Shown one piece after another: positions 1 to 64,000 of a stretch of DNA of 64,000 nt. The notes under the pieces are model-generated. The model saw only the letters and a program-made list of their open reading frames with translations. It made no database searches and was not told the DNA's origin. The stretch covers positions 1 to 64,000 of the forward strand of contig CBDBFU010000028.1 in the NCBI GenBank assembly GCA_965205025.1, in the 5' to 3' direction. The position numbers and the translations under genes were made by a program. Source of the DNA: Candidatus Poribacteria bacterium. Lineage in GTDB: Bacteria; Poribacteria; WGA-4E; WGA-3G. Each line of letters begins with the position of its first letter. Within the stretch, counting starts at the first letter, position 1.

Positions 1-34
1 ATTGTGAAATTATGATCAATATCCATCGTAGATT

Positions 35-1009
35 TCACCAATTTACACTGTAGTTTCTCTTTCCATTTTTTCCACCTAAGTTAAGGGTTACTAAAGTAAG
101 GAGTTGTGTCAAGCAGGCTGCAACGAAACTGAGTTGCACAAACCGGTTCAAAGTATCACGCTGTTTGAATTGATACGCATCAAATCCGAAGTGTTGTTTT
201 ACATCTCGGAAAGTTGTTTCTATTTGCCATCGGTTTTTATAGTGGCGGACAATGTCTATCACCGGGCAAGCTAAATCAGATGTGAACATACAAAAGTAGC
301 GATACGGTTTATTTTCTTTGGGCGTGTACGAATGACAACCAGTCGCACATCCTCGGCACACATCTTTGTTCGTACCACTTTGTCTGCGATCGAATGTGTT
401 TTTATTGTCTATCTTGGTATTGTCAAACTGTAAACGGGAAAGATTGATACGATTTCCATAGCGGAGGGGTCTCCCGCGTTTTGTTTTTTCGGTGTTGAGG
501 GTATCTGATAGAAAACAGCATTCCGAGCGCACCGAACTGATGTCCATCGTAGAACTTTGATTGATTATTGTTGCGTGCGTTATACGCAGCGTTTCTAAAC
601 AGATGTAGACCATATTGTTTGCGACCCGTTTTGATAGCGTGTGTTTCATCATAGATATAAACACCTTTGCCATAGATCGTTTGAACGAGTTGTGTCAGAA
701 TAGCAGAAACCTTATCAACACACCATTTGCCACGAGAAAGAAACTTCAACTGTGCCCAATACGACTTGTATTTTACACCGGATTGATACACATTAGATAC
801 TGTTGCGCGGGCGTATGGATTATTTATCAACCCTAAGACAAAGTTGCGAAAATGAGTAAAGTTATTGTGTTTGAAATGTACCATAAATTTTGATAACATA
901 TCATCTAAGCGGGAAAGAGGTTTCATTTGTTGATCCTTTCAAGTTATTTGTGTTTTTGAAAGGATAACCTCTTTTCCGCTTCTTGTCACTAAAATTGTCC
1001 AAACTATAG
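35..1009 (-). mobile_element. Decayed IS701-like/IS4-superfamily DDE insertion sequence; transposase frameshifted and apparently internally deleted
   Basis: ORF 423..926 has 'YIYDETHAIKTG'; ORF 35..673 has the DDE C-terminal signature 'HYKNRWQIETTFRDVKQHFGF'. Putative terminus AAAATTGTCCAAACTATAG ends at 1009 and is followed by TAA. Confidence 0.75.
907..981. promoter_or_regulatory. Long inverted repeat covering the transposase start codon and RBS
   Basis: AAGCGGGAAAGAGGTT (907-922) pairs with AACCTCTTTTCCGCTT (966-981), with inner arms ATCCTTTCAA/TTGAAAGGAT. The start codon (924-926) lies inside the structure. Confidence 0.6.
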
Positions 1010-1131
1010 TAAACCTTTAAGAGTATATTTTTTAATATGTGTGCGTTGTCCGTTAATTCATGTGAATTCTATTATACCATATTATGGTCAAAAAGTATTC
1101 ATCCAACATATATGAACCATTTAGAAGAATT

Positions 1132-1160
1132 TTGACAAAATTATTTTTTAATGTCATAAT
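1132..1160 (+). promoter_or_regulatory. Putative sigma70 promoter
   Basis: TTGACA-17bp-CATAAT upstream of CDS 1266. Confidence 0.5.
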
Positions 1161-1265
1161 TCTGAAATAGTCGTAATATAGGTGAGTTATTGTTCAATCA
1201 CAGCTACTATTCAAGACCGACTTCAGTGCTAAGTATGTAAACTTGGCATAAACGGGAAGGATGGA

Positions 1266-2441
1266 ATGAAAATGGAAGCGAAAGAATCACAAACGCAAGA
1301 AACTTATCGAGCTACAGCTTTTGCAGATTTTAATCCAGAGCATTCAGTACCTGGTGGAACACCAGAACGAATAGAACATTTGAAAGAACACGGATATGTC
1401 ATCATCAACGATTTTGTTGATAGTCCTTGGATACCAATTCTTCGTGAAGCAGGACGGCGTGTAACCGATGCATGTGCTCCTGAAAATAAATATGATGTCA
1501 TTGACTGTTCAAAAGGTTTTATTCATCGAACAGGAGAGGAACAACCGTGGGCACTCCGTGGGATTATACATCCGGCATTCGGAGAACCGAGTTTTAATGA
1601 ATTTCACGGTTCAACAGAGTTTTTAGATTTCGTTGCATCTTGGTGTCACGGACTTCAACCAGAAGATCTCACCTTCAGAGGTACACTTCTGTGGGCAAAT
1701 CCAAGAACTCATGAAAACAAGTTGGGGTGGCACAGAGATACAACTTGGTGGGGAACAGGTAAAGGTTACTTTGCTCAGAAAGAGGTGCGCGGAGATGGAC
1801 CAGAAGCATACTCCGAGGAAGTAGAACGTATTCGCTGGAAAGAAATCCAAGAGAATAACGAAAAGAGTATCAAAGAACGTAATGGCGTGAGTATGTTCTT
1901 GGCACTTACCGATGACGAATGCCATGAGATGATTCCAGGTAGTCACAACAGATGGCGAACACCTTATGAGCATGATGTGCTATTACCGCAGTCAATGAAA
2001 GATCAAGGTGTTCCATATACACCGAGTTGGAATGGGTCAGATCCGTTACCCGGTCAAGTCGCTATTCGGCTTAGAGCTGGAGAAGCATTAATTAGGAATG
2101 GAACAGCAATCCATACTGGTCACTGTGTACCTGAACGTGAAAGAAATACTCTGTCAATTGGCTGGTCAAAATGGGGTGGTGAGTCTACGGATGATCCCTC
2201 TGTAGCAGATGTCCGGCATGCATGGCAGCTTGATCCTGCTGTAAGGGAAGCCTTACCGCACGAATGGATGAAAATCGCATGGGATCGTTGGGCAGCTACA
2301 CAGAAACTCGGAGATACACTTGAAGATCGGTATGCAGGATTTGATATAAAACATATTAGATCTGGAATGGTACTTGGGTGGAGAGGTGAGTTAGAAAAGA
2401 AAGCAGCCTCAGAAGCCGAAGAAAACAAAGAAGAAGGTTAA
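1266..2441 (+). CDS. Phytanoyl-CoA dioxygenase (PhyH) family Fe(II)/2OG dioxygenase
   Basis: 'EHGYVIINDFV', HxD motif 'WHRD', 'IPGSH' and distal His 'IHTG'. Confidence 0.8.
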   Translation: MKMEAKESQTQETYRATAFADFNPEHSVPGGTPERIEHLKEHGYVIINDFVDSPWIPILREAGRRVTDACAPENKYDVIDCSKGFIHRTGEEQPWALRGIIHPAFGEPSFNEFHGSTEFLDFVASWCHGLQPEDLTFRGTLLWANPRTHENKLGWHRDTTWWGTGKGYFAQKEVRGDGPEAYSEEVERIRWKEIQENNEKSIKERNGVSMFLALTDDECHEMIPGSHNRWRTPYEHDVLLPQSMKDQGVPYTPSWNGSDPLPGQVAIRLRAGEALIRNGTAIHTGHCVPERERNTLSIGWSKWGGESTDDPSVADVRHAWQLDPAVREALPHEWMKIAWDRWAATQKLGDTLEDRYAGFDIKHIRSGMVLGWRGELEKKAASEAEENKEEG

Positions 2442-2451
2442 GACTAATTTT

Positions 2452-2480
2452 GGGTGGGTTTCTTAACCCACCCTTTTTCT
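2452..2480 (+). terminator. Rho-independent terminator
   Basis: GGGTGGGTT-TCTT-AACCCACCC followed by a T-run, between convergent genes. Confidence 0.75.
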
Positions 2481-2506
2481 TGTCAACTATGTATTATCAG
2501 ATTAAA

Positions 2507-3703
2507 TCAATTGTCACTTACAACCGATTGATAAATACCGACCAATTTTTCTCCGATATTTCGCCAATCGTAATCTTGTTCCACTCTTTTCCGTCCATTT
2601 TCACCAATTTCCTTTCGTAAGGACGGAATTGTAAGTAAATGGACGACCTCTTCAGCAAATGCGGTTGGTTCATCAGCAATGATAATTTCATCGCGATTGT
2701 GAAGTGATAAACCTTCTGCTCCAACAGTAGTAGAAACTACAGCTTTTCCCATTGCAAGTGCTTCCAATATTTTCAGACGTGTTCCACTACCAATCCTTAA
2801 TGGTACAACGAAAATTGTTGCTTCGTCGAAATAGGGTTTTATTTCTGGAACACGACCCGTAACTTCAATTCCTTCCACATTTGCTAATTGTTGGACCCGT
2901 TCAGATGGATTACCACCAACGATTGTAAATTTCACATCTGGCACACTTTTTTGGATTAATGGTAATATATCTTCAGCAAAGAAAGTCACAGCATCCTCAT
3001 TAGGGTACCAATCCATACTTCCTATATAGATGAGGTGTGCTATCGCTTGAGATGTAGTTTCAGGTGAGAAATGTGTAACATCTACACCGTTTGGAATTAT
3101 TACAACCCGATTTTCCGAACAATATTGAGAATACTCTGCGGCATCAATATCAGAAGTGCATGTTACAATATCGAACTTTGGACTTAATGTTCGTTCATAT
3201 CGTTTAAATGCCCTGAATTGGGTCCAATAAGCAAATTTATAAAACGGGTTCATTGTCTCCTGATGGAGTCTACCCCAGATTGCAGAATCTACATTTTGGA
3301 GAGAAAGTATACTGGGTAGGTCTGTTTCAGCATGAAATTGTGCGGTATGTAACATTTCATAATGGATAACATCATAGGTGTATGTATTCAAAAGTTCTCT
3401 AAATTTCTGTTTGTAAGCAGAAATATTATATCGGGTAACGGTAATTGGTTGTTTGTTTATGAGAGATAAAAGGATGGTACTGATTGAAACTTTCGGGGGA
3501 GTTGTATCATTTTCTACAAGATGAACATTGACTCCTAATTCTTGTATTTTATTAATATTTCCCTTGTCTGTGTCTTGTGTTTCCAAAGCTAATATAGAAA
3601 CATCATTATTGAGTGCAATCTGTTTTAGGAGGTTATATACTCGGATGCGACCACCATCGGTCAAAGGATACGGTACGGTAGGAGACAGAAAAAGGATCTT
3701 CAT
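2507..3703 (-). CDS. Glycosyltransferase family 4
   Basis: 'PYPLTDGGRIR' N-terminus, 'IPNGVD', 'GSGTRLKILEALAMGKAVVST...GAEG'. Confidence 0.9.
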   Translation of the reverse strand: MKILFLSPTVPYPLTDGGRIRVYNLLKQIALNNDVSILALETQDTDKGNINKIQELGVNVHLVENDTTPPKVSISTILLSLINKQPITVTRYNISAYKQKFRELLNTYTYDVIHYEMLHTAQFHAETDLPSILSLQNVDSAIWGRLHQETMNPFYKFAYWTQFRAFKRYERTLSPKFDIVTCTSDIDAAEYSQYCSENRVVIIPNGVDVTHFSPETTSQAIAHLIYIGSMDWYPNEDAVTFFAEDILPLIQKSVPDVKFTIVGGNPSERVQQLANVEGIEVTGRVPEIKPYFDEATIFVVPLRIGSGTRLKILEALAMGKAVVSTTVGAEGLSLHNRDEIIIADEPTAFAEEVVHLLTIPSLRKEIGENGRKRVEQDYDWRNIGEKLVGIYQSVVSDN

Positions 3704-3793
3704 GTGTCTAACCTTATCACATCAACTTATGTAAGTTCCTGTCCTGTATTGTGCGTGAGTAATTCAGATACTTAGAGGTGAAGTTCTATTGGA

Positions 3794-4888
3794 CTATAAT
3801 TCCTGTGATTCAGTCTCATTAGAATTACCCACCATATCTTTTATCTGACCAAAAAGTGTAATTAACTTCACCCTTAATTCCTGTCGTGAACTTAACCCAG
3901 GGTTCGGGAGGTACGTGAATAGTACCAGTAATTCGTTGTACCCAACCTTTTAGATTGTCATTAACCCGTACAAGGAGCCATGCACTATCAAGATCAAGAT
4001 AAACCTTAAGGGAATTCTCCTCATTATGAATTCGATAAATTTGTTTATCATCAGTAATTTTCCATTTTAATTCCGATTTCTTCAGTACTTAATATGGCAT
4101 TAGGGGACAATGGAGCTTTTAGATCTGAAAAACCTTGCCGTATTTCGGATGTTAATTCCCCTTTATCTAATGTGTCTAATGATGCTAAATCAACTTTGAA
4201 TAGATATGTCTGAATAGGGTATTTTGATTGTTGAAATACATCAATTCTGTTCTTATTATATCTTATTTCATAAACTTGAGTCGTATCCCTATCATTGATC
4301 AACCACTGTTTTCCAATCTCTTCTATGGAGAATACAATATTTTCCGAGAGAGTAATTTTGTTATTGTTAAATTCCTCTCTCAAATCTGGAAGATAAACAT
4401 CTAATTGATTATCAACTTTCTCAATAATATAACTTGCACCTGTTGTATCAGTTAGTATCCAATCTCTCCCACTTAAGATAACCTTAATGGTAGGTTTACC
4501 TGTACTAAACTTCATATCAGGAGCGGATTTTTGGAAAGTTTTTCTTCCAGTCAAATGTTGTCTGCAATTCATTATCTAAGAGCTTTGCGCTAAAATTTGT
4601 CCTTTGCCCCAAAGCAATACTAAACAGAAATTCTCTACTGAGGATTCCACTGTTTAAATTACTAAGATGTTGTCGATCAATACTGAAAATGAATACATCT
4701 TTTGTATATAAAATTGGTCTGGAATTAACAGTAGGTCTACCACGGAGAGCAGTACGTTTATGTACTTGTAATTTTGCATCTCCCACTTTAGGAATAGCTG
4801 GTGCATTCAGAATATAAACAACCCCGCAAAACCCAACAATAATGAGAATGAAAATTATCCAGATAAGACCTTTAAGTAAAGATTTCAT
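3794..4888 (-). pseudogene. Membrane-anchored SH3b-like protein with inserted ~65-aa repeats; split by 2-3 frameshifts (possibly sequencing errors)
   Basis: N-terminal TM and 'ALRGRPTVNSRPI' (SH3b start) in ORF 4517..4888. ORF 4051..4572 continues it, and a third frame reads 'KWKITDDKQIYRI...AWLLVRVNDNLKGWV' (SH3b end). Confidence 0.5.
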
Positions 4889-5038
4889 TGTTAATAATTG
4901 TAGATCAGTAATTGCATTCGTTTCAAGCTATTAATCAAAATTGGTTGACATAAAGTATATAGGTGAACACAATTACTATAACTTTATGACAGTTCCAATT
5001 TGAAACCTACGTAGCTTTTAGTATACACAGATTTAAAA

Positions 5039-6334
5039 ATGATGCAACCCTTAAACCCTATCGCTGAAGAGTTAAATCAAAATATACAAAGGACATCCCC
5101 AATTGTATATTCATTGCTTTCCGATTTCGGTAAACGTATATATCTTCCTAAAGGCATACTTAGTCAAAGTGCGGAAGCTCAAGAAAGAGCATATCAATTA
5201 AATGCGACTCGAGCCATTGCACTAAAAGATGACCATGTGATGCATCTTGATGTTTCACGTCAACTAATCCCTAATCTTTCCGCTGGTAGTATTTTTGCAT
5301 ATCCTCCAATACTTGGAAATACAGAATTACGTACTGCATGGCAGACTCATCTAAAAAAGGAAAACCCCCTTCTTAGAAATATAAAAATCAACTTGCCAAT
5401 TATAACCAGTGGAATGACCCAAGGGTTTAGTTTACTTGCGGATTTATTTGTTAATAGTGGAGATAGGTTGATTCTCCCGGATATGATTTGGGGCAATTAC
5501 AAACTTCTGTTTGAGACGAAAATGGGTGCAGAAATACAAACCTATCGATTTTTCAATAGTGATAAACAGTTTAATATCAATGGTTTTATACATACACTTT
5601 CAGATAAAGGACACGAAAAACTCCTGATCTTACTTAATTTTCCACATAATCCAACAGGCTATACAATTAACCATTCGGAAGCGAGGGAAATTGTTGATGC
5701 AATTATTGATTGTGCTGATTCAGGTTGTCATATTCTTGTAATGGTAGACGATGCCTATGCGGGATTTTGGTATGACTCTGATGTAATGCAGGAATCCATT
5801 TTTGGATTATTGATTGGATGCCATCCAAATGTGATACCAGTTAAAATTGATGGAGCAACTAAGGAAGAATATGCTTGGGGATTACGTGTCGGATTTCTCA
5901 CTTTTGCATTCGAAGATGAGCTAATGATTGGAATAGAAGAAAAACTAAGTGGTATTATCCGAACAAATACATCTGGCGCTGCACAACTTTCACAATCAGT
6001 AATTCTTGAGTCAATGAAGACAACTGGTTATGAAGAACAAAAACAACGAAATTATGAAATCCTCAAAGCACGTGCCGAGAAAGCAAAACAGATTGTAACT
6101 GATGAAAAATATGCGGATCTATGGGAAGTCTACCCAAGCCATGCAGGATATTTTATCTGTTTGTCACTAAATTCAGGGAATGCCGAAAATGTCCGCCAAA
6201 CACTTCTTAATGAATACGGGATTGGAACGATTGCACTTGGTGAACAGGATCTTCGTATTGCTTATTCATGTTTGGAAGAAGACGAGATTGAAGTAGTTAT
6301 TAGTGCGATTGCACAGGTGATACAATCGCACTAA
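5039..6334 (+). CDS. PLP-dependent aminotransferase class I/II
   Basis: 'LNFPHNPTG', 'DDAY', PLP lysine motif 'GATKEEYAWGLRVG'. Confidence 0.9.
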   Translation: MMQPLNPIAEELNQNIQRTSPIVYSLLSDFGKRIYLPKGILSQSAEAQERAYQLNATRAIALKDDHVMHLDVSRQLIPNLSAGSIFAYPPILGNTELRTAWQTHLKKENPLLRNIKINLPIITSGMTQGFSLLADLFVNSGDRLILPDMIWGNYKLLFETKMGAEIQTYRFFNSDKQFNINGFIHTLSDKGHEKLLILLNFPHNPTGYTINHSEAREIVDAIIDCADSGCHILVMVDDAYAGFWYDSDVMQESIFGLLIGCHPNVIPVKIDGATKEEYAWGLRVGFLTFAFEDELMIGIEEKLSGIIRTNTSGAAQLSQSVILESMKTTGYEEQKQRNYEILKARAEKAKQIVTDEKYADLWEVYPSHAGYFICLSLNSGNAENVRQTLLNEYGIGTIALGEQDLRIAYSCLEEDEIEVVISAIAQVIQSH

Positions 6335-6371
6335 CATTAGTGCGTTTGTGTAATCTTAAAATTGAGAACTT

Positions 6372-7006
6372 TTACTGTACAGTCTTTAGATTTCCCCATG
6401 TTGTAGCGATTTTACCGCGTGGTTCAACAGGGAGTGTGCCAATAGTATAACGGAAGTAGATATCGTCTTCTACATCATTTGGTCCACACCAGACCCAATG
6501 TGCTTCACAATCTGGATCTTTCAGAAACTGACGCATAGCAGCTGCACCAAATCCCCATATTCCACCACCAAATTTCTCATATACCTCAAGTTCATCCTCC
6601 CACTTACTATCATCAAAATTAATCTTTTCCCATCCATCGTTACGTTGCGCTAAAAGTTTACCAGTATCACACCGCCAACCATCTTCGCCTGTACCGATGT
6701 ATTTGGGTTTATCGTCAAGGATAATATCCGCGAGAAACCCACCTTTTCCGGCAGCACCAGGTTCAGCATCATGGACATAAACAGCGATTACTGCAAACCC
6801 ATCGTCAAGTGTGAAATCGCTAACAGTGACTTGCTGCCAGTTGTTACTTTCAGCAACTTTTTCTCCATTCACAAAAGCAACCCAAGTATTATCGCCACTA
6901 ACACGTAATGTTCCGTTCCTGGGAGCAGAATTTGCTGTATGAATAAAGAATAGATTACATAAGAAATACCCACAAAAATTGTATACATATAAAAACGTAT
7001 GTTCAT
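6372..7006 (-). CDS. Secreted beta-sandwich (lectin/galactose-binding-like) protein with C-terminal VEPRGKIATTWGNLK tail; probable 1-nt frameshift near 6965 in the signal peptide
   Basis: ORF 6372..6872 extends upstream in frame ('GTLRVSGDNTWVAFVNGEKV'). An ATG with GGAGG RBS at 7006 lies in an adjacent frame. Confidence 0.6.
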
Positions 7007-7055
7007 AAAACCCTCCATGTTGTTATGTTATTATATTTCTTTTATATTCTCTACA

Positions 7056-7832
7056 TTAGAAGAGTGAAGGAAAATGTCGGTGTGGATCTGCTGGTTCATG
7101 GAAGAGGATCTTCTGACGATCAGTTAATTCTATATCTTCTGGTTGTGCTACCCGTCGAGAAGTCCACGCCATATGTGAGACGCAATATTTATATAGGAGT
7201 GATCTTCGTTGATGTTTTCCATTCCATGCAGCTGTTCCGTGTGTAAGTGCTTCACTAAATAAGATAGCAGAACCGGCAGGAGCATTTGGTATTATAACAC
7301 AAGGTGACTGTTCTGGTTCGACAGCAATTTCATGTGGTAATCTATAATTACTCTTATGACTCCCGGGAATGCAACAAAATCCACCATAATCAGGACCTGT
7401 ATCTGCTAAATTCCATGTTACCACAACAAATCCGTTATGAATCTCATTATCTTTGAATGGGAAATATTCTCCTGGTTTAGTATGTGAGTTAGGAGATGAC
7501 GCCCCATAGTCTGAATGTAACCCACCTCTTGGCATTCCATCACGCATATACATTCCGTATATCCTATCCAATCGAAAACAATCCCCTAACCGGAATCGTA
7601 GTATATCCATGATTGTAGGATTATCAAGTAGGTTACAGAATGATTTTCCCCATTGAAGAAATCCAGGACCGTCTGGTGCACTTCCGAATCTTTGTACTTT
7701 TCCAGGTTCAGGTAGTTCTTGTTCATCAATTCGTTTATTGAGTTCTGCAACCTCATCTGAATTTAATACATCCTCAACAACTAAATAACCTTGAACATCA
7801 AAGAGGTATTGCAGAGTCTGTAGATCGTACAT
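7056..7832 (-). CDS. PhyH family dioxygenase
   Basis: 'QGYLVVEDVL', 'LHSD', 'IPGSHK', 'ALTHGT'. Confidence 0.85.
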   Translation of the reverse strand: MYDLQTLQYLFDVQGYLVVEDVLNSDEVAELNKRIDEQELPEPGKVQRFGSAPDGPGFLQWGKSFCNLLDNPTIMDILRFRLGDCFRLDRIYGMYMRDGMPRGGLHSDYGASSPNSHTKPGEYFPFKDNEIHNGFVVVTWNLADTGPDYGGFCCIPGSHKSNYRLPHEIAVEPEQSPCVIIPNAPAGSAILFSEALTHGTAAWNGKHQRRSLLYKYCVSHMAWTSRRVAQPEDIELTDRQKILFHEPADPHRHFPSLF

Positions 7833-7890
7833 AAATTACTCCTGTTGGCAGGAAAGTATTTATTGGTTAATTAATACCATTAACTATACA

Positions 7891-8778
7891 TTATCTTTTT
7901 AATGCTAATTTCCCAGCAAGATCTGTTATAAATTGATATGCGACTCGACCGGAACGTCCACTTGATGATGCTTCCCATTCCAAAGCTGCTCGGTGTAATT
8001 CTGATATAGGAATAGTAAGTCCCCGTTTATGTGCATAGTGGGATACAATTTTCAAATATATATTTTGGGGAATACGATAAAAAGCAAGCCGTAATCCGAA
8101 ACGATCGCTCAACGATACTTTCTCTTCGGTTGATTCTCTGGGATATAACTCATCCTCATCGTCTAATGGAAACTTATTCTCATTTACTTGCCGTGGCATC
8201 AGATGTCGTCGATTTGATGTGGCATATATTAGTAGATTCTCTGGTTGTGCTGAAATCCCACCCTCCAACATTGCTTTTAGTTCACGATATTCTGGATCAT
8301 CTTCGTTAAATGCTAAATCATCACAGAACAAAATATACTTTTCAGTTCGTTCCCACACTAATTCTGTAATTTCTGGTAGGTGGATAAGTCCTTCTTTTCC
8401 AACACTAATCAAACGTAGTCCATCATCAGCATATAGCATTAGCATTGACTTCACTAAAGAGGATTTCCCTGTGCCTCGGTCTCCCCATAATAGGACATGA
8501 TTAGCAGGAGCATTATTTATAAATTGGCGTGTATTTCTATCTAATGTATCACGTTGTGTGTCAATCCCGATTAAATCCATAGGATCGATGAGATCAGGAT
8601 GTTTAATGGGAATAATTCGTCCAGTATCATTTTGTTGTCGCCACTGAAAAGCGATATAATCATCAAGGATATCATTAGATGATTGGGTGTTCTCTACTTT
8701 TAACCGAGATAGTAGATTATCAACCTTTTCAAGTAATTGTAAGAATAATTCTTCTTGATTTCGAGGTATATCGGACAT
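7891..8778 (-). CDS. DUF815-family AAA+ ATPase
   Basis: Walker A 'GDRGTGKSS', 'LFCDDL', 'YATSNRRHL', 'EEKVSLSDRFGL', 'RSGRVA'. Confidence 0.9.
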   Translation of the reverse strand: MSDIPRNQEELFLQLLEKVDNLLSRLKVENTQSSNDILDDYIAFQWRQQNDTGRIIPIKHPDLIDPMDLIGIDTQRDTLDRNTRQFINNAPANHVLLWGDRGTGKSSLVKSMLMLYADDGLRLISVGKEGLIHLPEITELVWERTEKYILFCDDLAFNEDDPEYRELKAMLEGGISAQPENLLIYATSNRRHLMPRQVNENKFPLDDEDELYPRESTEEKVSLSDRFGLRLAFYRIPQNIYLKIVSHYAHKRGLTIPISELHRAALEWEASSSGRSGRVAYQFITDLAGKLALKR

Positions 8779-8799
8779 TCTTATTGCGTAATTTACCAG

Positions 8800-9603
8800 T
8801 TATTGTTTAAGTTGCTTCAACAGTCCCCATTTGGTCGTTAATTTACCGGTTGAACTAACATCAAGAGGACCTTCAAACTTTAGTGTTCCCAAATTCGCAG
8901 ATTCGTCAGGATTCAATCCAAACCAATCCATAAAGACTATTGCAGCTTTCTTTTCTGGATTTGCAGTCCCTTCTTCATAACCTGGGGTAAATCCTACTTC
9001 AGATCCTATTTTGATTTGCTCTTTAGTTATCCAAGCGAATGGCATTGCTACTTCGTAAATCATACCGCCCTTTCCTAATTCAGGTGTTGGTTCAATAGCA
9101 ATATCAGAATTTGGTAAATCAGGATTCTTCTGTGCACTATAGTCAGACACAAGTGCTTTATTATTTATTCGTGCAAAATTAGGTTTAAATACTGGTACTC
9201 CAGCACCAATTTTTTCCCAATCAATATACAAGAAAATGGTATCACCTTCCCATGGCGAACCGGGATTCGCAGCTGGACTAAAGATATCATCCCGAATTGC
9301 AGCCGCAAAATAGAAGTTTTTATCATCATACATTGTGGACCATGTCATGGTCAGGTCATCTTTACCTTTCCATGCACCTTTACCTCGAAGAAGCTCCTTC
9401 TCGGAATCAAAAGAGACCCAAACAGCATACTGCCAATCATTGAGTTTTCCATCAATTTTGGGTGTATTCGGGGGTATACCAGCAATAGACTCTCCATATT
9501 TCAATCCAAAGGCATCACTATTGTCTTCTGGTAAGAATTCACTGTTTGCAGAATAAGTTAAAACTAATGTTATTGCCACAAATATAAATATTGATTTATT
9601 CAT
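8800..9603 (-). CDS. Secreted CBM9/DOMON-like sugar-binding protein with C-terminal VSSTGKLTTKWGLLK tail
   Basis: Signal peptide; 'PKIDGKLNDW', 'YDDKNFYFAAAIRDD', 'WEGDTI', 'YEVAMPF'. Confidence 0.75.
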   Translation of the reverse strand: MNKSIFIFVAITLVLTYSANSEFLPEDNSDAFGLKYGESIAGIPPNTPKIDGKLNDWQYAVWVSFDSEKELLRGKGAWKGKDDLTMTWSTMYDDKNFYFAAAIRDDIFSPAANPGSPWEGDTIFLYIDWEKIGAGVPVFKPNFARINNKALVSDYSAQKNPDLPNSDIAIEPTPELGKGGMIYEVAMPFAWITKEQIKIGSEVGFTPGYEEGTANPEKKAAIVFMDWFGLNPDESANLGTLKFEGPLDVSSTGKLTTKWGLLKQLKQ

Positions 9604-9714
9604 TTAGATCACCTTAGAGGATAGAATATTTATTTGGAAATGGTTTAAAAGTGAACTTACAATATTAGATGTTAGTTTCTATGAACTTAGTATTAGAGTT
9701 GCAGATACTTCAAA

Positions 9715-9912
9715 TTATTCAGTCCGATTGAAGATTTGTTTTAACCATTGTTCTATATCTGGATCCTTTAAAATTTCCTTTAGTGCCCATTTCAATCCCC
9801 ATCGTATACCCCATGCGACACCTACAGCCAACATGACAACAACTAAGATAATACCGGAAATATATAAGAATATAATGAAAAGTATTTCAGCAAAAGATGG
9901 ACCGGCGAACAT
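9715..9912 (-). CDS. Small single-pass membrane protein
   Basis: AAGGAG RBS before the ATG; hydrophobic helix followed by an amphipathic tail. Confidence 0.6.
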   Translation of the reverse strand: MFAGPSFAEILFIIFLYISGIILVVVMLAVGVAWGIRWGLKWALKEILKDPDIEQWLKQIFNRTE

Positions 9913-10244
9913 TTTTTATTCTCCTTAGGAAGTCATACAGACTAATTCTAAACTAACTTTTGCCTGAAGTATATCATTTATTATATGTGTCGTCAAACAT
10001 AATAGGTTAGTTTATGTAGGTTCTATTATTCAATAATGGAAAAAGAGAATATATAGATTCATTAATAATTTGATATGATATCTTTTGAATGTTATACTTA
10101 TGAAATCTACATACATTTCACTCAAGTATATTTAAACACTAAGAATTCTTTATTTTATGTAACGTAAATTCGTATGTTCTCGTATTTACTATGACGAGAC
10201 TAATATCCTGCTCTTTTTATAAAGGAGGACAAGGAGGTCCACTG

Positions 10245-10862
10245 ATGGCGCGTCAAGCGAAGAATGACCTATCCGCAACCGAAGATACTTATTTAGCTAC
10301 TCAAGCCCAACAAGGTGATGAAGCTGCGTTTAGTCAGTTATTCGATAAACACTATAACTGGGTCTATAGTAAAGCCTATCGGATGCTCGGAGACCATCAA
10401 GATACGGAAGAAGTTAGTCTGGATATATTTACAAAAGTCTGGCAGAAGTTGGATAAAGGTAAATGGGATCCTGCAAAGGGTAGTTTCCAAGCGTGGTTAA
10501 ATATAGTAGCAAAAAACACCATAATTGATGCTATTCGTAAAAGGGATCGGATCCGTGAATCGCTTCTTACACTTGAAGAACAGGACGATCTTCCACTCAA
10601 TGAATACGAAGATGGACGTCCTGGTCCTGATAAGCATATAATTGCCAGAGAAGCCCAAGAAATATTAGAGAATGCTCTTGAACAAGTCACTAAACCGAAT
10701 CATCGTATTGCCTGGATATTACGACATTTAGAAGGATGTAGTGTAGCAGAAATATCTCGAATACTTAATCGAAAAGATGGTACAGTGAAGATTTGGATTT
10801 TTCGGTGTACCCAAGAATTACGACAAATTCTTGTCAATAAAGGTATAAGTTGGATACAATAA
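10245..10862 (+). CDS. ECF-type RNA polymerase sigma factor
   Basis: 'QQGDEAAFSQLF', 'FQAWLNIVAKN', region 4 'SVAEISRILNRKDGTVKIWIFR'; AGGAGG RBS before ATG 10245. Confidence 0.9.
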   Translation: MARQAKNDLSATEDTYLATQAQQGDEAAFSQLFDKHYNWVYSKAYRMLGDHQDTEEVSLDIFTKVWQKLDKGKWDPAKGSFQAWLNIVAKNTIIDAIRKRDRIRESLLTLEEQDDLPLNEYEDGRPGPDKHIIAREAQEILENALEQVTKPNHRIAWILRHLEGCSVAEISRILNRKDGTVKIWIFRCTQELRQILVNKGISWIQ

Positions 10863-10900
10863 TCATATTCAACAAATTGGTAAACTTGGAGGAATAACGA

Positions 10901-11539
10901 ATGCGTTTCTTTAGAAAGACACCAAAAAATGCACGGTATACTGATACCGATGTAAAAGAATCAGAAATATTAGAAGCATATACTTGTTGGTTGAAAAACG
11001 ATAAATTAACAACCAAACAGAAGGGTCTTTTAAAAAACATACAGGAATCAACCCAATTCCATAGGTTGAAAGAACTCATTGACTTTGCTCATTATCGTTT
11101 TCAGGAAACTGAGAGTGTGACACCGAACGCGGGTTCGAAAGCACGCGTAGAAGAGAAGTTGATGAAGGCTATCAGAAGTGAATCTACTGAGTCTGCACAA
11201 GATGTTCCAGTTTCACTGAATCCGCAGGCTGCATATAGTCCACAAACCATGGGTAATGTAGATACGGATGTCTTACCCAATACTCTAAATGCTCCAACCG
11301 ACGTAGAGTTGGATGAATGGGAATCTTCTGAAGAGGATACAGATTCTGAGAGTCATAGACTTGCACTTCTTAATCTTTCGTTTGATAAGCAGGATGATGA
11401 AGTCTCTATAACTGATTTGGGAAGTTCAACTACATATATTGAAGGTGTTCGTGTAAAGGATTCTGCACCAATAGAAGAAGGTTCTGAGTTTAAGTGCGGA
11501 GAGATCACTTTCCAGGTAGTTGATATTGAGAGTTCTTAA
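10901..11539 (+). CDS. Putative cytoplasmic anti-sigma factor with acidic linker and degenerate C-terminal FHA-like domain
   Basis: Directly downstream of the ECF gene; no TM helix; C-terminus 'ITDLGSSTTYIEGVRV...IEEGSEFKCGEITFQV' resembles the FHA C-terminal half. Confidence 0.5.
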   Translation: MRFFRKTPKNARYTDTDVKESEILEAYTCWLKNDKLTTKQKGLLKNIQESTQFHRLKELIDFAHYRFQETESVTPNAGSKARVEEKLMKAIRSESTESAQDVPVSLNPQAAYSPQTMGNVDTDVLPNTLNAPTDVELDEWESSEEDTDSESHRLALLNLSFDKQDDEVSITDLGSSTTYIEGVRVKDSAPIEEGSEFKCGEITFQVVDIESS

Positions 11540-11580
11540 TAGTACTTGTGGAACAAAGGGGTGAATTTATAGTGGATTAG

Positions 11581-12645
11581 ATGGTCAAGGCATCTATTCC
11601 TAAACCCCTTCGTTCACATTACTATATAAACAAATTTGTGCGGAATAAGTCTTCACTTGCCTTATCTTATTTTCAGCAAGCTGCGACCTGTTACCGAGAA
11701 ACCCGATATGTGGAGTCTATCCAAAATTATTTACAGGGTTTAGAGTATGACAGAAGTCGTTATTATATTTACGCTGATCTTGCTAAATCCTATGAAATGG
11801 TTGGACAATGGGATCAGGCTTTAAGTAGTTTAGATATTGCCCTCCGTTTATGTCCGAATTCCTCCACGATTAAAAGACGTAAATCCCGTATTACTGAAGA
11901 ACAGAAATATTATCAAGGCATAATAGAGCAACTTGATTTGATACGGGAACCCCCATCAAATTTTTCACCAATATTACAATCCGATGGGTGCTTTCGTCCA
12001 CAACTTGAACTCAATACTACTGCCTATCAACTTATTGCTCAACCAGCAATTGACTCTACTATCTTCTGGTATGTATACCAACTGATTGAATTAACATATA
12101 ACGAGGTAGGAAACTATCTAAATCAGTATCCTGATGAAAAAATAAGAATCACGATTATTAACACTTACGGAGCACAATCCCAAGCAGATGTGCCAAACTG
12201 GGTGAGTGGTGTATATGATGGTGAAATTCATTTATACTATTGTTCTGATGGAGAACCGGAACTTGGTATAATTTACACTTTATTTCGGCATGAATGGACT
12301 CATCTCTTAGTTGATCTCATCACCCATGGGAATTGTCCTATATGGCTTAATGAAGGTTTAGCACAGGTTATATCTCGTCCATTGATGTCTTTTGAAAAAC
12401 AATCATTAGAACATGCAGATAGGCATGGTAAGTTACCTTCATTATCTGATCTGAACCAACCTTTTTCAGAACTGTCTTCCTCTGAGCGTAAAATCGCATA
12501 TCTTCAATCAGCAGCGATAGTCGGAGATATGATTGATCAGACTGACTATATGTCTATACGAAATCTATTACAGCAATTAGGAAGTGGCATTCCTATTGAA
12601 GCTGCATTAAAACAGACATTCAGAATACCGAAATCTCTATCATAA
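11581..12645 (+). CDS. TPR-repeat protein with C-terminal peptidase MA-like zinc metallopeptidase
   Basis: N-terminal TPR helices; 'RHEWTH' plus 'PIWLNEGLA' gluzincin motif. Confidence 0.8.
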   Translation: MVKASIPKPLRSHYYINKFVRNKSSLALSYFQQAATCYRETRYVESIQNYLQGLEYDRSRYYIYADLAKSYEMVGQWDQALSSLDIALRLCPNSSTIKRRKSRITEEQKYYQGIIEQLDLIREPPSNFSPILQSDGCFRPQLELNTTAYQLIAQPAIDSTIFWYVYQLIELTYNEVGNYLNQYPDEKIRITIINTYGAQSQADVPNWVSGVYDGEIHLYYCSDGEPELGIIYTLFRHEWTHLLVDLITHGNCPIWLNEGLAQVISRPLMSFEKQSLEHADRHGKLPSLSDLNQPFSELSSSERKIAYLQSAAIVGDMIDQTDYMSIRNLLQQLGSGIPIEAALKQTFRIPKSLS

Positions 12646-12653
12646 TCAAATAA

Positions 12654-12868
12654 TACCAATTCTATTTGATTAGTTTACATTATTAGCATTCGGAAAAGTC
12701 AATTTACTTCAATTGGTATTCTATAGACATTTCGTCCCTACGGGACTCAAGATAGTGGACAAACACGTTTTTCTATAGACATTTCGTCCCTACGGGACTC
12801 ATAAATCTTTATATCATTGTTCCTGTCACACTTAAATCATAATGTAAGTGTATCAATTGGAAATGGTA
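12654..12868. mobile_element. MITE (TACCA...TGGTA termini, TAA duplication) carrying two family-A REP-like hairpins
   Basis: TAA|TACCAATT...GAAATGGTA|TAA; two internal TTCTATAGACATTTCGTCCCTACGGGACTCA units. Confidence 0.7.
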
Positions 12869-12871
12869 TAA

Positions 12872-12997
12872 TACCATTTCTATAAATGATTCTCCCATGA
12901 TTAGGTGATATTTATGTCTTGAATTACTACACAAACTTGAAGTTTGTGCTACATTAAAGAGATTCTATTAATGAGACTTTAATTGCCAGAAATGGTA
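12872..12997. mobile_element. MITE (TACCATTTCT...AGAAATGGTA, TAA duplication); simple form of the composite at 35913
   Basis: 10-bp TIR, TAA on both sides, internal hairpin CACAAACT-TGA-AGTTTGTG. Confidence 0.7.
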
Positions 12998-13009
12998 TAA
13001 TATATAATT

Positions 13010-13504
13010 ATGTCTAAATTAGATATTGCCATTCTCATCATTGTTGGAATTGCTGGTTTTAGTTGCTATCGTGCTGGATTTACACGTTCTATCTGGGGTG
13101 TTTTTGCAATTGGTGCAGGACTGATAGTTGCCAGTCAATTTTGGGAAAGTCTTTCACTATTAATCCAGAATGTGATTACCAGTGAAAGTGTTGCAAAATG
13201 GATTAGCATAATTGTTCTAATTGTCATAACTTCTATCGTCATAGACACATTATTTGAACGGATTCAGAGACTTTTTGAGAAGGGAATTTTAGGTTGGTTG
13301 AATAGTGTACTTGGGTTGGGTATTGGTATTGGTACCAGTGCCTTGATTATTGCTGTGTTGTTGTACTTTCTTAATCCATATATGAGTGAATTCTTCATAA
13401 ATGAAATAGAAAACTCTGTGTTCGCAGAACGTCTGATGAATTTTGGTGAAGAAGTCTGGGTTTTCAGTAAAGAGAATATAAAGAAACAGCTTGATTTAGA
13501 ATGA
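13010..13504 (+). CDS. cvpA: Colicin V production protein family membrane protein
   Basis: 'LDIAILII...YRAGF', four TM helices, 'LNSVLGLGIG', 'IENS'. Confidence 0.75.
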   Translation: MSKLDIAILIIVGIAGFSCYRAGFTRSIWGVFAIGAGLIVASQFWESLSLLIQNVITSESVAKWISIIVLIVITSIVIDTLFERIQRLFEKGILGWLNSVLGLGIGIGTSALIIAVLLYFLNPYMSEFFINEIENSVFAERLMNFGEEVWVFSKENIKKQLDLE

Positions 13505-13548
13505 TAGTTGGGACATTCAAGAAGTTATGTCCCAACCTTTATTGATGA

Positions 13549-14184
13549 TTACCAACCTGCTTGTTTTAGGAATTCTAATGCCATTAGGGTATGTCCTTCA
13601 GCGTTTGGATGTACACCATCTTGTGTAGTCCATAATGCTCCTGGACGTGCTGCAACTGCCTTATCAAATGCTTCGTTTGTCCTGATCAACCGAGTATCAA
13701 ACTCATCTGCGAGTTTGTGAATGCGTTCATTGTATGCATCAACAGCTAACGGACGGGGATTTTGAACATCTTCCTCAATGTAGAATATCTCAAATAGGAA
13801 GAGCGGTGCACTTAGTTCATTTTTCACGCGTGTGAGTATTCGTCGATAACATTCTTCCCATTCAGGTAAGTAATCTTCATTTGGGACTTCTTGATTCAAC
13901 TGACGGCTTGCATTGTTAATTCCAATTTTTACGGATATCCAATCTGGTTTCTCTTCAATTACATCGGTATCCCACCGATTTTCTAAACCCTCTACGATAT
14001 CACCACCAATTCCCATATTGACATATTGAATTTGTCTTTCAGGATATTTCGCAGTAATTAACTCAGTAATTTTAAGGACATATCCTTGTCCTAAAGGTGT
14101 GTTTTCGTTTCTCCTGCCACAATCAGTTATGCTATCTCCAATAAATAGAACTTTCTCACCAGATTTAAATAATAAATTACTCAC
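13549..14184 (-). CDS. SGNH/GDSL hydrolase
   Basis: 'FIGDSITD', 'NMGIGG', 'IGINN', 'DGVHPNAEGH'. Confidence 0.9.
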   Translation of the reverse strand: MSNLLFKSGEKVLFIGDSITDCGRRNENTPLGQGYVLKITELITAKYPERQIQYVNMGIGGDIVEGLENRWDTDVIEEKPDWISVKIGINNASRQLNQEVPNEDYLPEWEECYRRILTRVKNELSAPLFLFEIFYIEEDVQNPRPLAVDAYNERIHKLADEFDTRLIRTNEAFDKAVAARPGALWTTQDGVHPNAEGHTLMALEFLKQAGW

Positions 14185-14304
14185 AAAGTGTCTCCTTCTA
14201 TGGTATACTAATAATGGACATATAGTGTAATGGAATGAATCTAATCTGTTGCATGTATATCAATTTATCTTATTACCATACCATATATCAAATAGTATTC
14301 CAAC

Positions 14305-14940
14305 ATGAAAAAAATCGGAGTTCTCCACGTTATTACGGATACAACACACCAATCCAAATTCACCCATCAGGAACTTGCTCAACTTGCTATACAAGGTGGC
14401 GCAGACACTATTCAATTCCGTCAGAAAAATGGTTCCACTCGTGAGTTGATTAAGATTGCACAGGAAATGAAAACTATTTGTTCACAGTCTAATCTACCGT
14501 TAATTGTAAATGATAGGGCAGATGTTGCTTTAGCGGTTGGTGCAGATGGCACACATTTTGGACAAGACGATATGCCAGTGGGTATCGGTAGAAGAATACT
14601 CCCATCAGAGACCATCATTGGTGCTTCGGCTCGAACTGAAGAGAAGATTTTTGAAGCAATAGCAGATGGGGCTGATTATATTGGATATGGACCTATTTAT
14701 AGTACATCTTCAAAAGCCGATGCCGAAGAACCGAAAGGGTTAGATAGGTTACACAAAATGTGCCAAATAGCAGAATGTCCTGTGATTGCCATTGGAGGGA
14801 TTACTGTAGATACAACATCAGATGTAATTCAGGCAGGTGCACATGGTATTGCTGTTATATCCGCAGTATGTGGACAATCTGATCCTCGTAAAGCAACAGA
14901 AGAACTTTACCAAGAAATAATGAATGCTAAGCAGGAGTAA
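14305..14940 (+). CDS. thiE: Thiamine-phosphate synthase
   Basis: 'IQFRQK', 'IVNDRADVA', 'HFGQDD', 'VIAIGGIT', 'AVISAV'. Confidence 0.92.
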   Translation: MKKIGVLHVITDTTHQSKFTHQELAQLAIQGGADTIQFRQKNGSTRELIKIAQEMKTICSQSNLPLIVNDRADVALAVGADGTHFGQDDMPVGIGRRILPSETIIGASARTEEKIFEAIADGADYIGYGPIYSTSSKADAEEPKGLDRLHKMCQIAECPVIAIGGITVDTTSDVIQAGAHGIAVISAVCGQSDPRKATEELYQEIMNAKQE

Positions 14941-14964
14941 TAGCATTGGAGTCTATAAGAATAA

Positions 14965-16455
14965 ATGAATAAAATCAATCAAGTTGATAGAACTGACATC
15001 TACAAATACCAATACACACCGAGTGAATTTAGAGAAGTAGATCAGGTATTTGAACCTGATTTTGACAAGATTGATGAAGATTTCGTACAGAGGATTTGGA
15101 AAGATCAACGTTTTATCAACCCAAATATGAGCTCTATTGCTGGTAAGCAAATCCGTATACTAAAACCGGGAGTTTGGAATCATGAAGATGGTCCAGACTT
15201 TATGCATGCCGAGATTGAGATAGATGGAAAACTACATGTTGGAGATGTAGAAATACATGTAAAAGCGTCAGAATGGTATACACATAAACATCATCTGAAC
15301 TCACGATATAACAGGGTAATTCTCCATGCAGTTTTATTTGATGACGATTTTAATCTACGAGCCCGACTTCAGAATGGGAAGCGATTGCCTACCCTTGAAC
15401 TCTTGAAATACATTGATGCCCCTATAGGAGATTTATTTGATCAAACAGTGGAATCAGAAACTGCAGAGACTAATACCTGTCGGGTAACAGGTAATCCCTT
15501 AAACATAGAGAATCTTAAACAGGTATTTGAGGCACTGGGGACTGAACGTTTTCTTGAGAAAGCTGATGCGATTAGGTTGTTAAGAACACGATTGAATTTT
15601 GAACAGATTTTGTATGAGGGAATAATGGAAGCGTTGGGATATTCCCAAAATAGCAAGCAATTCCGTGAGTTAGCACAACGTGTTCCGTTTGACGAATTGG
15701 ATACCAAATCAGCCCATGAGATTCAAGCAATTCTATTTGGAGTGGCAGGTTTGCTACCCTCTCAAGTGGATAAACCTTTACCAGAAGAAGATGAAACTGA
15801 CCCATTAATTGTTGCATTAGAGACATTATGGGAGGCATCAACTTATTCTTCACAAGGTGATCGTATGAATGCCACTCAGTGGCGTTTTGGGAGAACTCGT
15901 CCAAGCAATTTTCCTACTCGTCGTATCGCTGCAATAAGTCAATTGCTTTTTGAAAGTAAAGGTAGTTTGATGATGTATTTTCTTGCTACATGTGAGAAGG
16001 CAGCTATGGCAGATACATCGAAAAAGCTAAAGAGTATTCAAAAAGAATTACTTGATCTATTGATGCTTGAATCTACAGATTATTGGAGTATGCATTCTAA
16101 CTTTGGCAAGGGATTTTCGCAGAGTTTAAAACTGATTGGTGAGTCAAGGGCATTAGATATAATGGTTAATAAAATTCTACCTGTTGCATATATTTGGTCG
16201 GTTGAATCAGAAAGTAGTAAGTTGCAAGATGCTATTCTAAGGCTATACGGAGAGTTTAAAAAGGTACAAGAGAATAAACACATAAAACAGGTAGTAAAAC
16301 AGATCTATTCTGAAGCACAACCTGCGAAATTGATAAATTACAACGCCAGAATACATCAAGGAATGATCCGTCTCTATAAGAATTATTGTGCTGATCAACT
16401 CTGCGATCTATGTCCTCTCTTTGAATACAATGCGGTTGTCTTGGAGGAGAGTTAA
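14965..16455 (+). CDS. DUF2851 family protein
   Basis: 'PGVWNHEDGPDF', 'GDVEIH', 'W..H.HH....YNRVILH', 'RPSNFPTRRI', C-terminal CxxxxCxxC. Confidence 0.85.
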   Translation: MNKINQVDRTDIYKYQYTPSEFREVDQVFEPDFDKIDEDFVQRIWKDQRFINPNMSSIAGKQIRILKPGVWNHEDGPDFMHAEIEIDGKLHVGDVEIHVKASEWYTHKHHLNSRYNRVILHAVLFDDDFNLRARLQNGKRLPTLELLKYIDAPIGDLFDQTVESETAETNTCRVTGNPLNIENLKQVFEALGTERFLEKADAIRLLRTRLNFEQILYEGIMEALGYSQNSKQFRELAQRVPFDELDTKSAHEIQAILFGVAGLLPSQVDKPLPEEDETDPLIVALETLWEASTYSSQGDRMNATQWRFGRTRPSNFPTRRIAAISQLLFESKGSLMMYFLATCEKAAMADTSKKLKSIQKELLDLLMLESTDYWSMHSNFGKGFSQSLKLIGESRALDIMVNKILPVAYIWSVESESSKLQDAILRLYGEFKKVQENKHIKQVVKQIYSEAQPAKLINYNARIHQGMIRLYKNYCADQLCDLCPLFEYNAVVLEES

Positions 16456-16457
16456 GA

Positions 16458-17255
16458 ATGGAATCCGATGCTTCACCATTAACAGATGAATCTTATTGGA
16501 CAGAGCTATGGGATGGACAACAGCATAAGGTTCGTCACCTTCGGTGGGTGTATGTGACGACCCGTCAACTGGCAAAATTGTTTAATCGAGGATTATCTGA
16601 TTGTAAGAATCCGAAATTGATTGAGCTGGGTTGTGCGGACTCACTATGGTTACCATATCTTGCTAAGAATTATGAGAGTGATTGTTTCGGAGTAGATTTT
16701 TCGGAATTGGGTTGTCAATTGACGGAGCGAAATCTTGCTTTATCAGGTGTTGAAGGAACAGTCATCTGTGAAGATATTTTCACATATATTAAATCCCACA
16801 ATTCTGAGTTTGATTTTATATATTCTATGGGATTACTTGAACATTTTACCGAACCAGGAATGGTTTTAGAACAGATGAAAAGATTGCTAAAACCGGGAGG
16901 AAAAATACTTACAATTCTACCAAACCTACGTGGCATGTATACCCCAATAGCAAGAATTGCCAGTCCGAGACTCCTTGCGACACATCGGGTTATCACTCCT
17001 TATGCTTTGAAAACACTCCATCAATCTGTGGGTCTTGAGGTGATAGAATTTGGGTATATGGGTGGTCCTTTGAAGTTAAGTGTGGTTGATTATTCCCCTT
17101 TGCGTTTTGTTATTGGTAAGATTGGTCATGAAGTTCTATGTAAATGTGTTAATCTTACGGATGTTGTGTTGGGGAATCTGTTATCAGCCCTTGGTATACC
17201 TAATCAGCAGCTATCATCTCCCTATGTGTTTGCATTATGTATAATGCCGAAATAG
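16458..17255 (+). CDS. Class I SAM-dependent methyltransferase
   Basis: 'IELGCA', 'GVDFS', 'GLLEHF', 'LLKPGG'. Confidence 0.85.
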   Translation: MESDASPLTDESYWTELWDGQQHKVRHLRWVYVTTRQLAKLFNRGLSDCKNPKLIELGCADSLWLPYLAKNYESDCFGVDFSELGCQLTERNLALSGVEGTVICEDIFTYIKSHNSEFDFIYSMGLLEHFTEPGMVLEQMKRLLKPGGKILTILPNLRGMYTPIARIASPRLLATHRVITPYALKTLHQSVGLEVIEFGYMGGPLKLSVVDYSPLRFVIGKIGHEVLCKCVNLTDVVLGNLLSALGIPNQQLSSPYVFALCIMPK

Positions 17256-17314
17256 AGATAAGTGTATTTATTGCAAAATCCTGACAAATAGGTATAATGT
17301 CATCATAATAATAA

Positions 17315-17567
17315 CTATAGATTGGACAGTTTTTTGCGTTACACATTTCACACCGCGAATCAACTGTATGGATGCCATTAATGCCTTCCCCGGGAATTGG
17401 ACCTTGGGGAGATATGACGTGACTACACACATTTCGCCCCACTGGGGCTACGGTTTGGCTCATCTGAGTTTATTTTTTCAGAGTTGGATTAGCGTGAGAA
17501 AAGTGACGAAAAACCAGAAACACTTTGAAAATATGTGAAGCACCTTTCAGAAATTGTCAAACTATAG
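17315..17567. mobile_element. 253-bp MITE with CTATAG termini and TAA duplication, related to the IS at 35-1009
   Basis: TAA|CTATAGATTGGACAGTTTT ... GAAATTGTCAAACTATAG|TAA; the right end matches the IS terminus at 991-1009. Contains REP-like hairpins and a B-element variant. Confidence 0.7.
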
Positions 17568-17673
17568 TAAATATTTAGAATTAAGATCCTGATTCAAAAT
17601 CATATAAATTGATTACTTATCCAATAAAGATTTGAGTTATCTTGCTCTACTAAAAAATCATAGGAGACATATT

Positions 17674-18390
17674 ATGAGAATATTCTGTATTCTAACAATT
17701 TCATTACTTTGTTGTTCCGTTGGGATGACGAAAGAGACATTCTTTTCCGCTTTGGAAAGTCAAGCAGATGTAGAAAAAGAGGGTGGAACAGTAGATGGGG
17801 GAGAATTTGCTCCCGGTAAATTTGGGAACGGGTTTGTCAGTAAAGAGGTTGGTGATGTGATACATTTTCCAGTTGAGGATCGATTTATCAACCTTGAAAA
17901 GGGAACAGTTGAATTGTGGGTGACGATGGGAATGGATATTTCCACTGTTACAGGTGAACTTTTCCTATTTATGACTTACAAACGTGGTACGGATGCTGTG
18001 TTTTTGCAATTTGACAGTGGTGGAAAAGCGCGTATGCGTGTTAAGAGTGCTGGAAGTTGGTTTAACGCTGATAGTGGTGCCTTAAATTGGAAAGAAGGTG
18101 AACATCACCACATGGCAGGAACATGGGGACCGGACGGGTTGAAACTATTCCTTGATGGAGAATTGGCAGCTGAAAATAAGACTGACCGTGGACCAACTGT
18201 TTTTGCAACATCATTTGAAGTAAATAATGCCTCTCCCCCTGATCCGAGATTTCCAACGAATTGTGTTGTGGATGGACTACGGATATCGGATCATCAGAAA
18301 GAGGTGGATGAATTAGTACTTGATGATCCTGCACCTGTTCAACCACGTGGTAAGTTAGCTTTGACATGGGGACACTTAAAATCCGATTAA
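17674..18390 (+). CDS. Secreted LamG/concanavalin A-like protein with C-terminal VQPRGKLALTWGHLK tail
   Basis: AGGAG RBS and signal peptide; 'PGKFGNG', 'GTVELWV', 'HHHMAGTW..LKLFLDG', 'VDGLRIS'. Confidence 0.8.
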   Translation: MRIFCILTISLLCCSVGMTKETFFSALESQADVEKEGGTVDGGEFAPGKFGNGFVSKEVGDVIHFPVEDRFINLEKGTVELWVTMGMDISTVTGELFLFMTYKRGTDAVFLQFDSGGKARMRVKSAGSWFNADSGALNWKEGEHHHMAGTWGPDGLKLFLDGELAAENKTDRGPTVFATSFEVNNASPPDPRFPTNCVVDGLRISDHQKEVDELVLDDPAPVQPRGKLALTWGHLKSD

Positions 18391-18588
18391 TCATTATATA
18401 ACCTAAGTTGCTTTCTATAAGTTTTTAGACTTGGAAACGCCGTCATTAATGAAAAAAATGCTGATAGTTAGCCAATATTTGTGTCATGAACTTCCAGTAT
18501 GCGTCATAAAGATGCACAAACTGGATGAAGATTAATTTTTTAATTCGGTAATTTTGGAAAAAGATCCAGTGCGGTTAGGAAACCGCAC

Positions 18589-20043
18589 TATAGGCGTCAA
18601 TTTTAGAAAAAGGATGTCTGATTTTTCAATAATAATTATTGTTAAGTGAAAACATCTCCTATATAATGTATAAAAATATTACCTTTTACTTTATACAAGA
18701 GGTGTTTCCAATGAATACATTATCACAGGTTCCTGAAAAAATGCAACAGATTCTAACAACCATTGCTGATGAAGCAGCCCTTGAAACAGGATTTTGCAAA
18801 AGAAATCGAAAACTTGCGGGGAGTCATTTTGCTCAGACACTTATTTATAGTTGGTTAGAAAATCCTGATGCCACCTATACTCAACTTACACATACTGCTG
18901 CTTCTCTCGGTACTCCAATCTCACGACAAGCGATTGAACAACGATTTACTGCTGAAGCTGCACAAACCCTCAAAGCAATCCTTGACGCGGCTGCGTCCGA
19001 AGTGATTTCTGCGGATCCACAAGTTCTCCCACTCCTTGAACAGTTCAACGGTATCTATATACAAGATAGTTCTTGGATAACACTCCCTGATACGCTTCAC
19101 GATATTTGGGAAGGTGCCAGTAAAAAGGATTATCCGAACAAATCCGAACTGAAACTCCATCTACGCTTCGATGTTGCTACAGGGACATTCGAACACTTTC
19201 AACTCACCAACGGCATCACCGCTGATAGCACTGTAGAAAAACAGATTGACCGGCTCCCCCAAGGGAGTTTACGCCTTGCGGATCTCGGTTATTTTTCGCT
19301 ACAAACCCTTCAAGAACTTACGGACGAAGGGGTCTTTTGGATTTCACGGTATAAAGTTAGGTGTTCGGTTTTTGACAATACAGGAAAGCCTCTTTGTTTA
19401 CATAAATGGCTCAAGTTTCAGACCGAAAACATTATCGAAACAGATATTTTCATAGGTTCAAAAAAGCGGATGAAAGTAAGATTAGTAGCTCAGAGACTCT
19501 CCGAAGAAGAAACCGAAAAACGACGACGAGATATCAACTATCGTGCTAAACGAAAGCATACACAAGCATCACAGGCACGACTCCAACTCGCAGGTTGGAA
19601 TATCTACATTACAAATATTGGAACGGATCAACTCACCGCTGAACAGATATGTGTCATTGCGCGGATTCGATGGCAGATCGAGTTGATATTTAAGTGCTTT
19701 AAAAGCCTTGGAAAAGTAGACACATCACGAAGTAAAAAACCGTATCGTATTCTATGTGAAATATATGCTAAACTGATCGCTGCAATCATTCGGCATTGGG
19801 TGATGTTGGTCATAGGATGGCGATGTTTACGGCATAGTTTATCGAAAACAGTAGAGCTTATTACGTCCTACACACGCACAATCACAATAAGCTTTCGCAA
19901 GTCAAAGAGACATCTTAGAGAGACATTTGATGAGATAAAACAAGTATTCGAAAACGGGTGCTACATTGAAAGAAGAGCTAATAGAAAAACAACATTGGAA
20001 TATCTTGAAAATGCTACAAAAAACCGCTAAATTGACGCCTATG
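18589..20043 (+). mobile_element. IS4-family insertion sequence, apparently intact
   Basis: TIRs TATAGGCGTCAATTT / AAATTGACGCCTATG; flanked by 20-bp direct repeats GTGCGGTTAGGAAACCGCAC at 18569-18588 and 20044-20063. Confidence 0.88.
18711..20030 (+). CDS. IS4-family DDE transposase
   Basis: 'IQDSS', 'LADLGYFS', 'RIRWQIELIFKCFKS' (YREK-like motif, with Y replaced); GAGG RBS before ATG 18711. Confidence 0.9.
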   Translation: MNTLSQVPEKMQQILTTIADEAALETGFCKRNRKLAGSHFAQTLIYSWLENPDATYTQLTHTAASLGTPISRQAIEQRFTAEAAQTLKAILDAAASEVISADPQVLPLLEQFNGIYIQDSSWITLPDTLHDIWEGASKKDYPNKSELKLHLRFDVATGTFEHFQLTNGITADSTVEKQIDRLPQGSLRLADLGYFSLQTLQELTDEGVFWISRYKVRCSVFDNTGKPLCLHKWLKFQTENIIETDIFIGSKKRMKVRLVAQRLSEEETEKRRRDINYRAKRKHTQASQARLQLAGWNIYITNIGTDQLTAEQICVIARIRWQIELIFKCFKSLGKVDTSRSKKPYRILCEIYAKLIAAIIRHWVMLVIGWRCLRHSLSKTVELITSYTRTITISFRKSKRHLRETFDEIKQVFENGCYIERRANRKTTLEYLENATKNR

Positions 20044-20124
20044 GTGCGGTTAGGAAACCGCACCTACCAGGTTTGGGAAATTTGTGCTGCAAGGTAGAAA
20101 CTTAGTTATTATTGAGGATAGTAT

Positions 20125-21192
20125 ATGTATAAGACAGAAAATCCGCTCTTTATATCTGGGACTGAGGGTTATAACACATTCCGTATTCCTGCACTGGTTG
20201 CTTCTAAGGAAGGGACACTTTTAGCCTTCTGTGAAGGTAGACGTAAGGGTGGTGGGGATTCAGGTGATATTGATCTTGTACTGAAACGTAGTTTCGACAA
20301 CGGTGAGACATGGGAACCGATGCAGGTCGCTGTTTCGACTGGTGAAGATACGGATGGTAATCCTGCTCCTGTGGTAGATCAAGATACAGGAACTATTTGG
20401 TTATTATTTTGTAAGAATTATGCTGATGGTGGTGAAGGTAAGATAATTGCCGGAGAAGCACCACGTACAGTTTGGATTACCTCAAGTAATGATGATGGAG
20501 AAACATGGACGGAACCGAAAGAAATTACATCTGATACAAAATTGGATACATGGACATGGTATGCTACTGGACCGTGTCACGGTATTCAATTGACAAGTGG
20601 TAGATTGGTAATCCCGTGTGATCATGTGCTTGGACAGAGTCGTAACTATGCTGAGATGGGGTATTCCCATTTGATTGTTAGTGATGATCATGGTGAGACC
20701 TGGCAGATGGCTGGTGATGCACAACCCGGTACTAACGAATCTACTGTTGTTGAAACTGTGGATGCTGATCTGTATTTTAATTGTCGTAACTATGTTGCAC
20801 CAAAACGTCGTGCTTATGCGTGGAGTTCTGACGGTGGAGATACATTCACTGAATTTGGTTATGATGATGATTTGATTGAACCTATCTGTCAAGCCAGTCT
20901 CGTGCGTTATACAGATGCGAATAACCATGATAAGAATCGTGTTCTGTTCTCTAATCCTGCGAGTGAATCACGTGAGAAGATGACGGTTAGAATCAGTTAT
21001 GATGAGTGTCGTAGTTGGAATGCTGGTAAGGTTTTACACGATGGTCCTTCTGCTTATTCTGATCTCTGTATTGATTCGGATATGAATATCTGTTGTCTCT
21101 ATGAACGGGGTGAACAGCATCCATCGCAGACAATTTCATTTGCGAAGTTTGATTTGGAATGGTTGACTGATGGTGAGGATACTTTAGCGTAA
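20125..21192 (+). CDS. Exo-alpha-sialidase (GH33)
   Basis: FRIP motif and several Asp-boxes (SFDNGETW, SNDDGETW, SDDHGETW, SSDGGDTF). Confidence 0.9.
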   Translation: MYKTENPLFISGTEGYNTFRIPALVASKEGTLLAFCEGRRKGGGDSGDIDLVLKRSFDNGETWEPMQVAVSTGEDTDGNPAPVVDQDTGTIWLLFCKNYADGGEGKIIAGEAPRTVWITSSNDDGETWTEPKEITSDTKLDTWTWYATGPCHGIQLTSGRLVIPCDHVLGQSRNYAEMGYSHLIVSDDHGETWQMAGDAQPGTNESTVVETVDADLYFNCRNYVAPKRRAYAWSSDGGDTFTEFGYDDDLIEPICQASLVRYTDANNHDKNRVLFSNPASESREKMTVRISYDECRSWNAGKVLHDGPSAYSDLCIDSDMNICCLYERGEQHPSQTISFAKFDLEWLTDGEDTLA

Positions 21193-21326
21193 CAGGATCT
21201 TTATATTACTGGAATAGTACCGGACTCGAATTGGGGTAATTATAATCCTTTTAGTATAGTGGTACCTTATTTTCCAAACTATAGTAGTGTCTAATATTGA
21301 GTTTAATTTGATAGATAGTATGTTAT

Positions 21327-22058
21327 ATGTTAATATATGTAAATATCAAACCGAGGGTCTACGTTGAAACTACAGTAATTAGTCACTTGGTTGCCCGTCC
21401 AAGTAATGACAAGATTTTAGCCTATTGGCAAAAGATAACCCGTCAATTGTGGGATGAACATACAGAACGATTTGAGTTTGTAATATCGGAGATAGTTAAG
21501 GATGAAATTCAACAAGGGGATGTAACCGCAGCAAAACAACGACTTGAAGTAGTATCATCACTTGATATATTGCAAAGTGTACCAGAAATAAGTATACTTG
21601 TGGAAATATTATTAGAGGTTGGGGCAGTACCTCAAAATTCTGTGATTGATGCACAACATATTGCTTTTGCAGCTGTACACGGTGTTGATTACTTAGTATC
21701 GTGGAACCTTAAACATCTGGTAAACGAAAACAAACGTGACTATATCAAGGAGGTATGTCAGAAGGCAGGATTTAAGCCGACAACCATTTGTACACCTATC
21801 GAACTAATTAAGGAAACCGAGATGAAAGAAACTTCAGATAAACATATAGACTATGATCCTGATACTTATACAAATCCAATCCTTGAAGAATGTTATAGAA
21901 TAAAATCAGAGTTAAATGCGCGATTCAAAACAGTTGAGGATTTCTTTACCTATATTAAGGCAAGAGAAGAAGAGAACAAACGCAATGGTGTCAAGTATGT
22001 TTCCTATTATGACCCAGAGAAACACAAAGCTGCTTTAAAAGCGTTGGAAGACGTATAG
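21327..22058 (+). CDS. PIN-domain (VapC-like) nuclease with C-terminal extension resembling the usual downstream partner gene
   Basis: 'VYVETTVIS', 'DAQHIAFA...DYLVSWNLKHL', 'ICTP.EL', then ~75 aa 'NPILEECYRIK'. Confidence 0.8.
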   Translation: MLIYVNIKPRVYVETTVISHLVARPSNDKILAYWQKITRQLWDEHTERFEFVISEIVKDEIQQGDVTAAKQRLEVVSSLDILQSVPEISILVEILLEVGAVPQNSVIDAQHIAFAAVHGVDYLVSWNLKHLVNENKRDYIKEVCQKAGFKPTTICTPIELIKETEMKETSDKHIDYDPDTYTNPILEECYRIKSELNARFKTVEDFFTYIKAREEENKRNGVKYVSYYDPEKHKAALKALEDV

Positions 22059-22202
22059 AGTATATCCAGCAACCAATTACCTGTATCCTTCCAATTTAAC
22101 TAAACTTACCTACAATAAATAGATTCCTACACAAACCCATCATATCCATATCTTGGTGTTTTCTACTCAAAAACTTTAAATACAAGACACTTTGCCGCTG
22201 AC

Positions 22203-23054
22203 CTATGCCACAGGGAAGGCATTTCCAACAAGTGGTTCACCATCTTCTACTTCGATTGTTGGAACTAATACATGACTTGGTGACTGTTTGTTGTTATAGC
22301 ATACATCTTGTGCCATGAAGATCATGACAAATGCACGGCGTTGATGATCTGTAACATTTGGCGGTGTACCGTGCCAGTTTAGGCAGTGATGAAACATGCA
22401 CTCTCCTGCTTTCAACTCTACCGGAATTCCATGACTTATATCTAAACTCCGTCTTTCTGTCCACGGATTTAGTGGGGGATCTTGTCCTTCTTCTTGTGCT
22501 TTTTTTGTTGCTGCATCATAAGCTGCTTTTGCTTTAACAGAGAATCGTTCGTCTTTATGGCTTTTCGGCATAACGTGCATACATCCACTGTCTACTGTGG
22601 CATCATCCAGTGCTAACCAACAACTGACAATGTTGGGTGGACTGAGTGGCCAGAAGAAGAAGTCGTGATGGAAACCGAAATGACCGTTATCTTTTGGTGG
22701 TTTAGAGATGACTTGGTCGTGCCAGAGTCGAACTTCTGGTGTCTCTAACAATGCGCGTGCTGTGCCTGCGATCAATGGATTATGGATTGCTGCTTCATAA
22801 CTTTTTTCCCGTTTCCACATATTGACGTATTGATGTATTGCTCTTGGGTGTCCACTACCACGGTTGAGTTTATCCTCTTTTCTATCGTGTCCGTATTTGA
22901 ATTCTGGTGATGAGTCGTCTCCTTCATTGAGTTCTAAATCGATGATGGCATCTAATCCATCACGCATGGTTTCTACACCGTCGTCATCTAATACCCTTCC
23001 GAATTTGAGATACCCGTTTTCCTGAAAAAAGTCGACTTGTTCCTGTGTTGCCAT
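22203..23054 (-). CDS. PhyH family dioxygenase
   Basis: 'FFQENGY', 'HHDF', 'CWLALDDATVDSGC', 'HHCLNWHGT'. Confidence 0.88.
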   Translation of the reverse strand: MATQEQVDFFQENGYLKFGRVLDDDGVETMRDGLDAIIDLELNEGDDSSPEFKYGHDRKEDKLNRGSGHPRAIHQYVNMWKREKSYEAAIHNPLIAGTARALLETPEVRLWHDQVISKPPKDNGHFGFHHDFFFWPLSPPNIVSCWLALDDATVDSGCMHVMPKSHKDERFSVKAKAAYDAATKKAQEEGQDPPLNPWTERRSLDISHGIPVELKAGECMFHHCLNWHGTPPNVTDHQRRAFVMIFMAQDVCYNNKQSPSHVLVPTIEVEDGEPLVGNAFPVA

Positions 23055-23368
23055 AGTATTCTCCTGAGTTGATTCTTAAGTTATTTGTACATATATGAAG
23101 TCTTTATTATGTATAGATTATAGCATATTTGTGTATATTGTGCGTATGATTGTTATCACATAGGTGTGTAAAGTTTTGTGAAGGAAAAAGTGTTAATATT
23201 TATCGTTCTGAAATGATTCCACTTTCACGGAAACCTTCACGGAGCAATTCTACGAACCCTTATTCTATAAGGGTTTATAATTTTGAGTATACCGATTTTC
23301 CGTGAATCACATACGTTAATATTTATATAACTTAAGTGTGAATAAGATGCATCTTTGGTTTTCATCTG

Positions 23369-23731
23369 ATAGCATTTCTATAAATGTTTATCCCATGAAC
23401 AGTTGTTATACGTGGCTTGAAATACTGCACAAACTGGATGAAGATTAAAATAATAATTCGGTAATGTGTTAGAAATTCGAATCAACGGTATGAATGCTAT
23501 TTAGCATTCCCCGTGGTTAGGAAACCGAACCTACCGAGTATGGGAAAATGGGAATTACCGAATTTATAGTAAACAATAAAATGAATACTACATTTTCTAT
23601 TGGCTCAACTTACGTTCGCGTCCCACACCTCTTCTGTAGGAGCGACCTCCCGGTCGCGACCAGGAGGTCGCTCCTACAAGTAAAGTGTCTAATTAAATCT
23701 AAAGTTTACTATAAAACTTAATCCTTATGAA
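23369..23731. repeat. Composite nested repeat: MITE shell containing a C-type REP, a B element and an IS630-type MITE
   Basis: Collinear with 35913-36138 apart from a B insertion at 23479-23512 and a MITE at 23567-23711. Confidence 0.7.
23567..23711 (+). mobile_element. 145-bp IS630-type MITE, copy 1
   Basis: TA|TAGTAAAC...CTAAAGTTTACTA|TA; right end matches the IS630 end at 31450-31462; internal palindrome GTAGGAGCGACCTCC...GGAGGTCGCTCCTAC; empty site near 36070. Confidence 0.88.
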
Positions 23732-24220
23732 GATTGCGATACAAATATCAAGCGGGTAGACCCCGCCCCTACGAAGAGGAAGAGAAGAGTCGCGAATCGG
23801 AGTTCCCTCCTACAGAAGAGTCTAATGAGTAAATTAACACCTATGGAGACAAAACTTTACTAACCCCTTCAATTATCTGTCTGTTTTCAAGTTTTTCAAA
23901 CTCTTTTAGTTTTTCAAGTTTTTCAAGTTGCTTTTTCAGAATTACCATTCTAAACTGTCCCTAAACCCTGTGGTAGACAGGGAATATAAAGGATTCGATT
24001 GATCGGTGAAAAATTTCAAAATTTGAAAAACTTGAAATGTATAGAGTATTTCACCTTATATTCCTCTGTATTTTTTTTAGACATTGTCTGTATATGTTTT
24101 GATGACATTTTCAATAACTGATAATTCTGAAGGTTGAAAGTGCGATATAAACATGGGGTTCATCCTATTTTCCATCGGGTGAATCAAGTTAATGTTGGAA
24201 ACAATCTTAGAATAGAAAAT

Positions 24221-24350
24221 ATGAAAAAAGTTACACTTTTTGTCACATGGTGTGACATTGAAATTGGGGTAAAAAACTGCTATAAACCCTTTTGTAGACT
24301 GACACCACGGCAATTTAAAAACAGAATTCAAAAATTTTAAAAATGTCGTT
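24221..24350. repeat. Dispersed ~130-bp conserved non-coding element, copy 1
   Basis: GAAAAAAGTTACACTTTTTGTCACAnnGTGTGACATT shared with 44872 and 61169. Confidence 0.7.
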
Positions 24351-24544
24351 TTTTCTCTTGTTTGCTTTTTGTTTTTGTGACATCCGATGTTAGCAAATTG
24401 TAAGGTATTCGTTTGTAAGGTATTTGTTGACAACATTTTTGTGATTATCCTATATGTGATTTTGATTTATGTATGTTAGTTGATTGATTCTTGTTATTTC
24501 TTCAATTTATTTTTTGTTATCGGTTGTTGGTTATCAGTTATTTT

Positions 24545-25170
24545 GTCTGAATCGCGGATTACGTGGATTTCACAGATTTCACGGAAGGGATTTCTGTGTA
24601 TGCTGAATGTATGTTGAGTATAGGTGTTCTTGTTTGAATCGAAGATTACACGGATTGTTGTCTGAATCGAAGATTACACGGATTACGAGGATTTCACGGA
24701 AGGGGTTACTGGGTATACTGAGTGTCTTGGGTAGTATATGTGGTTCTTGTCTGAAACGCGGATTACAAGGATTACGGGGATAAGAGTGTTTGGAGGGGAT
24801 AAGGAGTAAGAACACAAACTAAAAGTTTGTGGTACAAAGAGGCGTTTTCTGAATCGCAGATTACGCGGATTACAGGGATAAGAGTGTTTGGAGGGGATAA
24901 GGAGTAAGAACACAAACTAAAAGTTTGTGGTACAAAGAGGTGTTTTTCTGATTCGCAGATTACATGGATTACGCGGATTTCACGGAAGGGGTTACTGGGT
25001 ATACTGAATGTTTGTGTAGTATAGGGGTTCTTGTTTGAATCACGGATTACGCGGATTACGCGGATTTCACGGAAGGGGTTACTGTGTATGCTGAATGTCT
25101 TGGGTAGTATTAGGTGTTCTTGTTTTAATCGTAGATTACGCGGATTGTTGTCTGAATCGCAGATTACGCA
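24545..25170. repeat. Imperfect tandem array of ~85-100-bp units built on a 9-bp GGATTACGC-type microrepeat
   Basis: Recurring 'TGAATCGCGGATTAC...GGATTTCACGGAAGGG'; a near-exact ~98-bp duplication at ~24750-24945; a single unit also at 34179-34257. Confidence 0.8.
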
Positions 25171-25230
25171 GAGGAGATAGATTGTTGTTTGTAAAAATTT
25201 CTTTCAATGCTGGAACTTCGAATCAAGGAA

Positions 25231-26640
25231 TCAACTGTCATCAATAGAAAAAGGTGATTCTATCGGATCTTTACGAATCTCATCATGTTCAGCGGAATAG
25301 AAAGCCTGAAAAAACTTGAAATCAGACCGTTTATGTTCATTGCACTTATCTTCAATAATTTCAATGACTTTCATTTTATTCTCAAAAGATGTTCTCATCC
25401 CAAAGATGATTCCTTTTAAGGAGTTGAAATCATAAGTTAATGTGCGTTCATCTTTGTTGTCTAAACCTTTGGCGTTAGCATATAGAATTATTCGACGTTC
25501 CTTTTCATATTTCCAATCTCTGTTTTTAGTTGTGATGTAGCGTAAAAATTTATTCCAATATTCTTCCCTCCAGTGCTTTTCTTCTGCCTTATACCCAATA
25601 TGATTGGCACATTCAGAAATTTTCCCATCATCATCGGTGTACCATGTTTCCATAATTTCAGCAACTGTTCCAGATCCGAGAGAACAAAAGAAATCAATCT
25701 CTGTTGGTTTGTTTTCGTAATTTACCTTTCGTAATGCTGTTGTCCAAAACTTCTTGTCTTCCCAGATTATCTTTTCATCAAAAATCAGACATACACCTTT
25801 ATGAGCATCTGCATAGTTTGCCCAAGTAGTTAAGTTATCGAAATTCTCCATGAAACATGCTGTCCACCATTTAGGAAAAGGCAGGTTTATAAGGTTATCT
25901 AAATATATCCTTGGAAAGTCTAATAGTGTCAGTGTGTTTGGAATCAAAGTTGTATCTATGTTTGAGATTCCTTTAAATAATTTGTAAGCCGCGTATTTTT
26001 GTTTGAGTATTTGATTATCGTTATACTGTTGAAAAAATGACAATGCATTGTTAATTTTCTCAAACTCATTTTCATCAGTATTTTGTATTACTTGAAGAAT
26101 CTTTTCAGTAAACCAGTCTATACTTGGTAAATCCGATTTATCGCGAGATATTTCGGAATCGGACACAAGTTGATGAGTAATATGTGCTTTTTGTATAACA
26201 TCTAAAAGGATACTATGTATACATAGAAGATAATATCCGATTTCTTTAAAACAGATTCTTTGTTTTGTGTTTGAAAGTGCCCCAAGTATTTCCTTAATGT
26301 TTTTAACATTAAGGAAATTATTCCAAACATCATCAAATATATCTTTTTCCAATAAATTCTGTGGCTGTGTTAAAGTGACTCTAATTGGACTACTGTCCAG
26401 TTTTAATTTTACAGACTTTCCAAGAATTCTGTATTTCAGAAGATGTTGGTTCAAGTATGAAGCATAATGCCTAAAAAGGTTTGTCCAAACTATTTTATCA
26501 CCATTCCAGAACACATTTCTGTAAGCCTCCATCGGGTCATTCAATTCTTCTGGACCTGCAAAATAGACGGTCTGTTTTTTAAGTTCTTTATGTTGATCTA
26601 ATAGAGCGTTAATACTTCTGAATCTATAGAATTCTGACAT
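25231..26640 (-). CDS. DUF2971 domain protein
   Basis: 'ELNDPMEA', 'ACF......TWANYADAHKGVCLIF', 'TKNRDWKYEKERRI', 'LKGIIFG'. Confidence 0.85.
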   Translation of the reverse strand: MSEFYRFRSINALLDQHKELKKQTVYFAGPEELNDPMEAYRNVFWNGDKIVWTNLFRHYASYLNQHLLKYRILGKSVKLKLDSSPIRVTLTQPQNLLEKDIFDDVWNNFLNVKNIKEILGALSNTKQRICFKEIGYYLLCIHSILLDVIQKAHITHQLVSDSEISRDKSDLPSIDWFTEKILQVIQNTDENEFEKINNALSFFQQYNDNQILKQKYAAYKLFKGISNIDTTLIPNTLTLLDFPRIYLDNLINLPFPKWWTACFMENFDNLTTWANYADAHKGVCLIFDEKIIWEDKKFWTTALRKVNYENKPTEIDFFCSLGSGTVAEIMETWYTDDDGKISECANHIGYKAEEKHWREEYWNKFLRYITTKNRDWKYEKERRIILYANAKGLDNKDERTLTYDFNSLKGIIFGMRTSFENKMKVIEIIEDKCNEHKRSDFKFFQAFYSAEHDEIRKDPIESPFSIDDS

Positions 26641-26834
26641 GTTATCTCTTTCTGCTAGTTACGTAACTATGTGATTTAACCTGTCTTTTTCAAAATCTAA
26701 GAAAATCAACGACTCAGTTTTGTGCGTTATTTCAAGACATACTAAATATCTGTTCATGGGATAAAAATTATATAAATGGTATGATTATAGATTCTACTAT
26801 AAACCAACATTAACACCTCTCATAGAAATTTTAT

Positions 26835-27752
26835 TCAACCCTTGTCCCCGGATCGCAGAAAAGACTCAATTAACTCTCCTACTGGAGAATTGCTCTGCTC
26901 TATGAAATCGGTATCCTCAATTCCCATAGAATTCAACCATGTTTCCCAATATGCCTCAATAATATCAAAGTCTTTTTCAAACGGAATAACAATATCATTC
27001 ATCTTTTTACCACGCAGTGCAATTTCAACCATTAGGAATTTTACATTGAAGTCACCGAAATCTTCATCAATAGACATCAAACCTTCACTATTGTGAATCT
27101 TTTCTATTGCCTTAGGATCATTTCGAAATTTTTTGACATCCATGTATGTGCCTTTTTCACGCAACTCCTGAATATCCTCATCAAAATCAAGATAACCGTC
27201 TGAGATGCAAAGAATTAAGTTGTGACAATTTGGCAACAGATAACTCTTTAATTCATCTCGGAACCACTTCCAGATGTCCGATCCAGTTTGTTTCTGTGTC
27301 AAAACAAATTCGTATAACTTAGGTAATGTCTCAAGAATGTCTTTTGTCTGCTTATCTAAGTCATTTTGTACGCTTGGTATATTTCTATGTCCTCTACCAT
27401 CCTTACCACCCCTATCTTTGATTATAAGTTTGTTTGTAAGCTCAGATGGAATTGATTTTCTTGATATTTGGTTTGGTATAAATATTCGTAAACGACTGTC
27501 ATATTTAAGTTCGGTTTGTTCTATTCGTTCTTTTACGTATTTGTTAAATACAGCAGTCGTCTCTTTCACGATTTCTATATCTTTTTCTATTTGTCCAGGA
27601 TTTATCTCTTTAGAAACACGATTTGATGTATCCAAAATAATGATTACGTTAATGGGTTCTAACGGGGTTGATGTTGATTTAGCACTACACGATGTTATAA
27701 CATTCGAAAGACAGAATGTTATAACACACATTATAACTACAAATATCTTCAT
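26835..27752 (-). CDS. Secreted/lipoprotein with VWA-like (MIDAS-like) fold, function unknown
   Basis: Signal peptide ending 'ITSC'; 'NVIIILDTSNRV', 'GSDIW', 'ILCISDGY'; GGAG RBS. Confidence 0.65.
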   Translation of the reverse strand: MKIFVVIMCVITFCLSNVITSCSAKSTSTPLEPINVIIILDTSNRVSKEINPGQIEKDIEIVKETTAVFNKYVKERIEQTELKYDSRLRIFIPNQISRKSIPSELTNKLIIKDRGGKDGRGHRNIPSVQNDLDKQTKDILETLPKLYEFVLTQKQTGSDIWKWFRDELKSYLLPNCHNLILCISDGYLDFDEDIQELREKGTYMDVKKFRNDPKAIEKIHNSEGLMSIDEDFGDFNVKFLMVEIALRGKKMNDIVIPFEKDFDIIEAYWETWLNSMGIEDTDFIEQSNSPVGELIESFLRSGDKG

Positions 27753-27773
27753 TTTTTTGATATTATAACTCCT

Positions 27774-29243
27774 TTAAGTTATGCGAAGGGTCGCTTTGTA
27801 TGCCTCAAGGGTTTCGCTTGCTAAAGTTTGGATATCACTAATTTGGTTTGCAACATCAGTAGGTAATTGAGTTTGGCTTTGGGCAACATATTTGCACCAT
27901 CCACTTACAAATTCATTTGTATTTGCCTCTAATTTCTTTAGATCAACACCCTTTTTGTGATGACGTTTGCGGATAATCTCAAATTCGGATTCACACTGGT
28001 TTATTTCCATTTGGAATGCATCTATCTGTTCATTCAATTCGTTAATTTGGCTCTGTTGATTTTCCTTTTGTGTGTTTAACCGTGCGATTTTTACTTGAAG
28101 TTCCTGTTTTGCAGTGTCTTCTAGTTGATTAGTATAGTTTTTCAACTCATCCTTGAGATCATTCATTTTTATATCTAATTGTTCTATCTCGGTAGTTAGG
28201 ACGTTTAATTCAACTAAACTATCATTCTGTTCATATCTTTTTTGTTGTTCCAACTGATTAGATTCGTCTTGTTGTGGTTTTTCCCCTCTCCAAAGCTTTA
28301 TAACCCAGAACAAACCAAATCCCAGTAATAGTGAAACGCCAAAACCTAAAAGAAGTACTGACAAAATTTCTATCCAATTCTCCGCAAATTTGAAAATGAC
28401 ATCTTCACCTTTGGTAAATTCATGCATCTGCTTGGAGATCTTCACTGCAATTATTGCATCAATGGCCAAAGTTGCACCTAAGAGAAAACCAAATATCCAC
28501 CATTTTCTATGGTCATAACAAAGATGAACAAGAACAGCAAGTGTTAAGAAAATTGATGGAAACATAATAACGAACCAATTTTTCGGAGACTTCCATGCCT
28601 CAAAAAATGCTCTGTGAATGATTATATGTCTTTTTTCGGCAGTTGTTCCAATCCCTTCTGTGAAAGTTCTGTCCCCTACTGAAGCATAAAAGATAATGAG
28701 ATAGAAAGCCAGTCCAAGAATAACAAGAGTGAGTACACCTGCCAAAATACGTTCTGAAATGGATAGAGGTTTCTTGGAAATACCCTGACTCAATCCAGAA
28801 TCAGCGTTTAGTTCTACTTCTGTTGGTGCTTCTAACTCCGTTTCAATTTTGGTCTGATTCACTTTTTTCTCTGCTAATTCTGAACCATACGTTTCTATTT
28901 CTTTTTTCAACACATCAATACGAGGAGAGGAAAACGTTGTTTCTGCAGTTAACGGATTGCCCAATTGGGCATTCAGTTCCGATAACTCCATATCCATCTC
29001 AGTGAGTTCTTGTGTCAACGCAGATAAGGACTCTTGTCGGTCAAGCTTCTGTTGTTCAAGTCTTTCTTTATCTTCTGATAAAGCATCTACTTCGTTTTGG
29101 ATCTGTGATTCACTAATTTCTATTTCCAATTCTTCGTTACGGACAATGACATTAAGATGGTCTTGTAGTGCTTCAGTGATTCCTCTACCAGCAGCTGCAC
29201 AAGCAAACCCATTATCTGCACTATGGTAAGGTGTTCCGTTCAT
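27774..29243 (-). CDS. Membrane protein with four TM helices flanked by long coiled coils
   Basis: Heptad-rich N- and C-terminal regions around four hydrophobic segments; start overlaps the upstream gene. Confidence 0.75.
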   Translation of the reverse strand: MNGTPYHSADNGFACAAAGRGITEALQDHLNVIVRNEELEIEISESQIQNEVDALSEDKERLEQQKLDRQESLSALTQELTEMDMELSELNAQLGNPLTAETTFSSPRIDVLKKEIETYGSELAEKKVNQTKIETELEAPTEVELNADSGLSQGISKKPLSISERILAGVLTLVILGLAFYLIIFYASVGDRTFTEGIGTTAEKRHIIIHRAFFEAWKSPKNWFVIMFPSIFLTLAVLVHLCYDHRKWWIFGFLLGATLAIDAIIAVKISKQMHEFTKGEDVIFKFAENWIEILSVLLLGFGVSLLLGFGLFWVIKLWRGEKPQQDESNQLEQQKRYEQNDSLVELNVLTTEIEQLDIKMNDLKDELKNYTNQLEDTAKQELQVKIARLNTQKENQQSQINELNEQIDAFQMEINQCESEFEIIRKRHHKKGVDLKKLEANTNEFVSGWCKYVAQSQTQLPTDVANQISDIQTLASETLEAYKATLRIT

Positions 29244-29655
29244 ATTCTTCCTCTTCTTCGGTGTTAGTTTTTTTCTTGAAACGCGTTAAGAAATGTGATG
29301 TCCACTTTCTCCAAAGACTATCAGAACTAACACAATTGGCATGTGTTGGTTGACGTTTATGAACTTCTTTCAGTTTTTGTATTGCTTCTGAGGGTTCTGG
29401 AAATGTGAAAAACTCACGATCTTTGTTAGGACGAAACTCGGCAAGTTCCTGATGTATCAAGGTTTCAAGTTCCTTTGGATTGTCACATAATTCCTCATGA
29501 ATAACCTCAAAAGGTTGTGGTACACCAGTTCCAACCGTATCATTGTAGCCATGATATAGTTGTTCTGCTCGAGCTTGTGCAGTTTGCGTTTCCGTAAAAC
29601 CGATTTTTACTAAGCCCGGCATTGCCTTGTTCGTTAAGATATAAACACTTCCCAT
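29221..29655 (-). CDS. T5orf172/MUG113-like GIY-YIG nuclease-domain protein
   Basis: 'GSVYILTNKAMPGLVKIGFT', 'TGVPQPFEV', 'LETLIHQEL..FR.N.DREFF'. Confidence 0.85.
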   Translation of the reverse strand: MGSVYILTNKAMPGLVKIGFTETQTAQARAEQLYHGYNDTVGTGVPQPFEVIHEELCDNPKELETLIHQELAEFRPNKDREFFTFPEPSEAIQKLKEVHKRQPTHANCVSSDSLWRKWTSHFLTRFKKKTNTEEEEEYERNTLP

Positions 29656-30556
29656 AAAATTATCCTTTCATACTACAAATCATTCGTCAATATCCTTAGC
29701 TTGTATTGAAAAGGTGCAATACCTTCGGTAAAAATTGACGATGTTTCATAATTTAACCTAAGTTGCTATTTGTTCAGTAGGAATCCTTCGATTCTGATCG
29801 GTGTTGTCCCAAAGACAGTTAGTCTGTGTCCACCCATAAAGTCGACTGGTGTTGAATTTGGTCTTACAGGAATAAAAAGTCTTCCAAAAAAACCTGAAAT
29901 TTTTTCTAATCCTGAAATCTCGGAGCTTCTCTGAACAATCGGTTTTAATCACTATGGCACTATTCAATTTAAATTAGGGAATTTGTGATGGTATTGCAAT
30001 ATAAATCATATTTGTAGAAGATCAATCCCATTTTCTACAGAATAAAGATAGAGTATTGACAAGGCTACTTAATTCTATGATCCTAAGAGGATAGTTCAAA
30101 CTATAGTATTTTTTATATATACCTTGTAATATATTATACAATAACACTGTTGAAATATAATGTCAAGTATATTAAAAAAATCACCTTATTAAGGCACAGG
30201 ACATAACTGATTAAACGTGACAACATTATACCAATTTTACTTAATTGGTTTACATTAATTGCAAAACGGAGAAGCTAATTTAGTTTAATGGGATTCTATA
30301 AACATTCCGTCCCTACGGGACTCAGTCTGTGTGTTGCATAGTTTTTCTATAAACATTCCGTCCCTACGGGACTCAGTCTATGTGTTGCATAGTTTTCTAT
30401 AGACATTTCGTCCCTACCAAATCAAGGATTCAACGGTATGAATGCCATTTAGGCATTCCCCGGGCATTCACTGGGGCTTAGGATATTGGTGATAACGACT
30501 TCTATAAACATTCCGTCCCTACCAAATCAAGGAATCAACGGTATGAATGCTATTTA

Positions 30557-31462
30557 TAGTGACCATCAGATTTAAAGAGACATTTTTTGTATTTTGTAAT
30601 AGAATGTGTCTATTATGGCATATTCAACAGATTTACGCAAACGCGTTTTAGATTTTATTGAAGCTGGCGGGAAAAAAGCCGAAGCTGCCCGTCGTTTTTC
30701 TCTGAATCGTTCAACGATTTATAGATGGTTAGCCGCTGAAGACCCGCTTTCGACCCAAAAACCCGGGGCCCAAAAGCATGAGAGTGCTTGACGAGGCAGC
30801 ACTGAAAAAACATGTCGCTGATTTCCCAGACTTGACGCAAAACGAACGCGCCTCACATTTCGGTGTTTCAGAGTCTTCTATAGCCTATGGGTTGCGGAAA
30901 CTCGGCATCACACGAAAAAAAAACAATCGGATATAAGGAGCGGTGCGATGAGAAACGTAGGGACTACCGTCAGACACTCACCGAGAAACACGCCGCTGGT
31001 AAAAAGATAGTTTATGTTGATGAATGCGGTTTTCGTGCTGAAAGTTATAGGCGTCATGGCTATGCCCCGAAAGGTGAATGTGTCTTAGGTTTGATCTCAG
31101 GCACAAGAACACGAACAACGACGCTGGTCGCAGCGCGTATCGGTTCGACTTTTACGGCACCTTGTTTGTTTGATGGAAGCTGCGATTCTGCGTGTTTCAA
31201 TGCGTGGCTTGAAGCCTATTTATGTCCACGGCTGTCTGTCTCAGACGTGGTTGTTCTTGATAATGCGAAGATCCACAAGACGCTTCGGACGCGTGAGTTG
31301 ATAGAAGCATCGGGAGCAGAGGTATTGTTTTTGCCACCTTATTCACCGGACTACAACCCGATTGAACACGACTTTGCGAATATCAAACGTCTCAGAGAAT
31401 ACAATGCTGATATAACCATTGATGAAGTTATAAACATGTATCATTAATTCTAAAGTTTACTA
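30557..31462 (+). mobile_element. IS630-family insertion sequence (906 bp, TA duplication)
   Basis: TA|TAGTGACCATCAGATTTAA...TTAATTCTAAAGTTTACTA|TA; the empty target GAATGCTATTTAGCATTCCC is present at 23492-23511. Confidence 0.88.
30615..31447 (+). CDS. IS630 transposase (orfA/orfB joined at an A9 slippery site near 30915; extra frameshift near 30765)
   Basis: 'MAYSTDLRKRVL' HTH; orfB 'YVDECGF', 'VVLDNAKIH', 'LPPYSPDYNPIE'. Confidence 0.85.
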
Positions 31463-31701
31463 TAGCATTCCCCGGGGTATGAATGCCATTTAGGCATTCC
31501 CCGGGACTCAAGAATATGAAGCAAGCCTCTTTGCTATAAACATTCCGTCCCTATGGGACTCAAGAATGTGTTTCAAAAGGGTAGAAGAGTTGGGAATTGG
31601 AGTTCCTTTCCATAGAAGAAAGATCGAATCAAGAGGTGGGAAAGATCGGGGATGGGAATCCATCCTATAGCAGAAGAGAAGATTGGGGAGATGACGGGGT
31701 A

Positions 31702-32765
31702 TTAACGTTCTGTGGCGTTCCACATCTCTGCGCGGGTGATGAATACCGTTCGGTCCTGCAACCACTCTGCATAACCGATTTTTCCATCGTCGATTAAGTA
31801 GTTGATTCTTTCATTGATACAGGCGGCAAGTTCAGCGTCTTTCAGATCGAATGTAAAACCTCCGTATTCGATTTGGTCATCGCGTGCAGTGACAACGAAT
31901 GTTGATCCGGGTGCATAAGCAGCATCTTGGTTTCCAGTCTCACCTCTGGCGATGGCATCAATATTGCCTTCAGCGAGTGCATCAAGCAATGCTGATTCAC
32001 CTGCCTCGTCGTCCAGATAAATAACTTGTGGCTTATCTTCTGAAGGCGGATAGAGAAGGTTTCTGCCTGCTAAACTTGGAGAAGCATTGGCTGCGGTAAT
32101 CCTATAATTGTCTGTTCCATCTGCGATAATAGTGCCTTGTGGTGTTTCAATGTGCGTTCCTTGAAGAAGAACGCCATTGGTGTCAACAATACCTGTGATT
32201 TCAAGTAAGCGTGCTTCTCCTGTTGTACCGGAAAGCACACCGACCGCGAACATCACGTGTAAGGGAACTGTAGTCAGAGAGACGATCAGCATCCTTGGCA
32301 CGGACGAGAAGCGATTGCCGAAACTTGATATGTCCCGATGTAAAGACAACGATTGGGTTGCCTGCCGCGTTTTGTGTCCGAGAATCAAGGATTGTGATTC
32401 CACCGCCGATAATGTCATATTCAGGTTCGGTAGCTTTGAGCCAGATTCCTGGCCATTTCTGCGATGGCACTCCGAGTGAAGGATATACCGGCATCTTCCA
32501 TCATTTCAAGGGCTGTTAATAGGTCTGCTTCATAACCTTGATGGGTGTTGAATCCATCAGCAGTTGGATCTTCGTTGGCACTGTAACTCACAGGTGCAAA
32601 ATAGGCAAAGAAACCTACGTTGAGAACACGTTTACTGTCGGTACATGTTTGGTCCGTTGTTATTTTGTCATGGGTGATTACCTTCTGAATCTGTTGACAC
32701 CCTAAGAACATAGGTGTGAGTATTAGAAAGAAGATTAAATATGTAAAAGATAGTGTGTATCGCAT
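31702..32765 (-). pseudogene. Amino-acid ABC transporter substrate-binding lipoprotein (PBPb-like), two frameshifts (~32455, ~32250)
   Basis: 'FLGC' lipobox, 'VGFFAYFAPVSY', 'GYEADLL', 'YDIIGGGITILDSR', 'VGVLSGTTGE', 'ALAEGNIDA' spread over three frames. Confidence 0.7.
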
Positions 32766-32864
32766 GAAATCCTTTGATGTTTGTATTATTCCGTTACAAC
32801 CGTGGTGGGAATACATTTTAATATGGATGCATTGCTGTGATCTTCTTTCTACTTTTGCTTATTT

Positions 32865-33016
32865 AACGTGAGTTTGATAAATCAGATATTAATACTCGAA
32901 TCAACGGTATGAATGCTATTTAACATTCCCAGCGGTTAGGAAACCGCACCTACCGAGTCTATGGGAGTGATATTTTTGGATAATGTAGCTTATTTGCCTA
33001 TTATCAAACTCACGTT
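32865..33016. mobile_element. 152-bp MITE with perfect 16-bp TIR, carrying a B element and a C-type REP
   Basis: AACGTGAGTTTGATAA ... TTATCAAACTCACGTT. Confidence 0.75.
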
Positions 33017-33098
33017 TGTTTATATTTTCAGTTGGTGTAGTTGTCTTGTATCCGATTTATCATTTTCACATTACTTTTTTGTTGTGAGTTTCAACGCG

Positions 33099-33431
33099 TT
33101 ACGACACATTGGTATTCACATGGATGACTTGTCCGTGTTGTACGTCCCTGATGACTTGATTCACTTCCAGCATAACAGGTTGAATATCCTGTAGTTTATT
33201 GCTTCTGGCAGAGATGATAATGACACCGATAGCGTATTCGCTGATGTTATGTTGATATTCAATGCTCTTGTCCATTGTTACCAACACATCAAATGTTTCC
33301 GCGGCTTGCTCAAGGAGTTCGCCATTTCGCTTTCCTTTCCATCCTTGCCGATCTACAGTTGTCACGTGGCAATCGGGATCAAAATATCGGATCAATCGCC
33401 AGTTTAAGTTTTCGTCAAGTAGAACACGCAT
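33099..33431 (-). CDS. DUF5615/VapC45-like PIN toxin
   Basis: 'MRVLLDENL', 'GWKGKRNGELL', 'FDVLVTMDK.IEYQ'. Confidence 0.85.
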   Translation of the reverse strand: MRVLLDENLNWRLIRYFDPDCHVTTVDRQGWKGKRNGELLEQAAETFDVLVTMDKSIEYQHNISEYAIGVIIISARSNKLQDIQPVMLEVNQVIRDVQHGQVIHVNTNVS

Positions 33432-34000
33432 GTTGGATTGTCTTCCGATTTTATCGTGTTTAATGTCTCAAATACCGTTTCCAATGCGAACTCTAAAAAG
33501 GCGATTGCCTGCTCTCTCGACACAGAAGTGAACCCATCAAGAAAGTCATCAAGGCTTTCTCCTGCTTTTAGATGATCAATCAGCGACTTTATCGGCACAC
33601 GAGTGCCAATAAACACTGGCTCGCCGCCGTGAATGTTGGGATCTTGATTTATCATTGCTTTGTATAAACGAAATGCAGTCCACTCGGTCCCTAAATTTTT
33701 CCGAGAACATTCAGAACCGCTTTTGTAGAACCGACCTGGGGGACACACTTCTGACATAAGTGGAACATTAATCGCTTTAGATAACCTATCACATATATCT
33801 TCAATAACACTTCCATCCCGTTCTGTCCGCTCCATTTTTGGTTTTACTCGGATATATAGTTCATCATTTCTCACTCGCTCCAAAAAATCTTCTGATAATT
33901 TTTTAGACACCTGATCACTATATTCCAAGAATGGATAATCTTCTTTTAGAATACGCTCCAGTTCATTTACAACAAACTGGTTTTCGTGTAGTTTTTCCAT
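33404..34000 (-). CDS. DUF433 antitoxin with ~115-aa N-terminal extension
   Basis: 'DPNIHGGEPVFIGTRVPI..LIDHLKAGESLDDFLDGF' in the C-terminal half; overlaps the toxin gene. Confidence 0.8.
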   Translation of the reverse strand: MEKLHENQFVVNELERILKEDYPFLEYSDQVSKKLSEDFLERVRNDELYIRVKPKMERTERDGSVIEDICDRLSKAINVPLMSEVCPPGRFYKSGSECSRKNLGTEWTAFRLYKAMINQDPNIHGGEPVFIGTRVPIKSLIDHLKAGESLDDFLDGFTSVSREQAIAFLEFALETVFETLNTIKSEDNPTCVFYLTKT

Positions 34001-34502
34001 GATTATTCCTTCTGATATTCTGCTAAGTCAGAATAGTAGAAAAGTGGCTAAAAAATTGGATAGAGTTTAATAAACAGTTCTCTAATCCTTAACACAATTA
34101 GAGGATAATAACAATACACCAAAAAGTCAAGTAAATCACTACAGCTGAAATCCGTATGTTTTTAGGTTGTTTTGAGTTGTCTGAATCACAGATTACACGG
34201 ATTACGCGGATTACACGGAAAAGAGAGGTATTTATCAGTAAGATTTTCTTTCAATGCAGATACTAAGGCAGGGGAATCAACGGTATGAACGCCTTTTGGC
34301 TTCACCGAGTATGAATGCCATGAATCAACGGTATGAATGTCATAAGGCATTCCCCAGGAAACCGCACTTACCATGGGATGGAAAAGATCCTAATCCCCTC
34401 TCTACAGAAGAGTCGGGAATTGGAATTCCCTCCTACAGAAGAGAAGATCGAAAATCGGATTCCTATCCTACAGTTAAAAATAGTGTGGACTGTTCATTAG
34501 AT

Positions 34503-35262
34503 TCAAATTGGAAATTGGTGATTGCCTGCAGTTAAGCCACCATCAATGACAAAGATGGCACCCGTTGCAAAACTTGATTCATCAGAGGCAAGGAATAGGG
34601 CTGCATTTGCTATGTCAAGAGGTTTTCCGATTCGACCTAACGGATACCAGGGTGTGATTTCGTCCAAGATCTTCGGATTGCGTTCTATCATGGGTTCCCA
34701 GACTTCTGTTTGTATAGTTCCGGGGCATATACAGTTTATCCTTATGTTATCTTTTCCGTGTGCGACTGCCATTGATCGTGTCAGTGAAATAACACCACCT
34801 TTTTGCTGCGGAATAGGCATGAATTCCTTGCAGTCCTATGAGTCCATTTACGGATGCGATATTCACAATGTTTCCACCACCTGCATGTTGCATAATCGGT
34901 ATAACAGCATTGCTACAATGACTTGTGCCTTGAAGAGCAACGGCTAAGTTTGCTTCCCAGTTGTTATTGAGGACATCGGCGGTGGAACAGATAGCGTTGT
35001 TTACGAGTATGTCTATTGTTCCGTAGGTTTCAACGGTTTTGTTAATAAGTGCTTCTGCTTGTGTGGAATTGGAGACATCTGCGTTGACAAATAGTGCTTC
35101 TCCACCAGTATCGGTGATTGTGGAAACCGTTTCTGTTCCGTTTGCATCGTTAACATCATCTACAACGATTTTTGCTCCTTCTTCAGCGAAACGGATTGCT
35201 ATTGCTTTTCCGATTCCGCGTCCAGCTCCTGTGACTATGGCTATTTTATTTTTTAATCGCAT
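34503..35262 (-). CDS. SDR family oxidoreductase with one frameshift in an A-run near 34800 (likely sequencing error)
   Basis: 'TGAGRGIG', 'ILVNNA', 'YSAAK', then 'GGVISLTRSMA...IRINCICPG...DGG' in the next frame. Confidence 0.8.
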
Positions 35263-35429
35263 AAGGTGATACCTGTTAATTTATGATTTTAAATGGAACG
35301 TAGTATTGAGAATTGATTTTATATTCTTTTCTGTATTATGTATGGTATAATTTTACAATTCTATCGGATGAGTTTACATTATCAAGGTTAGGAATGAGGC
35401 TATTTTCATCAATAAGTATATTTTAGAAT

Positions 35430-35504
35430 ATAGACATTTCGTCCCTACGGGACTCCAAGAATATGCGTTCTGTTTTTCTATAGACATTCCGTCCCTACGG
35501 GACT
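35430..35504. repeat. Two family-A REP-like hairpins
   Basis: TAGACATT(T/C)CGTCCCTACGGGACT twice. Confidence 0.8.
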
Positions 35505-35698
35505 TTAGAATACGGATACATACGTTTTCTTATAGTATATCTGATAAATCGCTTTTATGGGTTTTTTATTCTTGCCAAGTCCTATATATTCAATTAACGA
35601 ATGGGGAGATCTCGCCCCTAATTGGTGCGTATGTTTTGTATTGATAAAATTCACTATAGTTTTATTGCATTACCGTACAAGGCAAAATCACGGCAATT

Positions 35699-35899
35699 CT
35701 ATTGGACTCGCTGGATTAATTGAATGTTGTGTCGTAGTAATTCATTCACAAGTTCACCTACATCTTTACCCTTTACGTCCGCAAGATGTTGTATAAAATC
35801 CCCTACATCTTTTTCAAGGTAAATTGGTATTTGGAAAACCGCATCTTGATTATAGAATTTACCCCGTTCACCTTTTGAAAAAATGTATTCGTCTTTCAT
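35699..35899 (-). CDS. BrnA/CopG-like antitoxin, orphan
   Basis: 'MKDEY.FSKGERGKFY....PIYLEKDV', RHH-like C-terminus; no toxin gene upstream, where a MITE starts at 35913. Confidence 0.65.
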   Translation of the reverse strand: MKDEYIFSKGERGKFYNQDAVFQIPIYLEKDVGDFIQHLADVKGKDVGELVNELLRHNIQLIQRVQ

Positions 35900-35912
35900 A
35901 GTTGTATTTATT

Positions 35913-36138
35913 TACCATTTTTATAAATGACTATTCCATGAAGGATTGTTAAGCCTGCCTTGAAATAATGCACAAACTGAATGAGGATTAAAATAATAAT
36001 TCGGTAATGTGTTAGAAATTCGGTTCGGTTAGGAAACCGAACCTACCAAGTTTGGGAAAATGGGAATTACCGAATTTAAAACTTAATCCTCATAAAGTTT
36101 GTGCTACATTAAAGAGACAATTATTATCAGAAATGGTA
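35913..36138. mobile_element. Composite nested MITE
   Basis: TACCATTT...AAATGGTA shell > CACAAACT/AGTTTGTG hairpin > ATGAGGATTAA/TTAATCCTCAT > AATTCGGTAAT/ATTACCGAATT > GGTTCGGTTAGGAAACCGAACC REP. Confidence 0.75.
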
Positions 36139-36143
36139 TGACA

Positions 36144-36905
36144 TTAATGTTGTAAGGTTTGTGATATAAACAACTTTGTCCGTTCATGTTTGGGGTTATC
36201 AAAGAATTCTGCTGGTGCAGCGTCTTCAATTATCATTCCCTCATCAAAGAACAGGATTCTATCAGCGACTTCACGAGCAAATCCCATCTCATGGGAAACA
36301 ACCAACATCGTCATTCCGGATTGTGCGAGTTCACGCATTACATCCAATACCTCCGAGATCATTTCAGGATCAAGTGCACTTGTAGGTTCATCAAAGAGCA
36401 TGATTTTAGGTTCCATAGCTAATGCTCTTGCGATGGCAACCCGTTGCTGTTGTCCACCTGAAATTTCTGATGGATATTTATTTGCTTGATCCTCAATATC
36501 CATTCTATCTAAGAGAGCCAATGCTTCTTTTTCAGCCTGATGTTTGGGTATTTTTCTAACTCGAATTGGTCCTAATGTAATATTCTGTAGGTTTGTCAAA
36601 TGTGGGAAGAGGTTGAATTGTTGGAAGACCATTCCGACTTCCTGACGGATGAGATTTATATTCCGTAGGTCATTGGTTAGCTCAATACCTTCGACGATAA
36701 TCCTGCCTTGTTGATGTTCTTCAAGTCGATTGATTGTCCGAATAAATGTGGATTTTCCGGAACCTGAGGGACCACATATTACCACCTTTTCACCAGTTTG
36801 GAAAGATGTGGTAATTCCCTTAAGGACATGAAAATCGTCGTACCATTTATGTATATCTTCACAGACAATAATTGGATCGTTTGCCATGTTTTCTTGATTA
36901 TCCAT
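36144..36905 (-). CDS. aapP: General L-amino acid ABC transporter ATP-binding protein
   Basis: 'GPSGSGKST', '[15 protein letters not shown]', '[13 protein letters not shown]'. Confidence 0.9.
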
Positions 36906-36931
36906 TATAGTTTCCTTATGGAAATTAGGTG

Positions 36932-38113
36932 TTATGCATTTCCAACACCGAGTGAGGTTTCAACTTCCGTACTAACATAAGACATTGAATAACTAAAGAC
37001 AAAATAGATGACGGCGGCTAATAGATATACCTCCGCTTGTAGTCCTAACCATTCCCGATTTGCAGTAATACTTTTCGCTACCCCTAATAGGTCAATGAGT
37101 CCAATAATTGACACTAATGAGGTGTCCTTAAATAGTGATATGAATTGTCCAACAATCGCAGGAATTACGGAACGAAGTGCTTGTGGTAAGACGATAAAGA
37201 GCATTGTTTTGGGGTAGTTTAGACCTAATGCTTGTGCTGCTTCAGTTTGACCGCGCGGAATCGCCTGAAGTCCTCCACGGACATTCTCAGCCATATATGC
37301 AGCGGAGAAGAAGGTAATACCGATCATCATACGGATTACTTGGTCGATATTTATATCTGGCATAAAAATCGGAATTAGGACACTCCCCATGAATAGTATT
37401 GTAATCAACGGTACACCGCGTATCGTCTCAATATATGTGGTTGAAATCCATCGAACTGCGGGGAGTTTACTCTGACGACAGAGAGCTAAGAACACCCCAA
37501 GTGGGAAGGAGGCGATAATTCCAACTATTGCCAGTATAAGTGTTAGTAGCAGTCCACCCCAGTTGCTTGTGAGAACAGCATTTTCGCCGAACCCGCGAAG
37601 AACTATCATTGTAATGGGAAACGAGAGTATCCATCCTATAACTATCCAACGATACCAACTGCTTTTATTCAGTGTTAAAAAATAGAGGACGACGATTGCT
37701 AATACAATTCCCAGAAACCAACCACGGGTTGATAGTTGAAATGGTATAATCGCACATAATAACCAAACACTGCCAAGTATTATAGCAAACGTTCGAACTA
37801 TACCTCCCCATATACCCGCACTCATAGCTAAGAGAGCACTCAATAGATATATTACAGTCCAGACACGCCAAATTTGATCACGGGGGTAAGATCCGATTAG
37901 TATGAGTTGAAGGTTGGCAGGAATCACACTCCATTTTGCTTCTGTTAACGCCCAAGTTAATATCCCATAAACTACAAATAGTATAAATGCAATGGATGCC
38001 AGTGTGAGAATGACATTATACCAAGTATTAAATAGGTTTTCCCGTAGCCATTCCCGTGGACCTTTTACGTTTCTTGGGGGTTTGGGGGATTGTACCATTT
38101 CTTGTGATTCCAC
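36932..38113 (-). CDS. aapM: General L-amino acid ABC transporter permease
   Basis: '[12 protein letters not shown]', 'WGGLLLTL', 'IRGVPLI', '[19 protein letters not shown]'. Confidence 0.88.
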
Positions 38114-38137
38114 GATGTTCTGTCCTTTAGTTTTGGT

Positions 38138-39307
38138 CTATGATCGTCCTTTACGGTTCACCCAACTATTATACCAATTCATTACTGCTGATGTGGTTAA
38201 GCTTATTGTTAGATAACTCACCATAACCATAGCGAAAACAGGGATGGATTGTCCAGTTTGTGACAATATGGTATTCCCAATAGCGAACATATCAGGAAAA
38301 CCCATTGCGACAGCCAAGCTTGAGTTTTTCACAAGGTTTAGGTATTGACTGGTGAGGGGAGGAATAATAATCGGAACTGCTTGTGGGAGTACAATTAAGC
38401 GTAAGGTCTGTGCTCCATTTAACCCAACTGCTCTTGATGCTTCGCGTTGTCCTTTTGAAACGGCTTGGATTCCACTTCTCACGATCTCTGCGATATATGC
38501 ACCTGTGTATGCTGAGAGACCTATTAACACTGCTGAAAACTCAGGCGTTAGACTTACGCCTCCACTGAAGTTGAAGACGCCGAGTATTGGAATTTCTGTT
38601 GTCAAAGGTTTTCCTGGTGTAAGAAACCATCCACAAATTGCAACGATAACAAATGCTGGGAGTGCCCATTTTGCTCGAAACCCGGGTAAGTCCAACTGTT
38701 TGAGTTGTCGCCATCGAACAATATATAGAATTGCTGCTATTATAAATCCTATACACAGAAAAGCAATCCAAGTTGAAAAACCTGAGGAGGGTTCAAGCGC
38801 GGGAAAATAGATACCCCGGTTATTGATGTAAATGGAATCAAAAAATGAAAAACTCTCTTCAACTAATGGTAATCTAAGTATGGCAGCGTACCAAAACAGT
38901 ATTTGGAGTAGGAGAGGTATATTACGAAAACATTCTACATAGATGGTTGCTATTTTGCGTACTAACCAGTTGCTGGATAATCGTGCTATACCAAAAAACA
39001 GTCCGAGTAGTGTTGCACAGACAACACCGATGAGACTTACACGGATTGTGTTCATGACACCAACCCAAAATGCTTTTAGGTATGTATCGGCTGGGTCATA
39101 ATCTATACCTTCAGATATAAGAAATCCTGCTTCATTCTCTATAAAACCCATGCTAAGTTCTAAATTGAGATTCTTTAACCCTCTCTGCATGTTGGTGTAG
39201 AGTAATGCTGCTAATAGGATGACACCGACGAGAAACAGAATTTGGAAAAGAATACGTAATACACGGATATCACGCCAGAATGGTATGTTTGATGGGTTTT
39301 GTGCCAT
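38138..39307 (-). CDS. aapQ: General L-amino acid ABC transporter permease
   Basis: 'ARLSSNWL', 'FRNIPLLLQ', 'AEIVRSGIQAVSKGQREA', 'PPLTSQYLNLVKNSSLA'. Confidence 0.88.
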   Translation of the reverse strand: MAQNPSNIPFWRDIRVLRILFQILFLVGVILLAALLYTNMQRGLKNLNLELSMGFIENEAGFLISEGIDYDPADTYLKAFWVGVMNTIRVSLIGVVCATLLGLFFGIARLSSNWLVRKIATIYVECFRNIPLLLQILFWYAAILRLPLVEESFSFFDSIYINNRGIYFPALEPSSGFSTWIAFLCIGFIIAAILYIVRWRQLKQLDLPGFRAKWALPAFVIVAICGWFLTPGKPLTTEIPILGVFNFSGGVSLTPEFSAVLIGLSAYTGAYIAEIVRSGIQAVSKGQREASRAVGLNGAQTLRLIVLPQAVPIIIPPLTSQYLNLVKNSSLAVAMGFPDMFAIGNTILSQTGQSIPVFAMVMVSYLTISLTTSAVMNWYNSWVNRKGRS

Positions 39308-39478
39308 TATAATTTTTGGTTTTTATTTATAGTTGTCTGAATCAGAAGGTGTATTTTATAAGATTATACCACATTTACACAAGAGATATACATAAAATCT
39401 TACTTATGGACGTGTTCTTAGTGTTGAATGTGAAATTTGTCGGGAATCGGAATCCACTTTTACAGAAGAGAAATACAT

Positions 39479-42475
39479 CTAATCCCTTGTTTGTAAGGTT
39501 GTGGACATTTGGTCACGATAGGCACCGTAGAGGAGTTTTTTGATGGATTCATTAATTTCTGGTTCAGAAAGTTTATTGTAGAGTTCTAATCTGTTATTCA
39601 CGAGTTCTAATAATATAACCTCGAAAACCTCATCAAACTTATATTTTTTGTTTTCTTCTGTATTGTTTCCTTCGAATACCTGTCGAAGTTCCTCGTTTTC
39701 ATTAACCTTTTGTTGTATGGTTTGAATATCCACCTTATCTTCATCGGTAAAATCTGTCTGATGTGCGTCGTTTAAGGACTTAATGAGATTTGATAGAAAT
39801 TCAAGTTCTGGTTCACTTATTGTTCCAACCCCACTGCTAATCCCGTCTACCTCGGTATCCTCCGGTTCAAGTGGAATTTGTAGACTCTCATACGTTCTTT
39901 GTATTCTTAATGAGTCTAAATCTACAGATGATAATAGATCTCCCAAGTCTTCTTGTTCACGTTTTGGGAGTTTCTTATTTAGACTATGTGCAAAGATATA
40001 CAGTTTTTCTAAATCTATATCGCTGTATGTAATCAGTTGTGTGATGTAAGCGTAAAGTCTGATATAACTTTGTAATGTGGAACGAAACTCCTCGCGCGCA
40101 TCTCTTTCCAATTCTTTCCATTTCTCAACGACAGGATCAAGAATCGGTTGAAACGCTTCCTTTTCCTGACTATCGTAAAAAATCTGACAGAATTCATTGA
40201 TAGTATGGTCATCATATAATTCAAAGCTTTCCAGCAGACTTTGTTTGTCATACAACAGATTCGGGTCTGTTTCTTCAGCAAGGGTAGTCATCTGATAGTA
40301 TTCCTGGAATGCTTTCTGCACACGATCAGGATCATTCACAAAATCAATAACTAATGTATCTGTCTTACCAGAGGCAACACGATTAAGCCTACTCAAGGTT
40401 TGGACACACTGGAGACCATCCAATTTCTTATCCACATACATGGTATGTAGCATGGGTTCATCGAATCCCGTTTGGAATTTATTGGCGACAATGAGAATTC
40501 GATATTGTGGACTTTTGAATGCATCGGCAATGGAAGTGTTTGGTGGTAAGTTGTTCATACTGTTTTCAGTGTATTCCACATCACTGTCGGTATCGTGAAT
40601 AGTGTCACTGAATGCTACCAGACATTCATAAGGTAATTGCATCTCTCGCATCTGCTTATCGAATTCAATTTTGTATTTGACGCAGTGAAGTCGTGACCGG
40701 GTTGCCAACATGGCGCGTCCCTTTCCACCAATTGTTTTTTCTGTCCGATCAGTAAAGTGTGTAAGAATAATACGTGTTTTTTCTTCAATACTGCGGGGTT
40801 GTAGGTCTACAAAGTTGGTGAGTGCGCGAAGTGTACGTGATTTTTCATACTCTTTATCTTCCTGCACACTTTTGATCAATTGGAAATATCTCTTATATGT
40901 GGTGTAGTTTTGTAGGACATCAAGGGTATAACCTTCACTGATACTTTGTCGCATTGAATAGAGGTGGAACGGGATGAATTTACCCTCATCGTCTTTATTT
41001 CCAAATAGTTCTAAGGTCTTATTCTTGGGTGTACCGGTAAACCCAAAATATGAGATATGCTCCTGCATTCTGCGTTGTTGCATCTGTTCAAGAATTTTCG
41101 CATCAATATCTGATGCTTCCTCTAAATCATCATCGTCGTCCTGATCTTCGTTCTGCATCCCTTGGGAGAGAGAAACTCTAAGATTCTTCGCAGATTCACC
41201 ACTTTGTGATGAGTGTGCTTCGTCTATAATTACAGCGAATGATTTGCTGTCGAGTTCACCTATTGTTTGAGCAATTACAGTGAACTTTTGGATTGTTGAG
41301 ACGATAATACTTTTTCCGGATTCAAGAAATTCTCTGAGTTGTGCGGAGTTTTTATCGACTGCATGGACAACACCGTCGACTTGTCCAACCTGTTTAATGG
41401 TGTCCTGCAGTTGTTTGTCCAGTAGTCGTCGGTCTGTTACGACAATAATCGAATCGAAAATGCGATTATTATCTGATGGGTTCTGGTATAGATGTGTGAG
41501 TAGGTGTGCTAACCATGCGATGGAGTTTGATTTTCCGCTTCCTGTTGTGTGTTGAATGAGGTATTTACCGCCAACACCATCTGTTATAACTGTCTGTTTC
41601 AATTTGCGAATTACATCCAGTTGATGGTATCGTGGGAAAATGAGTGTTTTCCGTTTTTCATCTCTCACCTCACCACTTCTCGGATCATAGACTTTTTCAG
41701 TGGTCTCCTGTTCATGGATAAAGTTTTGGATTAACTCCATCAGGTTATCGGGTTGTAGTATGTCTTCCCAGAGGTATGCAGTCTTGTGTCCGTTTGGATT
41801 CACGGGATTTTCAATACCTTTATTAAAGGGAAAGAATCTTGTATCTTGTCCTTTCAGGTGGGTTGTCATTGACACCTTCTCGTTCCCGACTGCAAAGTGT
41901 ACCAGACAGCGTTTGAATTGGAATAAGGTTTCTCTTGGATCTCGATCCGTCCGATACTGTTTTTCCGCATCAGTGAAAACTTGTCCAGTGAGACTGTTTT
42001 TTAGCTCCATTGTAACTAACGGTAGACCGTTGAGGAACAACACCATATCCAGTGTATTACCATTTTGCAGTGAATACCTTAACTGTCGAATTAACGAGAA
42101 TCGATTCTGACTGTATAGTTCTTGATGGGTTGGGTTCATCCCACTTGATGGAAGGAGGTAAGTTAGTTTAAAGTTACAACCCCTATCCTTAACGCCGTTC
42201 CGAAGGACATCCAATACACCACGTTGTTCAATTTGTTGGCTGATACGGACAAGGAGTTTCTGTGGTGTATCTTGTCCATATTGGCGTTCCAATTTCTGAT
42301 ATGTTTTGGACTGTGTATCCCGTATAAACTGTAGTATTTCAAGTGGCATTAGGCAGTGAGATTTGTCGTAACTGATAGGATCTGAAGATCTGTAACCTGA
42401 CCGATTCAGGTGTTTTTCTATGTGATCTTCAAAATTCTCTTCAGTATATGTCGGCACGGGTCTACACCTCGTCAA
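39479..42475 (-). CDS. hsdR: Type I restriction enzyme R subunit (possible GTG start at 42457)
   Basis: 'DMVLFLNGLPLVTMELKN', 'HTTGSGKS', 'IIDEAH', 'FTGTP', 'KFQTGFDEP', 'VQTLSRLNR'. Confidence 0.93.
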   Translation of the reverse strand: MTRCRPVPTYTEENFEDHIEKHLNRSGYRSSDPISYDKSHCLMPLEILQFIRDTQSKTYQKLERQYGQDTPQKLLVRISQQIEQRGVLDVLRNGVKDRGCNFKLTYLLPSSGMNPTHQELYSQNRFSLIRQLRYSLQNGNTLDMVLFLNGLPLVTMELKNSLTGQVFTDAEKQYRTDRDPRETLFQFKRCLVHFAVGNEKVSMTTHLKGQDTRFFPFNKGIENPVNPNGHKTAYLWEDILQPDNLMELIQNFIHEQETTEKVYDPRSGEVRDEKRKTLIFPRYHQLDVIRKLKQTVITDGVGGKYLIQHTTGSGKSNSIAWLAHLLTHLYQNPSDNNRIFDSIIVVTDRRLLDKQLQDTIKQVGQVDGVVHAVDKNSAQLREFLESGKSIIVSTIQKFTVIAQTIGELDSKSFAVIIDEAHSSQSGESAKNLRVSLSQGMQNEDQDDDDDLEEASDIDAKILEQMQQRRMQEHISYFGFTGTPKNKTLELFGNKDDEGKFIPFHLYSMRQSISEGYTLDVLQNYTTYKRYFQLIKSVQEDKEYEKSRTLRALTNFVDLQPRSIEEKTRIILTHFTDRTEKTIGGKGRAMLATRSRLHCVKYKIEFDKQMREMQLPYECLVAFSDTIHDTDSDVEYTENSMNNLPPNTSIADAFKSPQYRILIVANKFQTGFDEPMLHTMYVDKKLDGLQCVQTLSRLNRVASGKTDTLVIDFVNDPDRVQKAFQEYYQMTTLAEETDPNLLYDKQSLLESFELYDDHTINEFCQIFYDSQEKEAFQPILDPVVEKWKELERDAREEFRSTLQSYIRLYAYITQLITYSDIDLEKLYIFAHSLNKKLPKREQEDLGDLLSSVDLDSLRIQRTYESLQIPLEPEDTEVDGISSGVGTISEPELEFLSNLIKSLNDAHQTDFTDEDKVDIQTIQQKVNENEELRQVFEGNNTEENKKYKFDEVFEVILLELVNNRLELYNKLSEPEINESIKKLLYGAYRDQMSTTLQTRD

Positions 42476-42541
42476 ATAGATAAGGATTGTTCCTGGACCA
42501 CGGGGATCACGTGACTCCGAATCGTCACACTATCAATCATT

Positions 42542-42793
42542 TCAGGGAGAGTTTAAGCATAAATGCGTATCTATTTCATCTAAACTTTGCGCGTTCATCG
42601 CTTGCTCTAAGAGCATATCAAGGCGCGATAAGTTGTGGATATTGCTTATTTTGTGTGAGAGCGTTTCAGGCACGTTTTGAAATCGGAACTGCAAGAGTTT
42701 GAGGACCGCGTCTTGTTTACCTTCTGCTCTACCTTCTTCTCTGCCTTCTGCTTTACCTTCTTCTCTGAGAAATTCGGCTGTTGTCTGTGCCAT
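42542..42793 (-). CDS. Stand-alone Rpn/YhgA C-terminal (RpnS/DUF4351-like) small protein
   Basis: AAGGAG RBS then 'MAQTTAEFLREEGKAEGREEGRAEGKQDAVLKLLQFRF..VP'; no PD-(D/E)XK domain upstream. Confidence 0.65.
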   Translation of the reverse strand: MAQTTAEFLREEGKAEGREEGRAEGKQDAVLKLLQFRFQNVPETLSHKISNIHNLSRLDMLLEQAMNAQSLDEIDTHLCLNSP

Positions 42794-42917
42794 CGTTTCT
42801 AACTCCTTCAATAGTTGAAGAAAAACATTTTACAAAGTATAGCATAGAAATACCGAAAAAATCAACGCGATATGTATAGCAGTATCGCACGCCAAATCAG
42901 AAAACAAAAAATAGGAT

Positions 42918-44213
42918 CTAAACCTCGGTTCGGACATCAATTTTGCCTGTTACTGCTTCTGAGATAAGGGATTGTCGGTATTCTTTTAGGAGTTCTATTT
43001 TACGGTGTTCTGTGGTAATGAGTTCGTCAATCTGTTTGTTTTTCTGGTCAAGGAAGTTAACGATTTGTTTCAGCTCTTGGGGCAAAGGAATAGGGAGACG
43101 AAAATTTGAATACTTTTCACCATTAACATTCTGGATTGTTGAGATGATTACCTGCTGCTCAAGCCAATTTCTATAAAAATGTGATAGTGTTACGTAGTAG
43201 ATAAATTTCGATGTCCAATAATCATCAAAGTTAAATCTAACGAGATAACCCGCACTGGTATATTTTCCTGTTTCAAGATGCAGATAAGATTTTCCCACTG
43301 TTGCTCCACTACGAGACAAAAGCAAATCATAACTATTGAGCATCTGTTCTTGAGGAACATAATCTTCTGATAGATAAACTCCTTTCTGTGCAAGACTTCC
43401 ACCTTCACCAATATCAGTGATTCTGATCAATCTGATCCCTTCTGTGATATATCTATCTGCCTCAATATTAAGACCATATGTCACTGGAATATTGGAGACA
43501 TACTTCAATCTTGTAATGGTCCAATGTGCTGGGATATCCCCAATCCATTCCACACTTGATGGTTTCATCTCCACATGTGGGTTAAGTCCTTTTGTCACTG
43601 CATGATTTATGAGTGCTGTGCGTTGTTCTTGTAGGAGTTCTATCTTTCGTTCTTTGATGCGGATGAGTTCGTCGATTTGCTCGGTTTTTTGGTCGAGGAA
43701 GTTGGCGATTTCATCTTGTTCATAAATTGGTGGAAAAACTAAAGGGATTTGACCAAATTGATCAAAATATAATCTTAATCTGACTTCTAAAATACCTCTT
43801 GAACGCTTTTTAAATTCCGTAAAATAGAGACCGCATCGAAACAGATACTCGTAGAAATGTTCATTTAAGGGACGGCTCTTTCTCAGAATATCGTATGCCG
43901 GACTTGTAACACCCTCGTAATTAGATAAACCAATCGCACCCATCCAGGCAAGAAGTTTATTGACAATGAAATCTCCTTTTTTTACTAACCAATAACCATC
44001 CGTTGTAGTAGCTTTGTTTCCTCTCTCTTCTAACTCTTTTCTTGGTTTAACACCAATATTTGTATATATTGATAAGAGTTCAAAATCATTGTCTTTGGGA
44101 GCTTGTTCTGTGATTAACTGAAATAGATATTTTGTATTTATCACATCCCAATGTACTGGTATTTCCCCAATCCACTCCACACCGCTGTCTTTATATTCTG
44201 GATATTTTCTCAT
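42918..44213 (-). CDS. hsdS: Type I R-M specificity subunit
   Basis: 'YKDSGVEWIGEIP', two TRDs separated by 'EQ..IANFLDQKT.QIDELI', ends 'AVTGKIDVR'. Confidence 0.92.
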   Translation of the reverse strand: MRKYPEYKDSGVEWIGEIPVHWDVINTKYLFQLITEQAPKDNDFELLSIYTNIGVKPRKELEERGNKATTTDGYWLVKKGDFIVNKLLAWMGAIGLSNYEGVTSPAYDILRKSRPLNEHFYEYLFRCGLYFTEFKKRSRGILEVRLRLYFDQFGQIPLVFPPIYEQDEIANFLDQKTEQIDELIRIKERKIELLQEQRTALINHAVTKGLNPHVEMKPSSVEWIGDIPAHWTITRLKYVSNIPVTYGLNIEADRYITEGIRLIRITDIGEGGSLAQKGVYLSEDYVPQEQMLNSYDLLLSRSGATVGKSYLHLETGKYTSAGYLVRFNFDDYWTSKFIYYVTLSHFYRNWLEQQVIISTIQNVNGEKYSNFRLPIPLPQELKQIVNFLDQKNKQIDELITTEHRKIELLKEYRQSLISEAVTGKIDVRTEV

Positions 44214-44290
44214 AATTCCATCATCTCTTTATCTACATCGCGGATTATGCTGATTACACAAGTTTCACATATTAGATCGGTAGATTGTAA

Positions 44291-44669
44291 TACCAATTTT
44301 TACTTAATTAGTTTACAAAGAAATTCTATAAACATTCCGTCCCTACGGGACTCATTCGGTTAATTGATCCGTTTTCTATAGACATTCCGTCCCTACGGGA
44401 CTCAAGATAATGGATAAACACGTTTTCTATAGACATTTCGTCCCTACGGAACTCAAAATAGTGGATAAGCACGTTTTCTATAAACATTCCGTCCCTACCA
44501 AATCAAGGAATCAACGGTATGAATGACATAAGTTATTCCCCGGGACTCAATATATAAGATATTCCCCTTTTTCTATAGACATTCCGTCCCTACGGGACTG
44601 GAATTTTTACAACTAATTAATCCTATTTAGATGAAAATCGTAATGTAGATATTTCAATTGAAAATGGTA
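44291..44669. mobile_element. MITE (TACCA...TGGTA, TAA duplication) containing five family-A hairpins, one interrupted by a B element
   Basis: TAA|TACCAATT...GAAAATGGTA|TAA; A units at 44324, 44374, 44425, 44476 and 44571; B insert 44499-44541. Confidence 0.8.
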
Positions 44670-44871
44670 TAACTTCATTACATTGTTAGACTTTGTTTAT
44701 ATTGGTCTTGAGAATTCTCTTCAATCACAGATTCTTCTGGTTGTTAAAAAGGTGTAAAATCAGATATTTAATCCTAATATACAGACAAAAAATTAATCCT
44801 AAAAACAGACTTTTAATCCTAAATTCTGAGACAGTTGATCGTGTTGTTGCATTTCTCTATGTCTCGAAAAA

Positions 44872-45005
44872 ATGAAAAAAGTTACACTTTTTGTCACACG
44901 GTGTGACATTGAAATTGGTACATATTATCCCTGTAACGCCTGTCATAGACTGCGTTTACGGCACTTTGAATTGATTTTATAAGAATTTCGAAAAAATGTA
45001 GTTTT
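44872..45005. repeat. Dispersed ~130-bp conserved non-coding element, copy 2
   Basis: ATGAAAAAAGTTACACTTTTTGTCACACGGTGTGACATTGAAATTGG ... TAGACTG....ACGGCA, aligns with 24221. Confidence 0.7.
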
Positions 45006-45491
45006 GTGTTTTTGTTGTTCTTGCGGATTTTGGTGTTCTCTACGGTTAAAAAGGTATGCTTTTTTGACGTATATGAAACTTTGTAATTAGGATCGTTTTT
45101 ATAGATTGTCATTTGTTTTTAGTTATTAGTTTTTGTTTGTGATCTAACCCGTAATTTATTTTCATTTTGAGAAATATTATGAATTTGTTTTTACGTTTTT
45201 GTGATATATATGTTAGTTGTTAGAGGTAGGTGTTTTCTTCATATTTTTAGAAATTTATTTAAGAATGTTTGAAAGGTATCCGATAACATCTTCTGGATCA
45301 GAAAGCCGTTCCATTAAAATTTCATGCCATGTTCTGAATCGTTCCATATAAAAAATATGGGCGTGTATACTGGAGTAAGCCACACGCCCGACAATTTACT
45401 TAGGTGTTATATAGTGGATTTAACGATACACATGTAACAATTTGACATATACCTTGTTTATAGAATCTCTTTATCAATGGATACTATTAGA

Positions 45492-45974
45492 TCATGGTGG
45501 AGTCGGTTCTATTGTCCATCCATTCTCATTGGCAAGTGTAGATAATGCTATTGTTAACAAATCAAATGCATTCTTTTGTTTGCTTTTTGAACCAAAGTAA
45601 TTTGGATTTACAACAATTATTGCATGGGCAGAATCCAATAGAGTAGAATTAATGTCAACAATAGGATCCGCTATAACATCCACTGTATGTTCTTCGATAA
45701 CTTTTCCTTCGTGTTTAGTTACCACATTTCCTATTTGACGAATTTGTATAGTTATTATTTCAACAATTCCGTTTTCTACTTTATCTTGAGGTAACTGAGT
45801 ATTGTGATTTATTAATTCCGCCCGATATACAGAAGGCGTTAAATATCTATCCCAGAAAGCACCAGGAAGAATTCTGAATTGCCCATTCATAACTGAATAG
45901 GCGATACCTTCTAATTCTGCTGGAATCCTTCTATATACACTTTCATCATCTCGAACATTATCTTGATTATTCAT
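45492..45974 (-). CDS. Hypothetical protein, possible RES/ADP-ribosyltransferase-like toxin
   Basis: 'DDESVYRRI', 'AF....PSV.R', 'HAII' resemble an R-S-H ART-like pattern; coupled to the upstream gene. Confidence 0.45.
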   Translation of the reverse strand: MNNQDNVRDDESVYRRIPAELEGIAYSVMNGQFRILPGAFWDRYLTPSVYRAELINHNTQLPQDKVENGIVEIITIQIRQIGNVVTKHEGKVIEEHTVDVIADPIVDINSTLLDSAHAIIVVNPNYFGSKSKQKNAFDLLTIALSTLANENGWTIEPTPP

Positions 45975-46396
45975 TAATTAGCCATTCCCAGAGCTCAATA
46001 TAATGCTCAGATTTTAGAAAATTGACTTCCATTTCTGTGTTAATATTTGGTCCCCAAACTTTAAAATATTCTACCTCAATTTCTCCGATTTTAAAATGTA
46101 ATTGACGTTTTTGGTTATACCATAATTGCTGTTACATGACCATTACCATCAGTAGAAATGATGGGAGTAATAAACGTATAGTCAGCAGAAATGATTATGT
46201 CTAATAATTTTTCTATCACAGTTTCTGCATGAGATATAGTTAAATCATTAGGTCTATCAAATCCATACTCATTCCAGATTTCTTTCCATTCCTTCAAAAC
46301 ATGAAATTGTCTTGAGATTTCATCTTGCTGAATACGAAGATCTGAATATATAGTTTTAGGTCTATGTTTAATGTCTTCAACATTATCAATGTGCAT
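45967..46396 (-). CDS. Hypothetical protein (putative partner/antitoxin), frameshift near 46125
   Basis: ORF 46115..46396 continues in another frame as 'WYNQKRQLHFKIGEIEVEYFKVWGPNINTEM...LWEWLINE*', overlapping the next ATG; AAGGTG RBS. Confidence 0.55.
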
Positions 46397-46527
46397 AAAC
46401 TCACCTTTTTATAAGGTTTGGTCATCTTACCTTCTTGAATTATACAACAACCTACTATATTTATTCAAAGAAAAACACCTGTCGAATACAAGCTAACACC
46501 TCGTTCAGCAAACCATCACTTTTCTGG

Positions 46528-48381
46528 TCAAGTGCTTTGATGCAATAGTTGTATATCATCTTTACAAATAAAATCGACTGTCACACCGTTCTGTTGCAAT
46601 GCATTTTGGAAATCTAACCACCGACTATCTACTGCTTGCAAAATAGGTGGATTTTCTTTATGTGCACATGCGACTGCGATGAATTTACGATCATCTGGAT
46701 CAAAGTCATCCAACGCAGGATCGTCTGGGAACTCCTCAAACTCGTTATCTGAACCGTTAATAGGTGAAATCGAGACCAAGTCGCACTGTGTATCCTTGTT
46801 TCTCAAAAGCCATAAGAGAAATCTATCACCTGCTCCCGGTTCTCCACTGGTGCGAAGATTTCGTAAGTATTCAGCGAGTATTTTCCATTTATCATCAAGA
46901 ACCAATTTCTCTTCACCACGCATAATGCTTGATAGCCGATTGATACATGTATCAATACAATTACCAGATGCTTGGGACGATTTACCGTTGGCAACAACTG
47001 CAACGTTTGTATCTATAATGACATTCATTGAAGCCATCACTTTCCGTCGCCGCATTTCAACTCTCGTTTTTTCTATCAAATCTCCTATATCATCCCCAAA
47101 GAAGTCTTGTGGCCAATTCAGTATATTACCGTATTCATCAACCTTCAGTCTTTCAATTTCGGATGTTCCGTCGTTGATTTGGCAAAAATAGAGGGCTGTA
47201 TCCTCTGGATCAATTTGCTCTTCTGCAATACGACGTTGTAATCTGTGCAGTAGGAGTGCACTGTGGCTTTCCAAAATGATCTGTACGTTTCGATTTTTTA
47301 CCACATCAATGAGGACATCTGCTAAATCTGATTGTACTTTTGGATGTAAGTGTATCTCTGGTTGTTCAAGGATAATGGTCGTATTTTCTGGTACATAGTA
47401 GCATAGGACAAGAACGGGTAGCAGTTGAGATACACCAAAGCCAACATCGGTAATTAACACTTCAGAACTGTTTCGACTCTTTTTTACTCGGAATTCATAA
47501 TCTTTCCGATTTTCAGCGATCGGTTCAAGTGAAAACGAATCAATTAATTCCATTTTTTGTAACCATTCTAATATACGGTATTCAATGGGTTTATGAGAAC
47601 GTTTTACATTGACAAGTCGAGGAGAAGTTAAACCTTCTGCTCGTGCAGCAAGCAGAGCTGGGATTGCTTCTTCTCCACTGATACCTACATCTTGTGGTCG
47701 TTCACCTGACCAGATATAACTCCGTCGTGGATATTCCCGTAGTGGACCGAGGTATGTTATATCTGAAAATAGATTTTCAAAGGCAAGCACAAAATCTGAA
47801 AGGAAACCGAGGTTTTGATAATTCCCACCGACTTCAACGGGAAATCCATAACATTTCACAGGTGGTGGTAAATCCAATGGTCTTCCTTGGTGTCGAATAG
47901 CCTTAAATCCATCATGAATGAGTTCATACTGATTTCTACCATTTTTCTTATTATTTTCTTCTCTTTTCATCCCAAATTTGTAGGCATCAGTTGCGTAATG
48001 GAAATGTTCGACTTGGATACGGTCATTTTCTTCACGAATCTCTGTGTGGAAAGTGAGTTCGTTAGTTGGAAAAAGAGATCTTTGCAGAGACAAGGGTTTG
48101 GATGGTTTCCATGATAACTCTAACTGTAGGGTTAGATCCGTATTATGTGTATAAAGTAGATCTTGGAATGTGCCAAAGTCAACAAGTGCCCTGTCATCAC
48201 CTAAGTGTAACACACGGTTACGGTCTGGTGATTCAGAAGTCTGCATGAGCATCAGCAGAATTTGTAAAATACTGGTTTTACCTGAGCTATTCGCACCGAA
48301 TAAACCTGTTAAAGGCGCGAATTGGAGCGTTTTTGTATCTTGCCATGATTTGAAGTTTTGTGCTCTGAGTTCAGTAATCAT
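46528..48381 (-). CDS. AAA_21/DUF3696 ABC-type ATPase fused to a PIN-like nuclease
   Basis: 'AQNFKSW', Walker A 'GANSSGKT', 'DVGFGVSQLLP', 'LEQPEIHLHP', 'ESHS', DUF3696 'WPQDFF'; then in frame 'VIIDTNV' and 'DPDDRKFIAVA'. Confidence 0.85.
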   Translation of the reverse strand: MITELRAQNFKSWQDTKTLQFAPLTGLFGANSSGKTSILQILLMLMQTSESPDRNRVLHLGDDRALVDFGTFQDLLYTHNTDLTLQLELSWKPSKPLSLQRSLFPTNELTFHTEIREENDRIQVEHFHYATDAYKFGMKREENNKKNGRNQYELIHDGFKAIRHQGRPLDLPPPVKCYGFPVEVGGNYQNLGFLSDFVLAFENLFSDITYLGPLREYPRRSYIWSGERPQDVGISGEEAIPALLAARAEGLTSPRLVNVKRSHKPIEYRILEWLQKMELIDSFSLEPIAENRKDYEFRVKKSRNSSEVLITDVGFGVSQLLPVLVLCYYVPENTTIILEQPEIHLHPKVQSDLADVLIDVVKNRNVQIILESHSALLLHRLQRRIAEEQIDPEDTALYFCQINDGTSEIERLKVDEYGNILNWPQDFFGDDIGDLIEKTRVEMRRRKVMASMNVIIDTNVAVVANGKSSQASGNCIDTCINRLSSIMRGEEKLVLDDKWKILAEYLRNLRTSGEPGAGDRFLLWLLRNKDTQCDLVSISPINGSDNEFEEFPDDPALDDFDPDDRKFIAVACAHKENPPILQAVDSRWLDFQNALQQNGVTVDFICKDDIQLLHQST

Positions 48382-48553
48382 AATTTCGCTTTCTGTAGGA
48401 GCGATCTCCGAATAACGACACGTTTGTAGTCGGGAATCGGAGTTTCCTCCTACCTTAAGGTCTTTGGTATGGAAAAATTTGCTGAATATAGACTCAGACG
48501 AGACGAACATGTGAAATGTCAACATACCAAATGGTAACTAACATAAGACATGC

Positions 48554-48835
48554 TTAATAAATATCACCACGATTGTCTATTTGTACAATGTGGATTATTT
48601 GTTCTACTTTGTCGACTTGATAAATGAAACGGAGATGCCCTATCCGATAACGATAAAGTCCTTTTTTCTTCCCATGTAGTGGTTTGATGGTTGTAGGATT
48701 TTCGTGCCGAAACGGAGATCTAAGGATGTACTCAATTGCAGTACTGATTCGCACTTGTGTTTCTTTGTCTAACCTTCTGATAAAATTTTCCACCTTTCTT
48801 GGAAGTGGAGCAAGCGTATATAGTCTGGAATTCAC
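48554..48835 (-). CDS. RelE/ParE-family toxin
   Basis: 'IKPLHG...GLYRYRIGHLRFIY.VD......I.IDNRGDIY'; GTG start overlaps the upstream TGA. Confidence 0.85.
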   Translation of the reverse strand: MNSRLYTLAPLPRKVENFIRRLDKETQVRISTAIEYILRSPFRHENPTTIKPLHGKKKGLYRYRIGHLRFIYQVDKVEQIIHIVQIDNRGDIY

Positions 48836-49161
48836 AGTCCAATTTCCTGTTTGATCTGTGTCCATTCCTTGCCGCCGCCAGAGTCTAATTCCTGCTGTGC
48901 TTCAACAATATCTGCTAAGACATCTGGTTCAGAATTAATCAATGCAGTTTCGCGCCATTCAGTGAGAAAAATTGAAAGTAGTTCAGCGTCTTTTTTGCCT
49001 TCTGAGATTCGTGTTAGCAGCTTGAACAATTCAGCAAAAAATTCTACAAGTTCCTCTGTCTCTAACCATTTAAGCCAATCAAAGGACTTTGAGGTAGTAA
49101 CAGATTTTACGAGTAATTGATCATTCATGAGGTGTCCAACGACAAGTTTTGATTTTTTCAT
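48832..49161 (-). CDS. Cognate antitoxin
   Basis: Upstream of and coupled to RelE; acidic C-terminus 'EWRETAL...DIVEAQQELDSG..KEW.QIK'. Confidence 0.7.
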   Translation of the reverse strand: MKKSKLVVGHLMNDQLLVKSVTTSKSFDWLKWLETEELVEFFAELFKLLTRISEGKKDAELLSIFLTEWRETALINSEPDVLADIVEAQQELDSGGGKEWTQIKQEIGL

Positions 49162-49285
49162 CTAATACCTCTGTAGGAAGGATTATATTAATGTTTATTG
49201 TACAGGATTAAGCTGCAGGATTCAAAGTTTTATGGTATTGAACAGCGGAATTTAATGTGAATTCGGAATAGATAGTAGTCGGTAA

Positions 49286-51013
49286 TCATAAATCCAACAC
49301 CTCATTCAGCAATCCTTCACTTTTCTGTTCCAGTGCTAACAATTCGTCCGTGATTTCCTTTAGGGATCGCAGGGGTGTGTATTGATAGAAATACTTGTTG
49401 AAATTGATTTCATAACCAACCTTATCCTTCTTCCTGTCCATCCAACTATCGGGAACATGTGGTTTCACTTCTCTTTGGTAGTATTCGTTTATATCATCGG
49501 AAAGGGGTACACGTTCATAGTCGCGCAGTTTAGTATCTGGTTTCGGATTTCCTTTCTTGTCAGTGAGAATATCCCCTGTTTCTTCGTCTATGAGTGGTCT
49601 CTCAATGGTGACCTTCGTATATCCAAAATAGTCATTTGAGAAGATTTTGCAGTGGTCGGTTTCTTCAAAATTCGTGTATAATTCGATTATCTGTGCAATA
49701 TGGTTTTCAGTGATTATGGCGTTCTTGTCTCCGAGATTCCTTTTCATACCATCATAGAATTCAACTGCATTTATGAGTTGTATTTTACCTTCGCGTTCCG
49801 CAGATTTTCGATTTGTTAAAATCCAGATGTAGGTTGCGATACTGGTATTAAAGAAAAGCTTTTCGGGTAACGCAATAATACACTCCAGCCAGTCGTTTTC
49901 GATGATCCATCGTCGTATTTCACTTTCACCGCTGCCAGCATCACCTGTGAAGAGGGGTGAACCGTTAAAGACGATTCCAACACGACTTCCCTTTTCTCCC
50001 ATCTTTGAGAGCATGTGTTGCAAAAATAGAAGTGCACCATCAGAGGAACGTGGTGTACCTGCTGAGAATCTACCTTGAGGATTTTCTGCTTCTGTTTTCA
50101 CTACGGCTTCGTCCGATTTCCAACTGACACCGAAGGGTGGATTGGTAATCATGTAATCGAACCGTTGTCCTTGAAATTGGTCATCAGAGAGGCTGGAACC
50201 GAGGCGTATATTATCAGGATCTTCTTCTGTAATGAGCATGTCAGACTTACAAGTTGCATAACTTTGTGCGTTCAGTTCTTGACCTAATAAACGAATGGTG
50301 GCATCTGGATTTATATGTTTTTTGAAATACTCCTTACCAATAGTCAGCATCCCACCTGTTCCACAACATGGATCGAAAATACTACGAACAATACCTTGTC
50401 CTTTTAGATCGTCTGTGTGTTCCGCGAAAAGGAGTGAAACTAATAGTCGGACAACATCCCGCGGTGTGTAGTGTTCCCCACTGGTTTCGTTGGACATTTC
50501 TGAGAAGCGTCGTAGCAGTTCCTCAAAGATTTGTCCCATAGTGTGGTTATCTACTTGCTTGGGATGTAAATCGACTTCGGTGAACTTGTCACAAAACAGA
50601 TATAGACGGTTGTTGTTGTGTAGTCTTTCGATAAACCCATCAAGATTGAAATTATCTATGATGTCTCGAACTTCCTGACTGAATCCATTGATGTAGTTTT
50701 CAAAGTTTAGACGGATGTTGTTGGGATCACCTTTTAGTCGAGAAAGGTCATATTGAGAAGTGTTGTAGAATTTGGTTTTTATGGTATTCAGAATTATGGG
50801 TGATAATCTATCATCGGGTACATTTTGGTTGTACTTGTTGTAAGCTTCGATTGCTTTCTCTTTCCGATCGTCCTCTTCTAAGATGCAGTCCAATCGGCGT
50901 AGCACCAGAAATGGGAGGGTGATGTCGCCATATTCATGTGGTTTGAATAGTCCTCTGAGAACGTCGTCTGCTACATTCCAAACGAGATTTGCCAGTTCTT
51001 GGTAATTCGCCAT
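49286..51013 (-). CDS. hsdM: Type I R-M N6-adenine methyltransferase
   Basis: 'GEHYTPRDVV', 'DPCCGTGGML', 'TNPPFG'. Confidence 0.93.
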   Translation of the reverse strand: MANYQELANLVWNVADDVLRGLFKPHEYGDITLPFLVLRRLDCILEEDDRKEKAIEAYNKYNQNVPDDRLSPIILNTIKTKFYNTSQYDLSRLKGDPNNIRLNFENYINGFSQEVRDIIDNFNLDGFIERLHNNNRLYLFCDKFTEVDLHPKQVDNHTMGQIFEELLRRFSEMSNETSGEHYTPRDVVRLLVSLLFAEHTDDLKGQGIVRSIFDPCCGTGGMLTIGKEYFKKHINPDATIRLLGQELNAQSYATCKSDMLITEEDPDNIRLGSSLSDDQFQGQRFDYMITNPPFGVSWKSDEAVVKTEAENPQGRFSAGTPRSSDGALLFLQHMLSKMGEKGSRVGIVFNGSPLFTGDAGSGESEIRRWIIENDWLECIIALPEKLFFNTSIATYIWILTNRKSAEREGKIQLINAVEFYDGMKRNLGDKNAIITENHIAQIIELYTNFEETDHCKIFSNDYFGYTKVTIERPLIDEETGDILTDKKGNPKPDTKLRDYERVPLSDDINEYYQREVKPHVPDSWMDRKKDKVGYEINFNKYFYQYTPLRSLKEITDELLALEQKSEGLLNEVLDL

Positions 51014-51078
51014 TTATTTCCTTTCTATGAAGAGGTAGTTTCGCTATTGATAAGAAGACAGCTAAAAGAGTGGTGAAA

Positions 51079-51119
51079 CAACATTAAACCCTACAAGCTT
51101 ACCTGTAGGGTTTAATGTT
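51079..51119. terminator. Stem-loop, likely terminator
   Basis: ACATTAAACCCTACA...TGTAGGGTTTAATGT inverted repeat downstream of the protease gene. Confidence 0.6.
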
Positions 51120-51177
51120 TAAATTATGAGTAGCATGTTATGATATTAAGATAAGTTTATAAACCTACTTATGAAAA

Positions 51178-51606
51178 TCAAGGTGTAATCAAGGTAAGCT
51201 GATTTTCAATAGGTTTGATATTGATTTTTCTATTAGAGTATTTGATTGATATATCAAAATTAGAAAGTATGTCTATTCCAAGTAATCCATCAATATACTC
51301 ATCTTCAGGAAAATCTATCACACCTACATTGATGTTTTCGAATTCTTTTCCAAACACAGTTAACCTACTGAGTTCTATAAACCCATTTTCTACATATCCA
51401 CCAGCAGTAAGAAATTCAACTTTATCTTTAGGATTTGATATATCATAACCTAAATGTGATAAGACTTTGGAATTTATTGAAGTTACTGAAGCTCCAGTGT
51501 CAAGCACTAAATTCACACTTCTTAAATCTTTGTCATTAAAACTATAAATTGTAATGTCTATTTTGATTAGTCCATTATTAGGAATACTAAAACTTAGACT
51601 GTCCAT
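51178..51606 (-). CDS. Retropepsin-like aspartyl protease
   Basis: 'LVLDTGASVT' and 'DGLLGIDIL'. Confidence 0.85.
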   Translation of the reverse strand: MDSLSFSIPNNGLIKIDITIYSFNDKDLRSVNLVLDTGASVTSINSKVLSHLGYDISNPKDKVEFLTAGGYVENGFIELSRLTVFGKEFENINVGVIDFPEDEYIDGLLGIDILSNFDISIKYSNRKINIKPIENQLTLITP

Positions 51607-51836
51607 TATAATAGATACATTCTGTCTTTAGGGATTTCACCGGTAAAACGTATCGCAGCTTTACCTTTATATTTACTTGATATATTGTCTATATCTCGAC
51701 GATGTTTTTTATTAGCAAACACTACACCGGATATAAGTTCTGTAGTTTTTGGACTGATTTCACAATCAACAATAAACAACCACTTATTGGGAAATTTCCT
51801 AATCATTTCTTCATAAGTAAGACGTTGCTTAGACAT
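51606..51836 (-). CDS. Small DUF5678-like partner of the aspartyl protease
   Basis: AGGAG RBS; 'EEM.RKFPNKWL.IVD' and 'FTGEIP'; stop overlaps the protease ATG. Confidence 0.6.
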   Translation of the reverse strand: MSKQRLTYEEMIRKFPNKWLFIVDCEISPKTTELISGVVFANKKHRRDIDNISSKYKGKAAIRFTGEIPKDRMYLL

Positions 51837-52185
51837 TTTAATCTCCTAAATTTATCATCCTAATGAATATAAAGTGAACATGCACATAAGGTTATACACT
51901 TTTATATATAAAATGTCAATTAAAAATCAACTTGACAAGGCTATTTAGTTTTAAGATTAGATGATGTTACCAATCGTACCTCTCCTCTGTATGAGGATAC
52001 TCAAGGAATACAAATGGAATTCATACTCTTGATTTGGATTCCCGATTCATCTCCTGTGTTCTCTGATCCAACTAAAGAACCTTAAACCTTCTTTTCGGCG
52101 TCCTCTGCGTACTCCCTCCTATCCGTGATTCAGACACAACACAAACCAACAAAATACATAGTTTATTATAAAACAGAAACTGATT

Positions 52186-53202
52186 CTACCGGAACGGCAT
52201 AGCATATAGCAAACCGCCCTGGGACCACGGTTTGTTTACACCGCGAGGGAGTCCAAGGGGTGTGAGATTACGATCAAAGATTTCACCGTAATTTCCTACG
52301 TTAGCGATGACTTGACGCGCCCAGTCATTCGGTAATCCGAGTTTTTCACCCATACCCTCTGTCTCTCCAAGAAACCGTTTAATCTCAGGATTTCCAGATT
52401 TGAAGGTCTCGACATTTTCCTGTGAAATTCCATACTCTTCTGCAAAGAAAGTTGCATATACAACCCAACTTACAATGTCGTTCCACTGGTTATCTCCGTG
52501 AATGGTTACTGGTCCTAAGGGTTCTTTAGATACGGTTATATCCAATATAATATGTTCATCAGGATTTTTTAAGGATTGCCGACGGGAAAGTAGTTGGGAT
52601 TTATCACTGGTCACAACATCACAGCGTCCATGGTCATAACTCTGGTATAGGGTTTCTGTTTCTTCATAAACGATGGCTTCAACATCAATTCCGATTGCCC
52701 GTACTGTATCGGCTAAATTCAACTCGGTTGTACTGCCTGCGGTAACACCGAAAGTTGCACCTTCCAATTCCTTTAGGGAGGTAATTCCGAGTGCTTTCCG
52801 TAGCATGAACCCTTGACCATCGTAAAAAGTAGGTGGACAAAAGTCAACGCCATTAGCTGTATCGCGTGTAAGTGTCCAGGTTGTGTTACGAATTAGGACA
52901 TCAATCTCCCCTGTTTGTAACGCTGGGAAACGATCTGCACCTTTTAGGGGACGAAATTCGACTTTATCAGGATCACCAAAGACGGCTGCGGCAATTGCTC
53001 TACCGTAATCTACATCAAATCCTTCCCATCTACCATCTTGACTGAGGTATCCGAAACCGGGAAGTTCTTTATTGACACCACATATTAGACGTCCTCTGTC
53101 TATCACTTTTTGCAGAACGCTATCTCCGTTTTGTGCGAACAGTGGGGTGATAAAGGAGAGAGCGATAATTAATATGGATGTTTGAAATAATATCTTTTTC
53201 AT
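52186..53202 (-). CDS. aapJ: General L-amino acid ABC transporter substrate-binding protein
   Basis: Signal peptide; 'RGRLICGV', 'RNTTWTLTRD', 'FYDGQGF', 'SKEPLGP', 'VGNYGEIFDRN', 'GGLLYAMPFR'. Confidence 0.92.
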   Translation of the reverse strand: MKKILFQTSILIIALSFITPLFAQNGDSVLQKVIDRGRLICGVNKELPGFGYLSQDGRWEGFDVDYGRAIAAAVFGDPDKVEFRPLKGADRFPALQTGEIDVLIRNTTWTLTRDTANGVDFCPPTFYDGQGFMLRKALGITSLKELEGATFGVTAGSTTELNLADTVRAIGIDVEAIVYEETETLYQSYDHGRCDVVTSDKSQLLSRRQSLKNPDEHIILDITVSKEPLGPVTIHGDNQWNDIVSWVVYATFFAEEYGISQENVETFKSGNPEIKRFLGETEGMGEKLGLPNDWARQVIANVGNYGEIFDRNLTPLGLPRGVNKPWSQGGLLYAMPFR

Positions 53203-53481
53203 GAGTCCTCTCTATATTTATATTGTATTTAACGTGAGATGAGTATAAGTAATATTAAGTATCGTGCGATAAATCAACACCGAATCCGTCAAATCAAGGA
53301 ATCAACGTATGAATGACATTCCTGGTATGGAATTCATCGGGGAAACACGACAGATGTGTCAAATTAAGTATACACCTTTCGCCCCGCTGGGGCTATTCAA
53401 AATTCTATCAGTTTTTCCAGAAAATAGAAATGCTAAATCCGAACAAATATGATCAATTGATTGGTCAGGGATTCCTTCACA

Positions 53482-54681
53482 TTAATACGCTATCAGTGCT
53501 CTACCGGTTTTATCTTGACCTTGAAATACTGCGATGTTGTTATCAGCACTATCTTTTACTAACCAGATATGACCTGCATGACTCCATTGGACGCTAAACG
53601 CATTGGCAGCAACACGTCCCCGGTAATTCTCATTACCCTCGGCGTCAATCCAATAGTATGAGATTTCTGAATCGGTTACATTCACAAACAAAATTGAACT
53701 GCTGTCCCCATCCTCAGATTCAAGTTGTGATAAAACATCAGGGTTGTGTCGTTTTAAATCAATCCATTTTTCGCCACCGTTCCCGTTTGGATCAAACAAT
53801 TTATCATATTCTGCTGACAGATCGGGGGGCCATTCAAACTGTGGTGATTCATCCGGGTGGAGTTCTTTTAAATGAGGCAAATGTGTACGTGTTATAGCTT
53901 GTGTATATCGCCACTCCGTATCTCCAAAGATTTCAGTGAGTAGTGCTGCGAGACCTGGATCATAGTCCTTTAAAATATGTCGTTTACTAACATGATTGTG
54001 TTGTGCGTCGTTTTCTCGATTGGTGTCAAACCAAGACTGCGTGCCTTCTGCCCAATACTCTTCCTTGTTCGTTGAGGCATAAGTCCCCTTCCACAATCCT
54101 TTTTCCATTGCTGCTTCATACAATAACTTCAGTCGACTATCGAAATCTGGATCAACACTACTCAATCCCATTTGGTGTATTGCGTGGCTAAATTCATGGA
54201 TAAGTATATTCTCTGTGAGATAAGGATCACCATCATAATTTAGCAGATTCTCTTCCCCACAACTCGTTGATGGACGCGAAGCAGTGGCACCGAGACCGCG
54301 TGCTCTCCTGTCCCAATAGAAATCGGGGTGTAGATCGCTATGTTCAGGAATATCAGTTGTCATCTCGTTATATGCCATGACAGAAAATCGAACGTTGTTA
54401 TTTGCTAATGCTTTGAGAATATCAGGACGATGACCAATCATACGTCGAATGAGCCATGCAGCCTCTTGTACAGCCTGCGGATTCGCTTTTTCTGATGCGA
54501 CAACGGGGAAACCCTCTACATCAATCCACTGTTTGTAGAAAGATGACAATTCAAACTTCTTACGAATCATCTCTGGCGGTTCGACTGGTGTTCTAATTGT
54601 AACGGTATCTGTTGGTAACCCTGTATTTATTAATGTAGAAATGGCAGTGACAGCAGTAAGTATTGTAGGTGTTATGTTCAT
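53482..54681 (-). CDS. Zincin metallopeptidase with C-terminal VHL-beta-like domain
   Basis: 'RARGLG', 'ENILIHEFSHAIH', 'EYWAEGTQSWF'; C-terminus 'FVN......YYWID.EG....Y..V........SHAGHIWLV'. Confidence 0.75.
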   Translation of the reverse strand: MNITPTILTAVTAISTLINTGLPTDTVTIRTPVEPPEMIRKKFELSSFYKQWIDVEGFPVVASEKANPQAVQEAAWLIRRMIGHRPDILKALANNNVRFSVMAYNEMTTDIPEHSDLHPDFYWDRRARGLGATASRPSTSCGEENLLNYDGDPYLTENILIHEFSHAIHQMGLSSVDPDFDSRLKLLYEAAMEKGLWKGTYASTNKEEYWAEGTQSWFDTNRENDAQHNHVSKRHILKDYDPGLAALLTEIFGDTEWRYTQAITRTHLPHLKELHPDESPQFEWPPDLSAEYDKLFDPNGNGGEKWIDLKRHNPDVLSQLESEDGDSSSILFVNVTDSEISYYWIDAEGNENYRGRVAANAFSVQWSHAGHIWLVKDSADNNIAVFQGQDKTGRALIAY

Positions 54682-55356
54682 TATGTTCTTTTCTTCCTAT
54701 AATTTTAAAGATCTTTAGTAATGTGCAACTATAGTTTTGACAGTTTCTGTCGGTCTCATGTCGTGTTTTCAAGGTTTTCTCTTTTTTCCTGATAGTTTGG
54801 TGATAGCACTCCGCTGGAGTGCGGCACTCTCTGCCTCTTATTTTTATAGACATATCACACCGCTGGTGTGAGGAGACATCGTAATGTCGGTATCGTTAGT
54901 TCTGTATTGATTACGTCTAACACACGGATAAGTTGTGGACTTGCTCCAGTTGAATATTCTCCAGTACAGATGTCTAATATTGTTTATGCCGAACTTAAGT
55001 TATGATTAGGTGACTTTTGACCAAAATATAGACAATTGTGTTCAATTTAATTGTAGGAATAATAGTAATGAGTATAACACCAATAGGTTTATTTTTCACT
55101 GATAAATTCATCCATAAAGAATCCTGGATAGGAGTTCCTTCTACCGAGAATTAATTTTATATGAATGCCCTATATCGTGCAATCAGGAATTTAGTATGCA
55201 CATTTGTGTGCAATTTACAGATATTTTGGAAAAGGGATTCCTATATTCATACAGTTAGAGTTGGCATATAAATTGCTCATATAGAGACATTGGGAGTTAA
55301 CAAATATACCGTAAATTGATTTTATATGGTAGTGAAATTGATCCTATTATTTCAAC

Positions 55357-55385
55357 TTGACATCTTAAAGGTGCGTCTTTACAAT
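55357..55385 (+). promoter_or_regulatory. Putative sigma70 promoter
   Basis: TTGACA-17bp-TACAAT upstream of AAGGAG and the GTG at 55426. Confidence 0.6.
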
Positions 55386-55425
55386 TAGGTTGATATTTTG
55401 ATTTCATAGTGCAAAGGAGAAAAGA

Positions 55426-56676
55426 GTGAAAAAGCTGATAATCGCGGAAATCTGTGTTATTGTTGCAATTGCATTAGGTTTTTGGCTCGGTAGAATTACA
55501 AGTCCATTTAATAATTACGCGAAGTATTACCAAAATGCAGATAAAGCCTGGGGAAAAGTACGGGAAATAAATACGCCAACTGTGACACACGATGATCCGG
55601 ATACAAAACGACTACGTCAGGTGCGTGCTGCTTGTCGTGCTGTATTTGAAAATTATCCAGACAGTCGTTGGGCAGATGATGCGCTCCATCTCCTTGGATC
55701 TCTTCCACGTACTGATGAGGAAGGATTTGCCCTGCTTCGTCGGTTGATAAGAGAGTATCCAGATAGTGAATTTGCGGATGATTCAATGTATGCTATTGCA
55801 ACAGCAACTTATGAGATAGCGGAAGAATTGAAAAAGACTGGAACCCTTGAATCTATTTCAGCTTATTATGATAGAGCCCTTGCCCTTTTCAATCAATTAA
55901 TCGCAACTTATCCGGGAAGTATACTTGAAGCTGATGCACAATATAATGCTGCAATGTGCTATTACGGGAGAGGAGATTTGAATATTGCACTCAGTGAACT
56001 TGAGAATCTAAAAATTGAATCCGGAAATAATCCTATAATCTATAAGATTCTATTCCAGATTGGGTCAATTTATCTTGAGCAACACGATTACGAAAATGCC
56101 CGAATTGAATTCACCAATATTGTTGATTCAGGAGATCCTGTACATTCACCAGTAGCAAATTTCTCAATTGCACAAGCCTACTTTGCTGAAGGAAAATTCG
56201 AAGAAGCAGCAAGAGAATACCAGAAAGTCATTGACATCTATCCTGATACAGAGTATGGAAAAGACGCACATTTTTATATAGGGTGGGCGTATGCGAATCT
56301 TGAAGATTATGATAATGCCATTTCTCTACTTGAAAATGCCGTTGAGGATTACCCAGATAATAAGAATACAACAACTACGAAATTCTATATTGCTCAACTT
56401 GCTGAAGCCAACAAAGATCCTGCACTGGCAATTGCTACATATCAAGAATTTGCTGATGATCCCTCACACAACTATGATAATCGTCTATCGGCACAATATC
56501 ATGTAGGTAGGATTTATGAGGAAACAGGGGATATTACACAAGCGGTTGATGCATACGAAAAACTGTTGAAAGATTATCCTGAACTTCATCAAAATCCTGC
56601 ACATCATTCACGGAAAATTACTGAAAATTATATACGCGATTTAAGAGTTGATAATTTAGGTGAGGAAGAGAATTAG
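55426..56676 (+). CDS. Membrane-anchored TPR protein (BamD/CpoB-like repeats)
   Basis: N-terminal TM; repeated 'YP.S..A..A.Y' TPR units. Confidence 0.8.
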   Translation: MKKLIIAEICVIVAIALGFWLGRITSPFNNYAKYYQNADKAWGKVREINTPTVTHDDPDTKRLRQVRAACRAVFENYPDSRWADDALHLLGSLPRTDEEGFALLRRLIREYPDSEFADDSMYAIATATYEIAEELKKTGTLESISAYYDRALALFNQLIATYPGSILEADAQYNAAMCYYGRGDLNIALSELENLKIESGNNPIIYKILFQIGSIYLEQHDYENARIEFTNIVDSGDPVHSPVANFSIAQAYFAEGKFEEAAREYQKVIDIYPDTEYGKDAHFYIGWAYANLEDYDNAISLLENAVEDYPDNKNTTTTKFYIAQLAEANKDPALAIATYQEFADDPSHNYDNRLSAQYHVGRIYEETGDITQAVDAYEKLLKDYPELHQNPAHHSRKITENYIRDLRVDNLGEEEN

Positions 56677-56684
56677 ATTTACAC

Positions 56685-57905
56685 CTAAGTGAGTAGACAC
56701 TCTAATCCTTGATCAAGGTCAGCGATAATATCTTCTACATCTTCCAAACCAATAGAAAACCTTACCAAACCATCCGTAATTCCTGTGCGTTGTCTAACTT
56801 CACTTGGTACATGGGAATGTGTTGTTGATGCTGGATGACAGACTAAAGTACGTACATCCCCTAAACTAACAGCAAGTGAACACAATTGTAGTTTATTTAC
56901 TAACGTTTCACCTGCTGCCCGTCCACCTTTCAATTCCATTGTAATCATTCCTCCAAACCCATTCATCTGACGTTTTGCAAGATGATGTTGTGGATGACTT
57001 GCTAATCCAGGATAACGAACCCAGGCTATTGCAGGATGTGATTCAAGGAATGCAGCGATAGTTGAAGCATTCTCACAGTGACGGGAAAAGCGAAGTGGTA
57101 ATGTAGGAATACCGAGAAGTGTTAACCACGCATTAAATGGACTAATCACCGCTCCAAAATTTCGTAAGGCTCCTTGTTTTACTCTTACAATAAAATCCTT
57201 CTTCCCTACAATTGCACCCGCAACAACTGCACCATTACCACTCAAGTATTTCGTGATACTATGAAGTACTACATCTATACCCATTGAAATTGGTTGTTGA
57301 CTGCATGGGGTGGCAAATGTGTTATCAATAATCGTAGTGATATTATGCCTTTTGGCTATCTCAGCACATGCAGACAGGTCAACCAATTTTAGTAATGGAT
57401 TTGTAGGACTCTCAAGATAAATGACCTTCGTATCTGGACGAATAGCATCTTCAACGAGGTTTAAATCCGTTGCATCAACAAAGGTTGTTTCGATCCCCAT
57501 CCGTGGCAGTTCTTCATTTAGGATGTTAAATGTAGCAGAATACAGGGTCTCCATCGCCACAACATGTCCACCATCAGATAAGGCTGTGAGTAAAGCAGAA
57601 CTGATAGCACCCATACCAGAAGCGGCTGCCAATGCTGCTTCTCCACCCTCCAATGTTGCGATTTTCTTTTCTAATACATCCTGTGTAGGATTACCCCAAC
57701 GTGTATACACATATCCACTATCTTCATCTTTAAATGCAGAAGCACATTCTTCAGCATTATTAAATTGGAATGTACTGTTTTGATAGATTGGAGGTAACAG
57801 AGGGATACCAGTTTTTCCAGATTGACTATCCTGAGTAGATGTATGTGTTTCTTCACCTGCATGTATTGCCACAGTTGATTTTCCTTTGAACTTCCTATTC
57901 TCCAC
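56685..57905 (-). CDS. Cys/Met metabolism PLP enzyme (methionine gamma-lyase/cystathionine gamma-synthase family)
   Basis: 'YTRWGNPT', 'ASGMGAI', 'ESPTNP', 'DNTFATP', 'HSITKYLSG', 'SLGDVRTL..HPASTTH'. Confidence 0.9.
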   Translation of the reverse strand: MENRKFKGKSTVAIHAGEETHTSTQDSQSGKTGIPLLPPIYQNSTFQFNNAEECASAFKDEDSGYVYTRWGNPTQDVLEKKIATLEGGEAALAAASGMGAISSALLTALSDGGHVVAMETLYSATFNILNEELPRMGIETTFVDATDLNLVEDAIRPDTKVIYLESPTNPLLKLVDLSACAEIAKRHNITTIIDNTFATPCSQQPISMGIDVVLHSITKYLSGNGAVVAGAIVGKKDFIVRVKQGALRNFGAVISPFNAWLTLLGIPTLPLRFSRHCENASTIAAFLESHPAIAWVRYPGLASHPQHHLAKRQMNGFGGMITMELKGGRAAGETLVNKLQLCSLAVSLGDVRTLVCHPASTTHSHVPSEVRQRTGITDGLVRFSIGLEDVEDIIADLDQGLECLLT

Positions 57906-57907
57906 AA

Positions 57908-58528
57908 TTATGCACCCTTTTTCGGTTGTTTCAGTGTTGTAATCGGATATTTCTCAATGGACAGTAAAATTTTTTTACGTTCAATCCCTCCACCGTAACC
58001 TCCTAAACTTCGATTACTTCCAATGACACGATGGCACGGAATGACAATAGAAATAGGATTCTTTCCAGTAGCATTTCCAACTGCGCGATAAGACTTTTGT
58101 CTACCTATCTTATTTGCAATCCATTTGTAGCTGCGCACTTCACCATAAGGAATTTCGCGAATTGCTTCCCAGACCCAATCCTGAAAATATGTACCCCAGT
58201 CTATCTTAACAGGTATTTCACGAAAATCAACAGGTTTACCTGAAAAATATCTATCCAACATCTCCTTTGTTTGTTGGAGAACTTGGTTACCAGGAGTAGT
58301 TGGTGGTTCATAGAATGTAGTATCGTCGTTAAAAAACAGATGTGTTAAATGCAAATCGTATTGAGAAGGTTGTCTTGCTATAATATCAATATGTCCTATA
58401 GGGGATTTATATCGAAATGAATCTGGACCATACCATTTCTTAAGATCTCTTATTATCTGACCTTTATTGTATAACTCTGGATAATGTTCTAACCCGTATG
58501 TATAATTTTCAAATGCATTTGTATACAT
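57908..58528 (-). CDS. ogt: Methylated-DNA--protein-cysteine methyltransferase
   Basis: 'IPYGEVRSY', 'RAVGNA', active site 'IPCHRV', 'LGGYGGG'. Confidence 0.9.
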   Translation of the reverse strand: MYTNAFENYTYGLEHYPELYNKGQIIRDLKKWYGPDSFRYKSPIGHIDIIARQPSQYDLHLTHLFFNDDTTFYEPPTTPGNQVLQQTKEMLDRYFSGKPVDFREIPVKIDWGTYFQDWVWEAIREIPYGEVRSYKWIANKIGRQKSYRAVGNATGKNPISIVIPCHRVIGSNRSLGGYGGGIERKKILLSIEKYPITTLKQPKKGA

Positions 58529-58576
58529 TTTTTATTTGACCTCCAATATATTATCATATATGCTATATCGCAAACT

Positions 58577-58960
58577 ATGGCATTATTTAAAACACCTGAC
58601 CAACTTTACGATTATATAAGTGAATTGTTTGATGAAATTTCATCTTTACCTGAAGCACAGCAAGCACTTAAGACATTAAAATTGTGTGTAAAATTCAATT
58701 ACACAGTACCGGACTGTGAAATTATATTAAATGTAGCGGATGGTGGTTATACTATCTCCCGTGAGTTATCACCTGACGTTACGCCGGATGTAGAGTTAAG
58801 TATGAGTGGTGATATTGCTCATCAACTTTGGACCGGTGAACTCAATGTGATGGGAGCAATCACTTCACGCGAGATAGGTATAAACGGTTCACTCGGTAAA
58901 ATCATGCGTTTAACACCACTTATTAAGACTGCGATTCGTCATAACAAAAATCGTTCTTGA
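58577..58960 (+). CDS. SCP2 sterol/lipid-binding domain protein
   Basis: 'PDVELSMS.D...QLWTGELN...AI...I.INGS....MRL'. Confidence 0.75.
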   Translation: MALFKTPDQLYDYISELFDEISSLPEAQQALKTLKLCVKFNYTVPDCEIILNVADGGYTISRELSPDVTPDVELSMSGDIAHQLWTGELNVMGAITSREIGINGSLGKIMRLTPLIKTAIRHNKNRS

Positions 58961-59031
58961 ACTTTCATTTTACAAATGACATATATTAGATATGAATTGT
59001 TATTTCCTTTCCAATTTCATAGGAGCAGAAT

Positions 59032-59823
59032 ATGAGTACAGACACTGTATCAGATGCCATTAATCCTTATGTATCACAGTTGCGTGAAGAAGGCTATTGT
59101 GTATTGGATGATGTAATTCCATCAGATGTTGTTGATTCAGTTCGTGAGGAGGTAGAAACCTCAGAAGCAGACTATAGTGCATTCAGTAAAGATAACGGAC
59201 ATTGGACACGTAATGTTATTAGTTTTATGCCTGGATTCGCTGAACATCTTGCGAATGAACGACTCCTCGCTGTTATCCGTGAATTACTCGGACCCCAGGT
59301 GCGTATCTCTCAAACTGAATATAAAATTCGTCCTCCTCATTATCAATTAGTACGTGCATATCATTCCGATTTTCCGTATGACTTGAACCAAAAATGGCAC
59401 ATTACACAACCCTTTCCAACTGCTGTAATTGGTATAACCACACTTTGGATGCTAACTGACTTCACAACCGAAAATGGGGGTACATGGATCGTTCCGAAAT
59501 CTCATGTAGACCTTCGAAATCCTCGAGGTAAAGAGGATGGTATCGGAGATCGTAACCCACTTGAAGGTGAACTGCAAGCTACTGGAAGTGCCGGTAGTGT
59601 GCTTATCATGGATAGTCGTATTTGGCATTCCAATGCTGAAAATCCAAGTGATGGACGCCGAACCGCGGTTGTTGTCAGATACGCTCCATGGTGGTTAAAT
59701 TTAGAACTTTTTGGTGTCAATACTGCGACTATCCCTGGTGATGTATTTGATAATATGTCCGATGATGTTAAACTACTCTATGAACATCGCGCTGAAGAAC
59801 ATGAACCTACTGTATGGGTTTAA
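59032..59823 (+). CDS. PhyH family dioxygenase
   Basis: 'EEGYCVLDDVI', 'YHSDFP', 'FTTENGGTWIVPKSH', 'DSRIWH'. Confidence 0.88.
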   Translation: MSTDTVSDAINPYVSQLREEGYCVLDDVIPSDVVDSVREEVETSEADYSAFSKDNGHWTRNVISFMPGFAEHLANERLLAVIRELLGPQVRISQTEYKIRPPHYQLVRAYHSDFPYDLNQKWHITQPFPTAVIGITTLWMLTDFTTENGGTWIVPKSHVDLRNPRGKEDGIGDRNPLEGELQATGSAGSVLIMDSRIWHSNAENPSDGRRTAVVVRYAPWWLNLELFGVNTATIPGDVFDNMSDDVKLLYEHRAEEHEPTVWV

Positions 59824-59856
59824 TTCCAAAACATTTTTCATTAAAGGAGATTACCA

Positions 59857-60285
59857 ATGTCAACAACACTTGTACATATCGGTGTTCGTACAACTAACCT
59901 CGAAAATAGCATCCGTTTCTGGCGCGACGCACTGGGTTTGAGTGTCTCTTCCACACATAAAGGATGCTACGACCTGACCGATGGATATCACAACTTTCGT
60001 GTCTTTCAACACAACGGACCTGACCGTCCAAAACATGTGGGAGGTATGTTAGACTATCTACATATCGGTGTCCGTGTACCTAATCTCCATGAAGCAGCTA
60101 AACGTTGTGAAGATCTCGGTTTTGAAATCACGTGGGAAGGTTTAGACGGTACGAAACCTTACGAGAAAGACACTAACGAATTGCCTTCTATAGCTTTTAA
60201 AGTTGAAGATCCTGATGGAATCGTCGTTGACATAACCGAACGTGATGATCAATGGCCCGGTGTTGATATTGAAAGCAAAGGTTAA
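59857..60285 (+). CDS. VOC/glyoxalase family protein
   Basis: 'HIGVRTTNLENSIRFW', 'HIGVRV', 'EDPDGIVV'. Confidence 0.85.
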   Translation: MSTTLVHIGVRTTNLENSIRFWRDALGLSVSSTHKGCYDLTDGYHNFRVFQHNGPDRPKHVGGMLDYLHIGVRVPNLHEAAKRCEDLGFEITWEGLDGTKPYEKDTNELPSIAFKVEDPDGIVVDITERDDQWPGVDIESKG

Positions 60286-60292
60286 ACTTCCT

Positions 60293-60323
60293 TTAGTGGC
60301 GCGGTGTCAAGACGCGCCACTAA
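60293..60323. terminator. GC-rich stem-loop between convergent genes
   Basis: TTAGTGGCGCG...CGCGCCACTAA. Confidence 0.55.
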
Positions 60324-60362
60324 TTCTACACTCAATCCTTCTATCTAACTTACCTTCAATTA

Positions 60363-61052
60363 TTATTCATCCCCTCCTAATAATCCTGATCGTATCAGAA
60401 AATAGAGTAAAGTTAGTAGACTTGTAACTGCTGCAGCCAGATAGGTTAGAAATGCAGCGTTAAGAACTTTACTTGCATGTCGCGTTTCATCAGGAGAAAG
60501 CATCCCAGCTTCATCCATTCCTATTTTTGCACGACGACTTGCATCCCACTCAACTGGCAGTGTGACAAGTGAAAAAACGACTGATACTGTAAAAAGTGCA
60601 ATACCTAAATATATTAACGGTTGAATGATAAAACCTACCATAAATAGGATATAAGAGAACATTGAACTGAAGTTTGTAGCTGGTACAAGAGCACTTCTAA
60701 GACTTAACATCCCATAATTCTGAGCATCTTGCATTGCATGTCCTGCTTCGTGGCATGCTACTCCTATTGCAGATAAGGAATTGCTTGAATACACATCATT
60801 GGATAAGCGAAGCACTTTATTCCGTGGATCGTAATGATCACTTAACCATCCATCTGAATGTTCAATTTTCACATTCCTAATACCATTCCTTTCTAACATG
60901 ATTGTTGCTGCTTGTGCACCTGTCATCCGCTTTTGTGGTCCAACCTGTGAATATTTCTTGAATGTGGATTTTGTCCGCCATGTAGCGTAAAAAGAGAGTA
61001 GAAGCCCCGGTGCTAAAATTATGAAATATAATGGGTCAAAGAAACCAAACAT
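60363..61052 (-). CDS. YugP-like neutral zinc metallopeptidase (membrane)
   Basis: 'LSDHYDP', 'VACHEAGHAMQ', 'TLPVEWDASRRA', 'AAFLTY'; GGAGG RBS before ATG 61052. Confidence 0.9.
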   Translation of the reverse strand: MFGFFDPLYFIILAPGLLLSFYATWRTKSTFKKYSQVGPQKRMTGAQAATIMLERNGIRNVKIEHSDGWLSDHYDPRNKVLRLSNDVYSSNSLSAIGVACHEAGHAMQDAQNYGMLSLRSALVPATNFSSMFSYILFMVGFIIQPLIYLGIALFTVSVVFSLVTLPVEWDASRRAKIGMDEAGMLSPDETRHASKVLNAAFLTYLAAAVTSLLTLLYFLIRSGLLGGDE

Positions 61053-61168
61053 AGTAAATACCTCCAATGTGTTTTTAACATTTCGTTTGTGTTTTTATTA
61101 TGTATAAATTATATGAATTTAGAGGTGAAAATTCAATGTGTTTATATATTCCTATTTTCTTGAGTTTG

Positions 61169-61300
61169 GAAAAAGTTACACTTTTTGTCACATCGTGTGA
61201 CATTCATTTTAGCCTAAATTATGGCTGTAAACCCAGTTATAGTATAGGTTTATAGTGATTTAAATTTAAGATTGTAAAATTTCTATTTTCTGTGTTTTTC
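61169..61300. repeat. Dispersed ~130-bp conserved non-coding element, copy 3
   Basis: GAAAAAGTTACACTTTTTGTCACATCGTGTGACATT, then GTAAACCC-N-GGTTTA. Confidence 0.65.
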
Positions 61301-61557
61301 TCTCTTTTTTAATTTTCAGAAAATCAATTACTGCACTCCGATTTTGAAATAAGAATAGATGAAAATACGATATAATGTTATCAATAATTATTCTAAAGTG
61401 CAATATAATTATTATTTGTAATTTATAGTATAACATATATAAAAAGAGTTGTCAAGAAAAATGTGATTTTATTTTTAACATGGACTTAAAAAAGTGAAAA
61501 TATGGAAATCTGTCTAATTCATGATAGAGACAACAATCGGATAAAATATTCAAACTA

Positions 61558-61702
61558 TAGTAAACTTTAGATTTAATTAGACACTTTACTTGTAGGAGCG
61601 ACCTCCTGGTCGCGACCGGGAGGTCGCTCCTACAGAAGAGGTGTGGGACGCGAACGTAAGTTGAGCCAATAGAAAATGTAGTATTCATTTTATTGTTTAC
61701 TA
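61558..61702 (-). mobile_element. 145-bp IS630-type MITE, copy 2 (reverse complement of 23567-23711)
   Basis: Appears identical by eye; TA on both sides. Confidence 0.88.
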
Positions 61703-61926
61703 TAAATTATCTCAACCAACATATTTTTCAATGAAAATAAAAATAATAAAGAAAATACTATCGTCGGTAATCATATATGACATGATGGTGATTATGCCCT
61801 AAGGTATTAGGTATAACAATACTACACATGTATTTGACATTAAATGACTGATTCGGTATTGATTTGAGGTTTCAGACAGCTTAACTGATAACTAAAAACT
61901 GTAAACGTATGCCATCCATGTTTTCT

Positions 61927-61955
61927 TTGACACATCATATTGGGTTTGATAAACT
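61927..61955 (+). promoter_or_regulatory. Putative sigma70 promoter
   Basis: TTGACA-17bp-TAAACT upstream of CDS 62022. Confidence 0.5.
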
Positions 61956-62021
61956 TGAGCATCAATGTAAGCATACTACGATGTAGTTGTTTATAATCCT
62001 GATTATAGGAGTACAGATATT

Positions 62022-63215
62022 TTGGAAATAACTGATGTCAAGACTATTCTGACTGCCCCAGATGGCATTCGACTCGTCGTTGTGAAGATAGAAACAAGTG
62101 AAGCCGGTTTATACGGTGTGGGGTGTGCAACATTTACACAACGACCCCTTGCCGTGGCAACCGCTGTTGATGAATACTTAAAACCTTTTCTTATTGGAAA
62201 AGATCCAACCAACATTGAGGACATATTCCAGACAAGTTTCGTGAGTTCTTACTGGAGAAATGGACCTGTATTAAACAATGCTCTCAGTGGTGTAGATATC
62301 GCATTGTGGGATATTATGGGAAAAAGAGCAGGAATGCCAGTCTACCAACTCCTTGGGGGTAAATGCCGAGAAGCGGCTACACTTTATGGACACGCTGGTG
62401 GTGGAACTTTTGAAGAGGTAGAAAATAGTGTGCGTCGGTATATGGAACAAGGGTATAGATATGTACGCGCACAGGTTGCTATCCCAGGATATACCACTTA
62501 TGGTGCAGGTGGTGGCAAGCGGAGTTCTCCAGCATTTGAACCTACTCCGTATGTCAACACTGTCATAAAACTATTCGATCATTTACGAAACACGTTAGGG
62601 GATGAAGTGGAACTGCTTCACGATGTCCATGAACGGATACCGCCAATTCAGGCAATCAATCTGGCAAAAGGTTTGGAACCGTATAATCTCTTTTTTCTTG
62701 AAGACCCTTTTGCTCCAGAAGATGTTGATTATTTCCAACTGATGCGCCAACAAACCAGTATCCCAATTGCAATGGGAGAACTTTTTAACAACCCAAATGA
62801 ATATACCCATCTTATTAAGGATAGACTGATTGATTTCATTCGTGTACATATTTCACAGATTGGTGGTATTAGTCCTGCGCGGAAACTTGCAGCCTTTTGT
62901 GAATTTTTTGGTGTCCGTACTGCATGGCACGGTCCGGGAGATGTCTCTCCGGTTGGTCATGCTGCGAATGTTGCATTAGATTTAGCATGTTATAATTTCG
63001 GTATTCAGGAACAGCATGTTTTCGGTGAAAATACAAAAGAGGTATTCCCCGGTTGTCCTGAAATACGCGATGGATGTTTTTGGGCAAATGAAGAACCAGG
63101 GCTCGGTATTGATGTAAACGAGGAATTGGCAGAACGATTCCCATTTCCTGAACACCCTCTCAATGGTAGTTGGGCACCAGTCCGTAGAATGGATGGAACA
63201 GTCATTCGTCCATAA
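62022..63215 (+). CDS. rspA: RspA-like D-mannonate/galactonate dehydratase (mandelate racemase/enolase superfamily)
   Basis: 'YWRNGP', 'YQLLGGKCR', 'LLHDVHER', 'FFLEDP', 'MGELF', 'WHGPGDVSPVG', 'FGIQE'. Confidence 0.8.
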   Translation: MEITDVKTILTAPDGIRLVVVKIETSEAGLYGVGCATFTQRPLAVATAVDEYLKPFLIGKDPTNIEDIFQTSFVSSYWRNGPVLNNALSGVDIALWDIMGKRAGMPVYQLLGGKCREAATLYGHAGGGTFEEVENSVRRYMEQGYRYVRAQVAIPGYTTYGAGGGKRSSPAFEPTPYVNTVIKLFDHLRNTLGDEVELLHDVHERIPPIQAINLAKGLEPYNLFFLEDPFAPEDVDYFQLMRQQTSIPIAMGELFNNPNEYTHLIKDRLIDFIRVHISQIGGISPARKLAAFCEFFGVRTAWHGPGDVSPVGHAANVALDLACYNFGIQEQHVFGENTKEVFPGCPEIRDGCFWANEEPGLGIDVNEELAERFPFPEHPLNGSWAPVRRMDGTVIRP

Positions 63216-63289
63216 ATAAATGTGTCTGACTACAGAATGGTTATGAATATCCCTGAAACTGATTGACGCTTATATAATGATGTGGTAGG

Positions 63290-64000
63290 ATGGAACAAAA
63301 CATGAACATACTTCGGTTGTTAAATTGACCTTTGTAAAACACTACCGTTATTGGCTTTCTGCCTGTTCGGGTATATTGCTATTTTGTAGTTTTCCTAATA
63401 TTAATTTCTATCCAATTGCATGGATTGCTTTAGTACCCTTATTAGTAGTCCTAAACAAAGTAGATAATTGGAAATCTGCATTTATATTTGGATATATTTC
63501 AGGACTTCTTTTCTTCGCAGGTTTATTATTTGCCATTGTCCTCTTGTATCCGTATGCAAATATCTTTGTAACCCTTCTTGGATATGTTCTTTTAGTTGCG
63601 TACACTGCAGTCTATTTTGGAATTTTTTCGGTAATAATTCATCATTTGCGGTGGAAGTCAGGAATTCTATACCCATTAGCAGCTGCCACAATATGGGTGT
63701 CATTAGAATGGGTTCGAGGTTGGTTGTTGACAGGATTTCCTTGGGGTTATTTAGGGTATACACAATGGAACAATCCTTCAGGCATTCAAATTGCTTCTAC
63801 AACAGGGGTATACGGTGTTAGTTTCCTCATCATATTTCTCAATGCGGGGATAGCATCAATTATCGTTCATCGAAATGAATGGAGAAAAGAGTTAACGACG
63901 GTAGGTATTCCCATTTTATTGACTATAGTATGTATTGGTTACGGTGTATTTGTTCTTAATAGAAATAAGCCTACTCCTAAGACTGATGTTAAAGTTGCGT
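63290..64000 (+). CDS. lnt: Apolipoprotein N-acyltransferase, runs off the window end; start uncertain (ATG 63290 with a 1-nt shift, or TTG 63325)
   Basis: Open frame from ~63292 encodes several TM helices and 'EWVRGWLLTGFPWGYLGYTQ....IQIASTTGVYGVSFLI'. Confidence 0.85.

Follow-up and report, generated by a model that had tools for sequence, protein, structure and literature searches.

Insertion sequences of the IS200/IS605 type and their short derivatives have no inverted ends, make no target duplication, recognize hairpins on single strands and insert in a specific orientation. Insertion sequences of the IS1397 type target REP palindromes. Small dispersed repeats (SDRs) are units of 21-27 bases, nested in one another and in MITEs, with a common predicted secondary structure. 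They reportedly became known in the Nostocaceae through Elhai et al. 2008 (Genome Res 18:1484). PMC4390886 places SDR5 inside the HIP1 palindrome, directly after its third base, and PMC5861425 reports no SDR-like repeat outside Nostocaceae among the cyanobacteria examined. The literature also describes ISPpu9, which targets REP palindromes in Pseudomonas putida, further insertion sequences targeting REP palindromes (Tobes and Pareja 2006), REPs and REPINs with their RAYTs (Bertels and Rainey 2011, PMC3116915), and GTAG-tagged REPs (PMC3733652).

The locus compared with these systems here is a 64,000-nucleotide stretch (the window) of a Candidatus Poribacteria assembly from a sponge symbiont. 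It carries a short repeat, B, which occurs as a discrete block in at least eight other hairpin-forming repeat families, unrelated to each other, and inside itself. Two of its hosts are REP families linked to Y1/RAYT genes, and another is the inner hairpin of an IS630-type MITE.

Anatomy of B and its copies in the window

B, 35/36 bases long, consists of an 8-base handle ([GA]AATCAA[GC]), present in one to five copies, and a single hairpin of 26/27 bases after it. The terminal handle reads [GA]AATCAAC and is often preceded by extra [GA]AATCAAG octamers; the hairpin runs through GGTATGAATG, two free but paired bases, the loop and CATTC[CA]CCG. The genome holds 278 core matches and 256 parsed B elements, which bear one handle (160), two (50), none (24) or three to five (22), and one hairpin (222) or two or more (34). 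B comes next after 15 of the 17 handle arrays of at least two octamers. The earlier note's description of an element with its own hairpin and neither terminal inverted repeats nor target duplication holds for the copies analyzed, and the folding energy of the hairpin as DNA is -6.8 kcal/mol (z = -3.8). The handle and stem arms are invariant, while the loop and inner pairs are free to vary yet stay paired. Each inner pair is formed in 251/263 copies, as C-G, A-T or T-A. These pairs covary, with both sides changed in 10 cells in a comparison of 45 distinct copies from many genomes, a level reached in 0/500 shuffles. Such compensatory changes could alternatively originate from template switching between the arms rather than from selection.

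An 18-base core, GAATCAACGGTATGAATG, searched with at most 3 mismatches, gives eight matches in the window, all on the + strand and starting at 17357, 23479, 30427, 30532, 32898, 34274, 34322 and 44508. Chance predicts 0.11, and 0/100 shuffles reach eight; the element is thus real, as first proposed. The copies at 30427, 30532 and 44508 are the same as those numbered 30418, 30523 and 44499 from an extra CAAATCAAG handle. The features of the window are as follows, the copies at 17357, 34274 and 52002 being among the decayed ones.

17357..17392, + strand: degenerate B with two core mismatches and a weakened hairpin, in a D-like REP context
23479..23513, + strand: B (handle and hairpin) in place of the 5' arm of the C hairpin, in a MITE-like unit; empty counterpart at 36022
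25218..25235, + strand: partial B, two handle octamers without hairpin
30418..30462, + strand: two-handle B placed after GTCCCTAC of a family-A REP and followed by the REP's 3' side
30523..30556, + strand: 5'-terminal portion of a B lying in a family-A REP, comprising the handles, the 5' arm and the loop as far as TA, severed by an insertion sequence
30557..31464, + strand: IS630-type insertion sequence of 908 bp, lodged in the loop of the B hairpin and flanked by TA at each end
30887-31447: DDE_3 transposase reading frame of the 908-bp insertion sequence
31465..31503, + strand: remaining 3' arm of the interrupted B hairpin (31465-31474) and a second, complete hairpin unit (31475-31503)
32898..32932, + strand: B at a C hairpin, a composite of the same kind as at 23479
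34274..34356, + strand: two B copies, one degenerate (34274-34307), the other (34322-34356) continuing into the 3' half of a C hairpin
36022..36043, + strand: uninterrupted C hairpin, the empty state, in a MITE-like unit as at 23479
44333..44600, + strand: five tandem family-A REP units starting at 44333, 44383, 44434, 44485 and 44580, the fourth with B
44499..44542, + strand: two-handle B located exactly at the boundary of GTCCCTAC and GGGAC, with a partly decayed hairpin
52002..52036, - strand: degenerate B behind the GGGAATC of a Q-type hairpin repeat
53271..53342, + strand: sibling element combining the B handle with another hairpin, and in its loop a degenerate B

The exact split of a family-A unit reported at 44499-44542, among intact units at 44333, 44383, 44434 and 44580, is borne out, and the same junction recurs at 30418 and 30523. 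The copies at 23479 and 32898 do lie at the C hairpin that is uninterrupted at 36022-36043, but they do not simply abut it: B plus TG takes the place of six bases in its 5' arm. The supposed half-copy at 31477 proved to be something else, since 30532 and this part are one B with its loop split by the 908-bp element; the hairpin unit that follows adjoins the GGGAC arm of the A REP. At 25218 the copy is partial in that it consists of handles only, and the copy listed at 53290 is a B, degenerate and nested in the sibling element. The copy at 52002 contradicts the statement that none is in reverse orientation.

The 908-bp insertion sequence has 11 copies in the genome, and only the one in the window lies in a B loop. 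A second IS630-type element, of 1240 bp, has 7/8 copies inserted in B loops, at the TA, and a MITE with the ends of this element is nested with B in both directions. Of 38 B 5' parts without a nearby 3' arm, most of those read are disrupted by an IS630-type element, a MITE or a further B copy; the remainder are truncated or decayed. The transposase of the 1240-bp element occurs in only 32/112 genomes of the family and is absent from four B-rich ones (G017, G087, G016 and G014); B number is independent of it.

Host repeats, junctions and orientation

An "empty" paralogue spanning the junction is available for 221/256 B elements, and in the best pairs B is the sole difference between sequences 95.8-97.5% identical over 120-143 bases. 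All pairs are paralogous host units within the genome, because intergenic regions cannot be aligned between species at 85-91% gene identity. Zero to three target bases are replaced at insertion points: B replaces TA in the loop of C (four subfamilies), T(G) in three D-type hairpins and TTA in the loop of another B, and is cleanly inserted in A. The commonest context, the MITE, shows the replacement of six 5'-arm bases by B plus TG described above, which is not a loop insertion. The view of B as a discrete micro-module whose ends are fixed is upheld, and each host holds it in one orientation, with 0 reverse insertions compared with 33 forward in A, 41 in D and 20 in C.

The left flanks of B share no common target word. 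The flanks pair in a stem of at least 4 bp in 74/256 copies, compared with a mean of 36.5 and a maximum of 56 in re-paired controls; for non-redundant contexts the value is 30/143 versus 16.0. As only these 74 copies lie directly between complementary arms, hairpin targeting is weaker than the loop picture suggests.

Subtypes of B track their hosts. Loop CCATTTAGG dominates in A (14/21), CTATTTAG in the MITE context (38/48) and CCTTAGGG in P (11/19), and the CACC end is found in 22/34 D contexts versus 2/28 in A. Most B copies have therefore spread along with their hosts, and the idea that all interrupted copies descend from one ancestral composite, named beforehand as fatal to a mobile element, is partly right: with one dominant subtype per host context, most derive from a few composites. 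Independent primary insertions may consequently be few, so only a small number of events stands behind the single-orientation rule.

B is present in 40/40 genomes of the genus (39 relatives and the window's own) and in 61/65 of a second genus, as compared to 0/7 in other genera of the family and 1/47 in other families of the order. Two further genera contain low-copy relatives that keep its handle and hairpin core. Within the two main genera, species carry between 2 and 549 B copies. Head-to-tail arrays include seven units with a 35-base period in G087 and ten units in G085.

Origin and spread of B

The earlier note suggested a minimal single-stranded element that parasitizes REPs, is mobilized by a Y1 transposase of the HUH class (IS200/IS605 or RAYT type) and shows replication-strand bias. 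Part of this stands: family A is a true REP, as inverted A arrays flank the genome's three Y1_Tnp (RAYT-like) genes, family D flanks Y1 genes in relatives, and B enters A and D one way and without duplication. The Y1 connection itself fails. B has one hairpin and lacks a left-flank word, none lies at the ends of the three Y1 genes here, and in five relatives a handle-plus-hairpin match falls within ~600 bases of only 1/30 Y1 loci. B number follows neither Y1 genes, searched with PF01797, nor A REPs. Three B-rich genomes have 0 Y1 matches (G087, one contig, with 205 B and 0 A REPs; G001, 131 B and 0 A REPs; G010, 142 B, A REPs not counted), whereas three Y1-bearing genomes are poor in B (G003, 2 B, 3 Y1 matches and 239 A REPs; G009, 9 B, 21 Y1 matches and 9 A REPs; G070, 0 B, 33 Y1 matches, A REPs not counted). 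As for strand bias, the earlier probability of 1/128 is invalid because copies cannot be treated as independent trials: all hairpin families in the 12.7-53.4 kb interval are on the + strand (A 14/14, D 8/8, C 5/5, Q 5/5), and only one of the 15 A units of the whole window, at 2617, is on the - strand. Long co-oriented stretches do exist in this genome, where 187/258 adjacent hairpin-repeat clusters agree independently of local gene strand (runs of 47:5, then 1:19, on contig C2 and 2:63 on C14). However, B totals are 118 + and 138 - genome-wide, and the GC-skew mapping that had been proposed did not separate the two orientations. In the complete relatives the order looks random and no two-arc structure is present, adjacent B copies agreeing in 31/63 cases in G005, 38/76 in G087 and 53/99 in G017 (a hand count among 100 of 164 places listed). 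We consider the HUH model improbable.

A functional cis-element under selection, either an RNA hairpin or a site bound by a conserved protein, with incidental nesting, is equally hard to credit. It would account for the invariant handle and arms around a variable but paired interior, for conservation across a bacterial family, and for an orientation bias of 88 to 41 against flanking co-directional genes, although the host repeats are just as gene-oriented (A 86 to 51, P 21 to 8). A range of 2 to 549 copies among congeners is hard to reconcile with a needed function. B also lies almost entirely within other selfish repeats, forms spacer-free tandem arrays and decays, and no Rfam match occurs in the window. 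The remaining alternative, unlikely but less so than these two, is that B is not mobile: a few accidental copyings, by template switching or gene conversion between stalled hairpins, were followed by amplification through host enzymes and by slippage. The strong link between subtype and host fits this well, as do target bases that are replaced rather than duplicated, the untidy MITE junction, slippage-like tandem growth of octamer, hairpin and whole unit, and chimeras that join the left arm of D to the right arm of A (5/256). No enzyme for B and no longer B-ended element encoding one, as had been anticipated, was found. The sites 23479, 32898 and 34274/34322 are all filled in bridging contigs of near-identical-strain runs, and no 35-base gain or loss occurs among the listed differences between such strains. 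Against a non-mobile origin, an identical 35-base block with identical ends occupies one position in the four C subfamilies and three D-type hairpins, and B has 143 distinct 7+7-base contexts, 112 of them singletons. In addition, relatives without A use other hosts (Q-type hairpins in G087), and three loop variants are interleaved in the G085 array. Finally, 24 of ~35 positions do not vary among the more than 100 species that represent two genera, and two more genera retain the handle and the core of the hairpin; such invariance requires sequence-specific recognition or selection, and neutral copying is insufficient.

We therefore lean, with some reserve, toward B being a 35/36-base non-autonomous insertion module of Poribacteria, with rare primary insertion followed by passive, host-borne multiplication. 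A trans-acting factor would recognize the handle and hairpin in folded single-stranded DNA and join the B block into other extruded hairpins. Such primary events would be rare, and most copies would then multiply passively through their hosts, by RAYT mobilization of REPs and by MITE transposition. The factor would be neither a Y1/RAYT enzyme nor the IS630-type transposase whose insertion sequence prefers the B loop.

B among known repeat systems

B differs from each of the mobile systems that surround it. It resembles REP/REPIN-RAYT systems, as portrayed in excerpts of PMC3116915 and PMC3733652, in being a short hairpin repeat with hundreds of copies, long-lived in its lineage, with sequence-specific arms and a free loop; moreover, its hosts A and D are such REPs. 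In contrast to these, B flanks no Y1 gene, is abundant where neither Y1 genes nor A REPs were found, and is nested within REPs rather than being one. With IS200/IS605 elements it shares oriented insertion, the lack of inverted ends and target duplication and, presumably, hairpin recognition on single strands. Unlike them, B carries a single hairpin where they have one at either end, lacks a common target word beside its left end, replaces target bases and does not depend on a Y1 gene. The REP-targeting insertion sequences likewise use hairpin repeats as landing sites, as the 1240-bp element does at B loops. This parallel covers what lands in B and not B itself, which is gene-less and some 25-35 times shorter. 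IS630/Tc1-type MITEs are also small, non-coding and abundant and are nested with B both ways, yet B has no terminal inverted repeats or TA duplication, and its number does not follow the transposase.

The closest analogue appears to be the Nostoc SDRs, likened by description and not by sequence. Both are very small repeat modules without coding capacity that are precisely inserted into palindromic sequence (for SDRs, according to PMC4390886), and SDRs, like B, are regarded as mobile without a known enzyme. B comes from another phylum, measures 35/36 bases, has a repeatable 8-base handle and head-to-tail arrays, and targets REP, MITE and other hairpins instead of HIP1. B would represent a second, independent example, in kind, of the small dispersed repeat phenomenon of the Nostocaceae.

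Anatomy of the B repeat

B is a 35/36-base repeat in which an 8-base handle, [GA]AATCAA[GC], present as one to five octamers, precedes a 26/27-base hairpin. The window holds eight matches to its 18-base core, where 0.11 are expected by chance and none of 100 shuffles reaches eight.

B core matches in the window (18-base core, at most 3 mismatches)
17357, +, core match
23479, +, core match
30427, +, core match
30532, +, core match
32898, +, core match
34274, +, core match
34322, +, core match
44508, +, core match

The copies placed at 30418, 30523 and 44499 by the earlier note are those at 30427, 30532 and 44508, with the count begun at an extra handle octamer. Its claim that B always lies on one strand is true of all eight core matches, but a reverse copy, said to be absent, exists in decayed form at 52002-52036. 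Of two supposed half copies, that at 25218 is indeed a partial B, reduced to the handle without hairpin. The other, at 31477, is no half copy: together with 30532 it makes up a single B whose loop is split at TA by a 908-bp IS630-type element (30557-31464, with a DDE_3 transposase). This split B is followed by a second hairpin unit. The site at 53290 is a B, but a decayed one that lies within a sibling element's loop.

Two further local observations can be added. At window 30762, inside the 908-bp element, one base is missing in the contigs of all four runs compared; the window's base may be a one-base insertion in its IS copy, or other IS copies may be aligned there. At 34185-34215, beside a repeat starting TTTCTTTCAATGC, 9-base units (GGATTACAC / GGATTACGC) form a short tandem array, and similar arrays occur elsewhere in the window's own genome, G000 (contig C14).

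Genome-wide counts were taken from G000 (33 contigs, 5.66 Mb), which contains 278 matches to the B core (125 forward, 153 reverse) as well as 278 hairpin modules 26 or 27 bases long. Parsed into composites, the matches form 256 elements, 118 forward and 138 reverse.

Composition of the 256 elements in G000
One handle octamer: 160/256
Two octamers: 50/256
Three to five octamers: 22/256
No octamer: 24/256
Single hairpin: 222/256
Tandem hairpins, at least two: 34/256

Handle and hairpin form one entity, since B follows 15 of 17 runs of at least two handle octamers. The element begins with [GA]AATCAAC, ends with CATTCCCC(G) and has no TA at its flanks; its single hairpin occupies the 3′ two thirds, leaving the handle as an unstructured 5′ end. 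An alignment of 45 distinct copies contains 24 invariant columns and ten cells with changes on both sides of the stem, a number attained by none of 500 shuffles. Pairing at each of the two innermost stem pairs is retained in 251 of 263 copies despite variation (C-G, A-T, T-A). One B copy folds as DNA at -6.8 kcal/mol (z = -3.8); the hairpin of the copy at 44499 is decayed. Such compensatory stem changes could reflect selection for structure, or template switching from one arm to the other.

Sibling elements combine the handle AAATCAAC with the hairpin core GAATG...CATTC of B, and complementary outer bases give them a longer stem. Their copy number is low (window 53271-53342; G000 contigs C23, C12, C20 and C4; loci L157-L160 in the relatives G072 and G069), and they are present also in genera without B proper.

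Host hairpins and junctions

B is hosted by hairpin repeats of families A, D, C, P and Q, by MITE-like units and by other copies of itself, and the dominant B subtype differs from one host context to the next.

Recurrent contexts of B in G000, the bases it takes the place of, and dominant subtypes
Family A: GTCCCTAC / B / GGGAC; in the A loop, clean insertion ahead of GGGAC; loop CCATTTAGG in 14/21
Family D: GCCCCGC / B / GGGGC, and variants; B in place of T(G) in three kinds of D-type hairpin; loop CCTTATGG in 14/32; CACC 3′ end in 22/34, vs 2/28 in A
C hairpin loop: B in place of TA in four C subfamilies
Second position, 3′ of the C hairpin
C hairpin 5′ arm inside MITE-like units: commonest context (48/256); B plus TG in place of six bases; loop CTATTTAG in 38/48
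P repeat: B in place of TC; loop CCTTAGGG in 11/19
Q repeat
Loop of another B or of a sibling: B in place of TTA in the B loop

The exact splitting of a family-A unit claimed for 44499 is confirmed: at 44499-44542, B lies between GTCCCTAC and GGGAC in one unit of a five-unit A array, and the same junction recurs at 30418 and 30523. The description of the C hairpin needs amendment. B does lie at this hairpin at 23479 and 32898, and the hairpin is intact at 36022-36043, in a MITE-like unit that otherwise matches the other two; the junction, however, is no simple abutting but the replacement of six bases by B plus TG that characterizes the MITE context.

A B-free paralogue crossing the junction is present in G000 for 221 of the 256 elements, the best filled/empty pairs being 95.8-97.5% identical across 120-143 bases. 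The absence of target duplication and of inverted ends, noted previously, holds at all such comparisons. Forward insertions number 33 in A, 41 in D and 20 in C; reverse insertions number zero. Host units without B are more numerous than those with it, uninterrupted copies numbering 223 for A, 128 for D, 165 for C, 47 for P and 53 for Q. There are 143 distinct contexts, with left flanks ending in TAC, CGC, GGT, TTC, AAA, TAT, TCC and others. The two flanks can form a stem of 4 or more base pairs at 74 of 256 elements, about twice the figure for re-paired controls (mean 36.5, maximum 56), and at 30 of the 143 non-redundant contexts against a control value of 16.0. B therefore favours hairpins, though not always in the loop.

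The earlier note had considered common descent of the interrupted copies from one ancestral composite. Within each context this largely applies, the subtypes pointing to one composite ancestral to most copies. Independent events are nevertheless required because the contexts are many, each holds minor subtypes, other hosts are used in relatives (Q-type hairpins in G087) and B forms head-to-tail arrays. The array in G087 has 7 units repeating every 35 bases; that in the relative G085 has 10 units, among which three loop variants are interspersed. Conservation of B relative to its flanks within composites was not used, as copies were selected for similarity to B, so that its conservation is overstated. 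Five of the 256 elements are chimeric (e.g. C3:183577 and C7:63862), with a D or C left arm, B and an A right arm; they look like products of recombination between B copies of neighbouring REPs, with deletion of the intervening DNA. Inverted doublets are the replicating unit of REPINs; a few head-to-head B pairs, 24 bases apart, occur among the places listed for the relative G017.

B is itself a target. A 1240-bp IS630-type element (DDE_3 and HTH domains; locus L148) has eight full copies in G000, at least 99.8% identical, at C7:209829-211068 and on C12, C2, C20, C18 and C13. For seven of them the insertion point is the TA of a B hairpin loop, in varied host contexts and both orientations, and for the eighth it is the loop of another palindrome, a target choice strikingly narrow for the IS630-type family. 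Termini of this element and its MITE adjoin B half-hairpins in 60 of 308 cases; the 908-bp element of the window has 11 copies, just one of them in B. The 1240-bp element's transposase gene is found in only 32 of 112 family genomes. It does not occur in G017, G087, G016 or G014, all rich in B, and the B-free G072 carries it. This distribution rules out the IS630-type transposase as mobiliser of B, which is therefore the preferred target of the 1240-bp element and not its passenger.

Distribution, orientation and candidate enzymes

Across the order, B was counted with a 17-mer pattern (at most 1 mismatch), the reversed control pattern giving 0 or 1.

Genomes with B in the order
Window's genus, including G000: 40/40
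Second genus of the family: 61/65
Other genera of the family: 0/7
Other three families of the order: 1/47

Copy number ranges from 2 (G003) to 549 (G085), with forward and reverse counts about equal within each genome. In a search with an exact 18-mer, one genome per species, the 80 loci listed comprise 74 from Candidatus Poribacteria, 5 from 'uncultured bacterium' and 1 from Spirochaetota. A cyanobacterial origin, which the appearance of the repeats had suggested, is rejected on these names. The Spirochaetota locus has no hairpin and is a chance match, as are five exact 17-mers in viral contigs, none of them with the hairpin 3′ arm. A search of five genomes of the 'empty' genera with a covariance model built from the 45 distinct copies gave one to four relatives in three of them, sharing the handle and the GAATG...CATTC core and differing in the outer bases; one match in G067 is partial only. 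Rfam gives 0 matches within the window. An origin as a CRISPR repeat was rejected on a period scan, which detected no spaced arrays in G000; a spaced-array pattern search of the 112 family genomes returned only tandem or composite B arrays.

The regional polarity of G000 repeats is real. Of 113 pairs of adjacent B clusters, 79 have the same orientation, a tendency that falls with distance (39/47 at 5-15 kb, 9/17 beyond 60 kb), and there are near-pure stretches irrespective of local gene strand (47:5 then 1:19 on contig C2; 2:63 on C14). It is not specific to B: any pair of hairpin families is 63-82% same-oriented at 3-20 kb, and orientation is kept between 187 of 258 adjacent hairpin-repeat clusters. 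A, D, C, P, Q and B run co-oriented for 100-300 kb and switch together, as at C2:30000-420000 and C14:120000-450000. The relation to GC skew raised by the earlier note was looked for in G000 and is absent, + and - copies showing no difference; AT skew does differ between them, in line with gene strand. B opposes flanking co-directional genes in 88 cases vs 41, with the same lean in empty hosts. For the complete relatives G005 and G087, adjacent copies agree in 31/63 and 38/76 cases and the order looks random; a two-arc structure is not significant in either, its score being reached by 121/500 and 254/500 shuffles, and by 86/1000 with exact matches only. A hand count of the 100 places listed of 164 in G017, the third complete relative, gives 52 + and 48 -, adjacent copies agreeing in 53/99, an order that looks random too. 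To postulate a replication-strand rule would go beyond these data.

The earlier note had proposed an HUH-type single-stranded DNA element parasitising REPs. Residence in REPs is borne out. Each of three Y1_Tnp genes in G000 (PF01797, RAYT-like; 157 aa, 100 bits) is flanked by inverted family-A arrays, the classic REP-RAYT arrangement, and D units likewise flank Y1 genes in relatives; the hosts A and D are thus true REPs. The G000 genes lie inside 35 kb of contig C27 (loci L013, L014 and L015), with a reverse tandem A array of 52-base period upstream and forward A units downstream; at 0.417, C27 has the highest G+C among G000 contigs. At L174 (G069:C1:4908440-4911784), eight reverse D units stand upstream of a Y1_Tnp gene and two forward units downstream, an arrangement that makes D the REP belonging to a second lineage of RAYT genes within the family.

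The HUH link itself fails. B count is independent of Y1 genes and A REPs, B has one hairpin and no common target word, and no copy lies at the ends of the three G000 Y1 genes. Among 30 Y1 loci of five relatives, a single one has a handle-plus-hairpin match within ~600 bases. No PF01797 match was obtained in G087, G001, G010 or G074, which carry 51-205 B copies.

B copies, Y1 matches and A REPs in relatives' genomes
G087 (single contig): B 205; Y1 0; A REPs 0
G001: B 131; Y1 0; A REPs 0
G010: B 142; Y1 0
G003: B 2; Y1 3; A REPs 239
G009: B 9; Y1 21; A REPs 9
G070: B 0; Y1 33

Nor was a longer element with B ends and an enzyme gene, as the earlier note had envisaged, found among the 38 interrupted copies; those read contain an IS630-type element, a MITE or another B, or are truncated.

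Interpretation and known systems

Evidence for mobility is indirect, as it consists of paralogue pairs, many contexts, arrays and a 250-fold copy-number range. Population data came from contigs of four runs with near-identical strains over window 17000-36999, contigs that drop rare variants and mostly break at repeats. Those bridging 23479, 32898 and 34274/34322 are B filled, and the differences listed for the four runs over this interval include no 35-base indel. The closest relatives share 85-91% gene identity, and their intergenic DNA is not alignable.

B is best described as a non-autonomous insertion module. Primary insertions would be rare and would depend on a putative trans factor that recognises, in a folded single strand, the invariant parts of B, its handle and stem arms; bulk multiplication would be passive, carried by REPs and MITEs. 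Accidental copying followed by hitch-hiking with the hosts is kept alive as a rival explanation, for neither movement nor an enzyme has been seen; against it stand 24 positions conserved in more than 100 species, because of which sequence-specific recognition is favoured over purely accidental copying. More tentatively, the insertion-module reading may extend to B and its siblings, with their common 8-base handle and different hairpins, as enzyme-orphan 35-base mobile modules that persist family-wide. A putative chromosome-encoded, structure-specific ssDNA recombinase or nuclease would read handle and hairpin and insert the block wherever a hairpin is extruded. The phenomenon known from the small dispersed repeats (SDR) of Nostoc would then have arisen a second time, independently; we consider this rather unlikely as a whole. 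If true, the responsible gene should be findable by comparative genomics of congeners with 2 to 549 copies.

To our knowledge, how repeats well below 100 bases spread without inverted ends has been an open question since the Nostoc SDR were described. Another such system, in an unrelated phylum, would offer a comparative route to the enzyme, through more than 100 sequenced species and a 250-fold copy-number spread, and some B-bearing species have no obvious suspect enzyme at all. The parasitic layering of bacterial micro-repeats, with B in REPs and MITEs and IS630-type elements in B, matters for reading intergenic DNA. B is also relevant to assembly breaks in sponge-symbiont genomes and to explaining the hairpin hot spots of some insertion sequences. 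A literature search, with most subscription journals outside it, found nothing on REP-like or smaller repeats in Poribacteria.

Known systems resemble B to different degrees. IS200/IS605-type non-autonomous elements share with it the lack of target duplication and terminal inverted repeats, as judged from filled vs empty paralogues. They have subterminal hairpins at both ends, whereas B has only one, and a conserved short target word beside the insertion, which the left flanks of B do not show. Inverted REP or REPIN copies flank a RAYT gene, which is true of A and D but not of B. IS630/Tc1-type MITEs carry terminal inverted repeats and a TA duplication; B has neither, in contrast to the IS and MITE that interrupt it. 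The closest known system, likened by description and not by sequence comparison, appears to be the SDR of Nostocaceae, which reportedly insert into palindromic sequence and nest. SDR and B are both non-coding modules of less than ~40 bases in many dispersed copies (35/36 bases and 256 elements for B). SDR-like repeats are described as not found beyond Nostocaceae among the cyanobacteria examined (PMC5861425). SDR5 insertion is described as precise and within the HIP1 palindrome (PMC4390886). On these accounts, precise insertion in palindromic or hairpin sequence, together with nesting, is common to SDR and B.
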